From Thermococcus sp. JdFR-02 (lineage in GTDB: Archaea; Methanobacteriota_B; Thermococci; Thermococcales; Thermococcaceae), in contig MTLP01000020.1 of NCBI GenBank assembly GCA_002009975.1, positions 1 through 61,511 on the forward strand: a stretch of 61,511 nucleotides of DNA. The letters are read 5' to 3'. Under the pieces are notes generated by a model. It was not told the DNA's origin. It searched no databases and saw nothing but the letters and a program-made list of their open reading frames with translations. The position numbers and the translations under genes are program-made. Positions 1 through 61,511 of this stretch are shown piece by piece (the first letter of the stretch is position 1; every line of letters starts with the position of its first letter).

Positions 1-1545
1 GCTGCTAGGATTGTTGCTGAGACTGTTAGGACTACTTTGGGTCCTAAGGGTATGGATAAGATGCTCGTCGACAGCCTAGGAGACATAGTAATCACAAACG
101 ACGGTGCAACAATCTTAGACGAAATGGACATCCAACACCCAGCAGCAAAGATGATGGTTGAAGTTGCAAAAACACAAGACGAGGAAGCAGGTGACGGAAC
201 AACAACAGCAGTCGTAATTGCTGGAGAGCTCTTAAAGAAAGCAGAGGAGTTATTAGACCAAGAGATTCACCCAAGCATAATCGTTAAAGGTTACACATTA
301 GCTGCTGAAAAAGCTCAAGAGATTCTTGAAAGCATTGCAAAGGACGTTGATGTTGATGATATTGACATGTTAATGAAGGCAGCAACAACAGCTATTACTG
401 GAAAAGCAGCTGAAGCTGAGAGGGAATACCTAGCTAAGTTAGCGGTTGAAGCAGTAAAGCAAGTTGCAGAGAAGGTTGGAGACAAGTACAGGGTTGACAT
501 TGACAACATCAAGCTTGAGAAGAAGGAGGGTGGAAGTGTCCACGACACTCAATTAATTAAGGGTATCGTCATTGATAAGGAGAGAGTTCACCCAGGAATG
601 CCAAAGAGAGTTGAAAACGCTAAGATTGCATTAATTAACGATGCATTAGAGGTCAAAGAAACCGAGACAGATGCAGAGATTAGAATTACAAGCCCAGAGC
701 AATTACAAGCATTCCTCGAGCAAGAGGAGAGAATGCTCAAGGAGATGGTTGATAAGATCATTGCAACAGGAGCTAACGTAGTATTCTGCCAAAAGGGTAT
801 TGATGATTTAGCCCAGCACTACTTGGCTAAGGCGGGAGTTTTAGCTGTTAGGAGAGTTAAGAAGAGTGATATGGAGAAGTTAGCAAAGGCAACAGGGGCA
901 AAGATAGTAACAAACATCAGAGACTTAACATCAGAGGACTTGGGTTATGCAGAAGTCGTCGAGGAGAGAAAGGTTGCAGGGGAGAACATGATTTTTGTTG
1001 AGGGTTGTAAGAATCCTAAGGCGGTTACTATTTTGATTAGGGGTGGTACTGAGCATGTTGTTGATGAGGTTGAGAGAGCAATAGAAGACGCAATAAAAGT
1101 AGTGAGGGATATCGTTGAAGACGGCAAGATCATTGCAGGTGGAGGAGCTTCAGAGCTCGAGCTTAGCATAAAGTTAGATGAGTTTGCAAAGCAAGTTGGT
1201 GGAAAGGAGGCATTAGCAATTGAAGCATTCTCAGAAGCATTGAAGATAATTCCAAGAACATTAGCAGAAAACGCTGGATTAGATCCAATTGACATCTTGG
1301 TAAAAACAATCGCAATGCACAAGGAGAAGGGACCAGCAATTGGTATCGATGTCTTTGAGGGAGAACCATCAGACATGCTAGAGAAGGGAGTTATTGAGCC
1401 TTTGAGAGTCAAGAAGCAAGCAGTAAAGAGTGCAAGTGAAGCAGCAATAATGATTCTAAGAATTGATGACGTCATTGCAGCAAGCAAGCTCGAGAAGGAG
1501 AAAGAAGGAAAGGGCCCAGAAGGCGGAGAAGAGACTGAGTTCTGA
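1..1545 (+). CDS. Thermosome (group II chaperonin) subunit, 5'-truncated by window edge
   Basis: Frame open from base 1 ([22 protein letters not shown]); GDGTTT ATP-binding motif; acidic C-terminal tail without GGM repeats. Confidence 0.97.
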
Positions 1546-1575
1546 TCTCTTTTAATTCTCTTTGCTTTTCTTCAA
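1546..1575 (+). terminator. T-rich archaeal terminator after thermosome
   Basis: Pyrimidine/oligo-T tract (tctcttttaattctctttgcttttcttc) directly after the stop codon. Confidence 0.5.
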
Positions 1576-1702
1576 TCGTTCTTTCTAGAAGTATCTTCAA
1601 AGCACTTTTTCTTCTTACTGTTGTTTCTGCTTTATATATAACTTAGAGAAATGAACCAATTAACTTTTAACAATAGTACAAAAAGACAGAATAGGGACAG
1701 CT

Positions 1703-2575
1703 ATGATAAATGTGATTGAATACACAAACCTCATTAAATCCTTGGATAAAGAAAGCTTGGAGCTTATTGCAATTGCTTTGTCACTGTATTACTTAAGCAC
1801 TTTAATATATGCTCTTCGCTGGAAGCTTGTTTTGAGAGGTCTGGGAAGAGATATGCCTCTTTTAGAACTTTTAAAGATAACTCTCTCTTCCATATTTATC
1901 AACAACATAACTCCAATTAGCAGAGGGGGAGGAGAGGTATTACGAATAACTTGGATCTCAAGGAAGTATAAAATTCCCATGACCTTATCGACAGTTAGCA
2001 TTATTTATGAGAGAATAATGGAAGCTGTGCCAATAACTATTCTGTTGCTTTTGGGGATAACCTATTTTGCAAGCCACACGATGTATTTTGCTTTACTGGC
2101 AATTTTCATCATGATGTTTCTCTGGCTTAAATGGGAGATGTTTATAAGGCTTTCAGTTAAGATATTTAATGCTAATCTCACAACGGAAGAACTTGCGGGC
2201 ATAATATCTCTAAAGAAAAATTTCTTTATGAATGTCATTGTGATTGGATTGAGCTCTATAGTTTGGATCTTGGATATTTTGAGACTCAAGCTCATTGCAC
2301 TAGCACTTGGATGGAATCCGAGTGTTAGTTTTTTAGCTATAGTTTCATTTGTAAATTTAATATTCGGTCTCATGGCTTTTACCCCTGGAGGGGTTGGGAT
2401 AGTTGAAGGTGGCTTAATCGGAACTTTAACCTATTTTGGGGTTCCTTCAGCCCTTGCAATCTCAATAACACTGTTGGAGAGATTTATTTCGTATGTGCTA
2501 AGTTCAATGGTTGGATTTATGACACTGGTATATTCTGGAGGTGCTGAAATATGGAGAGCCTTAAAATCGCGTTAG
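1703..2575 (+). CDS. UPF0104/lysylphosphatidylglycerol-synthase TM-domain (flippase-like) membrane protein
   Basis: Multi-TM protein with RW, NNITP-x3-GGE and TPGGVGIVE motifs typical of the family. Confidence 0.85.
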   Translation: MINVIEYTNLIKSLDKESLELIAIALSLYYLSTLIYALRWKLVLRGLGRDMPLLELLKITLSSIFINNITPISRGGGEVLRITWISRKYKIPMTLSTVSIIYERIMEAVPITILLLLGITYFASHTMYFALLAIFIMMFLWLKWEMFIRLSVKIFNANLTTEELAGIISLKKNFFMNVIVIGLSSIVWILDILRLKLIALALGWNPSVSFLAIVSFVNLIFGLMAFTPGGVGIVEGGLIGTLTYFGVPSALAISITLLERFISYVLSSMVGFMTLVYSGGAEIWRALKSR

Positions 2576-3762
2576 TTTCAGATTGGTTCTTTCCAAGTAT
2601 TGGAGGGATTGAGTATCATATTCATGAATTAGCTTTAAATTTAACAAAGCTTGGTCATGAAGTTCATATAATCACGCGCTTTGGACAGTATTCTGACAAA
2701 GAGCTCCCCTATGAAGTTCACAGATTTAAGGGAAGTTTAAATGTGAATTCTTTTCACGTTAGCATTGGTGTAAAGATGCTTAAGGAGATTAATGATCTCT
2801 ACAAAAGAGAAAGATTTGATTTAACTCACGGCCACAGCATCTATTCTCCGATGGCGATTGGGGTGGCAAACCTTTCAATTGGAATTAGAGGGGTTCCAAG
2901 TATAGTTACTAATCATTCTCTTCTCGGGGATTCGCTTTTTAACCTGACGTATCTCTTTCTTCTTAGGGCTTCTTTGAGAAAAATAAACTCTTTTATAGCT
3001 GTTAGCAAGGCTGTTGAGAAAGATTTTAGAGATATCTTAGGAACGAGGGGAGAGAATAAAGAAATACGTGTCATACCTAATGGGATAGATAAAACATTTT
3101 GGCATCCAGTTGAAGATAAGGAGGAATGGAAAGAAAAGCTTGGTTTTGAAGGTGTAGTTGTGATGACTACATCGAGGCTTACAAAGAGGAAAAGAATACA
3201 CCTGATTCCAAAAATAGCTCATGATCTAAAAAAATATGGGATTAAAGGTGTGAAGTTTTTAATTATAGGTGATGGTCATGAGAGGGAAAAGATACGGGGG
3301 TTAATTGAAGCATATGGTGTTGAAAAGGATGTTTTAATGTTGGGACAGTTACCAAGAGAGCTAATTAGGAAATATCTGTGGGCGAGCGACATTTATTTAT
3401 CTCCAACGATTTATGAAGCCTTTGGAATAGCCGCTTTAGAGGCTTTGGCATGTGGAATTCCTGTTGTTGCAAACAATCATGGAGGTATAAGCGAGATAGT
3501 TGAGCATGGTAGGAGCGGGTTAATATCTCCAAACGATAAGGGGCTCTTGGAGAATTTGGCTTATCTTATTGAGAATGAAGGGCTTAGAGAAGAGATGGGA
3601 AAATATGGAAGAAGGAGGGTAGAAGAGAACTTCACATGGGATAAGGTTGTAAAAGATATAATAAATGCCTATGAGGACACAATTAATAGATTTGTTGAAG
3701 AGCCTTTCGTTCTCTATAAGATTCATCAGGGGATTAAAAATGTTGGTATCATTGACATTTGA
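2551..3762 (+). CDS. GT4 glycosyltransferase, PIG-A/PimA-like
   Basis: SDWFFPSIGGIEYH, NHSLLG, VIPNGID and EAFGIAALEA motifs. Confidence 0.9.
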   Translation: MESLKIALVSDWFFPSIGGIEYHIHELALNLTKLGHEVHIITRFGQYSDKELPYEVHRFKGSLNVNSFHVSIGVKMLKEINDLYKRERFDLTHGHSIYSPMAIGVANLSIGIRGVPSIVTNHSLLGDSLFNLTYLFLLRASLRKINSFIAVSKAVEKDFRDILGTRGENKEIRVIPNGIDKTFWHPVEDKEEWKEKLGFEGVVVMTTSRLTKRKRIHLIPKIAHDLKKYGIKGVKFLIIGDGHEREKIRGLIEAYGVEKDVLMLGQLPRELIRKYLWASDIYLSPTIYEAFGIAALEALACGIPVVANNHGGISEIVEHGRSGLISPNDKGLLENLAYLIENEGLREEMGKYGRRRVEENFTWDKVVKDIINAYEDTINRFVEEPFVLYKIHQGIKNVGIIDI

Positions 3763-4456
3763 TGTTGAGCAGGATTGTCCTCCCTATTTAACTACAACGA
3801 GGGGTGTAGTGGAAGGTCTGCCAAGGATACTGGATATACTCGATAGAAAAAACATCAAAGCTACTTTTTTCTTTACAGCAAAAATTGCTAAGAGATTTCC
3901 GCAATTGGTTAAACGAGTTGTTGATGAAGGACATGAACTTGGAAGTCATGCATACAATCACGAACGCTTGGATAAGCTTAACAAAGCTGAGGCTGAAAAA
4001 GCTATTGAAAAATCCCTCTTGGTTTTAAGAAAATTTGATGATGTTGTGTCATTTAGAGCACCAAATTTGCAATTGCCTTCTTATCTTTTCCCAAGTTTAA
4101 AAGAAAATAATGTTTTGGTTGATTCTTCAAAAGCCGCTTATAAGAGTTATGGTGGAGTTGGATTTATTGAGGGGGTTTTGGAGATTCCAGCTTCAATAAC
4201 TTCCTCAATTTTAAGGCTCCCCTGGAAAATTCAAAAAATGATTCATAGCCGATTAAAGGAGCCAAAAGTCTATTTTGCACATCCTTGGGAGTTTGTGGAT
4301 ATGAGGAAAGACAATATTCGCTATGACTGTAAGTTTAATACTGGAGAAAGAGCTTTAGAGCTTTTAGAAAATCTAATTGAGTACTACAAAGAAAAAGATG
4401 CAAGATTTGTTTTAATGAGAGATTACTCTGAGATTTATTCTAAATTGAGTGTTTAA
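3740..4456 (+). CDS. Polysaccharide deacetylase (NodB/CE4 family)
   Basis: LTFDVE, HELGSHAYNH, FRAP and HPWE motifs; ATG 3740 preferred over ORF start 3665. Confidence 0.88.
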   Translation: MLVSLTFDVEQDCPPYLTTTRGVVEGLPRILDILDRKNIKATFFFTAKIAKRFPQLVKRVVDEGHELGSHAYNHERLDKLNKAEAEKAIEKSLLVLRKFDDVVSFRAPNLQLPSYLFPSLKENNVLVDSSKAAYKSYGGVGFIEGVLEIPASITSSILRLPWKIQKMIHSRLKEPKVYFAHPWEFVDMRKDNIRYDCKFNTGERALELLENLIEYYKEKDARFVLMRDYSEIYSKLSV

Positions 4457-5043
4457 GACTGCAGTTTTTCAAGCTCATTTTCAAGTTTTCTGAGCTTTTC
4501 TTTGGCTCTCCTTAATTGTCTATTTGCTATCTCGACGATTTTTTCTAGATACTCATCATCAACCCAAATTTCTCCATCTTTACCTATAGGAATATCTATC
4601 CTCTCAGTTGAATAAATCTCAACCAAAAGCTTTTTATGGCTTATGCTCTTTATGTTCGAGTTCTTAAAGCCGCATTGGATGGCTAAATTCAGCAAATTGA
4701 CCGCATCTTCTAAAGTCTTTGCACCAACATGGAGAATTGGGCTGTGAAGCATAAACCAGAGCATTCCATCATTATGCTTAGCGATGGCTCTTTTAACTTC
4801 TTCAATGCTGACTTCTCTATGCCATTTACCAAGCCACTTGGCGTTTAATTTGTCTCCAAAATCTGGTATCTCCATAACGACTATCCTTCCGGAGCATGAA
4901 GACGTGGTAAAATAATTCTCCATTGAGTTTATTTTCTCAAGTAGGCTTATTATGTCTTCATCAACGAGCTTTTTCTCCAAAGCCTCTCTAAACTTCGCCG
5001 TTGAAAGCCTCTTCTGTAATTCAAAGTTCTTCTCATAAAGCAT
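4453..5043 (-). CDS. taw3: tRNA(Phe) wyosine-derivative methyltransferase Taw3/Tyw3
   Basis: YFTTSSCSGRI and PILHV motifs characteristic of Tyw3. Confidence 0.92.
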   Translation of the reverse strand: MLYEKNFELQKRLSTAKFREALEKKLVDEDIISLLEKINSMENYFTTSSCSGRIVVMEIPDFGDKLNAKWLGKWHREVSIEEVKRAIAKHNDGMLWFMLHSPILHVGAKTLEDAVNLLNLAIQCGFKNSNIKSISHKKLLVEIYSTERIDIPIGKDGEIWVDDEYLEKIVEIANRQLRRAKEKLRKLENELEKLQS

Positions 5044-5121
5044 GTTAAAAGGTAAGAAATGCTATTTAAAAGGTTAACGTGATAGTACTCTTAACATTTT
5101 AAAAATGAAAATAAAAAAGGG

Positions 5122-6369
5122 CTAGCTAATAGCAGCTTGAACAGCTAAATCTGCTCTAACTATTCCATAACCGTAGAATATTGAATCTCCTATATTGTCT
5201 GCTGTGGTGTGTAAGATGCCCCTAACTGTGTCTGTTGTTAAGTCATCTTCTGTTCCTACTGGTAGGACGGTTCCATAGTTGTTGTAGTATACTGCTTGGA
5301 TTAGTGCAACAACACCGCTAACGTGTGGTGCTGCCATTGAGGTTCCACTGAGTTCTTTATATGTATTGTCTGGATAGGTGCTTAAGATATCAACACCAGG
5401 AGCAACTATCTCTGGATGTCTGTTACTCCATGAAGGGACTTGGTCGTCTATGTCAGTTGCCCCCACTGCAATTACCTCTAAATATACCGCTGGATAGCTT
5501 GGATATTCTGCCCCTTCATTTCCTGCCGCTGCAATTAGAACAACGCCCAATTGATACGCCTCACTTATTGCATCGTGTACTGAGTCTGGTGCTGAAGACC
5601 CTCCAAGACTCATTGATATAACCTCAGCGGCATCATCATCTGGATCTCCGACAATTATGCCATCTCCATCTGCATCTAACACTCCATCTGGACCAAGCAA
5701 AGCTTGTTCAATTCCAAGTATTAAGTCACTCCATGATCCTATTCCACCATTTCCTAGAACTTTGATTGCATAAATTTCAACTTCAGGTGCTACTCCAACA
5801 ACGCCTATGTCATTGTTTAAGGCGGCAATTGTTCCTGCTACATGTGTTCCATGACCGTTTCTATCTATATAGCTTCTTGGATTCGTTGAAATCCTCCCTC
5901 TAAGAACGCTAATTCCCCATTTTATGTTATCTTGTAAGTCAGGATGATCATAGTCTATACCTGTGTCTAAAATTGCAACTTCAATAACCCCATCGCTTGC
6001 ACCAGCTGTTATTTGCCATACATCAGGTGCTTTTATTCTTTCAATTCCCCACGGAATTGTCTGAGGTGGTTGGGTTATTGGTCTCCCTAAGATGTGAATT
6101 TCTCCATCATATTCAACCCTAACAACACCTTTAGCCTTCTCTAAATGTTTAACCGCTGACTCAGGAAGTTCTACAACGATAGCTGGAATAATTTTGTAGC
6201 GTATTTTAACTTGTCCTCCAACTTTTTCTACAACTCTCTCATTGAAGTTTGACTTGTCTATTGTCACTATAACTCTCACCTTTTCTACAGGTTCCGCCAT
6301 TGTTATTCCAATATAAGAAAAAACGACTAAAACAATCAACAATGTAGATATAGCCTCTCTCCCATTCAT
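5122..6369 (-). CDS. Secreted subtilisin-like S8 serine protease with I9 propeptide (Tk-subtilisin homologue)
   Basis: Signal peptide; catalytic triad motifs LDTGID, HGTHVAG, GTSMAAPH; acidic Ca-binding loop DADGDGIIVGDPDDD. Confidence 0.95.
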   Translation of the reverse strand: MNGREAISTLLIVLVVFSYIGITMAEPVEKVRVIVTIDKSNFNERVVEKVGGQVKIRYKIIPAIVVELPESAVKHLEKAKGVVRVEYDGEIHILGRPITQPPQTIPWGIERIKAPDVWQITAGASDGVIEVAILDTGIDYDHPDLQDNIKWGISVLRGRISTNPRSYIDRNGHGTHVAGTIAALNNDIGVVGVAPEVEIYAIKVLGNGGIGSWSDLILGIEQALLGPDGVLDADGDGIIVGDPDDDAAEVISMSLGGSSAPDSVHDAISEAYQLGVVLIAAAGNEGAEYPSYPAVYLEVIAVGATDIDDQVPSWSNRHPEIVAPGVDILSTYPDNTYKELSGTSMAAPHVSGVVALIQAVYYNNYGTVLPVGTEDDLTTDTVRGILHTTADNIGDSIFYGYGIVRADLAVQAAIS

Positions 6370-6520
6370 TTGTATCCCTCCATATACTAAAGTAGACATT
6401 TGAATTTACATATTACACTTTATCCTTAAACTATATAAGGACTTGCTATTTATGATGTCTGCTTAGAGCAAGATTTTATTTGATATTATACAAGACATTA
6501 GAATCTAAGATCAGAACATC

Positions 6521-8479
6521 CTAAAAGAGAGTTGTTAGTTGCACAAAAACTCCTTTTTCTTTAACAAACTCAATAAAGCGCTTGTAGGTTTTGTTAACCT
6601 TTAAAGTTTCGCTGTCTCCAATTGCTATCAATTTTCGCTTTGCCCTTGTTAAAGCAACATTCAGCCTTCTCAAATCAGTTAAGAAGCCAAGTTCTTTGTT
6701 TTTGTTGCTTCTGACAAATGAGAGAATTATCACTTCCTTTTCCCTTCCTTGATATCCATCAACACTGTGAACCTCAACATTAACTAAAGAGCGAATTAAA
6801 TCAACCTGATCATCATAAGGCGTTATAACTCCAATAAACTCTTCTTTAACGCCCATTCTTAAAAGCTTATCAACAAGCTCTTTAACTATCTTTGCTTCAA
6901 GAGGATTTTCTCTTGATAGCGATCCTCTTCTTTGACGCTCCCATTTATCCTCCCTCTTTGAGGTATCGATGAAAACTAACGGCTTTCTTGGATCCAAAAC
7001 GTCATCCCATGGACTTCCAAAGGAAGGATTATTAACGCCTAAATCAGCTAACGTAATATTCTTCACGCGTTCATAAGCTTTAATTTTGCCACCATAGAAC
7101 TCTTTGCTCGGAAACTCCATTAAAAGGGCACTCATCCTGTATTGGATTTCAAGCATCTTAGCCTTATGTGGAAACCTCTCTATGAGCTTTTCAAAGAGGG
7201 TTTCGCTCAGCCCTTTTGCCTCTTCACTTAAAATCGTTGGAGGCAGCTGTTTATGATCGCCTGCTAAAATAAAGCGCTTTGCCTTTGCTATTGGGATTAA
7301 AACACTTGGAATGGTTGCTTGAGAAGCTTCGTCAATTATGGCAACATCAAATTGAATATCTCTTATAAATTCCAAAGCTGCAGAGGAGTTCGTGCTTAAA
7401 ATTACATCTGAGTCTTGGACTATCTCTTTGATGATTTCCTCTTCAATGGCTTTTGCTTCATCATAGAGCTTTTGAACGTTTTCGTTAATCTGGATCCACA
7501 TTGCCATTGATTTTATGGTCTTTGCTGAAACACCTCTTGTTCCTACTCCCTTCTTGGCAAGCTTTAAAATATCTCTATCCCCAAGTCCCCTCCTGAACTG
7601 AGGTGTCGGTTTGGTGTATTGATCTCTAATTATGGCTAATCTCTCGGCTTTATTCCTAAGCATCTTAACCCTTCTATATTTCTTGTGATTCTCGACTTGA
7701 AAAGCTAAAGTAGATTCCTTTAGGTGTTTGGAAACCCTTGAAGGATGACCTAATCTTACAAGCTTAACCTTCCCCCAAAGCCCTTCAACAAGGTTATCTA
7801 CTGCTATATTGCTCTCTGCAGTTGCAAGAACTTTATTTCCCCTTTTCACTTCTTGTCTTATGAGTTCAATTAAAGCTCTGGTTTTTCCAGTCCCGAAGGG
7901 ACCGTGAATTAAGAAGAAGTCTTCACTTCCTAAAGCCAAGCTCACGGCTTTTATTTGACTTTCATTAAGCTCTTCATCAAAGGGGGTAAATTCGACCGTT
8001 TTGCTCTTTTTTGGCTCTTTCAAACCCAGAAGAAATTTTAATGCTTCTTTTCCATTCTCGGTTAGCTTTTCAAGATTTTCTTCCATTCTTTTAAAAGTGA
8101 TATCATTTGCATACAAATCGATTCTAACCTTTCTTAAAGCCCAAGTGGGAACGCTTTCTAAAGCTACAACTAAAAAACGGTTTCCTTTTTCAACAACCGT
8201 GCCAACAAGATCACTTGCTAAAGGATTTCCTCGACTTATCAAAACCAAGTCTCCAACACTTATTTCAGTCTCAAAAGGCTTCTTTCTTCCATATTTCACG
8301 AGCTTAAAGCCGAACTCTTGTCCAATAACCTTTCCATTGAGGTTTAGGATAGCCCTTCCAACTTTTTCCCTTTCATAACCTTTAAGCTTTTTAATTTCTT
8401 CTCTCATAGCTTCAATTTCAGCTTCTCTCTCAAGCTCAACAAGTTCTTTTAATTTTGAGATGTAGCTTATTAGATTCAC
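6521..8479 (-). CDS. SF1 helicase, IGHMBP2/Upf1-like
   Basis: GPFGTGKT, DEASQ, GDHKQLPP, QYRM, VDGYQGREKE and NVALTRAK motifs. Confidence 0.93.
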   Translation of the reverse strand: MNLISYISKLKELVELEREAEIEAMREEIKKLKGYEREKVGRAILNLNGKVIGQEFGFKLVKYGRKKPFETEISVGDLVLISRGNPLASDLVGTVVEKGNRFLVVALESVPTWALRKVRIDLYANDITFKRMEENLEKLTENGKEALKFLLGLKEPKKSKTVEFTPFDEELNESQIKAVSLALGSEDFFLIHGPFGTGKTRALIELIRQEVKRGNKVLATAESNIAVDNLVEGLWGKVKLVRLGHPSRVSKHLKESTLAFQVENHKKYRRVKMLRNKAERLAIIRDQYTKPTPQFRRGLGDRDILKLAKKGVGTRGVSAKTIKSMAMWIQINENVQKLYDEAKAIEEEIIKEIVQDSDVILSTNSSAALEFIRDIQFDVAIIDEASQATIPSVLIPIAKAKRFILAGDHKQLPPTILSEEAKGLSETLFEKLIERFPHKAKMLEIQYRMSALLMEFPSKEFYGGKIKAYERVKNITLADLGVNNPSFGSPWDDVLDPRKPLVFIDTSKREDKWERQRRGSLSRENPLEAKIVKELVDKLLRMGVKEEFIGVITPYDDQVDLIRSLVNVEVHSVDGYQGREKEVIILSFVRSNKNKELGFLTDLRRLNVALTRAKRKLIAIGDSETLKVNKTYKRFIEFVKEKGVFVQLTTLF

Positions 8480-8644
8480 TTTTGATCACCAATTTTTGAA
8501 ACTTTATATGTTAACCTGAGATTGTTTAAGTTTAAATAATGCAGTGATACATAATTTTCTCCTTGATTATACTAAATGTAAGGAAAAGCTTAGATAGGCT
8601 TAAACAACAGTGTTGATCAAGCTTTTTGTCAGAAGAGTTTATTA

Positions 8645-8722
8645 TGGTGGGCCCGCGGGGCTTCGAACCCCGGACCTCCCGCTTATCAGGCGGGCGCTCT
8701 GACCAGGCTGAGCCACGGGCCC
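8645..8722 (-). tRNA. tRNA-Ile(GAT), CCA encoded
   Basis: Reverse complement GGGCCCG...CCCGC-CTGATAA-GCGGG...GGTTCGAAG...GGGCCCACCA folds as a cloverleaf. Confidence 0.96.
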
Positions 8723-8730
8723 TTCTCAGC

Positions 8731-8808
8731 TGGTGCCCCGGCCGGGATTTGAACCCGGGTCGCGGGATCGAGAGTCCCGCATGATTGACCGGGCTACACC
8801 ACCGGGGC
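8731..8808 (-). tRNA. tRNA-Glu(CTC), CCA encoded; co-transcribed upstream of tRNA-Ile (8-nt spacer)
   Basis: Reverse complement GCCCCGG...CGGGA-CTCTCGA-TCCCG...GGTTCAAAT...GGGGCACCA. Confidence 0.96.
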
Positions 8809-8832
8809 GTCGATAATCCTTAGGCGAGAGGA

Positions 8833-8850
8833 AATTTATAAATTTTTCGG
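8833..8850 (-). promoter_or_regulatory. BRE/TATA promoter of the tRNA pair
   Basis: Minus strand CCGAAAAATTTATAAAT, about 25 nt upstream of tRNA-Glu. Confidence 0.75.
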
Positions 8851-8936
8851 TAAGGATTCGTTCTTTTACTTCTTTTTTTCCGTAATCCTTAAATGCTTTT
8901 AGGTTTTATTTCTCTCTACTAAGATGGGGTGGTGTT

Positions 8937-9932
8937 ATGAAGGTTGTAATTATGGCTGGAGGTTACGCTACTCGTTTATGGCCCATAACAAAGGATAATC
9001 CCAAGGCATTGCTTCCTGTTGGGGATAAAGTAATCATCGATTATATTCTTGAAAAGACAAAAGAGCTGGATTTGGAGCTTTATCTCTCAACCAACAGATT
9101 TTTTGCTTCCCAATTTAAAGAATGGGCAAAGGATAAGGATATTACCCTTTTAGTTGAAGAAACTCTGCATGAGGAGGAAAAGCTTGGCACAATTGGAGCT
9201 TTGGGTGAAGCTGTTAAAAAGCTCGGCTTAGATGATTATCTTATCATAGCTGGAGATAATCTGTTCTCCTTTAGTTTAAGAGACTTTTTGAGTAAATATG
9301 ATGGGAAAACTCTCATAGCCGTTTATGACGTTGGTGATTTTGAGCTAGCTAAGCGCTATGGTGTTGTGCTTTTAGAAGATGATAGAGTTGTAGACTTTGA
9401 AGAGAAACCGGTGAAGCCAAAATCAACTTGGATAAGTACGGGTGTTTACATATTTCCAAAGGAGATTATGAGTCTCATCCCCGAATATTTAAAGGAGGGC
9501 AATAAAGACTCTCCTGGATATTTCGTGCAGTGGCTTCTCTCTAAAGGAGTTGAAATTTATGCTTATCGCTTTGATGACTATTGGTATGACATTGGTTCCT
9601 CTGACAGCTATCTGGAGGCTATGAAAACTTTGTTAAAGGAAAGTCACATTGAAGAGATTCAGATTAGTCCGTATTCAAAAATAATTCCTCCAGTTGTTAT
9701 TAGGAAGGGGGCAAAGATTCTTGGAAGGTCAATAATTGGTCCTTACGCCTACATTGGCGAGAACTGTATAATTGAAAACTCTGACATAAGTGATTCTATA
9801 ATCTTTAAGAACACTGTAATTAGGAATTCAACGATTTGGCGTTCTATAATTGATGAGAAATGCGAAATTAGGAATTTAGAGCTTAAAAAGAGTTTAGTAG
9901 GAGGACATGCAAAGATACAAAGAGGAGATTAA
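8937..9932 (+). CDS. Sugar-phosphate nucleotidyltransferase (NDP-sugar synthase) with C-terminal left-handed beta-helix
   Basis: MAGGYATRLWP, PKALLP, EEKP and WYDIG motifs; hexapeptide repeats. Confidence 0.92.
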   Translation: MKVVIMAGGYATRLWPITKDNPKALLPVGDKVIIDYILEKTKELDLELYLSTNRFFASQFKEWAKDKDITLLVEETLHEEEKLGTIGALGEAVKKLGLDDYLIIAGDNLFSFSLRDFLSKYDGKTLIAVYDVGDFELAKRYGVVLLEDDRVVDFEEKPVKPKSTWISTGVYIFPKEIMSLIPEYLKEGNKDSPGYFVQWLLSKGVEIYAYRFDDYWYDIGSSDSYLEAMKTLLKESHIEEIQISPYSKIIPPVVIRKGAKILGRSIIGPYAYIGENCIIENSDISDSIIFKNTVIRNSTIWRSIIDEKCEIRNLELKKSLVGGHAKIQRGD

Positions 9933-9971
9933 GCATTTTGTTATTTAAGTAAAACAAAAAAGGTATAGTAT

Positions 9972-10442
9972 TTATCGCCCTTCTTCTATCCACTTATTCC
10001 AAATTTTGGCGACTTCATATAACAATTCTCCAAATTTTTTTGTTGTTCGGTAGTATCTTCGTGATTTGTAAATCATTTGAGCATTTTGAAGGGTCTTTAT
10101 AACGATGTTATAATTGGTCTTTGTAGTTCCAAAAGGAATTCCTAACTCTTTTGCTTTCTTCTCAACTTTTCTGTGAATCTCTGTCCTAGGCAATTGCTTT
10201 TCAACGAGTATTTGATAATAGGTGGTTAATTCTCTGTTATCAAGATATCCCAATATAAATTCCAGCCATTCCTCTGAATGGAATCCTCTTTTTCTCTTTT
10301 CAGCGTTGTGAATATGTTCCAAGAGCATTTTGGCTAGTTTTTGTCTTTCTGGATGGTTTGGGAATAATAACTTCAAGAGTTCTTCCAAATTTTTCGGCTT
10401 TTCCTTTGGGATAATGATTTTAGCTATGGGAATATAAGGCAT
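9972..10442 (-). CDS. Hypothetical basic protein, possible C-terminal winged helix
   Basis: 156-aa ORF with GAGGTGA RBS; C-terminal helix plus beta-hairpin pattern. Confidence 0.6.
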   Translation of the reverse strand: MPYIPIAKIIIPKEKPKNLEELLKLLFPNHPERQKLAKMLLEHIHNAEKRKRGFHSEEWLEFILGYLDNRELTTYYQILVEKQLPRTEIHRKVEKKAKELGIPFGTTKTNYNIVIKTLQNAQMIYKSRRYYRTTKKFGELLYEVAKIWNKWIEEGR

Positions 10443-10624
10443 TAAGTTTCACCTCTCAGGAGTATTCATTTACAGTTAGTAACTTTAAAGGTATTGAAAA
10501 AATAATCGTAGTATATCGTAAATTTTATACGATATATAAAATTCATACCAAAAGTATTAAAACTGAGTAGGATTTATCTAATAGTGATACGTCTCATGAA
10601 TAGAGTAGTTTGAGGTGTACAACC

Positions 10625-11272
10625 ATGCATTGGAAAAGTTCTGAGAACTTGTGGAATTTACTAAAACCTGGAGAAACTATATTAATAGAGTATTCTGCAA
10701 GATCCACTCCATTTATTGTGTTTTATAGTTTAATACAATGGGCAAAAAATAATGATTTTGAGATTCTCATCGACGATATTCTGGATACATTATATGCGTA
10801 TAAGGTACAATTAAGCCTAGCTGGAATTGATTTGGATTTGTTTAGTGATTTGTTAGTCATAAAAGAGAGCGGTAGAGTGGAAGTTGGAAGGATTGTTGGG
10901 CGTATGGGAATTCGAGATTCTGCGATATACTGGAGTGAATACAATAAAATAATGAGACCAATTTTTGAGAGAGCTAAACGATTGATTATTAACATTATTC
11001 TTGGGATTGAAAAACTTTTTGTATTGGCGGATAGCAAAAGGGAGATACTTAACAATATAAACAATATTTTGTCCTGGACAGGAAATACAAAGAGGATAAC
11101 ATTTTATTTTATTAATACTGACTTAGTGAACACTCTTGGGATTGGAGTGCTCCCACTTCTTGAGGAATTAGCAAGTACGGTTATCAACGTTGACAAAGAT
11201 GAAGGAAGGGTAAAGCTATTAATAACAAAATCGATAAATAACGAGCTAGATGGGCTGGAAATAAACCTCTAA
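10625..11272 (+). CDS. DUF257-like protein (degenerate KaiC/RecA fold)
   Basis: GETILIEY, IDDILDTL and LEELASTVI resemble Thermococcales DUF257; GAGGTG RBS before ATG 10625. Confidence 0.75.
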   Translation: MHWKSSENLWNLLKPGETILIEYSARSTPFIVFYSLIQWAKNNDFEILIDDILDTLYAYKVQLSLAGIDLDLFSDLLVIKESGRVEVGRIVGRMGIRDSAIYWSEYNKIMRPIFERAKRLIINIILGIEKLFVLADSKREILNNINNILSWTGNTKRITFYFINTDLVNTLGIGVLPLLEELASTVINVDKDEGRVKLLITKSINNELDGLEINL

Positions 11273-11298
11273 ATTTTTCTTTATGATATTATAAAAAA

Positions 11299-11479
11299 TG
11301 AGGGGCATCATATAGGAGAAGGCCTCGGGGCGGAGGTTTCACCCTGAGACAAAGTTTACATCTTCACAACACGAACCTTATGACCTTGGGCTGATCATAA
11401 AGTCCATGTTTTTAGATGCAGACTTTGGGTCGAGGCAAAGCTTTCGCTTCGAAGTCTTCTACCTATACGATACCCCTCA
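11299..11479 (-). ncRNA. Candidate ncRNA or foldback element: 181-bp imperfect hairpin
   Basis: Two 87-nt arms around a 7-nt loop; minus-strand BRE/TATA at about 11500-11515; T6 tract immediately after the 3' end. Confidence 0.55.
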
Positions 11480-11675
11480 CACTAAGGTTGTCTTTGAAAT
11501 ATATAAAGCTTTTTATTTCTTAATTTTAATTTAGAACAAAGTAACATTTGATATTATTAAAAACAACTACCCACTAAATTGGAGATTTAACAAACGTTTA
11601 GATGCATATTGTCCAAATATTTGTTTTTAATGCTAACTTTAAATAGCAATACGCATGATTTATGTTGGTGAGTTA

Positions 11676-12719
11676 ATGCTTAAGTGCCAGAGATGTGGAA
11701 GGACTTATCAAAACACTTTCCGCCTAAAATGTGACTGTGGGGGAGTATTGGATGTCGTTACTTACTTTGAGAAACCCTTTGAAGAGCTTTTAAACAGAAA
11801 ATTTCTTGATGTGCGGAGATATTTGAACCTTTTACCAATAAGCAGAGATTTTCTGCCAAGTTTAACACTTCCAATTACTCCCATTATTGAAAAGGAGTTT
11901 GGTAATGTCAAGGCACTTTTTAAGCTTGAGTATCTAATGCCAAGCGGTTCCTTTAAGGACAGGGGGACCTATGTGACGATTGCAAAGCTTAAAGAGGAGG
12001 GAGTAAAAGAGATCAGCTTGGATTCCTCAGGAAATGCTGCAATAAGCTTTGCTCTCTTTGGAAAATCTGAAAACATTAAGGTTCATGTTTTCATCCCAAA
12101 ACACACAAGTGAAGGTAAAAAGAGAATTTTGAGGTTGCTAAAGGCTGAGATTCATGAAGTTGAAGGTTCAAGAATGGAGGTTCATGAGAAAGCCCAAGAA
12201 TTTGAAAAAGCTATTTATGTCTCGCATTGGTTCAACCCTTACTTCATAGAGGGCACAAAAATAACAGCATATGAAACATTTGAGCAGGGCAAAGTTGATT
12301 ATACCTTAATTCCAACGGGAAGTGGAACTCTATTTTTGGGAGTTTACAAAGGATTTAAGGAACTTTTAGAGCTTGGCTTAATTGAAAGGTTTCCAAAGCT
12401 TATTGCAGTTCAAGCTAAGGGATTTGAAAGTTTATGTGAGAGGAGTGAGGAGAAGAGCAAATTAGCAGAGGGGATAGCAATCCCAAAACCTCCAAGGAAA
12501 GAGCAGATGATGAAGGTTTTAAAAGAAACTAAAGGCTTTTGCATCTCAGTTGGAGATGAGGAGATTAAAAAGGCTCTTGAGGAATTAGTTTCGATGGGCT
12601 TTATTGTTGAACCAACTTCAGCAACAGTTTATGCTGCCTTTAAGAGGCTTTTGGAAAATGGAAAACTTAAAGGTAGGGTTTTACTTCCTCTGACAGGGTC
12701 TGGATTAAAGGTTCTTTAA
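11676..12719 (+). CDS. Threonine synthase-like PLP-dependent enzyme with N-terminal Zn ribbon
   Basis: CQRC..CDC, PSGSFKDRG (PLP lysine), SSGNAA, PTGSGT, VEPTSA and LTGSGLK motifs. Confidence 0.85.
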   Translation: MLKCQRCGRTYQNTFRLKCDCGGVLDVVTYFEKPFEELLNRKFLDVRRYLNLLPISRDFLPSLTLPITPIIEKEFGNVKALFKLEYLMPSGSFKDRGTYVTIAKLKEEGVKEISLDSSGNAAISFALFGKSENIKVHVFIPKHTSEGKKRILRLLKAEIHEVEGSRMEVHEKAQEFEKAIYVSHWFNPYFIEGTKITAYETFEQGKVDYTLIPTGSGTLFLGVYKGFKELLELGLIERFPKLIAVQAKGFESLCERSEEKSKLAEGIAIPKPPRKEQMMKVLKETKGFCISVGDEEIKKALEELVSMGFIVEPTSATVYAAFKRLLENGKLKGRVLLPLTGSGLKVL

Positions 12720-12748
12720 GTTTTGAAGGAAAAATTTCGAAATGTTTT

Positions 12749-12780
12749 TATACCTATAAGGTATAATACCTATGGGGTAT
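12749..12780 (+). promoter_or_regulatory. Tandem palindromic operator overlapping the promoter of ATPase A
   Basis: ATACC-TATAA-GGTAT (12750) and ATACC-TATGG-GGTAT (12766), 16-bp period. Confidence 0.6.
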
Positions 12781-12784
12781 AATT

Positions 12785-14131
12785 ATGAGATTCTATGATA
12801 GGGAAAGGGAAATTCGATTGTTAAAAAAAGGCAAGAGAATTGCAATAATTGGCAGGAGGAGAGTTGGGAAAACTAGGCTTGTGGAGGAAGCACTAAATCC
12901 AATAACCCTCTTCATTCCAGCAGAAAAGAATGAAGCTTTGGTATGTAAAGATTGGTTAGAAGAAATCAGGGAAAGAAGATACATTCCAGCATTAAATTCA
13001 ATGAAGGAGATAGTGGAATTTTTGATGAGAGAGAATGAAGTTATTTTTATAGATGAGCTTCAGAATGCACTGAAGGTCAATCCTTCCTTCGTTTATGACC
13101 TTCAGAGGCTTCTAGATAAATATAGAGAGCCAAAAGTTGTTGTTACGGGTTCATTGATAAGCATGTCCAAAAAACTTGTGCAAGATTACAAAAGTCCTCT
13201 CTATGGGAGATTTAACTACATCATAAAGCTTAGAGAGCTGGATTTTAAGACAATAACTGAGATAACGAGAGATTTGGGATACAGCTTTGAAGATGCAATA
13301 ATTTTGTGGTCGATTTTTGGGGGCTTACCAAAGTATTACGAAACCCTTGAGCACTTTAAGGTTTCAGTTTTGGAGTTTATAGAAATGATGTTCTTTGAAG
13401 AACCGTATCCAATGTTCAGTGAAGTTATTATGATGCTTAAAGAAGAGCTTGGAAAGGAGTATAAAACCTACTTCAGCATTCTTCAAGCGATTAGTGAGGG
13501 TAAGAATACGCTTGGTGAGATTTCTTCATATCTATCGACAAAGAGCACTAATCTGACTAAATATCTCTCCGCTCTTGAGAAGGAATATGAATTAGTCATT
13601 AAGAGAAAGAATGTCTTTGATAGGGGAAGGAACAGATATTACATCAGTCAAAACTTGATAGACTTCTGGTTCCTTTTTATGTGGAGAAATTATACCAAGC
13701 TTGAGAAGGGAGAGCTGAGGTTTGATAAGAACGAATTCAACTCCTACATCGGCAAAAAGTTCGAAGTGTTAATTGAAAACCTTGCTCAAAACTTTGTTCC
13801 ATTTGATGTTATAAAGACAGGGAAGCTTTGGGGTAAGTTTAAAGAAAAGGAAAAGGGAAAAGACTCATTTGAAATTGACATTGTAGCTTTAGGAGAAAAG
13901 GATATTGCTTTCTTTGAAGTTAAATGGGAAAATCTGAGCTTTGGAGAAGCTAAGAAGGAACTGGAAAAGCTTAGGGAAAAGGCGAATGCTGTAGGAGACA
14001 AGAGAAATAAACATTTAGTTTTAGTAGCGAAATCGGTTAAAGGAAAAGAGAAGCTGAATGCTTTGGTGTATGATTTGGAGGACATTAAGGGGATTTTTGG
14101 AGTTTTTGAATCAAAGGGCAAAGTTCCTTAA
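12785..14131 (+). CDS. Archaeal AAA-type ATPase + wHTH + DUF234/PD-(D/E)XK domain (ATPase A)
   Basis: FYDRERE, GRRRVGKT, FIDELQ, GGLPKY and EIDIVA..FFEVKW motifs. Confidence 0.9.
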   Translation: MRFYDREREIRLLKKGKRIAIIGRRRVGKTRLVEEALNPITLFIPAEKNEALVCKDWLEEIRERRYIPALNSMKEIVEFLMRENEVIFIDELQNALKVNPSFVYDLQRLLDKYREPKVVVTGSLISMSKKLVQDYKSPLYGRFNYIIKLRELDFKTITEITRDLGYSFEDAIILWSIFGGLPKYYETLEHFKVSVLEFIEMMFFEEPYPMFSEVIMMLKEELGKEYKTYFSILQAISEGKNTLGEISSYLSTKSTNLTKYLSALEKEYELVIKRKNVFDRGRNRYYISQNLIDFWFLFMWRNYTKLEKGELRFDKNEFNSYIGKKFEVLIENLAQNFVPFDVIKTGKLWGKFKEKEKGKDSFEIDIVALGEKDIAFFEVKWENLSFGEAKKELEKLREKANAVGDKRNKHLVLVAKSVKGKEKLNALVYDLEDIKGIFGVFESKGKVP

Positions 14132-14234
14132 AATTCATGCTTGCATTTGGAGGATGAGGTTATGATCGTGAATTGAAAGACTATTTAGCTGAGTTTTACT
14201 ATCATAAAACATTTTATTTTTACGAATTTATTTG

Positions 14235-14288
14235 CGAAAAATTTATATGCTTGATGCCATTTTAATTAAATGTCATTAAATATCATTA
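14235..14288 (+). promoter_or_regulatory. BRE/TATA and direct-repeat operator of the RHH-sat operon
   Basis: CGAAAA-ATTTATAT followed by tgccattt, tgtcatta and tatcatta repeats. Confidence 0.5.
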
Positions 14289-14306
14289 ACAGTGGAGGTG
14301 TTTTGA

Positions 14307-14534
14307 ATGCCGGAAGAAAGAAAATATACGACAGTTTCAATACCTGTGCAACTCTATGAAAAGATTAAGAAGAGAATTGAAGGTACAGGATTTACATCAG
14401 TTTCTGACTATGTAACATATGTCTTGAGGGAAGTTTTGGCAAGCCTGGAGGAAGAGGAGAAGGAAGAAGTTTTCAGCGAAGAAGAGGAAGAGAAAGTTAA
14501 GGAAAGGCTCAGGGCTTTAGGCTATCTTGACTGA
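14307..14534 (+). CDS. CopG/ribbon-helix-helix regulator with acidic linker and ERLRALGY tail
   Basis: TTVSIP...FTSVSDYVTYVLRE RHH pattern. Confidence 0.85.
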   Translation: MPEERKYTTVSIPVQLYEKIKKRIEGTGFTSVSDYVTYVLREVLASLEEEEKEEVFSEEEEEKVKERLRALGYLD

Positions 14535-14560
14535 TTTGCTTTTCTTTTTAGGTGGTAAAA

Positions 14561-15709
14561 ATGGTCTCAAAACCTCATGGTGGCAGATTAATCAGAAGAA
14601 TCGCCGCCGAAAAAACAAGGGAGAGAATTTTAAGTGAAGCCGAAGAATTTCCAAAAGTCCAGATTAGAGAGGGAGTTGCAATAGACTTGGAGAACATAGC
14701 CCATGGAGTTTATTCTCCTTTAACCGGATTTTTAAGGAGTGATGAGTTTCAGTCTGTTCTAGATACCATGAGATTACCCAGTGACCTGCCTTGGAGCATT
14801 CCAATAGTTTTGGATATAAGCGAGAAGGATAAAACCTTTGAAGAGGGAGATGCCATTTTGCTCTATTATAAAAACACGCCAATAGCAAGAATGCACGTTG
14901 ATGAAATCTATACCTATGATAAAAAGGAGTTTGCTCAAAAAGTTTTCAAGACAATCGATTCTGCTCATCCAGGTGTTGCTAAAGTCTATGCAATGGGTGA
15001 ATATTTAGTCGGCGGTGAGATTGAGCTTTTAAATGAATTGCCAAACCCATACGAACGCTATACTTTAAGACCAGTTGAAACAAGGGTTTTATTCAAAGAG
15101 AGGGGATGGGAAACAATAGTCGCTTTTCAAACGAGGAACGTTCCCCACTTGGGGCATGAATATCTGCAGAAATCAGCCTTAGCTTTCGTTGATGGATTGT
15201 TTGTAAATCCAGTGATTGGAAAGAAAAAGAAGGGCGATTACAAAGATGATGTGATACTAAAAGCTTATGAAACTCTTTTCAAGCACTACTATCCAAGAGA
15301 CGCTGCCGTTATGGCAATAGTTAGGTATGAGATGCGTTACGCTGGTCCAAGAGAGGCAATACACCATGCAATAATGCGTAAGAACTTCGGATGTACCCAC
15401 TTCATAGTTGGAAGGGATCATGCGGGCGTAGGAAACTATTACGGTCCTTATGAAGCTCAAGAAATATTCCAAGCTTTCCCTGACTTAGGTATTACTCCAA
15501 TGTTCTTCAAGGAGTTCTTCTACTGCAAGAGATGTAAAGCAATAGTTAATGAGAGGATTTGTCCGCATCCAATGGAAGATAGAGAGTACTTCAGCGGTAC
15601 AAAGATTAGAAAGATGATTATGGAAGGTAAAGTTCCCCCAGAGTACTTCATGAGGAAAGAGGTTTATGAAACCATAAAAGGCTTTGAAAATCCATTTGTG
15701 GAGGATTGA
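14561..15709 (+). CDS. sat: Sulfate adenylyltransferase
   Basis: PHGG, QTRNVPHLGH, YAGPREA and IVGRDHAG motifs; Zn-binding CKRC..CPH. Confidence 0.97.
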   Translation: MVSKPHGGRLIRRIAAEKTRERILSEAEEFPKVQIREGVAIDLENIAHGVYSPLTGFLRSDEFQSVLDTMRLPSDLPWSIPIVLDISEKDKTFEEGDAILLYYKNTPIARMHVDEIYTYDKKEFAQKVFKTIDSAHPGVAKVYAMGEYLVGGEIELLNELPNPYERYTLRPVETRVLFKERGWETIVAFQTRNVPHLGHEYLQKSALAFVDGLFVNPVIGKKKKGDYKDDVILKAYETLFKHYYPRDAAVMAIVRYEMRYAGPREAIHHAIMRKNFGCTHFIVGRDHAGVGNYYGPYEAQEIFQAFPDLGITPMFFKEFFYCKRCKAIVNERICPHPMEDREYFSGTKIRKMIMEGKVPPEYFMRKEVYETIKGFENPFVED

Positions 15710-15710
15710 A

Positions 15711-16643
15711 ATGCTAATAATTCACCACTGGGACACTGATGGCATTGCTTCAACGGCTTTAACCGTTAAAGCATTAAACTTAGATAAATTCATTAATCTA
15801 AGTCCGCCTATTGGAGAGTTCAGATTTGACGAGAGAATCAGGAAAGAGATTGAAAAAGCGGAGCAGATCTACGTATTAGATCTCAGCTTGCCACATGAGG
15901 TTGAGGACATTGAAAAAGAGATAGTTTTCATCGACCATCATATACAAGCTAAGATAAAGAACCCAAAAGTTAAGCAAATAAACCCTGCTTTGAATGGTGA
16001 ATATTCCCCTTCCGCTTCTTTTGTTGTTTCTCAATATTTCTCTTTATGGAATGAATGGAGTGCTTTGGGTGCTTTGGGAGACATAGGTAGGAAAGCATTT
16101 GAAATTCCCAAAGTTAGAGAACTCTTAAAGAACGCTGAAATCTCTGAATATGAAGCCTTCAGATTAGTTCAGCTCATTGATTCAAACTACATCGTTGTGG
16201 ATAGAAAAGGAGTTGAAGAAGCAGTTAAGGTTCTTCTTGAAAGTTCCACAAAGGAGCTCTTAGAATATGAGCCATGGATTAAGAAAGTTGAGGCAATAGA
16301 AAAGACGATAGATGATGCGATTAGCGGTTTGGAGCTTAAGAATGGATTTGCATTTGTAACTTTTGAGAGTCCCTTCAACGTAATCTCCAAAGTTGCAAGA
16401 AAAGCGGTCTGGGAACTTGGATATAAAGGAGCAGTGGTTGTAAATAGGAATTTTCAAGGAAAAGCCCAAGTATATTTTAGAATATCATCTGAGCTAGCTG
16501 ATAAAATAAAGATGAGCGAGATAATTTCAACCCTTAGAGGAAAGGGCTTTAACGCTGGAGGAAAGAGGGAGGTTTTGGGTTGCATATGTGAAAAAGAAAG
16601 AATTGACGATGTATTGGGAATAATTAACGCCCATTTGAGGTGA
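15711..16643 (+). CDS. DHH-family phosphoesterase (candidate PAP phosphatase)
   Basis: HHWDTDG, VLD, FIDHH and NAGGK motifs. Confidence 0.85.
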   Translation: MLIIHHWDTDGIASTALTVKALNLDKFINLSPPIGEFRFDERIRKEIEKAEQIYVLDLSLPHEVEDIEKEIVFIDHHIQAKIKNPKVKQINPALNGEYSPSASFVVSQYFSLWNEWSALGALGDIGRKAFEIPKVRELLKNAEISEYEAFRLVQLIDSNYIVVDRKGVEEAVKVLLESSTKELLEYEPWIKKVEAIEKTIDDAISGLELKNGFAFVTFESPFNVISKVARKAVWELGYKGAVVVNRNFQGKAQVYFRISSELADKIKMSEIISTLRGKGFNAGGKREVLGCICEKERIDDVLGIINAHLR

Positions 16644-16648
16644 TTTAG

Positions 16649-18061
16649 ATGGATGAAAAAATTAAAGAGAGCTTAGAAAATGTTAAAAAAGTCTTTGTAA
16701 TTGGTTTGGACTCAGCGCCTCCAGAGCTTTTATTTGATAGACTTTTGGACGATTTACCTAACATAAAGAAGCTCTTAGAAAAATCTATTTATGGTCCTAT
16801 GCAAAGCACAATTCCCGCTATTACAATTCCTGCTTGGATGGTAATGGCTACGGGAAAAACTCCTGGTGAATTAGGGCTTTACGGATTTAGGCATAGAAAA
16901 AGGGGAACCTACAACGACATTTGGATTGCTCACAGTTTAATGGTTAAAGAAAAAGCTGTGTGGGATTATATTGCTGAAAAAGGTAAAAAATCTATTTTAG
17001 TTGGTGTTCCTCCGAGCTATCCTCCAAAACCGATTAACGGTCACTTAATTTCATGTTTTATTACTCCAGATGCTTCTGTTGATTACACCTATCCAAAAGG
17101 TCTCAAAAGCGAAGTGGAAAGATTAGTTGGTGAATACATCTTTGATGTGGTCTTTAGGAAAGAAAACAGAGATGAAGTTAAAGAACAACTTTGGGAAATG
17201 ACCAAAAAGCGTTTTGAGGTTATAAAGCATCTCATCCAAGAAAAAGAGTGGGATTACTTTGAATTCGTTGAGATTGGGTTGGATAGGGTTCATCATGCCT
17301 TTTGGAAGTATTTTGACGAGAATCACCACTTACACGAGCCAAACAGCAAATATAAGAGCGTTATTCCCGATTACTACAAGCTTCTCGATAAAGAAATTGG
17401 AAAAACTTTGGAGCTTTTAGATTTGGATGAAACTGCCGTTATTATAGTCTCAGATCATGGAATAAAAGCCATGAAAGGTGCTTTTGCAATAAACCAGTGG
17501 CTTATTGAGGAGGGACTCTTGAAGATTAAAAATCCAGAGATTTTGAAGGAAAGAAGGCAGGTTAGGTTTAATGAGTTGGATGTTGATTGGAGCAAAACGA
17601 TCGCTTGGGCTTGGGGCGGCTATTACTCCAGGGTTTTCCTTAACGTTAAGGGAAGAGAGCCTCATGGAATTATCGAGCCTGAAAATTACCACAAAGTTAG
17701 GGACGAAGTTGCCGAGCTAATAAAGACTATTAGAGGACCAAATGGTGAGAAATGGGATACAAAAGTGTTCTATCCAGAGGAAATTTATCCAATAGCCAAA
17801 GGGGATAAGCCTGATATGATGGTCTATTTAGATGATTTGAACTGGAGAGCAGCGGGAACTTTGGGCTATGAAACACCTTACTTGTTGGAGAATGATCTGG
17901 GTCCAGATGATGCCGTTCATGCAGAATACGGGGTTTTTGCTCTTTATTTGCCTGGAATGGAAGAATCAAGGCAGATTAGCTTAACCATATATGATTTTGC
18001 TCCTACTGTGCTTAAGCTCTTTGGGATGGAGAAACCGCTTAGAGGGAGGAGTGTTGTATGA
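16649..18061 (+). CDS. Alkaline-phosphatase-superfamily protein (nucleotide pyrophosphatase/phosphodiesterase type)
   Basis: IGLDS, PAITIPAW (Thr nucleophile), DRVHH, SDHG and DDAVH motifs. Confidence 0.88.
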   Translation: MDEKIKESLENVKKVFVIGLDSAPPELLFDRLLDDLPNIKKLLEKSIYGPMQSTIPAITIPAWMVMATGKTPGELGLYGFRHRKRGTYNDIWIAHSLMVKEKAVWDYIAEKGKKSILVGVPPSYPPKPINGHLISCFITPDASVDYTYPKGLKSEVERLVGEYIFDVVFRKENRDEVKEQLWEMTKKRFEVIKHLIQEKEWDYFEFVEIGLDRVHHAFWKYFDENHHLHEPNSKYKSVIPDYYKLLDKEIGKTLELLDLDETAVIIVSDHGIKAMKGAFAINQWLIEEGLLKIKNPEILKERRQVRFNELDVDWSKTIAWAWGGYYSRVFLNVKGREPHGIIEPENYHKVRDEVAELIKTIRGPNGEKWDTKVFYPEEIYPIAKGDKPDMMVYLDDLNWRAAGTLGYETPYLLENDLGPDDAVHAEYGVFALYLPGMEESRQISLTIYDFAPTVLKLFGMEKPLRGRSVV

Positions 18062-18306
18062 ATAAAAGGGATATAGTTTTTATTCCTCATGCACTAGAAA
18101 GAATGAAGGATAGAGGTATCTCAGAAACCCTTATAGTTGAAGCTTTAACTAACCCAGATGAAGCTATAGAAGGGTATTTTGGGAGAAAAGTCGCCCAGAA
18201 GGTTATAGATGGAAAATTGATTAGGGTTATTTATGAAGAGCATGAAGATAAAATAATTGTGATAACAGCCTATATAACTTCGAAAGTTGATAAATACCTG
18301 AGGTGA
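18058..18306 (+). CDS. DUF4258 (RelE-like) toxin candidate
   Basis: FIPHALERMKDRGI...IRVIYE..IIVITAY pattern. Confidence 0.8.
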   Translation: MNKRDIVFIPHALERMKDRGISETLIVEALTNPDEAIEGYFGRKVAQKVIDGKLIRVIYEEHEDKIIVITAYITSKVDKYLR

Positions 18307-18311
18307 TTTGC

Positions 18312-18527
18312 ATGAAAATTTCATATGATCCAAAGTATGATGTTATGTACATCAAGTTTTCAGATGCAAAGATAGTGGATACCGTTGAAGTCGATGAGGG
18401 GATTATCATAGACTATGGTGAGCATGGGGAAATCGTAGGTATAGAGATAATCAACGCATCGGTGAGGATCAAGCCAAAACCCCTGAGCGAGATCACTATA
18501 AAAATAGAAGAACAAGCCGCTCCTTAG
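18312..18527 (+). CDS. DUF2283 antitoxin candidate
   Basis: YDPKYDVMYI..DYGEHGEIVGIEIINAS pattern. Confidence 0.82.
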   Translation: MKISYDPKYDVMYIKFSDAKIVDTVEVDEGIIIDYGEHGEIVGIEIINASVRIKPKPLSEITIKIEEQAAP

Positions 18528-18536
18528 GTGAATGTT

Positions 18537-19058
18537 ATGGAGGGCTTTACAATCTGGTTAACAGGTCCAAGTGGGGCAGGAAAAACTGTATTAGCTCACG
18601 CCTTAAAGAAAAAGCTCAAAGAGATGAATTATAAAGTTGAGATTCTGGATGGCGATGTTATAAGGAAAACACTTTATCCAAACTTAGGATTTAGCAAAGA
18701 AGCCAGAGAGATGCACAATAGGATAGTAATTTACATGGCTAAGCTGCTCTCAAGAAATGGTGTAGTAACGATTGTTTCCCTGATATCGCCTTATAGAGCT
18801 GTTAGAGAGTATGCAAGAAAGGAAATTGACCGCTTTATTGAGGTTTATGTATATGCTCCTCTCGAGGTTAGGATTCAGAGAGATCCGAAGGGGTTGTACA
18901 AGAAAGCCATGCGAGGTGAAATAAAAGGATTGACGGGCTATGATGGAGTTTATGAAGAGCCAGAGAACCCTGAGGTGAAGGTTGACTCTTCAAAGATGAC
19001 GCCGGAGGAAGAAGTTGAAGCTGTATTAAGGAAAGCTAGAGAACTGGGCTATCTTTAG
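18537..19058 (+). CDS. cysC: Adenylyl-sulfate (APS) kinase
   Basis: WLTGPSGAGKT, LDGD, ISPY, RDPKGLY and YEEPENPE motifs. Confidence 0.96.
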   Translation: MEGFTIWLTGPSGAGKTVLAHALKKKLKEMNYKVEILDGDVIRKTLYPNLGFSKEAREMHNRIVIYMAKLLSRNGVVTIVSLISPYRAVREYARKEIDRFIEVYVYAPLEVRIQRDPKGLYKKAMRGEIKGLTGYDGVYEEPENPEVKVDSSKMTPEEEVEAVLRKARELGYL

Positions 19059-19066
19059 GTGGTTTT

Positions 19067-19807
19067 ATGCTTCCCTTTATTCTTCTTGGCTTCATTGTTG
19101 GTTTTTTGGTTGGGTTGACGGGAATTGGTGGAGGAGCCTTGATGACTCCATCCCTTATCTTCTTGGGAGTTGAACCTTTGATAGCTGTGGGCACTGATTT
19201 AGTATATGCATCTATTACAAGGATTTTTGGCGTGCTCTTTCATTATAAGAAAGGTAAGATTAGACATGATTTAGCTTTAAGATTGTTTGCTGGAAGTGTG
19301 CCCGCAATTTTGCTGGGCTCTGTTTTGCTTAGAGTGATAGATAAGAACGCACTTAATCACTATCTCACTCTACTGCTCGGCTTAATCCTTGTTCTTAGTT
19401 CCTTTCTCAGCTTGATTAAAGGTGAAATCCACGTCCCCATAAGACCTAGGAGAGAATACCTCTATCTTTTGGGGTTTATTGTTGGGTTGACTGTGCAGTT
19501 CACCTCAGTTGGTGCTGGCGTCATAGTGAGCTTTGCGCTGATGAATTTAGCTAAAATAAGCCCGAGAGAAGTTGTTGGTGTTACAATATTTTACGGTTTA
19601 GCTTTGTCTTCATTCAGTGCTTTGAATTACGCGTTTTTAGGAGGTATAAACTATAGCCTAGCTTTATTGTTAATTGTTGGAACTCTTCCGGGAGTTTATT
19701 TGGGAGCTCATGTAAACGCAATAGTGGAGAGGGACAAGCTGAAAAAAGTTATTAATTTGGTAATCCTAGCTATTGGGTTTGTGATACTCCTTCAGAGGAT
19801 GATTTGA
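19067..19807 (+). CDS. TSUP/TauE-SafE family sulfur-oxyanion transporter
   Basis: GLTGIGGGALMTP, AVGTDL and TSVGAG motifs; about 8 TM helices. Confidence 0.88.
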   Translation: MLPFILLGFIVGFLVGLTGIGGGALMTPSLIFLGVEPLIAVGTDLVYASITRIFGVLFHYKKGKIRHDLALRLFAGSVPAILLGSVLLRVIDKNALNHYLTLLLGLILVLSSFLSLIKGEIHVPIRPRREYLYLLGFIVGLTVQFTSVGAGVIVSFALMNLAKISPREVVGVTIFYGLALSSFSALNYAFLGGINYSLALLLIVGTLPGVYLGAHVNAIVERDKLKKVINLVILAIGFVILLQRMI

Positions 19808-20009
19808 GTTGCAGTGATATTCTGAGCACTTTGAGTTATTTTGGTATATAAACGCGATCTAATATTTATAAACATTTGATTCTTCAAAATCAAAATATTT
19901 ACATGTTTCTTGATTTCATACAATCAATAGCAATATTTAATTCAGCTACCTTAATATTCGGCAATGATCATAGGGAAGTTTATCTTGACTTAAATTATTA
20001 AATAACCTC

Positions 20010-21338
20010 CTATCTCAACATATCTTCTAAATCAAAGACATGAAAGCCCTTTTCCCTGAGATCCTCTTTTCCATCCAGAGACTTGGCTATTATTCCATAG
20101 TGGAAGTCTCCTTCGAACTCGACCATTCTTGCCTTTCTCCTCAGAGCTCTAAGTATGTTTTCAGTCTTCTTCTCATTGAGGTCACTCCATTTAACTTCGA
20201 AGAGGAATATTTCATCGTCTCCAAGTGCAATTATGTCAATTTCCTCTCCCTTAAACCACCAGCGCCCGATTTCCTTAAATTCAACCGGTCTTTTCAAAAT
20301 TAGAAATTCTCTTGCGACATCTTCAAACTTCTTTGAAAACACCTTAGTCAAAGAGTCTTCATTAACCTCTACCTTTCCCAGAGAAATCCTGCCCTGATTT
20401 GGGTATACTAGAGTAAACCATGAAAGAAGGAGGTTGTTTCTGATTTTATATACACTCCTCTTTTTCTTCACTAGTATTGGGGTTTCCTTTTCAATGAAGC
20501 CCAAGCGCAACAGGTTCTCTATATATGGATAGATGCTCCTTGCGGGCTTTCCTATAAAGTTGGCAATCTCTTCAAGCCTTGTATTTCCATGGGAGATGGC
20601 ACTCAGTATTGAGAAATATACCTTGAGTTCTCTGAGCTCCTGGGAGAGGAGTATGTATGGTTCATTGTAGAAAAAGCCACCATCACTTAAGAATTCCTCT
20701 TTTACAAGGTTTTCGATCGTTTTATGCCTCTTGGCAACATTGAGATAGGTTGGCGTTCCACCGATGAGCATGTAAGCTTGGATCCCATAATCTTTATCTT
20801 CAAAGAATTTTAAAGCGTTTAGGTAATCAAGCTCTTTCAGATGGATATCTCTCGTTCTTCTCCCGTAGAGGGGAGAGGCGTAGCTTAGAACTTCATCCCA
20901 CATCATTCCCAGCAGAGAGCCGGAGATGACGAGCATAACGTCTTTTTTGCTCAACTCGTGGTCCCATACTCTCTGGAGATCACTCAATATCTTCTTATCA
21001 CTTTTTATGGCATAGGTGAACTCATCTAAGATTATTAAGGTTTTTTCTGGAAGTTTATCAGCCATATATGTGAAAAGTTCTTTCCAATCGTTCAGTTCGA
21101 GCTTTTCGAGCCACTTATCATTAAGAAATTTTGCCAGCTCACGTTTGAACTCCTCAATTTGGATCTCTTTTACAGCTTCAGGAAACGTGAAGAAGAATGA
21201 GTTTTTGTTTTTGGCAAATTCCTGAAGAAGTCTTGTTTTCCCAACTCTCCTTCTACCGTAAAGGACAACAAAAGAAGGGGTGTTTTCCCACTCTCTCTGA
21301 AGCAGGGCGGTTTCTTTCTCTCTATCCACAAACTCCAT
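20010..21338 (-). CDS. Archaeal ATPase + wHTH + DUF234 nuclease-like domain (ATPase B)
   Basis: FVDREKE, YGRRRVGKT, LDEF, SPLYGRRT and EIDIIA..FEVKW motifs. Confidence 0.9.
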   Translation of the reverse strand: MEFVDREKETALLQREWENTPSFVVLYGRRRVGKTRLLQEFAKNKNSFFFTFPEAVKEIQIEEFKRELAKFLNDKWLEKLELNDWKELFTYMADKLPEKTLIILDEFTYAIKSDKKILSDLQRVWDHELSKKDVMLVISGSLLGMMWDEVLSYASPLYGRRTRDIHLKELDYLNALKFFEDKDYGIQAYMLIGGTPTYLNVAKRHKTIENLVKEEFLSDGGFFYNEPYILLSQELRELKVYFSILSAISHGNTRLEEIANFIGKPARSIYPYIENLLRLGFIEKETPILVKKKRSVYKIRNNLLLSWFTLVYPNQGRISLGKVEVNEDSLTKVFSKKFEDVAREFLILKRPVEFKEIGRWWFKGEEIDIIALGDDEIFLFEVKWSDLNEKKTENILRALRRKARMVEFEGDFHYGIIAKSLDGKEDLREKGFHVFDLEDMLR

Positions 21339-21386
21339 ACCACCACCATATTAATCATTGTCTCAAAAATATAAATAAGTTTCGAT

Positions 21387-21414
21387 TAATCATGATTATA
21401 TATAATCGTGATTA
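21387..21414. promoter_or_regulatory. Tandem palindromes upstream of ATPase B
   Basis: TAATCATGATTA (21387) and TAATCGTGATTA (21403), 16-bp period. Confidence 0.6.
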
Positions 21415-21426
21415 GAATATATTGTT

Positions 21427-21693
21427 TTGATGAAGGACATTTATACAGAGGATTACCTGAGAAAGCTGGGTTTGAATGAGAGGCAGATTAGAGCCGTGCT
21501 CTATGTAAAGGAGAGAGGGAAGATTGGGAATAAAGAGTATCAGGAGTTGTTTAATGTTTCGAGACAGACAGCAACAAGGGATTTGAGTGATTTGATTAGA
21601 TTGGGAATTTTCGAACGTGTCGAGAAAGGGAAGTATAAACTAAAGACTCACCATGAGTCAAATATGAGTCAAAAGGTGAAATCCCGTGAGTGA
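21427..21693 (+). pseudogene. Isolated C-terminal DeoR-like HTH fragment of a RecG-C/AlbA-type regulator
   Basis: LGLNERQ..I.NKEYQELFNVSRQTATRDLSDL; no RBS; normally the tail of a larger protein. Confidence 0.6.
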
Positions 21694-21790
21694 GGCAAGC
21701 GAAGCCTTAGAAAGCAACGATAATATTTCCCAAGTCTGAGTTGTTCAGAAAACCAAAAGTGTTATATATAATACTTTCTAATTTTTGGAC

Positions 21791-22726
21791 ATGAATACTC
21801 TATCAAAAATGGAAGTTAGAACACTTTTGAAACTTAAGAGAGAGGAAACTATAATTGAGTTAGCTAATGAATTAGGTTTATCCATTTATCGAACCTCTAT
21901 TCTTGTTGCATCCCTCAAAAGAAAAGGTTTGGTAAAGACGAAAAAAAGAGGGAAGTATAAAATAGTGTCGTTAAGTGAGGCAAAGCCTGCGGAACTTTTT
22001 AAAGGGTTGGTCTCTAAGTTTGGTCATATGCCCCTTGATAGCATTTTAAGTGGGAAAAGTCTACCACTTCTAGCCGTTCTTAAGGTCACTCCTCTAAGTG
22101 CCTATGAGCTCTGCATAAAGAGTAGCCTTTCAAGGAGTACTCTCTACTACATACTTAACAAGCTTTCTAATTACGGCATCATTGGAGAGAAAGACGGAAA
22201 ATATTTTCTAGTGGAGAGATATAGGTTGTTTCATGAGTTTGCTAAAGAATTTTATGAGCTACAAAATTCTATTAAGGCTAGGGAGTTCTGTAAAGATTCC
22301 GCTGTGATATGGAGTGGAGTTGGGGAATTTATTCTGTTAACTAGGGAGTACAAAGGAAAGGATGCTGAAAACTTCCACTTAACTGGGCTTGAACGATTTA
22401 GTGATTTCGGTATAGATCTTATTGGAACTGGGCAGTATCATTATTATTATTCTGAAAAAGTAAAGGGGCTTTCCCTAGAAGAGATTATTGTGCATGCACT
22501 ACTCATTGATTTCAGCACAAGAACAATTTTGTATTCAATAGTTCTCTTGCTAGCGTATAAGGATAAGATAAATCAAAAGAAGCTTTTTAAGCTTGGTAGA
22601 AAATACGATGTCAGCGTGAGCGAATTGCTGGAATATCTCGAAGGCAAAGAAGTTAAAAAGTATCCCTACCCCTCTATGGAGGAAGTGAAAGAAATTTTCA
22701 AAATGTACTTTGGTGAAGAGAAGTGA
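21791..22726 (+). CDS. Double winged-helix protein, putative antitoxin/regulator of the downstream nucleotidyltransferase
   Basis: Two HTH repeats (IELANELGLS..; AYELCIKSSLSRSTLY); stop overlaps the next start. Confidence 0.65.
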   Translation: MNTLSKMEVRTLLKLKREETIIELANELGLSIYRTSILVASLKRKGLVKTKKRGKYKIVSLSEAKPAELFKGLVSKFGHMPLDSILSGKSLPLLAVLKVTPLSAYELCIKSSLSRSTLYYILNKLSNYGIIGEKDGKYFLVERYRLFHEFAKEFYELQNSIKAREFCKDSAVIWSGVGEFILLTREYKGKDAENFHLTGLERFSDFGIDLIGTGQYHYYYSEKVKGLSLEEIIVHALLIDFSTRTILYSIVLLLAYKDKINQKKLFKLGRKYDVSVSELLEYLEGKEVKKYPYPSMEEVKEIFKMYFGEEK

Positions 22727-22974
22727 GTGTGGTAACTAGAGAAAAAATAATATCTGAATTTCATCTGCTGGAAGAGAAAGCTAGATTACTGTCCATTAAG
22801 CCTGTGCAGGTTTACATGATTGGCGGTGGAAATTTGGCTCTTAGAGGACTCAAAAGTGCAACAAAGGATATTGACATTGTAGTGTTAGATGAAATACAGT
22901 TTTCTCTCCTGCAAAACCTTTTAGAGAGTCCACAATTATTGCCTGTTTATGTGAGGCACTTATTACAAACTTAA
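22723..22974 (+). pseudogene. Truncated DUF6036/AbiEii-like nucleotidyltransferase
   Basis: IGGGNLALRGLKSATKDIDIV NTase motif; ORF ends after only 83 aa. Confidence 0.65.
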
Positions 22975-23104
22975 AGCCATCATAATTGAAGGGTGAACCC
23001 ATGAGTGAAGCTATCTCCAAGCTCAGAAATCAGGGAGCAGGGCTCTTCTATCTTTAGACATTGATTTTGTTGCTTTTGAAAGCAAATTTAGGAAATTAAA
23101 GAGT

Positions 23105-24511
23105 TTAGCTATCCCTCAAAATTTGGAGGATTGCCCTCTCATCTAGCACTATTAACTCATCCGGCACGTTCTTCACCTTCCTAGCTACCAGAAGGTAATA
23201 GCTCTCCCCCTTCCAATTGCTCAGCTCGACTTTTCTCTTCAGCTCTTCAAGAAGTTTTTCACCGTTTATAGGCTTGTTTCTCCACTTGCACTCGCCAAAT
23301 AAGGCTCTTTTTCTGTCCCGACTGAGGGCTACTATGTCTATTTCATAGACTTTTCGCTGTCCATTTTCTCTATAATAGCCCCAATGTCGCCCTATCTCGA
23401 TGAATTTGAAGGGTAGTTCTTTCTTGCTATTTAAAATCCAGAGCAATTCTCTGCAGATGAAATCGAACCTCTTTCCAGTGTAGTCAGGCAACATGGAGAT
23501 TACTTCTCTCCCAAGATCTTCACGCATTGCCTCATACTCACTCTGCCTCGGATGAACAAAACGGAACCAGAAGTTGAGCAGTGAATGATTTATATAAAGT
23601 ACTCTTTCCTTTCCGAGGATGGCTTTATCGTAGGAGAGCAACTTAAAATAATCCACTAACTCTTTAACCTGTCTTGTCAACGACGTTTCTTCCCGATTCA
23701 TGTATCCTGCTATTTTGCTAATTGATGTGGCTCCATTAGCCACGGCTTCAAGTATATCGTAATACACTCCAGAACGCCTCCCGAACTCAAGGGAGAGTAT
23801 CCTCGGCACTTCTTCCTCTAACGGTGCCGAGAGAGAGAAGAAAAGAGTGCTAATGATTTCCTCTGCACTCTTTCCTTCAAGTCCTTCATCTTCAATAGCT
23901 ACGTAGTACTTGGGAAAGCCGCCAAAAACTGCGTAAAGCTTCATAAAGTCATCAATATCTTTTATTCCAAGTTCCCTTGACATTTTATAACTGGCTTTAA
24001 TTCCAAGCTCCTTCATATGGAGTTCTCGCTTTATCCTCTCGTAGAGCGGCTCATTTGAATCTCTGAAGAGCTTTTCAATCATTCCAACTGTTGAACCGGT
24101 AAAGATCAGCATGAGGTTTTTCCTGTTCTCGTGGATGTCTATGAACTTTTGAAGGGTTGAGAACACTGAAGGCTCAACCCTCTGGAAGTCCTGAAATTCA
24201 TCGAAGACGACAACGCCATTAAATCTTTCGAAAAGTACTTCAAAAAACTCATTCCAGCTCGATATACGTTCATACTTTGTTATGACTCCTTTTTTCCTCA
24301 GAATTTCTTCGTACTCTCTCAAAAGGGATTTGGAAGTCTTACCTCTATTAACGAAGAAATAGAGGTCTTTTTCTCCTAAGAACTCAAGGAGGAGTCTCGT
24401 TTTGCCAACTCGCCTTAATCCATAAACCATGATAGTGTAGAGCTTCTTTTTTGAGCGTTCTCTTGCTTCTTCAAGTATTTTCATCTCAACCTCTCTGTCG
24501 ATGAAACGCAT
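23105..24511 (-). CDS. Archaeal ATPase + wHTH + DUF234 nuclease-like domain (ATPase C)
   Basis: MRFIDREVE, YGLRRVGKT, FDEFQ, GGFPKY and EIDIVA..FGECKW motifs. Confidence 0.9.
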   Translation of the reverse strand: MRFIDREVEMKILEEARERSKKKLYTIMVYGLRRVGKTRLLLEFLGEKDLYFFVNRGKTSKSLLREYEEILRKKGVITKYERISSWNEFFEVLFERFNGVVVFDEFQDFQRVEPSVFSTLQKFIDIHENRKNLMLIFTGSTVGMIEKLFRDSNEPLYERIKRELHMKELGIKASYKMSRELGIKDIDDFMKLYAVFGGFPKYYVAIEDEGLEGKSAEEIISTLFFSLSAPLEEEVPRILSLEFGRRSGVYYDILEAVANGATSISKIAGYMNREETSLTRQVKELVDYFKLLSYDKAILGKERVLYINHSLLNFWFRFVHPRQSEYEAMREDLGREVISMLPDYTGKRFDFICRELLWILNSKKELPFKFIEIGRHWGYYRENGQRKVYEIDIVALSRDRKRALFGECKWRNKPINGEKLLEELKRKVELSNWKGESYYLLVARKVKNVPDELIVLDERAILQILRDS

Positions 24512-24514
24512 TAT

Positions 24515-24545
24515 ATTCACCTACTGAATTATTCACTTAGTGAAT
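24515..24545 (-). promoter_or_regulatory. Tandem palindromic operator between TATA box and start of ATPase C
   Basis: ATTCA-CCTAC-TGAAT (24515) and ATTCA-CTTAG-TGAAT (24531), 16-bp period. Confidence 0.6.
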
Positions 24546-24592
24546 ATATAAATTTATCTGTGTAGGAAAACGGTCCAAAAAAGTTGGAGATT

Positions 24593-24623
24593 CCTGACCT
24601 CTCCTCCTGAAGGGCGAGGCTTG
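24593..24623 (-). repeat. Solo IS200/IS605-end-like palindromic element, copy 1
   Basis: Minus strand caagcctcgcccttcaggaggagaggtcagg; near-identical to 50032-50058. Confidence 0.55.
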
Positions 24624-24661
24624 AGGGAGAAAAAAATGTTAAGGTGGAGGAATGTTAGGCT

Positions 24662-25900
24662 TCAATTGACCTTTCCGATCAGCCATTCCCAAAGGGGGAC
24701 AACATTCACCTTTCTTCCCCCTTCTGCTATCGTTCCTTTCTCATCCCATGTTATTACACTCAGCCTTTTGGCCTTTAACATCTTTCCTACCTCCACTAGG
24801 TTCTTAACTTCCCTTCCATAATTATCTTCGGTTATCTCTTTTGTGACCTGTATCACCTCCTCCACCTTTAACCCTTTTTTCAAAATGAAGTCGACCTCTC
24901 TTTTATCGTCCCGCCAGTAGTACAGTTTATAACCTCTTCTCAAGAGTTCAATAGCAACTGCATTTTCCATTTTCCTGTCAAAATCTGGTGATGGAGTAAA
25001 ACCTGCACTCAAAAAGGCGGGATCAATAATATAGGCTTTTCTCGGAGATTTCAAGCTTTCTCGTATCTTGTAAGAAAAGCGCTCTGCTTTGACAATTATA
25101 AAGGCCTCCTCAAGATATTCAACGTAATTTTTCACAGTGTGCACACTGCCAATGTTTAGAGCATTCTTCAGCTTCGTGTAGCTGAACTCTCTAGCAAAGT
25201 TAGAGACAAGATAGAGAGAGAGCTCGTAAAGGGTTGAGGAGTACTTCACGTTCCTTCGCTTAACTACATCCTTCATTATGATGCTGTCAAAAAGCATTCT
25301 CCCATAGTCACGATAATCATAGCCCTTGACAATCACCTCTGGAAAGCCCCCTTTTTCCAGATACTCGGAAAGTTTTGAGAGCATTTTTCCTTCCTGAGAG
25401 CTCATCTCCACCTTTGGCTCAATTTTTTTAGCCCTCAAGGATTCCCTGAAGGAGAATGGAAAAACTTTAACTTCAACATATCTCCCCGTTAGATGGGTTG
25501 CCAGCTCGCTGCTTAGCAGTTTCGAATTCGAGCCAGTAAGAACGACGTTATAGCCCAATCTTCTGAGCCTATTGACAAAAAGTTCCCAGCCCTTAACATT
25601 CTGGATTTCATCGAGAAAGATAGTTTTAAACTCTCCATAAACCTCATGAGCAAGCTTTAAGATCTCGTTGAGGTCTTCTATTTTGGCCAATACCTCATCA
25701 TCGAAGTTTACATAACCAAAATTTTCTTTAAGAGTGTTTACTGCCAAAAAGCTTTTTCCCGCCCTTCGAGGTCCAGTTATTACCTTTATCAGGTCAGTTG
25801 GAAGGTACTGCTTGAGTTTTCCCTCAGCTTCTCTCTCAACATAGTGTTCTTTTCTCAACTTTTCTAATTCATACTTTTGGGCTATTATGTGCTCCCTCAT
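24662..25900 (-). CDS. AAA_14 + DUF4143 ATP-binding protein (ATPase D)
   Basis: GPRRAGKS, LDEIQ, TGSNS, LTGR, GGFPE, EN.VA and EVDF motifs. Confidence 0.9.
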   Translation of the reverse strand: MREHIIAQKYELEKLRKEHYVEREAEGKLKQYLPTDLIKVITGPRRAGKSFLAVNTLKENFGYVNFDDEVLAKIEDLNEILKLAHEVYGEFKTIFLDEIQNVKGWELFVNRLRRLGYNVVLTGSNSKLLSSELATHLTGRYVEVKVFPFSFRESLRAKKIEPKVEMSSQEGKMLSKLSEYLEKGGFPEVIVKGYDYRDYGRMLFDSIIMKDVVKRRNVKYSSTLYELSLYLVSNFAREFSYTKLKNALNIGSVHTVKNYVEYLEEAFIIVKAERFSYKIRESLKSPRKAYIIDPAFLSAGFTPSPDFDRKMENAVAIELLRRGYKLYYWRDDKREVDFILKKGLKVEEVIQVTKEITEDNYGREVKNLVEVGKMLKAKRLSVITWDEKGTIAEGGRKVNVVPLWEWLIGKVN

Positions 25901-26046
25901 CTTGTGCACCTAAGAAAATATAGTGCATAAAATTTAAAAAATTTGTGCAGTTTAGTGCATATTCTTGAGTTATGGTCCACTTCTTCAAGGGTCTTTCTGA
26001 GGAAGCCGAAGTTGGAGATAATTCTCAATTAATGCTTTGAGGGAAA

Positions 26047-26125
26047 ATGAAGGTTCTAGTAACGGCAGAAGCTGGTTTTATAGGAGCAATTTTAAAGCTG
26101 AGAATTGGGAAATAAACAATTTTGA
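26047..26125 (+). pseudogene. Decayed 5' fragment of an RmlB-like NAD-dependent dehydratase
   Basis: Reads MKVLVTAEAGFIG, then frameshifted SNF and NWEINN, resembling the RmlB N-terminus. Confidence 0.5.
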
Positions 26126-26212
26126 GCTTATTTCAAGCTCATTAGAAAAGTTGATGTGAGTATACAAAATGCTTATATATTTGTATTACAAATGTATCTG
26201 CAGGTGAATTAC

Positions 26213-26443
26213 ATGGGAAATGTTATTAGTATTCGTGTTCCGCCGGAAATTAAGCACGAAATGGATAAGTTAAAGGGTGAAGTTAACTGGAGTGAGGAAA
26301 TTAGGGAATTCATAAAAAAGAGGATTAAAGAATACAAAAAGAGAAAAGCCCTCCAGGAGGTTGTAGCCTACATCCAAACCTTGCCCGAGGCACCAAAAGG
26401 AACAGCACAAGAGTTAGTGAGGGAGGACCGTGATAGTCATTGA
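26213..26443 (+). CDS. VapB-type antitoxin (RHH-like)
   Basis: VISIRVPPE..VNWSEEIREFI..VREDRD; overlaps the PIN gene; upstream palindrome tttgtattacaaa. Confidence 0.85.
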   Translation: MGNVISIRVPPEIKHEMDKLKGEVNWSEEIREFIKKRIKEYKKRKALQEVVAYIQTLPEAPKGTAQELVREDRDSH

Positions 26444-26846
26444 CTCCTCGGCTTTTTCAAAGTTTTTATTAAAGGAAGAAGGCTGGGAAAAGGTAATCCC
26501 CTACTTAGACCCAGGCTTAGAACCACATGCCGTAGATATGTTAATCATTGAGACAACAAATGTGATATGGAAATACATGAAAAAGTACAAGCTAATAACG
26601 AGAGAACAAGCTATAGGACTTTACAGGCAGATGACAAAGCTCATAAGGGAGGAAGTTATAACGCTGGAGCCAGGGGAGAAATATTTGCAGGGAGCTTTGA
26701 AAATTGCTATAGATTATGACATTTCCATTTATGACAGCCTGTTCTTGGCACAGGCTGGAAATTTAAAAGCCGAACTGATTACAAGCGATAAAAGACAAAG
26801 AGACGTGGCGAGAGAAATTGGACTGGGAGTAGTGTACATAAAATAA
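26430..26846 (+). CDS. VapC PIN-domain toxin
   Basis: VIDSS, E, YDSLFL and ITSD PIN acidic motifs. Confidence 0.9.
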   Translation: MIVIDSSAFSKFLLKEEGWEKVIPYLDPGLEPHAVDMLIIETTNVIWKYMKKYKLITREQAIGLYRQMTKLIREEVITLEPGEKYLQGALKIAIDYDISIYDSLFLAQAGNLKAELITSDKRQRDVAREIGLGVVYIK

Positions 26847-26925
26847 CGCTCCGTATCCGGGTTACTTTTGTTTATGCCTGCTAAAACCAAAATATTTAAA
26901 TATTCGAGTCATGCTTATTATAATC

Positions 26926-28296
26926 ATGATTCGAAAATTTGTAAACCGGAAGAGGGAGCTCGAAGTCCTGGAGAGAGCATGGAGGAAAGGCTTTCGGCTT
27001 TTTGTGGTCTACGGGAGAAGAAGGGTGGGAAAGACTGCCCTTCTGAGGAAACTCTTGGAAAATAAAAGGGGCATATATTTTCTCTGCTCCCAGAGGGGGT
27101 ATGGGAAAGACATCAAAAGATTTTCTCACGAGATAAGTTCTTTTATTGGTACTCCGGTAAGATTCGAAAGCTTTAGGGATGCATTTAGGTTCCTAAAGGG
27201 ACAGGGGAGGCTTTTGGTGATTCTTGATGAGTTCCCTTACTTGATAGAGGCAGACAAGGGCGTTACATCTGAGTTTCAGGAGGTGGTGGATATAGTGCTT
27301 GAGGGTTCAGAGATCACCATTATCCTCTGCGGTTCGAGCGTTGGAATGATGGAGCGTGAGGTTCTCAGCTACAAGAGCCCTCTCTACGGGCGAGCAAGTG
27401 GGGTTCTGAAGGTCAAACCATTCCGCTTCTTCGATATGGTGGAATGGTTTGGAAAGGACTTTGAGAAGCTTTTAAGACTCTATGGGGTCACGTGGGGGAT
27501 TCCCAAGTACATGGAATTCTTTAAAACGGGGAGCGATGATGAGATTATCAACAACTTCTTTGACCCGAGTGCATTTCTTTTCAATGAGGCGAGGCTTCTC
27601 CTCATGGAGGAACTGAGGAATCCAACCAGATATATGCAGATTATCGAGGCCATAGCCATGGGAAAAACCCGGCTTAACGAGATCGCTCAGTACGTTGGGA
27701 TGGATGCCAAAGATCTATCTGCATATCTTAGGGTGCTCTCGAATCTTGGAATTGTGAGGCGAGAAGTTCCAGTAACAGAGAGGAAAGCCAAGAGAGGGAT
27801 TTATGTTATAGAAGATGAGTACTTCCGTTTTTACCACCGCTTCGTCAGTCCGCATTATGAGGAGATAGACTCCCTCAATCCTGAGCCAGCAATTCAGGAT
27901 TTCCTGGGGAACTTTAACACCTATCTTGGAAAGACCTTCGAAAAAGCAGCCAAAGAGTTTTTAATAGAACTTAATAAGTATGGGAGGTTGCCGTTTAAAT
28001 TTACAGAGATCGGAAAGTGGTGGCATAAAAATGAGGAAATTGATCTCGTTGTGCTGAACAAAAGGAAAAATACGGCCCTGCTGGTGGAGGTAAAGTGGAA
28101 GGAGTTGAGCGAGAAAGAAGCGAGGGGGGTTTTGAAAGATTTAAAGCGTAAAAGTGGGCTTGTTGGGTTAAAAAACTGGCAGAAGTATTACGGGTTGATA
28201 GCGAAGGGCATTGAAGGTAAGGAAGCTCTTAAAAGTGAGGGCTGGTTCCTGTGGGATTTAGAAGATTTCAAGAATTTGAATTTTAAGATTAGATGA
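26926..28296 (+). CDS. Archaeal ATPase + wHTH + DUF234 nuclease-like domain (ATPase E)
   Basis: FVNRKRE, YGRRRVGKT, LDEFP, SPLYGR and EIDLV..VEVKW motifs; start ATG lies within palindrome TAATCATGATT. Confidence 0.9.
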   Translation: MIRKFVNRKRELEVLERAWRKGFRLFVVYGRRRVGKTALLRKLLENKRGIYFLCSQRGYGKDIKRFSHEISSFIGTPVRFESFRDAFRFLKGQGRLLVILDEFPYLIEADKGVTSEFQEVVDIVLEGSEITIILCGSSVGMMEREVLSYKSPLYGRASGVLKVKPFRFFDMVEWFGKDFEKLLRLYGVTWGIPKYMEFFKTGSDDEIINNFFDPSAFLFNEARLLLMEELRNPTRYMQIIEAIAMGKTRLNEIAQYVGMDAKDLSAYLRVLSNLGIVRREVPVTERKAKRGIYVIEDEYFRFYHRFVSPHYEEIDSLNPEPAIQDFLGNFNTYLGKTFEKAAKEFLIELNKYGRLPFKFTEIGKWWHKNEEIDLVVLNKRKNTALLVEVKWKELSEKEARGVLKDLKRKSGLVGLKNWQKYYGLIAKGIEGKEALKSEGWFLWDLEDFKNLNFKIR

Positions 28297-28340
28297 TAAT
28301 ACTAAAGTGAATCAATAAGCGAAGCTCTGCGGAGGATTGG

Positions 28341-28494
28341 GGAACAAAAGTCCTTGGAAGATCAATTATTGGACTCTATAATAAGAAATTTTACTATATG
28401 GTGTTCGATCATTGATGAGAAATGTGAGATAAGGAATTTGGAGCTTAAGAAGAGCTTGGTTGGTGGACATGCGAAGATACAGAGGGGAGATTAA
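28341..28494 (+). pseudogene. Decayed duplicate of the 3' end of the NDP-sugar synthase (8937-9932)
   Basis: GTKVLGRSIIG / DSI / IRNFTIWCSIIDEKCEIRNLELKKSLVGGHAKIQRGD* matches the gene's C-terminus with internal deletions. Confidence 0.9.
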
Positions 28495-28573
28495 GGATTT
28501 GTTGTATGCTACTACATTTAGTAAGTGAAATCCTCAATAAACCTTTTAATCTCTGCATGTAGTATTTTAAAAT

Positions 28574-30889
28574 ATGAAGAAGTGGGAGAGAATTTTTGAG
28601 CCAAAGTTTGCTTTACCGCTGATAACACTGGTTGCATTGATTTACAGGATGTATCCTTTTTTTAAGTACAAATATTTGTTTGGATATGACCCTTATTTTC
28701 ATTTAGCTTATATTGAGGAGAGCGTGAAAGCCGGGTATTGGATAAAGTTTATTACTTTTGCAAATGCACCATCGGGTGCTAAATTGGATAGTCCTCTTGG
28801 TTTGTACTTGGCACCTTATTATGTTTACAAATTTTTTAATATCTTTGGAGTTTCTTTATACGATGCTTTTAGGATTACACCAGTTATTTTTGGAGTTTTA
28901 ACAGTTGTATTCTTTTATTTGGCTATCTTAAACTTCTATGGTAAAGAGGAGGCATTTTTTTCTGCTTTCTTTTTAGCAGTAATGTTTGGGCATGTTTTTA
29001 GGTCGGTAGCGGGTTATTATCGGGGAGACAATTACATGCTCTTTTGGTATTCTTTTGCACTGTTTGGTATTTCTTTAGCTTTTAAATATTGGAAAAAAGA
29101 TGAGAGATATTTATTCTATTTAATTCCAGCTTTTGCAAGTGGATTAGCATCAATATTCTGGAAAGCTTATTATCCAATATTTGGATTTTTGATTGGAAAC
29201 GCAGTTTTCATTGCTATAGGAGCTTTTATGTTGAACAAAAGAAGATATTTCTTAGATTCGGCTCTGTTAACACTTTCTACGGCTTTTGGAATTTTATTGG
29301 CTCTTAAACTTGGGGGAATTTATAGCTATGGGATGTTATGGAACAGTGGCATTTCAGAAAAAGTCGCAAAGGAATTTGGCTTTAAGCTTGAAGCGATTAA
29401 GGATATTTATCTATTCGTTCATTTGAAAGTCTTAGTTCCGTTAGTTCTTTTGTTTATCCTTCTGCTGTTCCTTATTAGCAAGATTAAAAGAGTACATTAT
29501 AAACTAGGTGCATTGAGTTTGGTAACAGTTATTATGATTGTTGGGGTCATGAAAATCGATAAGCCTCCTTTCAACTATGTGTGGATAATAAAAGAGCTGT
29601 TAACTGGCTTTGGAATGTTCACCAATCCACCCATAGCAGAAACTCAAAAAAGTACTTTTCAAGACTTATTTGCTGCATATAACATTGTCATGTTTTTAGT
29701 GCCATTTTATTTTCTTAGATTTTATAAAAGATTCAAAGTTGTGGATGTGATGAATTTTGGTTTAATAATTCCAAGCTTGCTCATGATTTATTATTGGACA
29801 CGGTTTTTGTTTATCAGTTCAATAACAATTGCATTGATGGGAGGAATCGGCTTAGTGAATTTTTATAAAATTATAAAAGGCATAAACATCTCTGCCAGAA
29901 AGTTAACAGCTGTTACTGTTATTTTACTACTGTTAATACCTTTTGTTAGTGCTTCTTTAGGTTTTGAAAGGCTTTCAAATGAGAGACCTTTTGCAAATAA
30001 ATACTGGGAAGATGCTTTAGTCTATCTTAGGAAAAATTCCCATGAGAGTGATGTGGTTTTAGCATGGTGGGATTATGGTCATTGGATAAGCTATTATGTA
30101 AGAAGAGCGCCAATTGCCCAGAGCGGACCGAATTCATTTGTTGCTAGTTATTATCTAGGAAAAATCAACGATAACCAATTAATGGCTCGTGGAGTTGATT
30201 ATGTAATTGTTTCCTATGATACTGCTTTAAAGTTTGGAGCTATTCTGGAAACTGCTAAAGAGCCTAAAGAGGAACACTTCATGGTAGTTCTCCCTTTAGT
30301 CTCCACATATAAAGCTTTAATATTTCAAAGAGAGAATTATAAAATCGTGGCAAAGCCGGGTGAAAAGTGGCAAATAAGCGTTATTGTGAATTATAAAACA
30401 TATACTCCAAAAGAAGTTTGGATAGAAAGCAAAAAGGGGGTTAAAAAAGTTAAAATTTCAACCACAGGAAATGTTGTCAATGCTTATGTTTATATTAATC
30501 TGAATTATGGCTACGCTGTTTTGATGAGTGAAAAGAGTTTTAACACTACTTTAGCTAAGTTAATGTTCACAAATGAGTATCCCAAGAATTATAAGCTCTT
30601 TTATTCAGATGGCGGCATAGTTAAGGTGTTTAAATTTGAACATCCAAATGTTGAAGTTATAAAGAATGGAAAGGAAATTCGCTTTGCGTTGGAGAATGGA
30701 GATAAGGAGTATAGTTTGTGTATTTCTGGATTTTATGAAAATGGGACAAGAATCTTCAATGATTGCTATCCAATAGCTGAGAATAAACCTATTGTTATTG
30801 AGATGAAAATTCAAGAAGTTAAGGTCATTAGATATGCCCTTTATGAGAAGAAAAAAGTTTTAGATGCAGGGATTTTTAGAGTTGATTAA
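28574..30889 (+). CDS. aglB: Oligosaccharyltransferase AglB/STT3 (short form)
   Basis: GYDPYFH, YRGD, IAET and WWDYG motifs; multi-TM N-terminus. Confidence 0.93.
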   Translation: MKKWERIFEPKFALPLITLVALIYRMYPFFKYKYLFGYDPYFHLAYIEESVKAGYWIKFITFANAPSGAKLDSPLGLYLAPYYVYKFFNIFGVSLYDAFRITPVIFGVLTVVFFYLAILNFYGKEEAFFSAFFLAVMFGHVFRSVAGYYRGDNYMLFWYSFALFGISLAFKYWKKDERYLFYLIPAFASGLASIFWKAYYPIFGFLIGNAVFIAIGAFMLNKRRYFLDSALLTLSTAFGILLALKLGGIYSYGMLWNSGISEKVAKEFGFKLEAIKDIYLFVHLKVLVPLVLLFILLLFLISKIKRVHYKLGALSLVTVIMIVGVMKIDKPPFNYVWIIKELLTGFGMFTNPPIAETQKSTFQDLFAAYNIVMFLVPFYFLRFYKRFKVVDVMNFGLIIPSLLMIYYWTRFLFISSITIALMGGIGLVNFYKIIKGINISARKLTAVTVILLLLIPFVSASLGFERLSNERPFANKYWEDALVYLRKNSHESDVVLAWWDYGHWISYYVRRAPIAQSGPNSFVASYYLGKINDNQLMARGVDYVIVSYDTALKFGAILETAKEPKEEHFMVVLPLVSTYKALIFQRENYKIVAKPGEKWQISVIVNYKTYTPKEVWIESKKGVKKVKISTTGNVVNAYVYINLNYGYAVLMSEKSFNTTLAKLMFTNEYPKNYKLFYSDGGIVKVFKFEHPNVEVIKNGKEIRFALENGDKEYSLCISGFYENGTRIFNDCYPIAENKPIVIEMKIQEVKVIRYALYEKKKVLDAGIFRVD

Positions 30890-30940
30890 TCGACAAATTT
30901 TTAATCTTTAAAAGTTGTATAACAAATTCGGTGTAGTTGC

Positions 30941-31999
30941 ATGAAAGCTTTAATACTTTCTGGTGGACACGGAACAAGGCTTAGACCTTTAACGTACTCT
31001 CAGCAAAAGCAGCTTATTCCGGTTGCAAATAAGCCCGTTCTTTTTTATGCAATTGAAGATGTCATAGAGGCAGGTGTTCATAATATAGGAATTATAGTTG
31101 GACCAAACAAAGAACAGGTAATTAACGCAGTTAAAAGTGTTGATTGGGATGCTAACATTGAGTTCATTTATCAAGGAGAACCTTTGGGATTAGCACATGC
31201 AATAAAAGTTGCAAGAGATTATCTTGGAGATGACGACTTTGTTATGTATCTTGGCGATAACATCCTTAGAGAGGGGATTGTCAAGCATTTAGAGCATTTT
31301 AAGAAAGGTGACTTTGATGCGAGCATTTTATTGTGTGAAGTTCCAAATCCGCAACAATTTGGTGTTGCAGAGCTTAGCGAGGATGGAAAAACGATTAAAC
31401 GATTAGTAGAGAAGCCCAAGATTCCGCCGAGTAATTTAGCCTTAGTGGGAATCTACTTCTTTAAGCCAATCGTTCATGAAGCTGTTGAGAACATAAAACC
31501 CTCTTGGAGAAATGAGCTTGAGATTACAGATGCAATTCAATGGCTAATTGATCATGGCTACAAAGTGGGATGGACAAAAGTTGAGAATTGGTGGAAAGAC
31601 ACTGGAAAGCCTGAGGACATTTTAGATGCGAATAGATTGATTTTGGACGACATTAAAAGGGAGATAAAAGTTAAAACTAAAGCTAAGATACTTGGAAGAG
31701 TTATAGTTGAGGAAGGAACTGAAATTGACGAAAACACAGTTATTAAAGGTCCAGCAATAATTGGAAAGAACTGTAAGCTCAAGAATGCTTATATTGGTCC
31801 TTATACGAGTATTGGGGACAATTGTGTTATTGAAAATACTGAGATTGAGGATTCAATAATAATGGATGGCACGGTTGTAAATTGTGGTGGGAGAATAGTA
31901 GAAAGCTTGATTGGAAAGGAAGTAAAGATAATGGAAAGGAACCAACATCCTATTGGAAGAAAATTAGTCCTTGGAGACAGATCTCAAGTGATTTTATGA
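30941..31999 (+). CDS. rmlA: Glucose-1-phosphate thymidylyltransferase (long form)
   Basis: LSGGHGTRLRP, KQLIPVANKP, ELEITD and WWKDTG motifs. Confidence 0.93.
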   Translation: MKALILSGGHGTRLRPLTYSQQKQLIPVANKPVLFYAIEDVIEAGVHNIGIIVGPNKEQVINAVKSVDWDANIEFIYQGEPLGLAHAIKVARDYLGDDDFVMYLGDNILREGIVKHLEHFKKGDFDASILLCEVPNPQQFGVAELSEDGKTIKRLVEKPKIPPSNLALVGIYFFKPIVHEAVENIKPSWRNELEITDAIQWLIDHGYKVGWTKVENWWKDTGKPEDILDANRLILDDIKREIKVKTKAKILGRVIVEEGTEIDENTVIKGPAIIGKNCKLKNAYIGPYTSIGDNCVIENTEIEDSIIMDGTVVNCGGRIVESLIGKEVKIMERNQHPIGRKLVLGDRSQVIL

Positions 32000-32010
32000 G
32001 GTGAAAACAA

Positions 32011-33030
32011 ATGAAGGTATTAGTTACTGGTGGAGCCGGTTACATTGGTTCAGTCATGGTGCCAATGTTATTAGATGAAGGATTTGATGTCGTGGTTCTT
32101 GATAGATTTTTCTTTGGAAAAGAGACTTTAAAAGAAGTTGAAGGGCATCCAAGGCTAACGCTAATTAAGGATGACATTCGCTGGTTTGATCCTTCAATAA
32201 TGAAGGGGATTGACGGAGTAATTGATCTGGCAGCATTATCCAATGATCCAGCTGGGGAGTTAGATCCTCAAAAAACCTTGGAAATAAACTACAAGGGAAG
32301 AGTGAGGGTTGCTCAATTAGCTAAAAAATATGGGGCTGAAAAATATATTTTTGCATCGACTTGTAGTGTCTACGGTTTCCAAGATAGTATTGTGAATGAA
32401 GACTCTCCAACAAATCCACTAACAACTTATGCAAAATCTGCAGTTCTAGCTGAGCAAGAGATAATGCCTTTAGGAGACAATAATTTTAGTGTGACTTTCT
32501 TAAGACAAGCAACGGTTTATGGACTTTCTCCAAGAATGCGTTTTGATTTAGCAATAAATGCCATGATATTGTATCTTTGGAAAGATGGCAAGTTGAGAAT
32601 AATGCGTGATGGAACTCAGTGGAGACCTTTTGTGTATGTTAAAGACACATCAAGGGCATTCATCAAAGTTCTTGAAGCTGATCCCGATATTGTTAATAAA
32701 CAGATATTCAATGTGGGAAGTAATGAACAGAACTATCAAATATTTCCACTTGCAAAAATGCTTGCTGAAGCTTTAGGTATGGAGTTGCAGTATGAATGGT
32801 ATGGAGATCCAGATAAGAGATCATATCGTGTAGATTTTTCAAAAATAAAAGAAGTTCTTGGATTTAAGCCAAAGTATACTCCAAAAGATGCAGCAAAGGA
32901 AATTTACCAAGCATTAGAAGATGGCAAGGTGAAAGATGATATTAAAACTAGAACAGTTCAATGGTATAAATATTTGCTTGAAGCTCATAGAATTATTAAA
33001 GATGTTGAGTTAGGTGGAGTTATATTGTAG
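32011..33030 (+). CDS. NAD-dependent nucleotide-sugar epimerase/dehydratase (extended SDR) with atypical active site
   Basis: TGGAGYIG Rossmann motif; STCSVYG; YAKSA in place of YxxxK. Confidence 0.85.
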   Translation: MKVLVTGGAGYIGSVMVPMLLDEGFDVVVLDRFFFGKETLKEVEGHPRLTLIKDDIRWFDPSIMKGIDGVIDLAALSNDPAGELDPQKTLEINYKGRVRVAQLAKKYGAEKYIFASTCSVYGFQDSIVNEDSPTNPLTTYAKSAVLAEQEIMPLGDNNFSVTFLRQATVYGLSPRMRFDLAINAMILYLWKDGKLRIMRDGTQWRPFVYVKDTSRAFIKVLEADPDIVNKQIFNVGSNEQNYQIFPLAKMLAEALGMELQYEWYGDPDKRSYRVDFSKIKEVLGFKPKYTPKDAAKEIYQALEDGKVKDDIKTRTVQWYKYLLEAHRIIKDVELGGVIL

Positions 33031-33042
33031 GAGGTGAAGAAA

Positions 33043-33600
33043 ATGCCTTTTAAATTTAAAAAATTGGAAATTCCGGATGTAGTATTAATAAAGCCCAAGG
33101 TCTTTGAAGATGAGAGAGGCTTTTTTATGGAAACTTACAAAAAGTCTGATTTTGAAAAAGCTGGAATAAACGGTGAATTTATTCAGGATAATCATTCAAA
33201 ATCAAAGTATGGTGTGTTAAGGGGATTACATTTCCAGAAAGAACCCTATGCTCAGGCAAAGATTGTTAGATGCATTAGGGGAGTTATTTACGATGTTGCT
33301 GTCGATTTAAGAAAAGATTCACCAACCTTTGGGAAATATGTTGGTGTTATTCTTTCAGAATACAACAAATATCAACTCTATATTCCAAGAGGCTTTGCTC
33401 ATGGATTTGTAGTGCTGAGTGATGTTGCTGAAGTAGCTTATAAAGTAGATAATATCTATGCCCCAGATTATGAAGGAGGGCTAATTTGGAACGACCCACA
33501 TGTAGACATTCAATGGCCCATTGAGGATCCAATACTCTCAGAAAAGGACAAAAAATGGCCAACACTAAAAGAGTTAATCAAAAGAGGAGAATTGTTTTAG
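33043..33600 (+). CDS. rmlC: dTDP-4-dehydrorhamnose 3,5-epimerase
   Basis: DERGFF, QDNHS, VLRGLHFQ and PRGFAHGF motifs. Confidence 0.96.
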   Translation: MPFKFKKLEIPDVVLIKPKVFEDERGFFMETYKKSDFEKAGINGEFIQDNHSKSKYGVLRGLHFQKEPYAQAKIVRCIRGVIYDVAVDLRKDSPTFGKYVGVILSEYNKYQLYIPRGFAHGFVVLSDVAEVAYKVDNIYAPDYEGGLIWNDPHVDIQWPIEDPILSEKDKKWPTLKELIKRGELF

Positions 33601-33653
33601 GTGAGTTGGGTTTTTATTTTTGTAACTGGGACTTAATTAATAAGGTGGTTAAG

Positions 33654-34523
33654 ATGAGAGTTGCAATAATTGGTGCAAAAGGACAGCTTGGAAGTGATTT
33701 GGTTAAGGCTTTTGGAGAAGATGCAATCCCTTTAACTCATGAAGATTTAGACGTTACAGACTTTGAGAGTTTAAAAATTTTGAACGAACTTAAGCCCGAT
33801 GTTATAATCAATACTGCTGCATATCATAAAACCGACGAATGTGAGGAGAATCCAGAAAAGACTTTCCTTGTTAATTCAGTTGGTGCTAGAAATGTAGCAC
33901 TCATATCTAAAGAAATAGATGCAATAAATGTGTACATAAGCACTGACTATGTATTTGATGGAACTAAAGGAGAGCCTTATACAGAAGAAGATGTACCAAA
34001 CCCTATAAACGTTTATGGAGTAAGCAAATATGCTGGAGAGCTCTTAGTCAAATATATAACCGACAAGCATTACATCATTAGAGTTTCGAGCCTCTTTGGT
34101 GTTGCAGGAGCTAGTGGAAAGGGAGGAAACTTCGTTGAGACAATGATAAAACTTGCAAAGGCTGGTAGAGAGATAAATGTTGTGAACGATATAGTAATGT
34201 CTCCAACCTATACGAGAGATGCAGCTTTAGCTATTAAAGAGATACTTAGAAAGAGACTACCTTATGGAATATATCACGTAACTAATGATGGCTTTTGCAC
34301 TTGGTACGAATTTGCAAAGGCGATTTTTGAAATAACTGGCATTGAGGTAAGTTTGAATCCGATAACTTCAGATAAGTTTCCAACAAAGGCTAAAAGACCA
34401 AAATTCTCGGCTCTAAGCATTGAAAAGCTAAAATCTTTTGGAATCAATATGAGACCTTGGAATGAAGCGTTAAAGGATTATTTAAGAGAGAAGGGGCATA
34501 TATATCACAGGACAAAAATCTAG
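33654..34523 (+). CDS. rmlD: dTDP-4-dehydrorhamnose reductase
   Basis: GAKGQLG, ISTDYVFDG, YGVSK and SPTY motifs. Confidence 0.94.
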   Translation: MRVAIIGAKGQLGSDLVKAFGEDAIPLTHEDLDVTDFESLKILNELKPDVIINTAAYHKTDECEENPEKTFLVNSVGARNVALISKEIDAINVYISTDYVFDGTKGEPYTEEDVPNPINVYGVSKYAGELLVKYITDKHYIIRVSSLFGVAGASGKGGNFVETMIKLAKAGREINVVNDIVMSPTYTRDAALAIKEILRKRLPYGIYHVTNDGFCTWYEFAKAIFEITGIEVSLNPITSDKFPTKAKRPKFSALSIEKLKSFGINMRPWNEALKDYLREKGHIYHRTKI

Positions 34524-34637
34524 TCAGATTTTGGTGAAGCTTATGAGTGAAGCAAGCAAAGCTTTGTGGAAGATTACTAAAGGACGGAGATTTGAATAAT
34601 AGCAATCCTTAAAACCAATGAATTATTAAAATCTGAG

Positions 34638-36086
34638 ATGGTTGCTATGAACACTATCCAGAGAATAGCAAAAAACATGGCTGTGCTATTTCTTGCGAGA
34701 ATTGCTAGCACGTTATTTGGCTTTTTCTATGTAATGTACACTGCAAGATACTTAGGACCAACAAATTATGGTATTTTAGCATTCGCCTTAGCTTTAAACG
34801 GAATATTTGGGGTTATTACTAATTTTGGTTTTGATCCTTTAACCGTTAGGGAAGTTGCGAGAAATAAAAGTCTAGCTAAGAAATATTTAGCGAACGGGAT
34901 TGCTTTAAAGTTGCTTTTTGGGACTTTGACTTTTTTGGTAGTAACCTTAGTCGTTAATTTACTAGGTTATCCTGAGGTTACTGTTAAAGTTGTTTACTTA
35001 GTAACGTTTTCGACGATCATGGCCGGAGTTAATAACTTATTCAACGATATATATCAAGCATTTGAGAAGATGGAGTTTATGTCTATTGGGCAGATTTTGA
35101 GTAGTGCATTATCCTTAGCTTTTGCTTTAGTTGGGATAAAACTTAACTTAGATGTTTTGTACTTTTCAATGGTTTATCTTATTGTGAACTTGATCGTTTT
35201 GAGCTATCATATTGCTGTTATGATCTGGAAGTTCGTGATGCCGAGTATTGAAGTGGATGTGAGATTTTGGAGGAATGTTTTGAGAGAAGCATGGCCTTTT
35301 GCTCTCACAGCCATGTTTATTTCGATTTACTATTGGATAGATTCGGTTATGCTGTCATACATAAAAGGAGATGAAGTTGTTGGATGGTACAATGCGGCTT
35401 ATAGATTAGTTATTAATTTATCCTTCATTCCTGGTATTGTCAATATGGTGGTCTTTCCCGTCATGTCAATATTTCATATATCTTCAAAACACTCTTTGCA
35501 TTTAGTGTTTGAAAAGTATTTTAAATTTATGCTAGCGATTGGTATTCCCTTAGGAATTGGGACAACACTTCTAGCTGATAGAATAATAGTAACTATATTT
35601 AGCAGTGAATATATTCCATCAATACAAGCTCTTCAAGTACTTATCTGGGCAATGGTATGTGTCTTTGCAAAGCTTCCATTTGTGCGGTTGTTAGAATCAA
35701 TAGACAAGCAATCAATCGTGGCAAAAGTAACAGGGATTGGAATGGTGGAGAATGTTATTTTAAACTTAATGATAATTCCAAAATTTAGTTATATTGGTGC
35801 AAGTATTACAACACTTATAACGGAGATTACTGTTACAACTCTTGTAATTGCTTCCGTTTATAAATCCGGATATGGTATTCGGAAAAAACACTTCTTAATG
35901 TATATATCCAAGCCGTTCATTTCTAGTGGACTAATGGGATTTTTTGTTTGGAGATTATCACATGTAACAAGGAACTTGATGATACTAATAGTGTTATCTA
36001 TATTCTTATATAGTGGAGGAATGTTTATAATAAAAGGAATAGATAAGGAAGATTTGGGTTACTTAAGCAAATTAAAAGTAAGATAA
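34638..36086 (+). CDS. Oligosaccharide flippase (Wzx/AglR-like, MOP family)
   Basis: ARYLGP..YG, IDSVML and VGWYNAAYRL motifs; about 14 TM helices. Confidence 0.92.
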   Translation: MVAMNTIQRIAKNMAVLFLARIASTLFGFFYVMYTARYLGPTNYGILAFALALNGIFGVITNFGFDPLTVREVARNKSLAKKYLANGIALKLLFGTLTFLVVTLVVNLLGYPEVTVKVVYLVTFSTIMAGVNNLFNDIYQAFEKMEFMSIGQILSSALSLAFALVGIKLNLDVLYFSMVYLIVNLIVLSYHIAVMIWKFVMPSIEVDVRFWRNVLREAWPFALTAMFISIYYWIDSVMLSYIKGDEVVGWYNAAYRLVINLSFIPGIVNMVVFPVMSIFHISSKHSLHLVFEKYFKFMLAIGIPLGIGTTLLADRIIVTIFSSEYIPSIQALQVLIWAMVCVFAKLPFVRLLESIDKQSIVAKVTGIGMVENVILNLMIIPKFSYIGASITTLITEITVTTLVIASVYKSGYGIRKKHFLMYISKPFISSGLMGFFVWRLSHVTRNLMILIVLSIFLYSGGMFIIKGIDKEDLGYLSKLKVR

Positions 36087-36177
36087 AATAAAGCTTTAAG
36101 AGACGTAAATAGAATTAGCTTGATATCATAGAAAAATATACTTTAGAAAATTACTAATGTTATACTCAATGTTCTCA

Positions 36178-37464
36178 TTAAACATGCTTCTCTGTGTCTG
36201 TCATATTCATGATATCTTGATAAATTTTCTCTGTTTTTTTAGCTATTGCTTCATAGCTACACTTGCTTTTTATATATGCTGACAACTTTTTAGGAGGATA
36301 TCTCTTATAGTTATCTAGCATATATTCTATAGCCTTTTCCAAAGATTCAATGTCTTCAGGAGGTACTAATATTCCAAGTGTTTTCTTTATATTTTCTTCT
36401 AAAGCAGGAATGTTAGTAGCCACTACAGGAGTACCACAAGCAAGACTTTCAAAGAATGTTACACCAAATGTTTCCCATGTGGTTGGTTGTACATAGATAT
36501 GAGCATTTCTCATATATTTTGCCACATCTTTTTGTGGTTTAACTCCCAAAAACTTAATAAATTTTGCAATATTAAGATATCTTGCTAATTTTTCATATTC
36601 TTCTCTATATGGCCCATCCCCAATTATTTCAAGAAGAATATCCTGTCTTCGCTGGATAATTTTCTTGAGTGAATAGATAAGATACACTAATCCTTTTTCT
36701 GGAATAATCCGTCCTACAAAGAGTAATCTTCTATGCATGGATCTTTTCTGCTGGAACAATTTTGGATAAAATATGTCAAAATTAATTGGATTAGGTACAA
36801 CACAGAAATTGTTATATATGCCATAACTCATTATGTGTTTTTTTAAGTAGTGAGTGGGAGTAAGGATTAAGGTTGCATTTTTTAGTATAAACTTTGCCTC
36901 TATAATATCTACCCAAGAAAGGCTCCTTCTAGGAAATCCACTCCAATGCTCACTTATTACTACAGGAATGTGGTATAACTTACCTAATAATACTGCATTT
37001 ATCCCTGCATAAAACCCATGAGCATGAATTATATCTGGCTTCCAACCTTCTTTTAGTAATCTGCGAAATCCTAGTATGATACCAAATAAGGTAGGTATTT
37101 GATTGATGTATGTGATCAGTTTATTTACTCGATTAAATAATTTATTTTCTCTGCTTTTTTTAATTTTATCGCGATTATCTCTTATCTTTCGAGTAATTGC
37201 AAAATCCAGCTTTTTTAAAATTCTTGAAAATATTCCACTATATTCAATTTTAACGACTTCAATATTGTCCTCAAAGTTTTTAATTACTCTGTAAGTGTAT
37301 AAGATGCCAAAAACATCTAATGGGTGGGTAGGGTATGAATAAAGAATTTTCACTGAGTTATTTTTTGAGATTGCTTTTGCAAATTCTTTTATAAAAATAC
37401 CTGCTATTGGATTCCTATCTGAGGGATAATTGGTGGGGATGACCAATATTTTTAATTTCTTCAT
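36178..37464 (-). CDS. GT4 glycosyltransferase
   Basis: DIIHAH, VGRIIPEKG and ETFGVTFFESLACG motifs. Confidence 0.9.
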   Translation of the reverse strand: MKKLKILVIPTNYPSDRNPIAGIFIKEFAKAISKNNSVKILYSYPTHPLDVFGILYTYRVIKNFEDNIEVVKIEYSGIFSRILKKLDFAITRKIRDNRDKIKKSRENKLFNRVNKLITYINQIPTLFGIILGFRRLLKEGWKPDIIHAHGFYAGINAVLLGKLYHIPVVISEHWSGFPRRSLSWVDIIEAKFILKNATLILTPTHYLKKHIMSYGIYNNFCVVPNPINFDIFYPKLFQQKRSMHRRLLFVGRIIPEKGLVYLIYSLKKIIQRRQDILLEIIGDGPYREEYEKLARYLNIAKFIKFLGVKPQKDVAKYMRNAHIYVQPTTWETFGVTFFESLACGTPVVATNIPALEENIKKTLGILVPPEDIESLEKAIEYMLDNYKRYPPKKLSAYIKSKCSYEAIAKKTEKIYQDIMNMTDTEKHV

Positions 37465-39164
37465 TTTGTATCCCCCCAATACACATAAACCCATAATCCC
37501 CTGTTATAGTATATTTGGTTAATTTTTTGATAAACTCGCACTTCTCTGAAATCTGATGGCGTGAATCTTTCAGTTTCATTCCATAATTTTAGATATTTAA
37601 CAACGTCCGCATAAGATAACCATATATAATAACTGTTTAGGTTATGGATAAAGATATTTTTGAAATGATCCCCCACATATTGGTTTCTAGGTGCCTCATC
37701 AGAAACACCTAAAATTGAGTTAGATGCTGCAGATATAGTAGTAGGGGAAATCCCCAATATAGGGTTGTCTGTATCTTTATTTTGAAGTAACCACTTTGTT
37801 CCAGTAAACTCCATAATTGTGAACTGCCCATTTGGAGCTTCAATGAACGGAGATGGGAGTGTATTAAATATGTGCAGAGTACTTATAAAAATGAGGAGAC
37901 TTACCCAAAGCCATCTTTTATAGTTCTTCATTACAATGTTTTTATAAAGAGCATAACCAAACATCAATTCAAGTGAAAATACACTGTATCTAATTCCTCT
38001 AAATATATCACTTCCAGTAGGTAATACAAATGTTAAGAGTATTGTCCAAATTGTTGAAGCTACAAAAATAAATATTAACAATTTGTGTTGTCTGGTTTTC
38101 TGGATATATTGTCTTTTTGATATCAATTCGAATAGAGCAAGCAAGACTACAACTCCCATTGTTATATATCCTCCAAACCATTTAAAAATGAATGTTGTTA
38201 ATTTCCAAAAAGAGAAATGGCTAATTTTAGAAACTTCTGAAATCGAAACATAATTCTCTGGAGTAACAAACCATCTTAAGACCATCATAATCCTTCTTTT
38301 CCAAAGGACAGTTCTAGAAAACCAAGAGATAAACGAAACTACAGAAAGAATCACAATTTCAGTAAGATATAGAGCATTTCTTTTATTACAGTTTGTCAAA
38401 ATGTCTAAAAATAACATTAATCCTAGAAAATATGTCCAGAACAATGAAAATAGTGGATGGAGTATCGGCAAGAATACACTAACAAGACTAAGGAGAAAAG
38501 TGGTTTTAGGTTGTTGGATTTTAAAATGTAGCAAATATAAATATAACAGTAATGGGAAAAGATTCAAAGCAAATGTATGGGGGGCTGGAGATAAAGGTGC
38601 TAAAAAAATAGAAGGGATTAGTAGGATTGAGAGAATTATGTACCTCCTTGTTGTGAGTTTAGTAAAAATGTTTTTTGTTAAGGTATATATAGATAGAACA
38701 TAGATAGCAAAAAACAGTAAATTAATGCGACCAGTTATTATTAGAAATGAGATATCAGCTAAGTATGATATTCCAATAATTATAATGTGAATTGCAGGAT
38801 AGTAATTGGTAGAGGGTATTTTACCAGTTGTAAGAATATCTATCACGTGCCCTATATGTCTAAGTCCATCCGCTCGACTAAAAAAGAAATACTTCTTCCA
38901 TAAAGGTGTAGATATGATATATAAACAGCTTGTAAGCAGAAAAAACACAAAAAACTTTTGTTGCACTTTCTTACTTATAATAACACCAACTAGTGAGAGT
39001 ACATAAATACTACTAATCAAAAAGAATATACTCTTTGCGGATGAATACGGAGATAGTTCATATCCAGAAGAAGGAGGATATAAGAGGATATTTAATGATA
39101 AGCAGACTAACAAGAGAATATCAACAATTAAGAGGAATCTTGTAATATTTTTTTGAGATATCAT
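37461..39164 (-). CDS. Polytopic membrane protein, possible GT-C-fold transferase/polymerase
   Basis: More than 10 TM helices; first external loop ADGLRH...YYPAIH; C-terminal soluble domain. Confidence 0.6.
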   Translation of the reverse strand: MISQKNITRFLLIVDILLLVCLSLNILLYPPSSGYELSPYSSAKSIFFLISSIYVLSLVGVIISKKVQQKFFVFFLLTSCLYIISTPLWKKYFFFSRADGLRHIGHVIDILTTGKIPSTNYYPAIHIIIIGISYLADISFLIITGRINLLFFAIYVLSIYTLTKNIFTKLTTRRYIILSILLIPSIFLAPLSPAPHTFALNLFPLLLYLYLLHFKIQQPKTTFLLSLVSVFLPILHPLFSLFWTYFLGLMLFLDILTNCNKRNALYLTEIVILSVVSFISWFSRTVLWKRRIMMVLRWFVTPENYVSISEVSKISHFSFWKLTTFIFKWFGGYITMGVVVLLALFELISKRQYIQKTRQHKLLIFIFVASTIWTILLTFVLPTGSDIFRGIRYSVFSLELMFGYALYKNIVMKNYKRWLWVSLLIFISTLHIFNTLPSPFIEAPNGQFTIMEFTGTKWLLQNKDTDNPILGISPTTISAASNSILGVSDEAPRNQYVGDHFKNIFIHNLNSYYIWLSYADVVKYLKLWNETERFTPSDFREVRVYQKINQIYYNRGLWVYVYWGDTK

Positions 39165-39183
39165 CTTATTACGCCCTCCTTAG

Positions 39184-40320
39184 CTACATACGCTGAAGTA
39201 CTTTTTTCCATCTCATTATTCCTTTATGTAGTGAGTGTTTCTCCTTTACCATTACATATGCATTTTTACTTATTCTATTTATCTCTTCAGGAGGAAGATT
39301 TAGAACCTCTATTATCTTATTAGCCAGATCTTCTGGAGAGATTTCTGTTAAAACAAACCCAGTTTCACCTTCCTTCACTATGTCAGGAAGTCCTCCTACT
39401 GGGGTTACTAAAACTATTGTTCCTCTACTCATTGCTTCAAGAACTGTTAAAGGTAACCCTTCACTTAAAGAGGGATGAACTAGAATCTTAAATTGTTCAA
39501 AGATTACTGGAACCTTTTCATGAGGGACCCATCCCTTAATCTTAACCTGTCTAGTTAAGTTCAACTCTTTAATATATTTAATAAGCTGATATCTTTGAGA
39601 GCCCGATCCATAAATAACAAATTCTATATCTTGTACTTTTTTTACTAGGTTTGGTATTGCTTTAACTAAAACCATTATACCTTTTTCTGGTTCAAGTCTT
39701 CCCAAATACCCGATTATATTTTTTCGCATAGAAGTTTTTTTATAACGTCTTAGGAAATTATCATCAAGATACATCAATGATCTCATTGTGAATACTTTAC
39801 TTTTATACTTATGAAGGTTTAAGAATCTGACACTACTCTCAGTCTCTGCGAGGATCAAATCAGAAAAAAAGAAGCATAAAGATTCTAAAATATAAACTAA
39901 CTTTGCAACAACTTTTGAGTTAGGATGTCTTACACTAAATACTTTATAACTAGTTCCCCCTGCAAAGGATATAATTTTCTTTTGGAATAATTTGGCTTGC
40001 AATATAAGAAAGAGTATTTTTGGAAATCCAGTTACAAAAATTACAATATCAATATTTTTAGAAAGTCTTACCAACATGAAAATACTATAAATGTATGAAT
40101 ATATTTTTTTAAAAAATAAAGATCTCGCAATTTTTTTAGTATTAGCAGAGATATCATATATAATTACATTTGGGGGTATATCTCCTAACTTTGGCATACC
40201 CTCTATAATTACATAAACGCTAGAACTGATGGTAGCCAATATTTTAAGCCTTTGCTGGATTCTATGACTAACAATGTCAAAAGGCCCCCCATACATAACC
40301 ATACACACGTTTTTTGACAT
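39184..40320 (-). CDS. GT4 glycosyltransferase
   Basis: GRLEPEKG and EGLPLTVLEAM motifs. Confidence 0.9.
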   Translation of the reverse strand: MSKNVCMVMYGGPFDIVSHRIQQRLKILATISSSVYVIIEGMPKLGDIPPNVIIYDISANTKKIARSLFFKKIYSYIYSIFMLVRLSKNIDIVIFVTGFPKILFLILQAKLFQKKIISFAGGTSYKVFSVRHPNSKVVAKLVYILESLCFFFSDLILAETESSVRFLNLHKYKSKVFTMRSLMYLDDNFLRRYKKTSMRKNIIGYLGRLEPEKGIMVLVKAIPNLVKKVQDIEFVIYGSGSQRYQLIKYIKELNLTRQVKIKGWVPHEKVPVIFEQFKILVHPSLSEGLPLTVLEAMSRGTIVLVTPVGGLPDIVKEGETGFVLTEISPEDLANKIIEVLNLPPEEINRISKNAYVMVKEKHSLHKGIMRWKKVLQRM

Positions 40321-40323
40321 TTG

Positions 40324-42669
40324 TTATCCCTCCACCTTTAGAATGTAATTTATCATTTTTTTCCATTCTTTCGTGACACTTATCATACTAAAATTATCAT
40401 AAGCAGTTTTTTTAGCAATTCGCCAAATTTTTTTACGTAATTTCTCATTCTTAGCAAGCTGAAGCGCCTTTAGATAGGAGTTAGTGTCTGCTTTGGTTAA
40501 TATAATCCCATTTTTCATATTTAGTAGATATCTAGACGTCGCTTTACTATTAAGGATTATCAAGGTTCGTCCTAGTGATAATGCTTCTATTTCTGCTCTA
40601 CCAAACTCATGCTGAAATGAAATTACTAAATCGATCAGTGACGATAAATATTCTAAAAGTAAATCCCTATTGACACTTCCAATATGGGCAACATTTGATA
40701 TCTTTTGAAGTTTTCTTTTATATGGTCCTTCTCCAAATATGTAAAATTTTAGTTCATTCCCAAATATTTTCAAACTTTCTTTACAAACATTTTCAAGTAG
40801 TGGAGCATTTTTTTCTTCTGTCAATCTTCCAATAAATGCTACGTTTATACCTTTTTTATTTCTCTTCATTTTTCTAGAGGTTAAATAGAAGAGCCTATCT
40901 TCGACAGGAGGGCCAATTATTCTAATTTTTTCACAAGGAATTCCAAAACGTTTCATTCCATCTTTAATCAATACACTTTGTGCTCGTATCAAATCTGCTC
41001 TCCAAGCAACATAAAGATAAATTGGATAAGTTAATTTTGTTATTATTGTCCTTACTTTTTCAATAAACCAATTATTATATCGAATTAAATATGGTGAATA
41101 CCATGGTCTAACATTGCCCTCTGCGTACAATATTTTAATATTTGCTCTTGTAAGTAAGGCCAATAACATTGGAATTAGTCCTGTTTTTGGCTGTAAAATA
41201 ACAATAATTTTTGTACCTGTAGAATTTTTGAGATACTTCGTTACTATTTCAAATGCAATTAAAAAGCTCGCTACTATAGCTAGTATCTTCACCAAGAAGT
41301 AGTCAAGTTTGGTTTTTGGAGGGTATTTCTTTAATGCTGACATACGAATTTGATGAATAATAAATTTATCGTTTATCTTAATAATTCTTTTGTAACTTCC
41401 ATAATATGGGCTCATAAACACGACCCTATACCTATCAGATAAGCCTAAAGCTACAAGATAATATGAAACTTCTGCTCCAGCTGCTCTTCTGCTACCTACT
41501 TCTAGTAAACCTGGAGAGATAAAAAGGACATCAGGATTAAAATTGCCCATTTCATCTTCCCCAATGACATTTTTATATAATTTAATATACTTTATTGCTA
41601 TATTTTCCCAAGTAAACTGTTCTCCATATCTCCTAATTTTCTCTCTGTCCCACTCTTTTTCTAATGCAATTAAAATCTTTTCTGCCAAATCTTGCGGATT
41701 AGCAGGCTCTACTAATAGACCATAGTCTTTGGAGGAGATTATCTCTGGAACTGTGCCAACAATGCTACCCACAAACGGGATCCCACTAGCTAAGGCCTCC
41801 AACATAACAATCGGAAACGTTTCTCGTATGCTAGGCATAACAAATATATCTGAAGCACAAAACCACAAAGGCAATTCTTCCTCAGGTATATATCCTGTTA
41901 GTGTAACATATTTCTCAATTTTGAGCTTCTTTATCATTTTTTCCAACTGTTCTTTTAGTGGACCCTTTCCCCCAATATAGAAGCGAACGTTAGGATATCG
42001 CTTTATTATCTTAGGAATGGCTTCAATTAAGTATTGATACCCTTTCCGTTCAACAAGACGTCCAACTCCAAAGACTATCTTTTTATCCAAAGGTAACCCC
42101 AAAGCTCTTCTGCATTCTAGTTGGTTGCTAATTTTGAATTTATTTACGTCTACAAAATTATAAACAACAGCGATCTTTTCTGGTTTAAGAATATCAATTT
42201 CAAGAAGTTGTCTTTTCCAATATTCTGAGAGAGCTATTATCTGTGTGGTTTTATTTAGTATATATCGTCTAATACCTTTTACAAAGTTATTGCTGTTTAA
42301 ATACTCCATATGAAGTAAACTAGAATGAATATGAAAAATAAATGACACTCCTAAAATTTGTCCCCAAAGACCATAAGCGGCATTTTCCCAAAAGCTGATA
42401 CCTCTTCCTACATGAGCGTGAATAATAATTTTCTTACCTTCTTTCTTATACTTCTTTATAAGTTTTGAGAGTCTAACAAAATTAGCAAGAAATCTCACAA
42501 CTTTTTTAGAAACTTCTTCCGTCAAATTCGAAGTTTTGTCCACTTTATGAGCTTCAACCCTTTCAACAATAATGCCTTCTTTAGTCAGTTTTTCTTCTAG
42601 AGTTTTCCCATACGTTTGTATTCCACCGACTCCGGAGGGAATTATATTGATGACAACTAAATTTTCCAT
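40324..42669 (-). CDS. Tandem two-domain GT4-GT4 glycosyltransferase
   Basis: Two GT-B units (GRLVERKG/ETFPIVMLEA and GRLTEEKN/EFGRAEIEA) in one 781-aa frame; internal Met at 41550. Confidence 0.85.
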   Translation of the reverse strand: MENLVVINIIPSGVGGIQTYGKTLEEKLTKEGIIVERVEAHKVDKTSNLTEEVSKKVVRFLANFVRLSKLIKKYKKEGKKIIIHAHVGRGISFWENAAYGLWGQILGVSFIFHIHSSLLHMEYLNSNNFVKGIRRYILNKTTQIIALSEYWKRQLLEIDILKPEKIAVVYNFVDVNKFKISNQLECRRALGLPLDKKIVFGVGRLVERKGYQYLIEAIPKIIKRYPNVRFYIGGKGPLKEQLEKMIKKLKIEKYVTLTGYIPEEELPLWFCASDIFVMPSIRETFPIVMLEALASGIPFVGSIVGTVPEIISSKDYGLLVEPANPQDLAEKILIALEKEWDREKIRRYGEQFTWENIAIKYIKLYKNVIGEDEMGNFNPDVLFISPGLLEVGSRRAAGAEVSYYLVALGLSDRYRVVFMSPYYGSYKRIIKINDKFIIHQIRMSALKKYPPKTKLDYFLVKILAIVASFLIAFEIVTKYLKNSTGTKIIVILQPKTGLIPMLLALLTRANIKILYAEGNVRPWYSPYLIRYNNWFIEKVRTIITKLTYPIYLYVAWRADLIRAQSVLIKDGMKRFGIPCEKIRIIGPPVEDRLFYLTSRKMKRNKKGINVAFIGRLTEEKNAPLLENVCKESLKIFGNELKFYIFGEGPYKRKLQKISNVAHIGSVNRDLLLEYLSSLIDLVISFQHEFGRAEIEALSLGRTLIILNSKATSRYLLNMKNGIILTKADTNSYLKALQLAKNEKLRKKIWRIAKKTAYDNFSMISVTKEWKKMINYILKVEG

Positions 42670-42670
42670 G

Positions 42671-44071
42671 CTAAACCCTCCAAAATACTAACTTTTCTGA
42701 GGTGACTTTGGCAAGCTTTTCCATGAATATTTTTGACAGTTCTTTATCTACAATCGGGTTCTGTTCCTTCGGGTCGTTTTTAAGATTGAATATCCAAACA
42801 ACTTTGTCTCTTTCAGAGTAAATAAACTTAAGCTTTCCATAAATCAACGCTTTCTTCTCATACCCATGTATTGTGTTTTCACTTAGGATAAGTCGCTTTT
42901 TGGGAGCTTTAAAGATGTTTATCCCATCAAATAGAATGTTGTGTTGAATAGCTAACAAGTCCAACAGTGTTGGCACGATATCAACTCCACTAATGAATTT
43001 ATCTTTCTCCTCTTTATTTGGTATATTTGAGCCAGTTATTATTAGCGGAACCTGAATAAGCTCATTGAACACACTATGTCCATGCCCTATCCCTGCGTAA
43101 CCGCGTACATCGTAGAAATACTTGGCCTCTAACTCTGCATGATCCCACAACTCTTCGCCATGATCTGCTGTGATTATTAATATTGTATTATCCATTAACC
43201 CTCTATCTTCGAGGAACCCATAAAACTGCTCTAAAGTGTGATCTACATACCTTAAAGTGTTATCATACAGCAAAATCTTGTTTTCTTTAAACTCTTCAAA
43301 TTCTTCCCCTTTTTGATTTTCGGGCTTTTGGAAACTACCCCAATACTCTATTCTTGGAAGCTTTTTGACAGTTCCAAAGTAGTTGTAGAACTCTTCTGGA
43401 GGACTTAAAGGTTCATGGGGATCCTTCAAATGAACATGGGCAAAGAAATGTGTTTTTTGTTTGGTTATCCATCCCTTTAAATCCTTTAAAATGGTCTCTC
43501 CATCAGTTAGAGAATTGAGCTTTTGCTCATTAAATCTTCTTCTCACAGAAAGCATTGCAAGGTCAATTCCGGAATTAAAATAAGTAGCATAGCCAAAAAG
43601 TGCTAAAATTTCGCTCAATGTCAGAATTTTACTCTTCAGCGGTTTTAGTTTGGAGATCTCAAACTTTCTGTCCTCTCCCTCAAGGACAGCGCCATGATTA
43701 TGAGGATAAAACCCCGTAAGGAGAGATGCAACAGCTGGATAAGTCCAAGGGGATGTAGCAATCAGTGATACTTTATACCCTTTAAGTGTATCTAAAAATG
43801 GTGTGGTTTCTCTTTGATAGCCATTGTAAGACAGATGGGTATTTCTAAGGCAATCAATTGTTACTAAAATAATATTTTTGTCTGGCTTGCTTGACAGGTC
43901 TAAAAACTTCTCTGCAGAAGGTTTTATTTTCTTGATTCTCTTTTTAAAATACTCTCTATCCTTTGATGCATTCTTCTCAAACTTAACTTTATCATACAGT
44001 TTGCGAATTGTTTTATATAGTCTTATGTTTCTCTTAATTGTCTTATCAACTATTGATTCCATGAACGTCAT
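42671..44071 (-). CDS. Sulfatase-like alkaline-phosphatase-superfamily protein (Thr nucleophile)
   Basis: IDCLR, SPWTYPAVASLLTG, DPHEP, TADHGE, GHGH and NDPKEQ motifs. Confidence 0.85.
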   Translation of the reverse strand: MTFMESIVDKTIKRNIRLYKTIRKLYDKVKFEKNASKDREYFKKRIKKIKPSAEKFLDLSSKPDKNIILVTIDCLRNTHLSYNGYQRETTPFLDTLKGYKVSLIATSPWTYPAVASLLTGFYPHNHGAVLEGEDRKFEISKLKPLKSKILTLSEILALFGYATYFNSGIDLAMLSVRRRFNEQKLNSLTDGETILKDLKGWITKQKTHFFAHVHLKDPHEPLSPPEEFYNYFGTVKKLPRIEYWGSFQKPENQKGEEFEEFKENKILLYDNTLRYVDHTLEQFYGFLEDRGLMDNTILIITADHGEELWDHAELEAKYFYDVRGYAGIGHGHSVFNELIQVPLIITGSNIPNKEEKDKFISGVDIVPTLLDLLAIQHNILFDGINIFKAPKKRLILSENTIHGYEKKALIYGKLKFIYSERDKVVWIFNLKNDPKEQNPIVDKELSKIFMEKLAKVTSEKLVFWRV

Positions 44072-45240
44072 CTCTGAGTCCTCCTAATCAAAGACCTAAA
44101 CAACCTTTCATACTCCTTTGCAACCTTTTCCCAGTTATATTGCCTCTTTATTCTCCTAATCTGAGTCTTCTTTATAAGCTTTAAATCGAACTCTCCTCTC
44201 TCAAGCATTTCCATTTTGTTAGCTAGATCCTCAGCATCTTTAAAGTATATCCCTCCTTCTTGCAGGACTCCTTTATTAAACGGTACGTCATAAGCCAATA
44301 TTGGTCTCTTAAACAGCATCTGCTCAAGTAGAGAGGGATTTGTTCCTCCAACTTCATACGCGTGAATGTAAGCAAAACAGTTCTTCCTCAAAACTCCGAG
44401 GACTTCTTTATCATAAATCGGATCTAGCAAGAGTATATTTTTATTATCTCCTTTCAGCCTAAAGAGATATTTTGTGTACGGATCTTTTTTATTGAAGTTC
44501 CCAACTATAACAAGCTTTTTCTCTGATTTTGCTTTCTTAAATCCTTCAATTTCCACATGAATGTTGTTCTCAGCGACTATACGGGCGACTGTTAAGTAAT
44601 ATCCTCTTGGGGACACTCCATATTTATTAAGGATGCTTATCTCATCATCTTTTGATAGTTCGGAGGAAATTAGCTCCCTTGCTCCATAAGGGATGTACAC
44701 AACATTTTTTGCATTGTACGTTTTTTCTAGGTGTTCTTTTATTTCCAAAGAATCTGCAACCACGATATGAGGAACTTTGATAGACAGATATTCAAAAGAC
44801 CATTGCACTATTGTCATTAGAGGGGACAATAGCCTAAGATAAAATGGCCAAAAAAGTCCTCTTCTTATTGGTCTTTTCCATTCTATGCCATCTGGGTTTA
44901 CCAAAGTAGTTTTACCTAAAAGTCTTGGCAGAATTGCAGATACAGAACCATCTGGAGCCACATAATAAAATATTTCAATTTCAGGCCCATATCTTGTTGA
45001 AAGATACACTGTAGCTATTAAATCGTTTATTACTGGGACAGTGATAATATTTGACTTCACTGAAGGTATATGAACTCTAATAATTCCCTTATAAGAATCC
45101 ACATAAAATTTATCTGATTCACATGTTACATAAACTTCAAATCCGTGCATAAGTAGTCTTTTGGAGACTTCTTCAACAAAAGTTTCATTTCCTCCATATT
45201 TTGCAGGTATGCCTCGAGATCCCAATAGTGCCACTTTCAT
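44068..45240 (-). CDS. DUF1972 GT4 glycosyltransferase (rhamnosyltransferase-like)
   Basis: GSRGIPAKYGGNETF, NPDGIEWKR and VGGTNPSLLE motifs. Confidence 0.88.
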   Translation of the reverse strand: MKVALLGSRGIPAKYGGNETFVEEVSKRLLMHGFEVYVTCESDKFYVDSYKGIIRVHIPSVKSNIITVPVINDLIATVYLSTRYGPEIEIFYYVAPDGSVSAILPRLLGKTTLVNPDGIEWKRPIRRGLFWPFYLRLLSPLMTIVQWSFEYLSIKVPHIVVADSLEIKEHLEKTYNAKNVVYIPYGARELISSELSKDDEISILNKYGVSPRGYYLTVARIVAENNIHVEIEGFKKAKSEKKLVIVGNFNKKDPYTKYLFRLKGDNKNILLLDPIYDKEVLGVLRKNCFAYIHAYEVGGTNPSLLEQMLFKRPILAYDVPFNKGVLQEGGIYFKDAEDLANKMEMLERGEFDLKLIKKTQIRRIKRQYNWEKVAKEYERLFRSLIRRTQR

Positions 45241-45252
45241 GATAGTTCCTCC

Positions 45253-46107
45253 TTAGATATTGTCTATAATATCCCTAATTGGAGCAATTCGAAAAGTTTT
45301 AATCATACTTTCTATTTTTTGCAGTAACTTAATTCCTGTTCCATTATATGCTTCAAATCTTATTAATGAAGGAACATTTAATCTAGGCAATTCAGGAAAA
45401 ATTTCCCAGGGATGAATGTATGCTACAAACGGCCTTCCTTCTTTGTTTATTTTTTTGATTATTGTCTTTATAAGCCACAATGGATAAGTCCTTATATAAA
45501 ATCCACCTCCTATCGGGAGATTTATTCTATATTTACCAAATCTAATTAGTGAAAGAGCACTTATGGGGACTTCTACTATCTTGGCATTAGGGTCATGTTT
45601 GCTTATATCTTCTTTTGATGGTTTATAAATGGATAAAGGAGCATTAGGAACTCCATAGAGCATAGTTTTAACAGGAAAAATACTTGAGTCATATAAAAAG
45701 GAGTATTTTTCTAAAGTCTCAAAAATCCATTTGTTTTCATTTGTTATTGATGCATGAGGAGCTCTAAACCCTTTGGGTCGTTCCTTTGTAATTTTATACA
45801 AAATATGATTTGTTCTCTGTATTTCCTTTTCAACCTCTTCTTTAGTAAGCCGATATAAAGGTATGTGAGAATATGCGTGCGATCCAATCTCATGTCCTCT
45901 CTCATAAATCATCTCAACAATTTCTGGGTGACTTTCTGCTACACTACCTAATATAAAAAATGTTGTTGTTATATTATGTTTATCAAATAAATCTAGAATA
46001 AGTTTAGTTGCTTGGCCTACAATTGTTTCTCGTTTTTCTGGAAGATAGTTAGCTAAGAATTCGTTGCACCACCAATACTCAACATCAATAGTTATAGCGT
46101 TTATCAT
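45253..46107 (-). CDS. Polysaccharide deacetylase (DUF3473 type)
   Basis: TIDVE, HEIGSHAYSH, FRAP, GGGFY and YIHPWE motifs. Confidence 0.9.
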   Translation of the reverse strand: MINAITIDVEYWWCNEFLANYLPEKRETIVGQATKLILDLFDKHNITTTFFILGSVAESHPEIVEMIYERGHEIGSHAYSHIPLYRLTKEEVEKEIQRTNHILYKITKERPKGFRAPHASITNENKWIFETLEKYSFLYDSSIFPVKTMLYGVPNAPLSIYKPSKEDISKHDPNAKIVEVPISALSLIRFGKYRINLPIGGGFYIRTYPLWLIKTIIKKINKEGRPFVAYIHPWEIFPELPRLNVPSLIRFEAYNGTGIKLLQKIESMIKTFRIAPIRDIIDNI

Positions 46108-46131
46108 TGTAACTCCTCTCCTATTTAAATA

Positions 46132-47256
46132 CTAAAACCTTATTTCTCTTATCCGCTCAATAAATTCTTGATAATTTAAAAAGGAATATTTTGTTTCATT
46201 ATATAATTCACTCAGCTTCATTGAGATAATATCTACTCCAATATTTTTTAGAAACTCAAATGGTCCTTTTGATACATTTGTTCCTAGTTTAAAGGCAATA
46301 TCAATTTCTTTTGGAGTGGCAATACCTAGACATGCCAGTTCTGTTGCAATACTAACAATTGGAGATATTAATCTAAGTCCATCATAGGTGCTGTTCTCTT
46401 TCTTTGTTATCTTAAGGCTCTCATTTGTCCAATTATAGAATCCATTTCCAGTTTTTTTCCCTAGTTCCTTATTCTTGACTTTTCTTATTAAAGTATTAGG
46501 AGTATCTATAAGATTTATGTTCTTATTCACATAATAAAGGACATCCAGTCCAATGAAATCGGCCAATCTTATAATACCTAATGGAAAACCATAATCATAA
46601 TGCATTACAGAATCTATATCCTCTTTACTCCATTTCTTTAAATCATGTATTGCTAGTGTTATTGTAGGGATTAAAATCCTATTAACGATAAATCCAGGAA
46701 TATCTTTTTTAACTACTATTGGGGTCTTTTCTAGACTATTTACAAATTTAATAGCAGATTGAAGGGTTTCTTCACTTGTATGCACACCCTTTACTACTTC
46801 AACTAATTTCATTATAGGAGCGGGATTAAAGAAATGGATACCTAAGAATCTTTCTGAATTTTTAACGTAATTTGAGAGCTTATTTATACTGAGACTTGAT
46901 GTATTTGAGGCAATAATACTTTCATTAGGAACATACATACTAATTTTCTCAAAAACATCTTTTTTTATTCTCATATCTTCAGTGACGGCTTCAATGACTA
47001 AATCAGCATCTTTAACTGCGTCTTTTATATTTTGTATAGTCTGTATTCTACAGAGTATATCTTTTTTTTGCTCCATTAATAACCTCCCTTTTAACACTAG
47101 TTTCTCCAAATTTCTATTAATTTCATGTTTACACCTTTTTAGACTATCTTCGTTAGTGTTTACAACAATAACATTATATCCATGCATTGCTAAGGTTTGG
47201 GTTATCCCAGTGCCCATTGTTCCAGATCCTATTACAGCAATATGTTCAAATCCCAT
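46132..47256 (-). CDS. 3-hydroxyacyl(butyryl)-CoA dehydrogenase with duplicated C-terminal domain
   Basis: GSGTMG, IEAVTE, SNTSSL, HFFNP, GFIVNR and GKKTGNGFY motifs. Confidence 0.92.
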   Translation of the reverse strand: MGFEHIAVIGSGTMGTGITQTLAMHGYNVIVVNTNEDSLKRCKHEINRNLEKLVLKGRLLMEQKKDILCRIQTIQNIKDAVKDADLVIEAVTEDMRIKKDVFEKISMYVPNESIIASNTSSLSINKLSNYVKNSERFLGIHFFNPAPIMKLVEVVKGVHTSEETLQSAIKFVNSLEKTPIVVKKDIPGFIVNRILIPTITLAIHDLKKWSKEDIDSVMHYDYGFPLGIIRLADFIGLDVLYYVNKNINLIDTPNTLIRKVKNKELGKKTGNGFYNWTNESLKITKKENSTYDGLRLISPIVSIATELACLGIATPKEIDIAFKLGTNVSKGPFEFLKNIGVDIISMKLSELYNETKYSFLNYQEFIERIREIRF

Positions 47257-47271
47257 TTATCTCACCCAACT

Positions 47272-47820
47272 CTAGGATTTAGAATGTGGAGTTAACTGTT
47301 TGATAACTTTTGCAGGGTTTCCTGCCACTACTGTATATGGCGGCACATCCTTAGTAACAACACTTCCTGCCCCAATTACACTATTTTCTCCAATTGTGAC
47401 TCCAGGTAAGATTATACAGCCCGGTGCGATCCATACTCCTTTTTTAATTCTTGTTTTTTTCACAATTCGTGGATAAAAATTTAACTTTAACTCTATGGAA
47501 TTAGTAGGGTTAGCGTGGGCAAATATCATCGTATTCATCCCTATACTAACATAATCATCAATTTCAACTCGTTCGGGATATAAAAAGTCTATTACAACAT
47601 TTGGTCCAATATATACATGTTTCCCTATTTTAGTTCCTCTAAGTCTATGAAAAAAGACTGCTAATCCTGGATGTGGACTATGTCTTGCTAAGGTATCTAA
47701 AATAATATACCACATTAGTCTCAAATAATACTTTACAGTTCCGATAATACCTCTATAACCCCAATATTCCATTAATTCTTTTTTGTTTATTTCCTCAGGA
47801 TCTACAATGTTATAATTCAT
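47272..47820 (-). CDS. Left-handed beta-helix (hexapeptide) acyltransferase
   Basis: ILPGVTIGENSVIGAGSVVTKDVP..VAGNPA. Confidence 0.9.
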   Translation of the reverse strand: MNYNIVDPEEINKKELMEYWGYRGIIGTVKYYLRLMWYIILDTLARHSPHPGLAVFFHRLRGTKIGKHVYIGPNVVIDFLYPERVEIDDYVSIGMNTMIFAHANPTNSIELKLNFYPRIVKKTRIKKGVWIAPGCIILPGVTIGENSVIGAGSVVTKDVPPYTVVAGNPAKVIKQLTPHSKS

Positions 47821-48703
47821 CCTTACCCCTCCTCACCATTTGAGCTAAAGCATTCAATGTCAATCCAGCAATAAACAATTGAATCCCAATTATGGCAAAA
47901 ATTCCGGCTCCAATGGCTTGGGTTAGATAAACTTTTCCACCGTAGGTATAATATGGTTCCAAAGCCCAATACGCCAATATACCCGAGGTGATGAATGATA
48001 ATAAACTCAAAACACTAAACAATAACAAAGGTCTCCTATATCCAATTAAACCTACAACCTTTGCCAAAACTCCCATTCCATGAGAGAAGGGATTCTTTTT
48101 GTGCTTATTTGGCACATCATAGCGGACATTTATTGGAACTTCTGTGATTCTTAAGCCTTTTTCAGATAGTTGAGCAATCATTTCACTCTCGACATTATAT
48201 CCTGTAGAGCTTAGATCCAAGCTTTCCAAGGCTTTTTTATTTAAAGCTCTAAAACCACTTTGAGAGTCTGTAATCCTAATTCCAGATGCAAGAACTGTCG
48301 TTGTGTTGAGAACCCAGAGCCCAAGCCTTCTGTAAAGAGGAATATTCTTGTGGGCACCATTCAAATATCTCGAGCCAATCACTAAATCTGCTTTATCTTC
48401 CAAAATTGGCTCCAATAAAAGAGGAATCTCATCAGGGTTATGCTGACCATCAGCATCGATGCAAACGACAACATCATAATCATTAGCTAAAGCATAATTA
48501 AAACCCGTTTTAAGGGCTTTTCCTTTTCCTTTGTTAACTTCGTGCTTAACAACAATCGCCCCAGAACTTTCTGCAATCTCAGAGGTTCTATCACTAGAGC
48601 CATCATCAACAACCAAAACATCTCCATATTTTTTAGCCAAAGTTACAACAGAACCAATCGTTAGCTCTTCGTTATAAGCGGGAATTACTATAATGGTTTT
48701 CAT
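47810..48703 (-). CDS. GT2 polyprenyl/dolichol-phosphate glycosyltransferase (DPM1/AglJ-like)
   Basis: IPAYNEE, VDDGS, DADGQH and DSQSGFRA motifs; two C-terminal TM helices. Confidence 0.9.
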   Translation of the reverse strand: MKTIIVIPAYNEELTIGSVVTLAKKYGDVLVVDDGSSDRTSEIAESSGAIVVKHEVNKGKGKALKTGFNYALANDYDVVVCIDADGQHNPDEIPLLLEPILEDKADLVIGSRYLNGAHKNIPLYRRLGLWVLNTTTVLASGIRITDSQSGFRALNKKALESLDLSSTGYNVESEMIAQLSEKGLRITEVPINVRYDVPNKHKKNPFSHGMGVLAKVVGLIGYRRPLLLFSVLSLLSFITSGILAYWALEPYYTYGGKVYLTQAIGAGIFAIIGIQLFIAGLTLNALAQMVRRGKDEL

Positions 48704-48704
48704 A

Positions 48705-49178
48705 TTAATCACCCACTTCTTTCCTCAGCTTCTCAATGTTGTCAATTAACACTATTCCCTCTTTTTTGCATGCATTTTCAAAGTCATTATCAAAGGATAT
48801 CAGATATTTGATACCATAAAACTTGCAGGTGGCTAAAATGAAAGCATCATTTGGCAAAAGACCATATCTATCAATTAAATCGCGGGAAATGCGGTAAACG
48901 AACTCGTTAACTTCTAAGAGCTTAAAGAGCTCCAGAAGTTGATAGCAGGGAGTTTTGTCCATACTTTTAACGAGCTCCGGTTTCTTTTTTAGAGTTAGGA
49001 CACTTTTCCCGGAAACAGTCTTTAAATAAATGAAAATAACCTCTGAGATAACTATATCGTTTATGAAGTTCTCTCCATCTTTAATTATTAATTCTTGTAA
49101 GAGATCTCTCGCATTTGGATTTCCCTTTAAATGTTCAATTAAGACACTTGAATCAATAAAGGCTTGAAAGCTCTTCAT
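48705..49178 (-). CDS. VapC PIN-domain toxin
   Basis: IDSSV, ISEV, LPNDA and SFDNDF motifs. Confidence 0.9.
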   Translation of the reverse strand: MKSFQAFIDSSVLIEHLKGNPNARDLLQELIIKDGENFINDIVISEVIFIYLKTVSGKSVLTLKKKPELVKSMDKTPCYQLLELFKLLEVNEFVYRISRDLIDRYGLLPNDAFILATCKFYGIKYLISFDNDFENACKKEGIVLIDNIEKLRKEVGD

Positions 49179-49329
49179 ATAAATCAACCTTCAGTTCTTT
49201 TGCAGACTTTTTGGTTTTAATTAACCCGAAAGTCTTATCCAAAATATCTTTCTTCTTTTTCAGCTCATTAATCATCCTCTTAACATCTTCTTCAAGTCCT
49301 TCAGGAACAACAATCTTTATTTCCCCCAT
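49153..49329 (-). CDS. 58-aa antitoxin (not in the ORF track)
   Basis: MGEIKIVVPEGLEEDVKRMINELKKKKDILDKTFGLIKTKKSAKELKVDLYEELSSLY; GGTGGTGA RBS; overlaps the PIN start. Confidence 0.8.
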   Translation of the reverse strand: MGEIKIVVPEGLEEDVKRMINELKKKKDILDKTFGLIKTKKSAKELKVDLYEELSSLY

Positions 49330-49406
49330 TTTTCACCACCAACATTGGACAGATTAATTCCCGCATCTCCGATTTTAACGGTCTCAGTCGATAAACATGA
49401 TATCAT

Positions 49407-49970
49407 TTAATCAATAAATGCATTAACTTTTTTAACACTTTCTCTTGTAGATAGAAGCAGAATGAATAAAAGAATAGCTGAGATTACTGCAATGTGTTCA
49501 GAAGGGGCAACCAAATAATTCCATTTTGTCATTAAAAGCGCAAGAGCCGCCAATACAATGAAAGCTCGGATTATACTACTTTTTGCATTAGTTACATTTT
49601 GTAATACTTCTGACAAGATATAGGCGATAAGTCCGAAAATTAATAATTTTTCTAAAAAGAATCCCAAAATTAAAATGCTGATGATTATCCAGTCCCTTGT
49701 TTTTGGAGCTTTAACTCCCTTAAGAATGTCGTCCAGAGCAATTAAACTGGACATGACGACTAGAAATGTAATTTGAGCCGATTCATAGGAAAGAATATTG
49801 CTGACGGTTAATTCATATCCTAAGGCTATCGAATATGCAAAGAAAACCAGTATTCCGAGATCTTTATTCTTCTTTTCGACCAAATATGCAATGGGTAAAA
49901 TAAAGGCACTTTTGATTTTAAAAATAATCCCTATGACAATCATCGCTGCAAGTCCGATCATTGAGATCAC
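49407..49970 (-). CDS. Hypothetical membrane protein
   Basis: 187-aa hydrophobic ORF with AGGTGA RBS. Confidence 0.7.
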   Translation of the reverse strand: MISMIGLAAMIVIGIIFKIKSAFILPIAYLVEKKNKDLGILVFFAYSIALGYELTVSNILSYESAQITFLVVMSSLIALDDILKGVKAPKTRDWIIISILILGFFLEKLLIFGLIAYILSEVLQNVTNAKSSIIRAFIVLAALALLMTKWNYLVAPSEHIAVISAILLFILLLSTRESVKKVNAFID

Positions 49971-50031
49971 CTTTTAATCTCCATTAGTATTTACAATTAC
50001 ATCAAAGCCATTAAAGACTTTTTGATATAAC

Positions 50032-50058
50032 CAAGCCTCGCTCTTCAGGATGGAGAGG
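50032..50058 (+). repeat. Solo IS200/IS605-end-like palindromic element, copy 2
   Basis: caagcctcgctcttcaggatggagagg; matches the reverse complement of 24598-24623. Confidence 0.55.
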
Positions 50059-50198
50059 ATGTTGGTGGAACCATATTCCAAAACCAAAAACACCCTGTGG
50101 ATATCTATCGTTTCTTGGAAGGATAAAGTCTTAAAAACTGAAGTGGTAGGAAAGTTTATTTAACTCTTAAGCATGATTTATCATCTGAGGGTGGAGAT

Positions 50199-50375
50199 AT
50201 GAGGAGTAAATATAAAAAGATTGAATTTGAATTTAAGCTTCCCGATGGGGTAAACATAGAGGAAATTAGAGAGGGAATTAGGCGGATTATTTTAAAGTGC
50301 CTTAAAGAAGAAGGATTGAGTGAGAAAGAAATTGAAGAAGTCAAGATAAATATCGAGCTGGTGGAAGAGAAATGA
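50199..50375 (+). CDS. 58-aa small protein, first gene of a three-gene TA-like operon (not in the ORF track)
   Basis: MRSKYKKIEFEFKLPDGVNIEEIREGIRRIILKCLKEEGLSEKEIEEVKINIELVEEK; ATGA overlap with the next gene. Confidence 0.65.
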   Translation: MRSKYKKIEFEFKLPDGVNIEEIREGIRRIILKCLKEEGLSEKEIEEVKINIELVEEK

Positions 50376-50572
50376 AGGATTTAAAAGTCGAGATTATTCT
50401 TCCAAATAAAATAAAAAAGAGAAGGATCAGTAAGGAAATAAAAGAATACATAGAAGCAGTTAAAGCTGCGGAGAGGTTAAGCAAACTCCTTGATGAGGTG
50501 AATTTTGATGAAATCGAAAAAGAAGCTGAGAACTTCCGGAAGAAGTTCAAGTTCAGAGATTTTTCTCATTGA
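50372..50572 (+). CDS. Putative antitoxin
   Basis: 66-aa charged protein ending in FRKKFKFR and overlapping a PIN gene. Confidence 0.7.
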   Translation: MKDLKVEIILPNKIKKRRISKEIKEYIEAVKAAERLSKLLDEVNFDEIEKEAENFRKKFKFRDFSH

Positions 50573-50933
50573 CACCTCGGTTTTGATTGATCATTTCAAA
50601 AGGAGAACACATTTAGAGATCTGGGGGAATGCCATTTCGACAGTTACCCTTTTGGAGTTTTTAAGAGGTGTGCCGGGTGAAGAGAGACGGGTGGCATTTC
50701 TTAAGGGGTTGCAGAAGCTGTTTAAAATAGAACCAGTTGATGATCTCGTTGTTTTAACATACTGTAAATTATATCGAGCTTTGAGGCGTAATGGAGAGCT
50801 GATTGAAGACGCTGACCTTTTGATTGCAGCCACAGCAATCGCCAAAGGTTATGTTCTGTGGACTAAGAACATTAAACACTTTGAACGTTTAGAAAAGTTT
50901 GGTTTAAGAGTTTTTAAGGAGAAATGTTCCTGA
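50505..50933 (+). CDS. VapC PIN-domain toxin (start uncertain)
   Basis: LIDTSVLID, DADLLIAATA and TKNIKHF motifs. Confidence 0.88.
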   Translation: MMKSKKKLRTSGRSSSSEIFLIDTSVLIDHFKRRTHLEIWGNAISTVTLLEFLRGVPGEERRVAFLKGLQKLFKIEPVDDLVVLTYCKLYRALRRNGELIEDADLLIAATAIAKGYVLWTKNIKHFERLEKFGLRVFKEKCS

Positions 50934-51066
50934 TGATGTACCTCCATATGCTCTTAAAAAGCGAATTGAAGAACTTGAAAAGGTAAGGAAAGAGAAATGA
51001 AGTAGATAAAGAAAAAACGGCTTGTAATTGACATCAATACTCTGATTTCAACCTTATCACGGATGC
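50925..51066 (+). pseudogene. Decayed antitoxin-PIN remnant
   Basis: Fragments VPDDVPPYALKKRIEELEK* and KRLVIDINTLISTLSR. Confidence 0.45.
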
Positions 51067-51367
51067 TTTGTTCTTTAAACCCTTTTTTCTGCATCTACTG
51101 AAATCATTCGATAGTAGTAAAGAGTTGCTTAATTGAAAATTTTATTAACTTCCTGATCAGAATAGTCAGAATATGAAGAAAAATTACTATCTTGCAAAAA
51201 GCGAACAGTTAGTTTTCAACGTTATTAAAACATAATGTGTTTGAAGTTAACTCTAACTACTAACTCCCAATATTTTCTCTTTTTGATCTTCCTAACTGTT
51301 GAGCATGTATAATTTGTATTCCATAAAATATAAAAACTATAAAAATTTATATTCTATGGGATATAAA

Positions 51368-52705
51368 ATGTTGAAGAAGAATGAGATAATAGAAGTATTG
51401 AGTGATAGCAATTTTTGGGGGAAAAGACAGGAGACCGGAATAGAAAGAGAGGAATATCTAAAGAGGATGGAGAGATTGGCTAAACCCAGAGATTTTTCAT
51501 TATCAATAATTGGAGTTAGGAGAGCTGGAAAAACTTTCTTGGCTAAACAGTTTTTAAAAAGGAAAATAAATGATGAAGGATTAAAACCAGAACAAACGCT
51601 GTATGTTAACCTAGAAGAACCAAAATTTCATCCTTATTTGAGTCTAGAACTTTTGGATGAGATATACAAAGCTTATAGAACATTTGTTAACAGAGAAGAG
51701 TTTGCAGTTATGGTGCTGGATGAAATACAAAACGTTGAAAATTGGGAAAAATGGGTTAGGGCTTTAATGGAAAAAGAAAACGTCAAGGTTATAGTTACAG
51801 GTTCAACTTCTTCTTTGTTAAAAAGAGAGGTATCCACCGTACTAACCGGCAGAAATTTAACATTAGAAATTTTCCCTCTTAGCTTTAGCGAATTTTTAAA
51901 ATTTAAAGGATTGTATGTTAAAAAACCACTGAATATGATCAAAAACAAGGAAAGAATTGAGATTTATCTTTGGGAATACCTAACATTTGGCGGATTTCCC
52001 AGGGTTGTTCTAGAAGAGGATGAGTTTCTAAAAAAGGAAATACTAAAAGAATTATTTGAAGGAATTGTAATGAGAGACGTCGTGTTTAGACATCAATTTA
52101 GAGAGATAAACGGTGTAAAGATCATAGCGGAGCTGGCTATAAATAGCTTTTCTTCCTTGAAGAGCATAAACAGTTTTAAAAATGATCTATCTGGCATATT
52201 AAAGAAAAATGTCTCCCCTAATTTTGTTGGAGAAGTCCTAAATGCCCTTGAGGAGAGCTATTTAATATTTCAGATACCTCCTTTTTCTCCAAAAATAAAG
52301 GACATCAAAAAACATCCAAAAAAGATATATGTCATTGACAATGGTCTGATAAATGTAATATCGCTAAGCTTTTCCAAAAACATTGGCAGATTGGCTGAAA
52401 ACTTGGTGGCATTACATCTAATTAGGAAATATGGGAAAGACAATATCTTTTATTACAAAGGAAAGAGAGAAGTGGACTTTGTAGTTAAAAAGGGATTAAG
52501 AGTAGAGAAAGTTATTCAGGTCACCTGGGACTTTGAAAAAAGCTATGAAAGAGAGATTGAAGCTTTGCTCGAGGCTTTGAATAGCTTTAATCTAAAGGAG
52601 GGCATAATTGTGACAGAAAAGCAAAAAGGGGAGGAAACCTATGGTGACAAAAAGATAAAAATTCTGCCCCTTTGGGAATTCCTCCTTTTAGATTCAGAAA
52701 TTTAA
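51368..52705 (+). CDS. AAA_14 + DUF4143 ATP-binding protein (ATPase F)
   Basis: GVRRAGKT, LDEIQ, LTGR, GGFP, ENLVA and EVDFV motifs. Confidence 0.9.
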   Translation: MLKKNEIIEVLSDSNFWGKRQETGIEREEYLKRMERLAKPRDFSLSIIGVRRAGKTFLAKQFLKRKINDEGLKPEQTLYVNLEEPKFHPYLSLELLDEIYKAYRTFVNREEFAVMVLDEIQNVENWEKWVRALMEKENVKVIVTGSTSSLLKREVSTVLTGRNLTLEIFPLSFSEFLKFKGLYVKKPLNMIKNKERIEIYLWEYLTFGGFPRVVLEEDEFLKKEILKELFEGIVMRDVVFRHQFREINGVKIIAELAINSFSSLKSINSFKNDLSGILKKNVSPNFVGEVLNALEESYLIFQIPPFSPKIKDIKKHPKKIYVIDNGLINVISLSFSKNIGRLAENLVALHLIRKYGKDNIFYYKGKREVDFVVKKGLRVEKVIQVTWDFEKSYEREIEALLEALNSFNLKEGIIVTEKQKGEETYGDKKIKILPLWEFLLLDSEI

Positions 52706-52774
52706 TACATTGCCGCAAGGTATAATCAAAACTCTTTTATATATTGTCAGACAATTGTATGACGAGGTGATTAA

Positions 52775-53065
52775 ATGAAAACAATTAATGAAAATAGGTT
52801 AACGATACGGCTTCCAAAGGCGTTAATAAAAAGTATTGATGAGCTTGTGGAAGAGGGAGAATTTACAAGTAGGAGTGAGTTTGTGAGGTATGCAATAAGG
52901 GAAGCCTTAGTGAACATAATCCTCACAAAAAGAATAACTAAAGAAGAAGCGAGGAGAGTATGGAGGGAATATAAAGCTAGGGCAAAAGAAGTCCCAGAAG
53001 AAGAGATTGAGGAAGTTCTAAGGGAAGTTGACGAGGAGTGGAAAAAATGGAGCCAAAGGTTGTGA
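52775..53065 (+). CDS. RHH/CopG antitoxin
   Basis: LTIRLP..IDELV..FTSRSEFVRYAIRE; upstream palindrome attgtc-a-gacaat. Confidence 0.87.
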   Translation: MKTINENRLTIRLPKALIKSIDELVEEGEFTSRSEFVRYAIREALVNIILTKRITKEEARRVWREYKARAKEVPEEEIEEVLREVDEEWKKWSQRL

Positions 53066-53493
53066 TTGACACAAACGTGATAATCTCAGCTGCAATAAAT
53101 CCAAAAGGAAAGCCGGGAAAGATTATTGATATGATAATGAATGGGGATATGACTTCATATACTTCAAAAGAAATTTTGGACGAGCTGGGCTTTAAACTAC
53201 TCTCAGAAAAAGTGCTAAAATATATAGGTGATGCTTCTACAGCACTAAGCTTGCTCTTGAGCTTTTCTACGGTATCTATCATTGTGGAACCAAAAATTCG
53301 CTTTAATTTATCTCCTGATCCAGATGACAACAAATTTTTTGACGTGGTTTATGAAGCGAAAGCAGATTACTTAATCAGCGAAAACATAAGAGATATAGTA
53401 AACCTAAGGAACAAAAATAAAGAGTTCAAACTGGGAACTCATAGCTTCAAAGTTCTAACACCAGCCGAATTTCTTGAAACTTTTTCATTATAA
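53047..53493 (+). CDS. PIN-family toxin (PIN_3-like)
   Basis: VVIDTNVIISA, DPDDNKF, ADYLIS and LTPAEFL motifs. Confidence 0.88.
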   Translation: MEPKVVIDTNVIISAAINPKGKPGKIIDMIMNGDMTSYTSKEILDELGFKLLSEKVLKYIGDASTALSLLLSFSTVSIIVEPKIRFNLSPDPDDNKFFDVVYEAKADYLISENIRDIVNLRNKNKEFKLGTHSFKVLTPAEFLETFSL

Positions 53494-53503
53494 TAAGTTA
53501 ATG

Positions 53504-54790
53504 CTACATCATCTTCTTGCTAAGCTCCCTCAAATAATCGCTTGGTCCCAAATCTATGGCTGGAACTAAAGCGTTGAATTTTCTTATTATCTCCTCCCTC
53601 TCAATATAGCGCTGGTAGATATTCTTCAAGCTCTCTTTATCTAAGGCTTCATCGTAAAACAGCAGCGGATTTGGAGATAAAAGCAGTACTCTGTGCTTTT
53701 TTCTTATCATGGTGAAGAGACGGTAAAGTTCGGATGTGTGGCTCATGACATCTGAGATGAATATCAGATAGGAAGGAGTTCTTATGTTTAGAATCACCTC
53801 TACAAAGCTCTTCCTTTTGCTTGGGAATAACTTCCTCAAAAATTTTCTCGCTTTTGATGTCAGCCTAACACTGATTTTAGCTCTTGTACTCAGCAATCCT
53901 GCTTTGGGAACAAACTTTATAGCATTCCTAAACTTCTCAAGCTGGTCTCTCCTCTTAGAGGGATAAATTAGCTTAGCACTTTTATCACCATAGACGACCA
54001 TTCCAACGCTGTAGCCCTTCTTAATCAGCAGAGTTGCTAAATGCAGTGCTAAAGTTGATGCATAGTCTATCTTAGCTCTTCTAACGCCTTTTCTCATTTC
54101 TGCGGTGGAGTCTAAAACTATGTAAACGTCGCTCTCTTTCTCCCTCAAAAATTCCCTAACTATTAGCTCTCCCAATCTTGCAGTGGCTTTCCAGTCGATC
54201 TTCTTTAAATCGTCTCCAGGCAAATATTCCCTAAGGGTGTGGAGTTCGATACTTTCCATTCCGAAAAAGATGTCTTTTCTATAGGCTTCCCTCAATTTTA
54301 TGTTGTAATCCTGCCTGGCAGCTTCTTTTATTGAGTCTACGGAAGGATAAACATCAAGCTTAGCCTTCCCTAAAACAATTTCTTCATAATAAAGCTCCTT
54401 CTCATCGGTAATTATCAGCTTAGCTGAAAGCTCATAGCTTCCCTTCTTCTCTGGAACTAAATAGTACTCCACTATCTTCTCCTCGTTTTGGTCTAAAATA
54501 ATCGTATCTGGTAACTTAGCTTTAATATCCTTCGGGAGCTCTTCAATGATTTTGACTTTTACCTTGTTGCCAAGATTCTTGAGCTTTAGAGTTACCTTAA
54601 CCTTTTTTCCTTCCTCAGCTCTATCCTCAACCATTCTCTCAACCTTAACATTTACAGAAAATCCTTTTCTCGCTTGAACTATATACAGTCCCAATCCTAC
54701 ACCTAACAAAGCGCTTATTAAATTGTTCAGCAAATACCCTTGAAAGAGAAGCAGAGCGGTTAAAGTCCATAAAATATCTTCCCTCTTCAT
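53504..54790 (-). CDS. DUF58 (vWA-associated) protein
   Basis: LREYLPGDDLKKIDWKATAR motif. Confidence 0.92.
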   Translation of the reverse strand: MKREDILWTLTALLLFQGYLLNNLISALLGVGLGLYIVQARKGFSVNVKVERMVEDRAEEGKKVKVTLKLKNLGNKVKVKIIEELPKDIKAKLPDTIILDQNEEKIVEYYLVPEKKGSYELSAKLIITDEKELYYEEIVLGKAKLDVYPSVDSIKEAARQDYNIKLREAYRKDIFFGMESIELHTLREYLPGDDLKKIDWKATARLGELIVREFLREKESDVYIVLDSTAEMRKGVRRAKIDYASTLALHLATLLIKKGYSVGMVVYGDKSAKLIYPSKRRDQLEKFRNAIKFVPKAGLLSTRAKISVRLTSKARKFLRKLFPSKRKSFVEVILNIRTPSYLIFISDVMSHTSELYRLFTMIRKKHRVLLLSPNPLLFYDEALDKESLKNIYQRYIEREEIIRKFNALVPAIDLGPSDYLRELSKKMM

Positions 54791-55716
54791 TTTGGAACCT
54801 CTACTTCATCGAGAATTTCTTTAATAACGTCTTCTCCTTTAACCCCTTCAAGCTCGTACTCTGCTCTAACGAGAATTCTATGTGACAAAACTGGGACTGC
54901 CATTTCCTTTATGTCATCTGGAATAACGTAATCCCTTCCCCTTAAGAATGCTAAAGCCTTTGCTGCATACAATAGATGCTCTGCTGCCCTTGGTGAAGCG
55001 CCAACCAAAAGCCTCTCATCCTTCCTTGTTGAGGTTATAATCTCGTACAGATACTCCAAGACAGGATCACTCGTTTTAACTTTCTTAGCTTTTTCGATTA
55101 AGCTCCCAACTTCCCTTAAGTTTATGATTTGAGAAACTTCACTGAACTGCAGCAAATCTTTACGCTTTAATAAGTTGAGCTCCTCCTCTTTATCGGGATA
55201 GCCAACTTTTATTTGAATCATGAATCTGTCCAATTGAGCCTCCGGTAGAATGTAAACACCTTCATGCTCCAGAGGGTTCTTTGTGGCTATAACTAAGAAA
55301 GGCTTTGGAAGCTTTATAGTGTAGCCTTCGATAGTAACCTGTCCCTCCTGCATCGCTTCCAATAGAGCGGATTGTGTTTTTGGCTGTGCCCTGTTAATCT
55401 CATCCGCCAGCACGATGTTCGCAAATATAGGACCTTTCCTAATCTTGAACTCTCCGCTTCTTTGATCATAGTAGGTTGAACCAATTATATCTGCAGGCAA
55501 TAAATCCGGAGTCAGCTGAATTCTTGAAAACTTTAATCCAATAGCATTTGCAAAGCTCTTTGCTATGGTAGTTTTAGCAACTCCGGGGATTCCCTCCAAT
55601 ATTACATGACCTTCAGCAAGTAAAGCCACAGCTAATAGCTCTATAACATCATCTTTACCAACCACGGCCTTGTGTATCTCTTCCTTAAGCTTTTCTAGGA
55701 ACTCTTTCCCTTCCAT
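54787..55716 (-). CDS. MoxR-family AAA+ ATPase
   Basis: GIPGVAKT, TPDLLPADI, LADEINRA and LPEAQLDRF motifs. Confidence 0.95.
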   Translation of the reverse strand: MEGKEFLEKLKEEIHKAVVGKDDVIELLAVALLAEGHVILEGIPGVAKTTIAKSFANAIGLKFSRIQLTPDLLPADIIGSTYYDQRSGEFKIRKGPIFANIVLADEINRAQPKTQSALLEAMQEGQVTIEGYTIKLPKPFLVIATKNPLEHEGVYILPEAQLDRFMIQIKVGYPDKEEELNLLKRKDLLQFSEVSQIINLREVGSLIEKAKKVKTSDPVLEYLYEIITSTRKDERLLVGASPRAAEHLLYAAKALAFLRGRDYVIPDDIKEMAVPVLSHRILVRAEYELEGVKGEDVIKEILDEVEVPK

Positions 55717-56725
55717 TTAAACCACCCAACTTTTTGCCCGTTTTTATCTCTTCAATTATCTTCCTCAAAAGCTTTTCATCATAACCTTCATTCTTCAACT
55801 CCTCTATTATTTCATCCAAGCTCTTTTCCCTTTCCTTAAAGAATTTATTTAACAGTGAAATGGCTTTATCCAGGGTTATTTTAGCCAATCCAGTTTCTAT
55901 AAATAAAGCCGTTATTGTAACGGTTAAAAGGACATAAAATGCTTTTGCTTTATCTAAGCTCCTGTGAATGACGAGCGTTCCCAGCTGATATGGGTTGAAG
56001 CTTGAGTGATGAATCTCATCTATGTAAATTATATCTGACTTTATATACTTAACAAAGTTTCTTATAAACTCTTCATTCTCGTCGAACATATCATTTATAA
56101 AGACACTTGGATCCGAGAATAGAACTATTCTACCATTCCCATATTCTACCTCGCTCATTATTGGATATTCTCTCTGGTTGTTTCCAAGCAAGGTTACTTT
56201 ACTTGTATATATTTTTCCTTCTGCACCCAATATTGCCGAAGGAACGTTTAGAATTAGCTTATCAACCCCGGTTCCAAGATTTGGGTCTAAAATTCTTATA
56301 AGCTGAGGGAAGTTAGCGTTTTTGGAGTAAAAGATGTCAATAAACTGAATCCTTGAGAATCTTGCAGTCAAATTTAATCCTTCTAATATCTGATTTCCGC
56401 TACCAAAATCATCTATTAAAACCAAAGTGCCACCTTTTTCCAAAAATCTCTTTATCTCTTCCACTTCTAATGAAGAATAACGCATATCTGGACCGATTAT
56501 CAGTAAAGTTCCTTCCAGATCCCCAAGGCTTATTGAGTTGAACGATGATATTATTGGGATTATTTTGGATTCTTCATAGAGGGCTTTTCCAAAACTCGAA
56601 GCACCGTCCCAATTTGTGTTAAAAATGCTAAAATCCGCACTTGTATTGAAGATAGGGATTGCTAAGGGCATAATCAAGAGAAAAATGCCAAATACTAAGA
56701 GTAACCCATAGAAGGCTCTCCTCAT
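55685..56725 (-). CDS. DUF4350 domain membrane protein
   Basis: FNTNWDGAS, GG.LVL.DDFG and SDPSVFINDM motifs; MoxR operon context. Confidence 0.8.
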   Translation of the reverse strand: MRRAFYGLLLVFGIFLLIMPLAIPIFNTSADFSIFNTNWDGASSFGKALYEESKIIPIISSFNSISLGDLEGTLLIIGPDMRYSSLEVEEIKRFLEKGGTLVLIDDFGSGNQILEGLNLTARFSRIQFIDIFYSKNANFPQLIRILDPNLGTGVDKLILNVPSAILGAEGKIYTSKVTLLGNNQREYPIMSEVEYGNGRIVLFSDPSVFINDMFDENEEFIRNFVKYIKSDIIYIDEIHHSSFNPYQLGTLVIHRSLDKAKAFYVLLTVTITALFIETGLAKITLDKAISLLNKFFKEREKSLDEIIEELKNEGYDEKLLRKIIEEIKTGKKLGGLNGRERVPRKA

Positions 56726-58608
56726 AGGCTATCACCCACCAAAAATCCTACAATGAACCTCCCAGCGGACCTTATATAGTCAATGATCTCTCTTCTGCTC
56801 AATCTCTTCATACCATAGAAGTATTTCTCATGCAGCATAGTTAACCTCTCCAGTTCATAGGAAAAGCTTTCATTGCTAAGCTTTCTTAAAAGTTCCCTTG
56901 GTGTTAAGCTCGGCTTTAGATTGTAGCGCTTAATAATTCTATAATAAATATCTCTGTAAATCTCACCAAGTTTCCTTACTTTCTTTGCTTTCTCTTCCGT
57001 TTCCAATGCTTTAATCAGTTTTACGAACTCTTCTTCTGTTATTCCCTTGGTTTTTCTCTTTGAGACAAATGAATAAATTAAGATGCTGAGGAGAGCTGCT
57101 AAAACAACTATAATTAAAGAGCGATTTATCGTGATTTTAACAACGTTAATTCTAACAACATTTGATTTTGCTGGGGCATAGTACTCATCTCCGGGGAAGT
57201 AAGCATAAATCTCATGGGTTCCAGTTTCATTAAACGCTATCTTAAACCCAAAGATAGTTTTTGTTAGCCACTGCTGGTACAGCTTTCCATCAACGTAGAT
57301 TGAAATTAAAATCGGTCTCTCTGCGCCTTTAACTTCACCAAAAATCCTAACTTCCTTTCCAACGCCAACCTTCTCTTTGTCGGCTTCGATCTTAATATCA
57401 ACTGGATATCTTAAGAAAAAGACACTTATGCTCGCAAAGCTTTTCTCGTAAACCTCAGTTCCCAAATAGGTCACATTAACTAAATACCTTCCCTCTTTTT
57501 CCCCCTTTATTTTAAATGAAAAGCTTCTGTTTTCAAGAGTTTTTAATAAAATTTCTTCTCCATCAAATTCAGCTTTAACGATTTGATCCCCAAGTGGATT
57601 CCCATAATAATCTAAGAGAATACCGTTGATTGTTAAATTTTGATATACATATGCGCTTCCACTTGAAGACAGGATTATGCTTGTCGGTATTTTTGTGACG
57701 TTTATGGTTAAGATGTTTGATTTTTCCAGTTTATTATCTCTCATTCCAGTTGCAAAAACGCTGTAGATTCCGGTTTTGTTAAAAGAATATCTGAATGAAA
57801 AATAGCCGTTTTTAACCCTAACATCATAGGATTTATTTTCAATGTGAAGCTCAACGCTTTCAAAACCATAGGCATAACCATAAAAGGTGACGTTTTCATA
57901 GATGAATGGGTTTAGATTTGAAGCATAAAGGGTTAAAGGCTTTGGAAGTGGGATAAAATTCTCTTTTTCTTTTAACTTTTCATATTCTTCAGGTGGCAAT
58001 ACCTTGTAAACACTCAATATTTTTTCATAAGCTGAATAGAGCTTTTCTATCTTCTCCAGCTTTTCCCTCAGATTATCAGTGTTTAATTTTAAAATTTTCC
58101 CATTTTCGTCTAAGAATTCCAGCTTATCCATCTCATCTAAGGATTCATTACTCTCTACGATGCCCTTTTTCATATAATCTAAACCCTTGGTAGCATTTAA
58201 GTAAGCGTAGTAATCTTTCTCCTCCTTTACTCTTTCAATGTTCTCCAAAAACAGCTTTTGTCCTTTAGCTATGTTTTTAATTCCCTCTCCCAGAGTGAGG
58301 AAAGGAGGTAAATAGTCCTCAACCTTGCTCTTAATTCCCCTTGATTTGTAGAACTCAACCTCTTCTCTCGTAACATTAAGCCTACCTTCAAGATTTAAGG
58401 CATAATTTATCGATTCATTATTCTCATCTATCACATTGTCAAGCACTATTCCAGAGTACAGCAAGATGGCTTTAAGATAAATGTAAAGCCCTTTATCATT
58501 TTCATTTGCGTTCTCATAGGGAGTATGTCTCTCTAAGGCTAACCCAAAGCTGCTGAATGTAACGATGAGTAGCATGATTAAAACTAATACCTTCTTCATT
58601 TTCCTCAA
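56722..58608 (-). CDS. Secreted Ig-like repeat protein with C-terminal TM and DUF4129-like domain
   Basis: Signal peptide, beta-rich repeats, TM helix, LTPRE...HEKYFYG tail. Confidence 0.7.
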   Translation of the reverse strand: MRKMKKVLVLIMLLIVTFSSFGLALERHTPYENANENDKGLYIYLKAILLYSGIVLDNVIDENNESINYALNLEGRLNVTREEVEFYKSRGIKSKVEDYLPPFLTLGEGIKNIAKGQKLFLENIERVKEEKDYYAYLNATKGLDYMKKGIVESNESLDEMDKLEFLDENGKILKLNTDNLREKLEKIEKLYSAYEKILSVYKVLPPEEYEKLKEKENFIPLPKPLTLYASNLNPFIYENVTFYGYAYGFESVELHIENKSYDVRVKNGYFSFRYSFNKTGIYSVFATGMRDNKLEKSNILTINVTKIPTSIILSSSGSAYVYQNLTINGILLDYYGNPLGDQIVKAEFDGEEILLKTLENRSFSFKIKGEKEGRYLVNVTYLGTEVYEKSFASISVFFLRYPVDIKIEADKEKVGVGKEVRIFGEVKGAERPILISIYVDGKLYQQWLTKTIFGFKIAFNETGTHEIYAYFPGDEYYAPAKSNVVRINVVKITINRSLIIVVLAALLSILIYSFVSKRKTKGITEEEFVKLIKALETEEKAKKVRKLGEIYRDIYYRIIKRYNLKPSLTPRELLRKLSNESFSYELERLTMLHEKYFYGMKRLSRREIIDYIRSAGRFIVGFLVGDSL

Positions 58609-58664
58609 ATTCTAAAGAGTATGAGAAATATTTTAAAGTTAGTGGTAAAAAGTAGACTCAAGGG

Positions 58665-59429
58665 ATGGCTATGAAGGGAAAGTATATAGTAAGCTCAGCT
58701 TTAATAATCGCTGGTACTGCTATTTTGGGATACGGGGCAATAACTGCAAATCAAAGTCAAATCAACCTAGGCATAGCTGGAATTTTCTTGGGCTTAATAG
58801 TGCTGACTTTTAAGACTTCTGAGTACGTAAAAAGAGAGGCTTTAGATAATTTAGCCTCCCCATACATTAAAACTCTGCAAGAGCTTGTGAAAGATTTAGC
58901 CTTGGAAGGTAGAGCAGTGTATATTCCTCCCTATGAGAATTTGCCCAATGGAGGAACCTTTATTCCTTTGCATGAGGAGTTTGATCTAGATTTAGCGAGA
59001 TTGGATGAAGAGACCGTCTTTCTCACAAATGTTAGCAATGAGAGGCAGATGGGATTAAAGATAAGACCTCTTGGCTTAGAGCTTTTGAAAAAATATGAGG
59101 AGCATTTGGAGTATTCTCTGGAAGATACAAACTATAAAGAGGTTGAGAGTGCTTCATCTTCAGTTTTGAGGGTTTTGGATTTGGCTAAAGGCGTTTACAT
59201 CGATGAAGAGGATGGGAAGTTTAGGATAGTTGTTAACACTGTAAATAGAGAGATTTGCAGAAAGAATATAGACTACTGTGATCAGGTTGCCTGCCCAATA
59301 TGTTCATCAATTCTGCTTAGCTTAGCCAAAGCGACGGGTGAGTTAATAATGGCTGATAAATTCTCCATTACAGAGCATGGAATAGAAATAGAAGCAAAAA
59401 GATTGGGAGGAGTTGGAAATTGGATGTAG
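58665..59429 (+). CDS. Conserved hypothetical membrane-anchored protein
   Basis: Two N-terminal TM helices; C-terminal Cys cluster (CPIC). Confidence 0.7.
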   Translation: MAMKGKYIVSSALIIAGTAILGYGAITANQSQINLGIAGIFLGLIVLTFKTSEYVKREALDNLASPYIKTLQELVKDLALEGRAVYIPPYENLPNGGTFIPLHEEFDLDLARLDEETVFLTNVSNERQMGLKIRPLGLELLKKYEEHLEYSLEDTNYKEVESASSSVLRVLDLAKGVYIDEEDGKFRIVVNTVNREICRKNIDYCDQVACPICSSILLSLAKATGELIMADKFSITEHGIEIEAKRLGGVGNWM

Positions 59430-59662
59430 AGGACTACATAATCACATTTTTAAGCATATGGGTTTTAATTTCAGCATTAGCGACGAAAAGCGTTGATGTA
59501 TTTTTAACTTTAACTTTAATCGGTCTTTTAATAACTTTAGAAGTTGGAGGGCTATTTTTAGATAAAGAGCAGAAGGAAAATATCAAACCAGCAATAGAGC
59601 TGCTCTTAATAGTCTTTGGAATAATAGTGGCTAAGAAGGTTTATGAAGTCCTTTCAAAGTAA
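59420..59662 (+). CDS. Small hypothetical membrane protein
   Basis: 80-aa, about 3 TM helices; coupled within the operon. Confidence 0.7.
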   Translation: MDVEDYIITFLSIWVLISALATKSVDVFLTLTLIGLLITLEVGGLFLDKEQKENIKPAIELLLIVFGIIVAKKVYEVLSK

Positions 59663-59675
59663 CGGGGGAAGTGAA

Positions 59676-60662
59676 ATGAAGTGGAAAGACTACTGGGATT
59701 TGATAACGATCATATGCTTATCATTAATATTGGACTTTTTAATAGCCTTTTATCCAGACAGTTTACTTAGGAAAGCTCTTGGCTTAGCCTTTGTCCTCTT
59801 CTTCCCCGGCTATGTGTTTATAACAGCTTTATTCCCAAACAGGAAAGAGCTTGATAACCTTGAAAGATTGGCTCTAAGCTTTGGATTAAGCATAGCTATT
59901 GTTCCGTTAATTGGATTGGGCTTAAATTATACACCCTGGGGAATTCGCTTAATTCCAATTTTAGTTAGCTTAACAGCTTTTAACCTAATTTTTGGGGTTT
60001 TTGCAGTTTATAGAAGGGTTAATGCAGTTGATCCATGGATTCCAAAGGTCGACTGGCAGAAGCTTAAAGAGGAACTTGAATGGGATAAAGCGAGCAAGTT
60101 GGATAAAGCATTAACCGTGATTTTGATAATTGCGATAATCTCTTCAATCGCGACTTTAGCCTATGTTATAACTCATCCCAAGCCTGGAGAAAAATTCACT
60201 GAGTTCTACATTTTGGGTCCAGGTGGGAAGGCAAGTGACTATCCAACAGAGCTTTTCGTTGGAGAAGAGGGAAGAGTTATCTTGGGAATAGCAAATCACG
60301 AATACAGAAATGTCACTTATTTCGTTGAAGTCTGGCTCGTAAATTTAACCTATGACTTTGAGACCAACCAAACGTATATTCACAACATGTATCTAATAGA
60401 TACATTTAATGTCACGTTGCCTCACAAGCCGATAGATATTGAAGGAAATTGGACTCCTCAGTGGGAGATGAACTACACCTTCAAAATCAATAAACCCGGA
60501 AAATGGCAACTCTGGTTTTTGCTCTTTAAAGACGAAGAACCACCTCTGCCCAAGCCAATAAATAATGATTACGCCCAAACAAACGCAACTCAGAGGATTT
60601 TGGATGCAATTGATGGAAAGATACTGAGCTTAAAGCTCAATATTGAAGTTAGAAGGATTTAA
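59676..60662 (+). CDS. DUF1616 membrane protein
   Basis: FFPGY..ALFP, ERLALSFGLS and FTEFYILG..GKASDYP motifs. Confidence 0.88.
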   Translation: MKWKDYWDLITIICLSLILDFLIAFYPDSLLRKALGLAFVLFFPGYVFITALFPNRKELDNLERLALSFGLSIAIVPLIGLGLNYTPWGIRLIPILVSLTAFNLIFGVFAVYRRVNAVDPWIPKVDWQKLKEELEWDKASKLDKALTVILIIAIISSIATLAYVITHPKPGEKFTEFYILGPGGKASDYPTELFVGEEGRVILGIANHEYRNVTYFVEVWLVNLTYDFETNQTYIHNMYLIDTFNVTLPHKPIDIEGNWTPQWEMNYTFKINKPGKWQLWFLLFKDEEPPLPKPINNDYAQTNATQRILDAIDGKILSLKLNIEVRRI

Positions 60663-60680
60663 TGGAAATAGATTTATCTG

Positions 60681-61003
60681 CTATACCTTTAGGGTATCCC
60701 TTACAATTTTCAAAAATTCCTCAATAAAATTTAAAACAAACGCTGCTTCTTCTTCACTCACTAATGCTCCGCCGTATTGAACATTATGTCTCGAGACTCT
60801 GAGTTCATCAAAGATATTTATTAAATTCGTTATTCTAGGATTGTCTTTATACAAGTCCCTAATAGCTATTCCTAAGCAATAATGACTTCTTTCTTTAAAT
60901 CCTTTTGCAAAGAGTAATGCTCTTGCAATGTGAAATGCAGAGTTATAAGCAGCTATTTCTACCATCTCATAATCTTTGATTTCAAAATTTCTTTTTGCAG
61001 ATT
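60681..61003 (-). pseudogene. HEPN-domain gene, N-terminus cut off by IS insertion
   Basis: Frame reads SAKRNFEIKDYEMVEIAAYNSAFHIARALL...RHNVQY right up to the IS end at 61004. Confidence 0.75.
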
Positions 61004-61511
61004 GTGAACTACCCCTTGCTTACGCAAGGGGCTTCCCGCTTCACGGAGAGAACTTGCCCATCGATCACGTTTCTGTAGCTAATCACGAGGGGTAGAGGTT
61101 CTCTCCCCACGGGCGTTCGGGACCGTCCCAGCCCCACATCTAAGATGTTCAGGGAAGCGTTCAGATCTCTGTCCGCCTCCCAGTTGCATTTGGGACAGAC
61201 AAACCATCTATCATTTAGCCTGAGATCTTCCACAACATGACCACATTTAGCACATCTCTTTGATGTATTGGCAGGCTTAACTCTCACCACCCGCCTACCA
61301 GCTCTTTCAGCCTTGTAGGCGAGCAGTGAGAGGAATTTAGACCAGGCAGAGTCGAGAATGTGTCTGTTCAAGGTCGAGGGCTTACCGTTCTCGACCATAT
61401 CTTTAACATTCAAATCCTCAACGCATATTACATCGTAATTTCTGACGTAGTAGCAAGAGAGTTTGTGCAGAAAATCTAACCGCTGATTCTCAAGCTTCTC
61501 GTAGAGTTTAG
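61004..61511 (-). mobile_element. IS200/IS605-family element, right end (continues beyond window)
   Basis: tnpB 3' end followed by hairpin CCCCTTGC-GTAA-GCAAGGGG and terminal GTTCAC. Confidence 0.9.
61009..61511 (-). CDS. tnpB: RNA-guided endonuclease TnpB, 5'-truncated by window edge
   Basis: ICVEDLNV (RuvC-II), TSKRCAKCG..CPKC zinc finger, DRDLNASLNI (RuvC-III). Confidence 0.93.
   Translation of the reverse strand, partial: KLYEKLENQRLDFLHKLSCYYVRNYDVICVEDLNVKDMVENGKPSTLNRHILDSAWSKFLSLLAYKAERAGRRVVRVKPANTSKRCAKCGHVVEDLRLNDRWFVCPKCNWEADRDLNASLNILDVGLGRSRTPVGREPLPLVISYRNVIDGQVLSVKREAPCVSKG

What the first reader, a model, noticed from the sequence alone, without database searches (positions are those of the whole stretch)
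12749..52705. Six ATPase-wHTH-nuclease genes, each fronted by its own palindromic or repeated operator-like motif
Seen: four DUF234-type (12785, 21338, 24511, 26926) and two DUF4143-type (25900, 51368) ATPases. A: ATACC-N5-GGTAT x2, 16-bp period. C: ATTCA-N5-TGAAT x2, 16-bp period; A and C share MRF.DRE starts and the 5-5-5 geometry. B: TAATCRTGATTA x2, 16-bp period. E: the same motif family (gagtcatgctta, taatcatgattc) covering its ATG. D: four GTGCA boxes (25904-25959). F: two TATTCYATRRRATA-like imperfect palindromes (51317, 51348). Known: these proteins have a central wHTH and a C-terminal PD-(D/E)XK-like domain, an architecture resembling STAND-type defence proteins. Inference: self-contained autoregulated cassettes with subfamily-specific operator codes, possibly a diversified defence array.
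Basis: partly seen in the sequence, partly recalled or inferred. Interest (0 to 1): 0.75.

Follow-up and report, generated by a model that had tools for sequence, protein, structure and literature searches.

The report
Private self-operators of ATPase-nuclease genes
Six genes for ATP-driven DNA-binding nucleases of two very common but untested "candidate immunity" families each carry their own short palindromes on their promoter, and comparison across many genomes indicates that each protein reads its own palindromes and so probably switches its own gene off.

Summary
Their boxes lie on the BRE/TATA-to-ATG interval.

Such boxes are rare elsewhere. Exact tandem palindromes precede 6 of 14 family genes against 5 of 2204 other ORFs in this genome.

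They are conserved. In orthologues at 52-91% protein identity the half-sites are invariant, while spacers, upstream flanks and 4-fold synonymous sites (0.30-0.38 pairwise identity) drift. Nine box types map onto nine protein clades. The layout recurs before 50 of 73 distant homologues from many archaeal and bacterial phyla.

New here: across 149 genes, similarity of the palindrome arms is best predicted by the recognition helix of the protein's own winged helix. That window ranks top of 153 in 6 of 6 settings, and a decoy DNA control is flat.

Best reading (about 0.72): self-contained cassettes whose product binds private operators and autorepresses. Binding, repression and any defence role are untested. 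The "defence array" part cannot be judged.

This scan had already noted the same phenomenon on other genomes. I found no paper describing it.

The parts
12738..12780 (+). Promoter/operator of gene A: BRE-like CGAAA 12738-12742, TATA TTTTTATA 12745-12752, two ATACC-N5-GGTAT units at 12750-12764 and 12766-12780
   Evidence: Read. Exact tandem hit. Arms invariant in 10 of 10 A-type genes while spacers vary. The unit occurs only 3 times in the genome, 2 of them here.
12785..14131 (+). Gene A, ATPase_2 + wHTH + DUF234 (PDC-S27), starts MRFYDRE
   Evidence: Pfam, PADLOC. Orthologues at 70-86% identity in 11 other genomes.
20010..21338 (-). Gene B, ATPase_2 + wHTH (TrmB-like hit, residues 236-286) + DUF234
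   Evidence: Orthologues.
21352..21414 (-). Promoter/operator of B: boxes TAATCACGATTA 21414-21403 and TAATCATGATTA 21398-21387, BRE TCGAAAC 21385-21379, TATA 21377-21369, decayed box ATGATTA 21358-21352
   Evidence: The same layout occurs in the two closest orthologues L222 and L223 (81-82% identity). The other orthologues carry their boxes downstream of the same BRE/TATA. An RNA-library contig of a relative keeps B and the boxes up to 21430 and then diverges.
23105..24511 (-). Gene C, ATPase_2 + wHTH + DUF234. AF2 model pLDDT 94.5, recognition helix about residues 275-288
24515..24552 (-). Promoter/operator of C: TATA TTTATATA 24552-24545, ATTCA-N5-TGAAT units at 24545-24531 and 24529-24515
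   Evidence: Arm identity about 1.0 in 24 C-type genes (52-91% protein identity) against 0.30 at 4-fold sites. The same boxes precede C-like genes of five MAGs from four other archaeal groups, L141-L145.
24662..25900 (-). Gene D, AAA_14 + wHTH + DUF4143 (PDC-S01). AF2 pLDDT 90.2
25904..25959 (-). Promoter/operator of D: four TGCAC boxes (plus-strand GTGCA at 25904, 25923, 25945 and 25955) around the TATA at 25930-25942
   Evidence: Unique cluster in the genome. The boxes are conserved in orthologues L091-L094.
26895..26934 (+). Promoter/operator of E: TATA TTTAAATA 26895-26902, box GAGTCATGCTTA 26906-26917, box TAATCATGATTC 26921-26932 holding the ATG at 26926, outer TTCGA arms at 26903-26907 and 26930-26934
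   Evidence: Orthologue L020 and the TTCGA clade. The in-ORF arm uses the rare Arg codon CGA in 6 of 6 genes, against 2.3% genome-wide.
26926..28296 (+). Gene E, ATPase_2 + wHTH (HTH_5 hit, residues 243-283) + DUF234, starts MIRKFVNR
51316..51365 (+). Promoter/operator of F: box 51317-51330 overlapping the TATA ATATAAAA at 51328-51335, and box 51348-51365 ending 2 nt before the ATG
   Evidence: Box 1 plus the TATA is kept in 18 F-type genes at 51-73% identity; box 2 is kept in the closer ones. The arms are A/T-only, so this is the weakest case statistically.
51368..52705 (+). Gene F, AAA_14 + wHTH + DUF4143 (PDC-S01)

Best explanation
Each of the six genes is a self-contained one-gene cassette: a core archaeal promoter, two (in D four) short palindromic boxes, and an ORF encoding AAA+ ATPase, winged helix and PD-(D/E)XK-type nuclease domains.

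The boxes are the cognate DNA sites of the encoded protein's own winged helix.

They overlap the TATA box, the TATA-to-start interval or, in B, the BRE. Occupancy should therefore block TBP/TFB or RNA polymerase and hold the nuclease at a low, self-limited level (negative autoregulation).

Helix and box have diversified together into private pairs. As a result, up to about 17 paralogues can coexist in one genome with little cross-talk, and a cassette brings its own control wherever it is transferred.

Shown here:
- where the boxes lie;
- that they are rare before other genes;
- that they are under purifying selection;
- that box type follows protein clade;
- that box sequence co-varies with the recognition helix.

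Inferred: physical binding, binding as dimers, repression rather than activation, and what the ATPase and nuclease do.
For: 1. Position. The TATA-to-ATG distance is 32-33 nt in A, C, D and F, 30 nt in B and 23 nt in E, and a CGAAA-type BRE lies upstream. The boxes therefore cover the TATA and the expected start site.

2. Rarity. Exact tandem palindromes occur at 6 of 14 family genes against 5 of 2204 other ORFs. At least two of the other hits precede classical autoregulator genes, one ArsR-like and one AbrB/VapB-like.

3. Selection.
- C-type, 24 genes: arms about 1.0 pairwise identity, first spacer 0.4-0.7, DNA upstream of the TATA 0.2-0.3, 4-fold sites 0.30.
- A-type (10 genes) and ATCC-type (14 genes) behave likewise, with 4-fold sites at 0.36 and 0.38.
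- An in-ORF arm forces the rare CGA codon in 6 of 6 genes.

4. Both arms change together between clades while the 5-N5-5, 16-bp geometry is kept: ATACC, ATCCW, ATTCA, TTACY.

5. Nine box classes correspond to nine clades: 10 label changes on the tree (the minimum is 9) against 53.6 for shuffled labels.

6. Privacy. The A, C, C15 and C16 units occur elsewhere in the genome only at chance level, so there is no regulon.

7. Portability. The same ATTCA boxes precede C-like genes (42-49% identity) in Aenigmatarchaeota, Woesearchaeota, Bathyarchaeota and Thaumarchaeota MAGs, and ATACC boxes occur in a DHVE2 MAG. No neighbouring gene is shared between these loci.

8. Generality. 50 of 73 distant homologues carry a tandem palindrome, against 21 of 285 coding windows and 19 of 365 shuffles.

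9. Co-variation, on 71 representatives sharing less than 60% identity:
- Arm similarity against identity at residues 275-283, controlling for the rest of the protein, gives a partial Spearman of 0.169, reached by 0 of 2000 permutations.
- Among 153 sliding 9-residue windows, the best predictor starts at residue 274 or 277 in 6 of 6 parameter settings.
- The decoy using coding DNA gives -0.01 at those windows. The best single column is residue 280.

10. The wHTH is modelled with high confidence in both families.
Against: - No binding, footprint, transcription-start or expression data exist. The only RNA data are metatranscriptome contigs of a relative, which cannot show starts.
- The partial correlations are modest (0.12-0.21). 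Mantel-type permutations overstate significance among related sequences. The window ranking is the stronger argument.
- A cruder scan for class-specific columns found no enrichment in the wHTH: 6-7 of the top 40 columns against 13.6% expected.
- Helix and box are not one-to-one. The two ATCCW subclades differ in the helix (TITKY against SVSKY) but share their outer arms. Some xSKY helices go with boxes that lack ATAC (L157, L199, L203).
- 30 of 120 family genes in relatives and 23 of 73 distant homologues show no tandem palindrome even with the relaxed detector.
- B and the TTACC-N7 group of DUF4143 genes have their boxes upstream of BRE/TATA, a position that also fits activation.
- F's boxes are A/T-only and imperfect. 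E's first box is degenerate.
- Four paralogues in this genome share TAATC-N2-GATTA (7 of 11 genomic sites), so their operators are not private to one gene.
Confidence: 0.72

Rival explanations
1. The boxes are operators, but they are bound by other regulators (host transcription factors or small HTH proteins encoded nearby) and not by the ATPase itself.
For: - A small HTH ORF (21427-21693) and a TrmB-like gene (21785-22726) lie beside B.
- Four paralogues share the TAATC box.
- Nothing here shows physical binding by the ATPase.
Against: - Nine or more different box types would need nine or more separate regulators.
- No neighbouring gene is shared between loci of different phyla that keep identical boxes.
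- In a relative's contig the boxes stay with B while the small HTH ORF is replaced.
- Box sequence tracks the ATPase's own recognition helix better than any other part of the protein.
Confidence: 0.07
2. The protein does bind the boxes, but their main role is not transcriptional control. They could be an assembly or loading site for the ATPase-nuclease (like Orc1/Cdc6 at origin boxes or Rep at iterons), a self-marker, or the insertion target of a mobile cassette.
For: - The fold is closest, after 2qen/2fna, to STAND (CED-4/NLR) and Orc1/Cdc6 structures, whose wHTH reads repeats placed next to the initiator's own gene.
- Pairs of sites 34-37 bp apart flank an A/T-rich stretch in the DUF4143 types.
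- The cassettes move between phyla.
- An orphan box module lies upstream of a C-type promoter in L067.
Against: - The A/T-rich stretch is a canonical BRE/TATA at a fixed 23-33 nt from the ATG.
- The boxes are tied to the 5' end of the gene and not to both flanks. In this window no second copy of a gene's own boxes follows it.
- A role in assembly does not exclude autoregulation.
Confidence: 0.12
3. The palindromes are chance symmetry of A/T-rich promoters, or they encode 5'-leader RNA hairpins.
For: - F's arms are A/T-only.
- TATA boxes are themselves quasi-palindromic.
- E's first box is weak.
Against: - 5 of 2204 other ORFs carry such boxes; 0 of 365 shuffles do.
- Arms are invariant while synonymous sites stand at 0.30-0.38 identity.
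- With the TATA 23-33 nt from the ATG, most of each box lies upstream of the expected start and is not transcribed. This rests on a recalled rule for archaeal promoters.
- Five-base-pair A/T-rich stems would be unstable in a hyperthermophile (inference).
Confidence: 0.03

Closest known systems
PADLOC phage-defence candidates PDC-S27 (Pfam ATPase_2 PF01637 + DUF234 PF03008; COG1672) and PDC-S01 (AAA_14 PF13173 + DUF4143 PF13635; COG1373)
   Same: The six proteins are members: HMM E-values are 1e-35 to 1e-43 for PDC-S27 and 1e-108 to 1e-112 for PDC-S01, and the Pfam architecture matches. Both families are listed as PD-(D/E)XK families (PMC3424549, passages). Both are described as abundant in archaea, with validation pending (PMC12988326, passages).
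   Different: No passage I read in those papers, and no listing from my searches, mentions operators, autoregulation or a DNA target. That part is added here.
Winged-helix autorepressors with palindromic operators over their own promoters (MarR, ArsR/SmtB and TrmB types; archaeal repressors that act at TATA or the transcription start)
   Same: A wHTH, short palindromes arranged in tandem, overlap with TATA and start, and private sites. Weak TrmB and HTH_5 Pfam hits fall on the wHTH of B and E.
   Different: Here the wHTH is an internal domain of a 412-468 aa ATPase-nuclease, not a small dedicated regulator. No ligand is known. The comparison with the named repressors is recalled, not tested.
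Archaeal Orc1/Cdc6 initiators with origin recognition boxes beside their own genes
   Same: An AAA+ module followed by a wHTH that reads repeats next to the gene. Foldseek hits 2qby, 1w5t, 1fnn and 2v1u at E about 1e-8.
   Different: An additional C-terminal nuclease domain. The boxes sit on a BRE/TATA at a fixed distance from the ATG. There are many paralogues per genome. No evidence for an origin was sought or found.
STAND/AAA+ ATPases that act as transcription factors (MalT; mycobacterial IniR, whose ATPase domain was modelled on SSO1545)
   Same: An ATPase of the same structural neighbourhood is coupled to a DNA-binding domain that binds promoter DNA (PMC5760070, passages; 2fna is the second Foldseek hit).
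   Different: MalT and IniR are large activators of other genes with sensor repeats. The proteins here have no sensor repeats, have a nuclease domain, and their sites lie at their own promoters.
Controller (C) proteins and C-boxes of mobile type II restriction-modification systems; type Ia ParA autorepression
   Same: In concept, a potentially harmful or dosage-sensitive DNA enzyme is kept under tight self-control by tandem palindromic sites that travel with the cassette. In ParA an ATPase carrying an HTH represses its own promoter (PMC8465637, abstract only).
   Different: C proteins are separate small HTH proteins. No methylase partner is present here. These are analogies only, and the C-box comparison is recalled.

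Membership tests
PDC-S27 / ATPase_2 + DUF234 (genes A, B, C, E) | PF01637 and PF03008 above the Pfam gathering scores, and a PADLOC PDC-S27 model match | tested here: met
   DUF234 scores 46.9-113 bits against a cut-off of 22.5; ATPase_2 scores 54.7-90.8 against 33.2. PDC-S27 E-values 2e-35 to 6e-43.
PDC-S27 / ATPase_2 + DUF234 (genes A, B, C, E) | Intact Walker A/B motifs and PD-(D/E)XK catalytic motifs | tested here: met
   G31, G36, K37, D104, E105, E390, D392, E407 and K409 are invariant in 63 sequences that include A, B, C and E.
PDC-S01 / AAA_14 + DUF4143 (genes D, F) | PF13173 and PF13635 above their cut-offs, and a PADLOC PDC-S01 model match | tested here: met
   AAA_14 scores 114.6 and 121.7 bits; DUF4143 scores 78.7 and 61.1 against a cut-off of 28.1. 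E-values 5e-112 and 1e-107.
PDC-S01 / AAA_14 + DUF4143 (genes D, F) | Canonical PD-(D/E)XK lysine motif | tested here: inconclusive
   E335, D337 and Q351 are invariant (..EVDF.. and ..IQV..), with no invariant ExK. The nuclease fold is taken from PMC3424549 and was not verified by a domain-level fold search.
Anti-phage defence system | Protection against a virus or plasmid | not testable with these tools
   These are only candidates in PADLOC. PMC12988326 (passages) says experimental validation is pending. No restriction-modification or CRISPR genes are adjacent.
wHTH autorepressor with an operator on its own promoter | A winged helix-turn-helix domain | tested here: met
   AF2 of C: helices 248-258, 264-271 and 279-288, wing strands 292-297 and 303-307, pLDDT 94.5. 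AF2 of D: helices 221-233, 241-248 and 253-265, wing strands 269-274 and 287-291.
wHTH autorepressor with an operator on its own promoter | Conserved palindromic sites overlapping its own core promoter | tested here: met
wHTH autorepressor with an operator on its own promoter | Site sequence co-varies with the recognition helix | tested here: met
   the top-ranked window of 153 in 6 of 6 settings, with a flat decoy control. DUF234 type only. For the DUF4143 type there is only a qualitative pattern: VHTV goes with TGCAC/TGTGA/TGTGG boxes and VETV with TTACC.
wHTH autorepressor with an operator on its own promoter | Physical binding and repression | not testable with these tools
   No protein-DNA tool is available, and no transcription-start or expression data exist for this organism.
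STAND NTPases | A C-terminal sensor repeat array (TPR, WD40 or LRR) besides the NTPase-wHTH core | tested here: not met
   Pfam finds no repeat domains. At 412-468 aa the AAA+, wHTH and nuclease domains fill the proteins. Only the core fold resembles CED-4/NLR.
Orc1/Cdc6 replication initiators | Boxes that flank an unwinding element of a replication origin | not tested
   Fold similarity only. The geometry fits a BRE/TATA promoter instead.

The most novel reading that the evidence does not exclude
The helix-box pairs are a specificity code and not only a control device. Each paralogue would be an ATP-gated nuclease that recognises one private palindrome. Its own promoter would be the single sanctioned "self" site, which both represses the gene and parks the protein. 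The 10-17 paralogues per genome would then form a repertoire of sequence-specific, methylase-free restriction-like sensors, or a system that excludes incoming cassettes of the same type. Diversification would be driven by the need to avoid cross-talk between paralogues.
Probability: 0.15. Interest if true: 0.85.

Novelty: new variant of a known kind. Interest (0 to 1): 0.68.

Why it matters
[quoted passage not shown] In 7747 archaeal genomes 9986 and 3503 copies were counted, and PDC-S01 ranks as the fourth most common defence overall (PMC12988326, passages). Yet no activity, target or regulation is known for either family.

Three points follow from this work:
- A conserved, clade-specific DNA site that co-varies with the protein's own recognition helix gives these families a first concrete and cheap test: a gel shift with cognate against swapped boxes.
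- It predicts which residues set the specificity (about 277-281 in C numbering, with column 280 the strongest).
- It explains how many paralogues coexist, and how a nuclease gene can be transferred between phyla carrying its own brake.

It also warns annotators that these palindromes are not transposon ends, terminators or operators of the neighbouring operons.

Tried and rejected
- Homodimer prediction for window C (two copies, alignment A1): no answer, score 0.00, controls not run. It counts neither for nor against binding as dimers.
- Scan for class-specific columns across the nine classes: the top columns are spread over the whole protein with no wHTH enrichment. The deep divergence between classes leaves this test without power. 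I replaced it with the partial-correlation window scan.
- RNA evidence: only four metatranscriptome runs of one study hold small parts of 20000-28400, as contigs of a 95-99% identical relative. They cover B and the TrmB-like gene. There is no cover over C, D and most of E, and they carry no start-site information. Nothing about expression can be concluded.
- Alignment of A-type upstream regions anchored on the ATG was blurred by 1-24 nt indels. I redid it anchored on the boxes.
- Regulon idea: single copies of the A, C, C15 and C16 units elsewhere in the genome are at or below the Markov expectation, so I dropped it. The same call shows no clear avoidance of the units, which speaks against restriction-like targeting of single sites.
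- A conserved D-C gene pair: the DUF4143 gene next to a C-like gene in L142 is only 33% identical to D and has different boxes, so the pair is not conserved.
- PMC2692486 (the SSO1545 structure paper) is not held.
- I did not open any supplements. Those of PMC12988326 (trees and tables for PDC-S01 and PDC-S27) might bear on the transfer history.

Full report
**What is there.**

The window is a whole 61.5-kb contig of a 2.36-Mb, 38% G+C archaeal genome. Its nearest named relatives among hits are Thermococci (L149 and L185), so it is probably a member of that class; this is an inference.

Pfam and PADLOC confirm the six genes:
- A (12785-14131 +), B (20010-21338 -), C (23105-24511 -) and E (26926-28296 +) are ATPase_2 + DUF234, which is PDC-S27.
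- D (24662-25900 -) and F (51368-52705 +) are AAA_14 + DUF4143, which is PDC-S01.

The genome holds about 16-18 members of the two families in all.

**The motifs.**

- A and C each have two perfect 5-N5-5 palindromes at a 16-bp period: ATACC/GGTAT and ATTCA/TGAAT. The first arm touches the TATA box and the second unit ends 3-4 nt before the ATG.
- E has one degenerate and one good TAATCATGATT box, 15 bp apart. The good box contains the ATG.
- D has four TGCAC boxes, two on each side of the TATA.
- F has two imperfect A/T-only palindromes. One overlaps the TATA and one ends 2 nt before the ATG.
- B is the exception. Its two perfect TAATCRYGATTA boxes lie directly upstream of a BRE/TATA (TCGAAAC..TATTTATAT), and only a decayed half-box remains near the start.

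A CGAAA-type element upstream of TTTATATA-type boxes recurs in most family promoters. I read it as the BRE, which is recalled knowledge of Thermococcales promoters.

The TATA-to-ATG distance is 32-33 nt in A, C, D and F, 30 nt in B and 23 nt in E. Transcripts should therefore start at or within about 10 nt of the ATG, and the boxes occupy the TATA-to-start interval. This rests on a recalled rule and no start-site data.

**More than chance.**

I scanned the whole genome for exact tandem palindromes, defined as follows: a 5-nt arm with at least one G or C, a spacer of 0-7 nt, and the same unit repeated 10-40 nt away. The scan gives 26 hits, which I count as 21 distinct sites. Seven of them lie at starts of family genes.

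Per gene, in the -90..+20 region:

| Detector | Family genes | Other ORFs | Fisher |
|---|---|---|---|
| Exact | 6 of 14 | 5 of 2204 | 8e-12 |
| Relaxed (mismatches allowed) | 9 of 14 | 150 of 2204 | 6e-8 |

At least two of the five other hits precede classical autoregulators, an ArsR-like gene and an AbrB/VapB-like gene. The detector therefore finds real operators.

The D promoter is the only place in the genome with four same-strand TGCAC within 60 nt.

**Conservation.**

I collected 134 non-redundant family genes from this genome and up to 96 genomes of the same taxonomic family.

| Group | Genes | Arms | Spacers | Upstream of TATA | 4-fold sites |
|---|---|---|---|---|---|
| C-type (52-91% protein identity) | 24 | about 1.0 | first spacer 0.4-0.7 | 0.2-0.3 | 0.30 (n=8 sites) |
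| A-type | 10 of 10 | invariant | 0.3-0.8 | 0.2-0.4 | 0.36 (n=20 sites) |
| ATCC-type | 14 of 14 | invariant | 0.4-0.8 | 0.2-0.4 | 0.38 (n=10 sites) |

The values are mean pairwise identities.

- D's four boxes are kept in L091-L094.
- F's first box plus TATA is kept in 18 genes at 51-73% identity.
- In some clades the second box lies inside the ORF and dictates the first codons (ATG ATA CTC ATG AGT, giving MILMS). In the clade of E, the in-ORF TTCGAA arm uses the Arg codon CGA in 6 of 6 genes, although CGA makes up 2.3% of Arg codons in this genome.
- With the relaxed detector, 90 of 120 family genes of other genomes are positive. The other 30 are not.

**A code per subfamily.**

Among 83 DUF234-type proteins, nine box classes coincide with nine clades:
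- ATTCA, ATACC, ATCCW and TTACY, each with an N5 spacer;
- TTACTY-N2-RAGTAA;
- TTACTC-N2-GAGTAA;
- GATAAT-N4-ATTATC;
- TAATC-N2-GATTA;
- TTCGA-N19-23-TCGAA.

The tree needs 10 label changes, where the minimum is 9 and shuffled labels give 53.6. It is a quick IQ-TREE tree, and related genes share labels anyway.

Between clades both arms change together while the geometry is kept.

DUF4143-type genes use 5-N7-5 units in pairs 34-37 bp apart around or just upstream of the TATA: TGTGA/TCACA, TGTGG/CCACA, TTACC/GGTAA and TGGTA/TACCA. D's TGCAC boxes are the variant on this pattern.

The units are private. ATACC-N5-GGTAT occurs 3 times in the genome, 2 of them at A. ATTCA-N5-TGAAT occurs 6 times, 2 of them at C, against 7.1 expected. 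TAATC-N2-GATTA is the exception: it is shared by four paralogue promoters, which hold 7 of its 11 sites.

**Beyond this family of organisms.**

One scan of 185,579 species' genomes returned 80 loci from many archaeal and bacterial phyla.

| Region tested | Exact tandem palindrome | Relaxed |
|---|---|---|
| -90..+20 of 73 usable homologues | 12 of 73 | 50 of 73 |
| Coding windows of the same loci | 0 of 285 | 21 of 285 |
| Shuffled sequences | 0 of 365 | 19 of 365 |

C-like genes (42-49% identity) in five MAGs labelled Aenigmatarchaeota (two), Woesearchaeota, Bathyarchaeota and Thaumarchaeota carry the same ATTCA-N5-TGAAT pair. A DHVE2 MAG carries ATACC-N5-GGTAT. Between such loci the only shared gene is the ATPase gene itself. 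The promoter-box-gene unit therefore travels as a cassette.

**Who reads the boxes.**

AlphaFold2 models define the winged helix:
- C: pLDDT 94.5, pTM 0.91, recognition helix about residues 275-288.
- D: pLDDT 90.2, recognition helix residues 253-265.

I then asked which part of the protein predicts the upstream palindrome, using 149 DUF234-type genes. On 71 representatives that share less than 60% identity outside the wHTH, I compared two quantities: the similarity of palindrome arms (shared 4-mers) and the identity at residues 275-283. I controlled for identity in the rest of the protein.
- The partial Spearman correlation is 0.169, reached by 0 of 2000 label permutations.
- Phylogeny inflates such tests, so the internal control matters more. 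Among 153 sliding 9-residue windows, the best predictor starts at residue 274 or 277 in all six parameter settings tried (representative thresholds 0.5, 0.6 and 0.8; arm length 4 or 5).
- A decoy using palindromic 4-mers from coding DNA gives -0.01 at these windows.
- The variance of a window does not explain the ranking.
- The best single column is residue 280.

Recurrences across phyla agree with this:
- S[LI]TRQ goes with ATTCA.
- xxGKY goes with TTACT/AGTAA-type arms in Thermococci, DHVE2, Coriobacteriia and Anaerolineales.
- ATS[LM][SA]RP goes with CATAATG boxes in several bacterial phyla.

Counter-examples exist. The two ATCCW subclades differ in the helix, and L157, L199 and L203 do not fit the xSKY-with-ATAC pattern.

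**Mechanism.**

The best-supported reading is that the protein binds its own boxes through the wHTH, probably as dimers on each palindrome (inferred). Because the boxes cover the TATA, the start site or the BRE, binding would repress its own transcription.

The ATPase may gate DNA binding, and the nuclease is the dosage-sensitive cargo. Both are speculation.

Rivals:
- Separate regulators bind the boxes. This is contradicted.
- The boxes have a non-transcriptional role such as assembly, origin function or insertion target. This is not excluded, but the promoter geometry argues for control.
- The boxes are chance symmetry or RNA hairpins. contradict this.

**Context and the defence idea.**

- B, C, D and E lie within 8.3 kb, together with a VapBC-like pair and two HTH genes.
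- A sits between a PALP-enzyme gene and sulfate-assimilation genes.
- F sits between PIN and RHH-PIN modules, beside a glycosylation cluster.
- Family members also cluster in other genomes. For example there are four matches at G016:C1:644783-649220, and several at G020:C1:894398-900528 and G024:C1:750290-754441.

This is island-like behaviour, but no defence function is shown anywhere. PADLOC lists only candidates, and PMC12988326 (passages) calls validation pending.

**Literature.**

The searches were:
- DUF234 with archaea;
- DUF4143;
- the COG and Pfam accessions of the two families;
- PDC-S27 and PDC-S01;
- Thermococcales with autoregulation and winged-helix terms;
- paby2304 and SSO1545.

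They returned classification and census papers only. I read passages of PMC3424549, PMC1913061, PMC12988326, PMC5760070, PMC10133366, PMC6267482 and the preprint 10.64898/2026.10.19.760177. None mentions operators of these genes. I opened no supplements.

Earlier notes of this scan report the same phenomenon on other genomes. They are unchecked AI notes. My tests agree with them and add the genome-wide control, the synonymous-site control and the helix window scan.

**Verdict.**

The cassette, the private operators and the subfamily code are supported by strong comparative evidence. Autorepression is the likely mechanism at 0.72. The defence role remains open.

Noticed in passing
window 19877-19930: An orphan pair of TGATT-N6-AATCA palindromes 34 bp apart around an A/T-rich stretch. 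It lies in the convergent gap between the TauE gene (ends 19807) and the 3' end of B (20010). The geometry matches the DUF4143-type operator pairs, but no family gene follows; only an 87-aa ORF on the opposite strand (20040-20303) is nearby. It may be the relic of a lost cassette.
   Followed up: partly
window 21427-21740: A small HTH ORF (88 aa, weak HTH_DeoR hit) runs divergently from B. In an RNA-library contig of a 95-99% identical relative, the stretch 21431-21740 is replaced by 144 other letters while B with its boxes and the TrmB-like gene are kept. This is a small indel hotspot right at the edge of the boxes.
   Followed up: partly
window 60683-60697: The third and only other genomic copy of ATACC-N5-GGTAT (gene A's unit). 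It is a single unit at the 3' end of a HEPN ORF (60681-60965, minus strand). The Markov-1 simulation, run on 2 Mb in total and scaled to the genome, gave an expected count of 0.0.
   Followed up: no
window 18058-18527; 26156-26846; 48705-49187; 50505-50933; 52775-53493; 60681-60965: A dense set of toxin-antitoxin-like modules: DUF4258/DUF2283 inside the sulfate-assimilation row; a small ORF plus PIN between D and E; two further PIN genes; RHH plus PIN directly after F; and a HEPN gene. This marks a variable, island-like region.
   Followed up: no
window 61009-61413: An ORF with a Cas12f1-like/TnpB TNB domain (E 4e-25) near the end of the contig. It is probably the remnant or edge of an IS200/605-type element.
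   Followed up: no
G000 C1:56157-56200; C19:32875-32910; C7:108820-108860: Other exact tandem palindromes of this genome. TTGTT-N7-AACAA x2 lies between an ArsR-like wHTH gene and a KaiC-like ATPase gene. CAACT-N1-AGTTG x2 lies before an AbrB/VapB-like gene. TAACA-N3-TGTTA x2 lies about 150 nt upstream of a cas2-like ORF.
   Followed up: partly
L067 (G023), about 45-65 nt upstream of the C-type ATG: An orphan TAATCATGATTAGTCGAAAC module (a B/E-type box plus BRE) sits just upstream of a C-type promoter. Promoter-operator modules seem to be left behind or reused when cassettes insert next to each other.
   Followed up: no
L142:430-600 (Woesearchaeota MAG): A DUF4143-type gene (38% identical to F) has two perfect GATTATAATC palindromes about 37 bp apart flanking CGAAAGCTTTATATA. 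It lies directly upstream of a C-like DUF234 gene that has ATTCA boxes. The two families therefore also cluster in a DPANN genome.
   Followed up: partly
L001, L003, L009, L011 (first 15 nt of the ORF); window 26926-26934: Operator halves lie inside the coding sequence and fix the N-terminal codons (MILMSKF.. from ATG ATA CTC ATG AGT; rare CGA in ATT CGA AAA).
   Followed up: yes
alignment of 149 proteins, C numbering 232-243, 55-66 and 196-208: The co-variation scan shows secondary peaks outside the wHTH: the helix at residues 234-243 just before it, and two AAA+ segments. These could be extra DNA contacts or inter-domain coupling. They remain unexplained.
   Followed up: no
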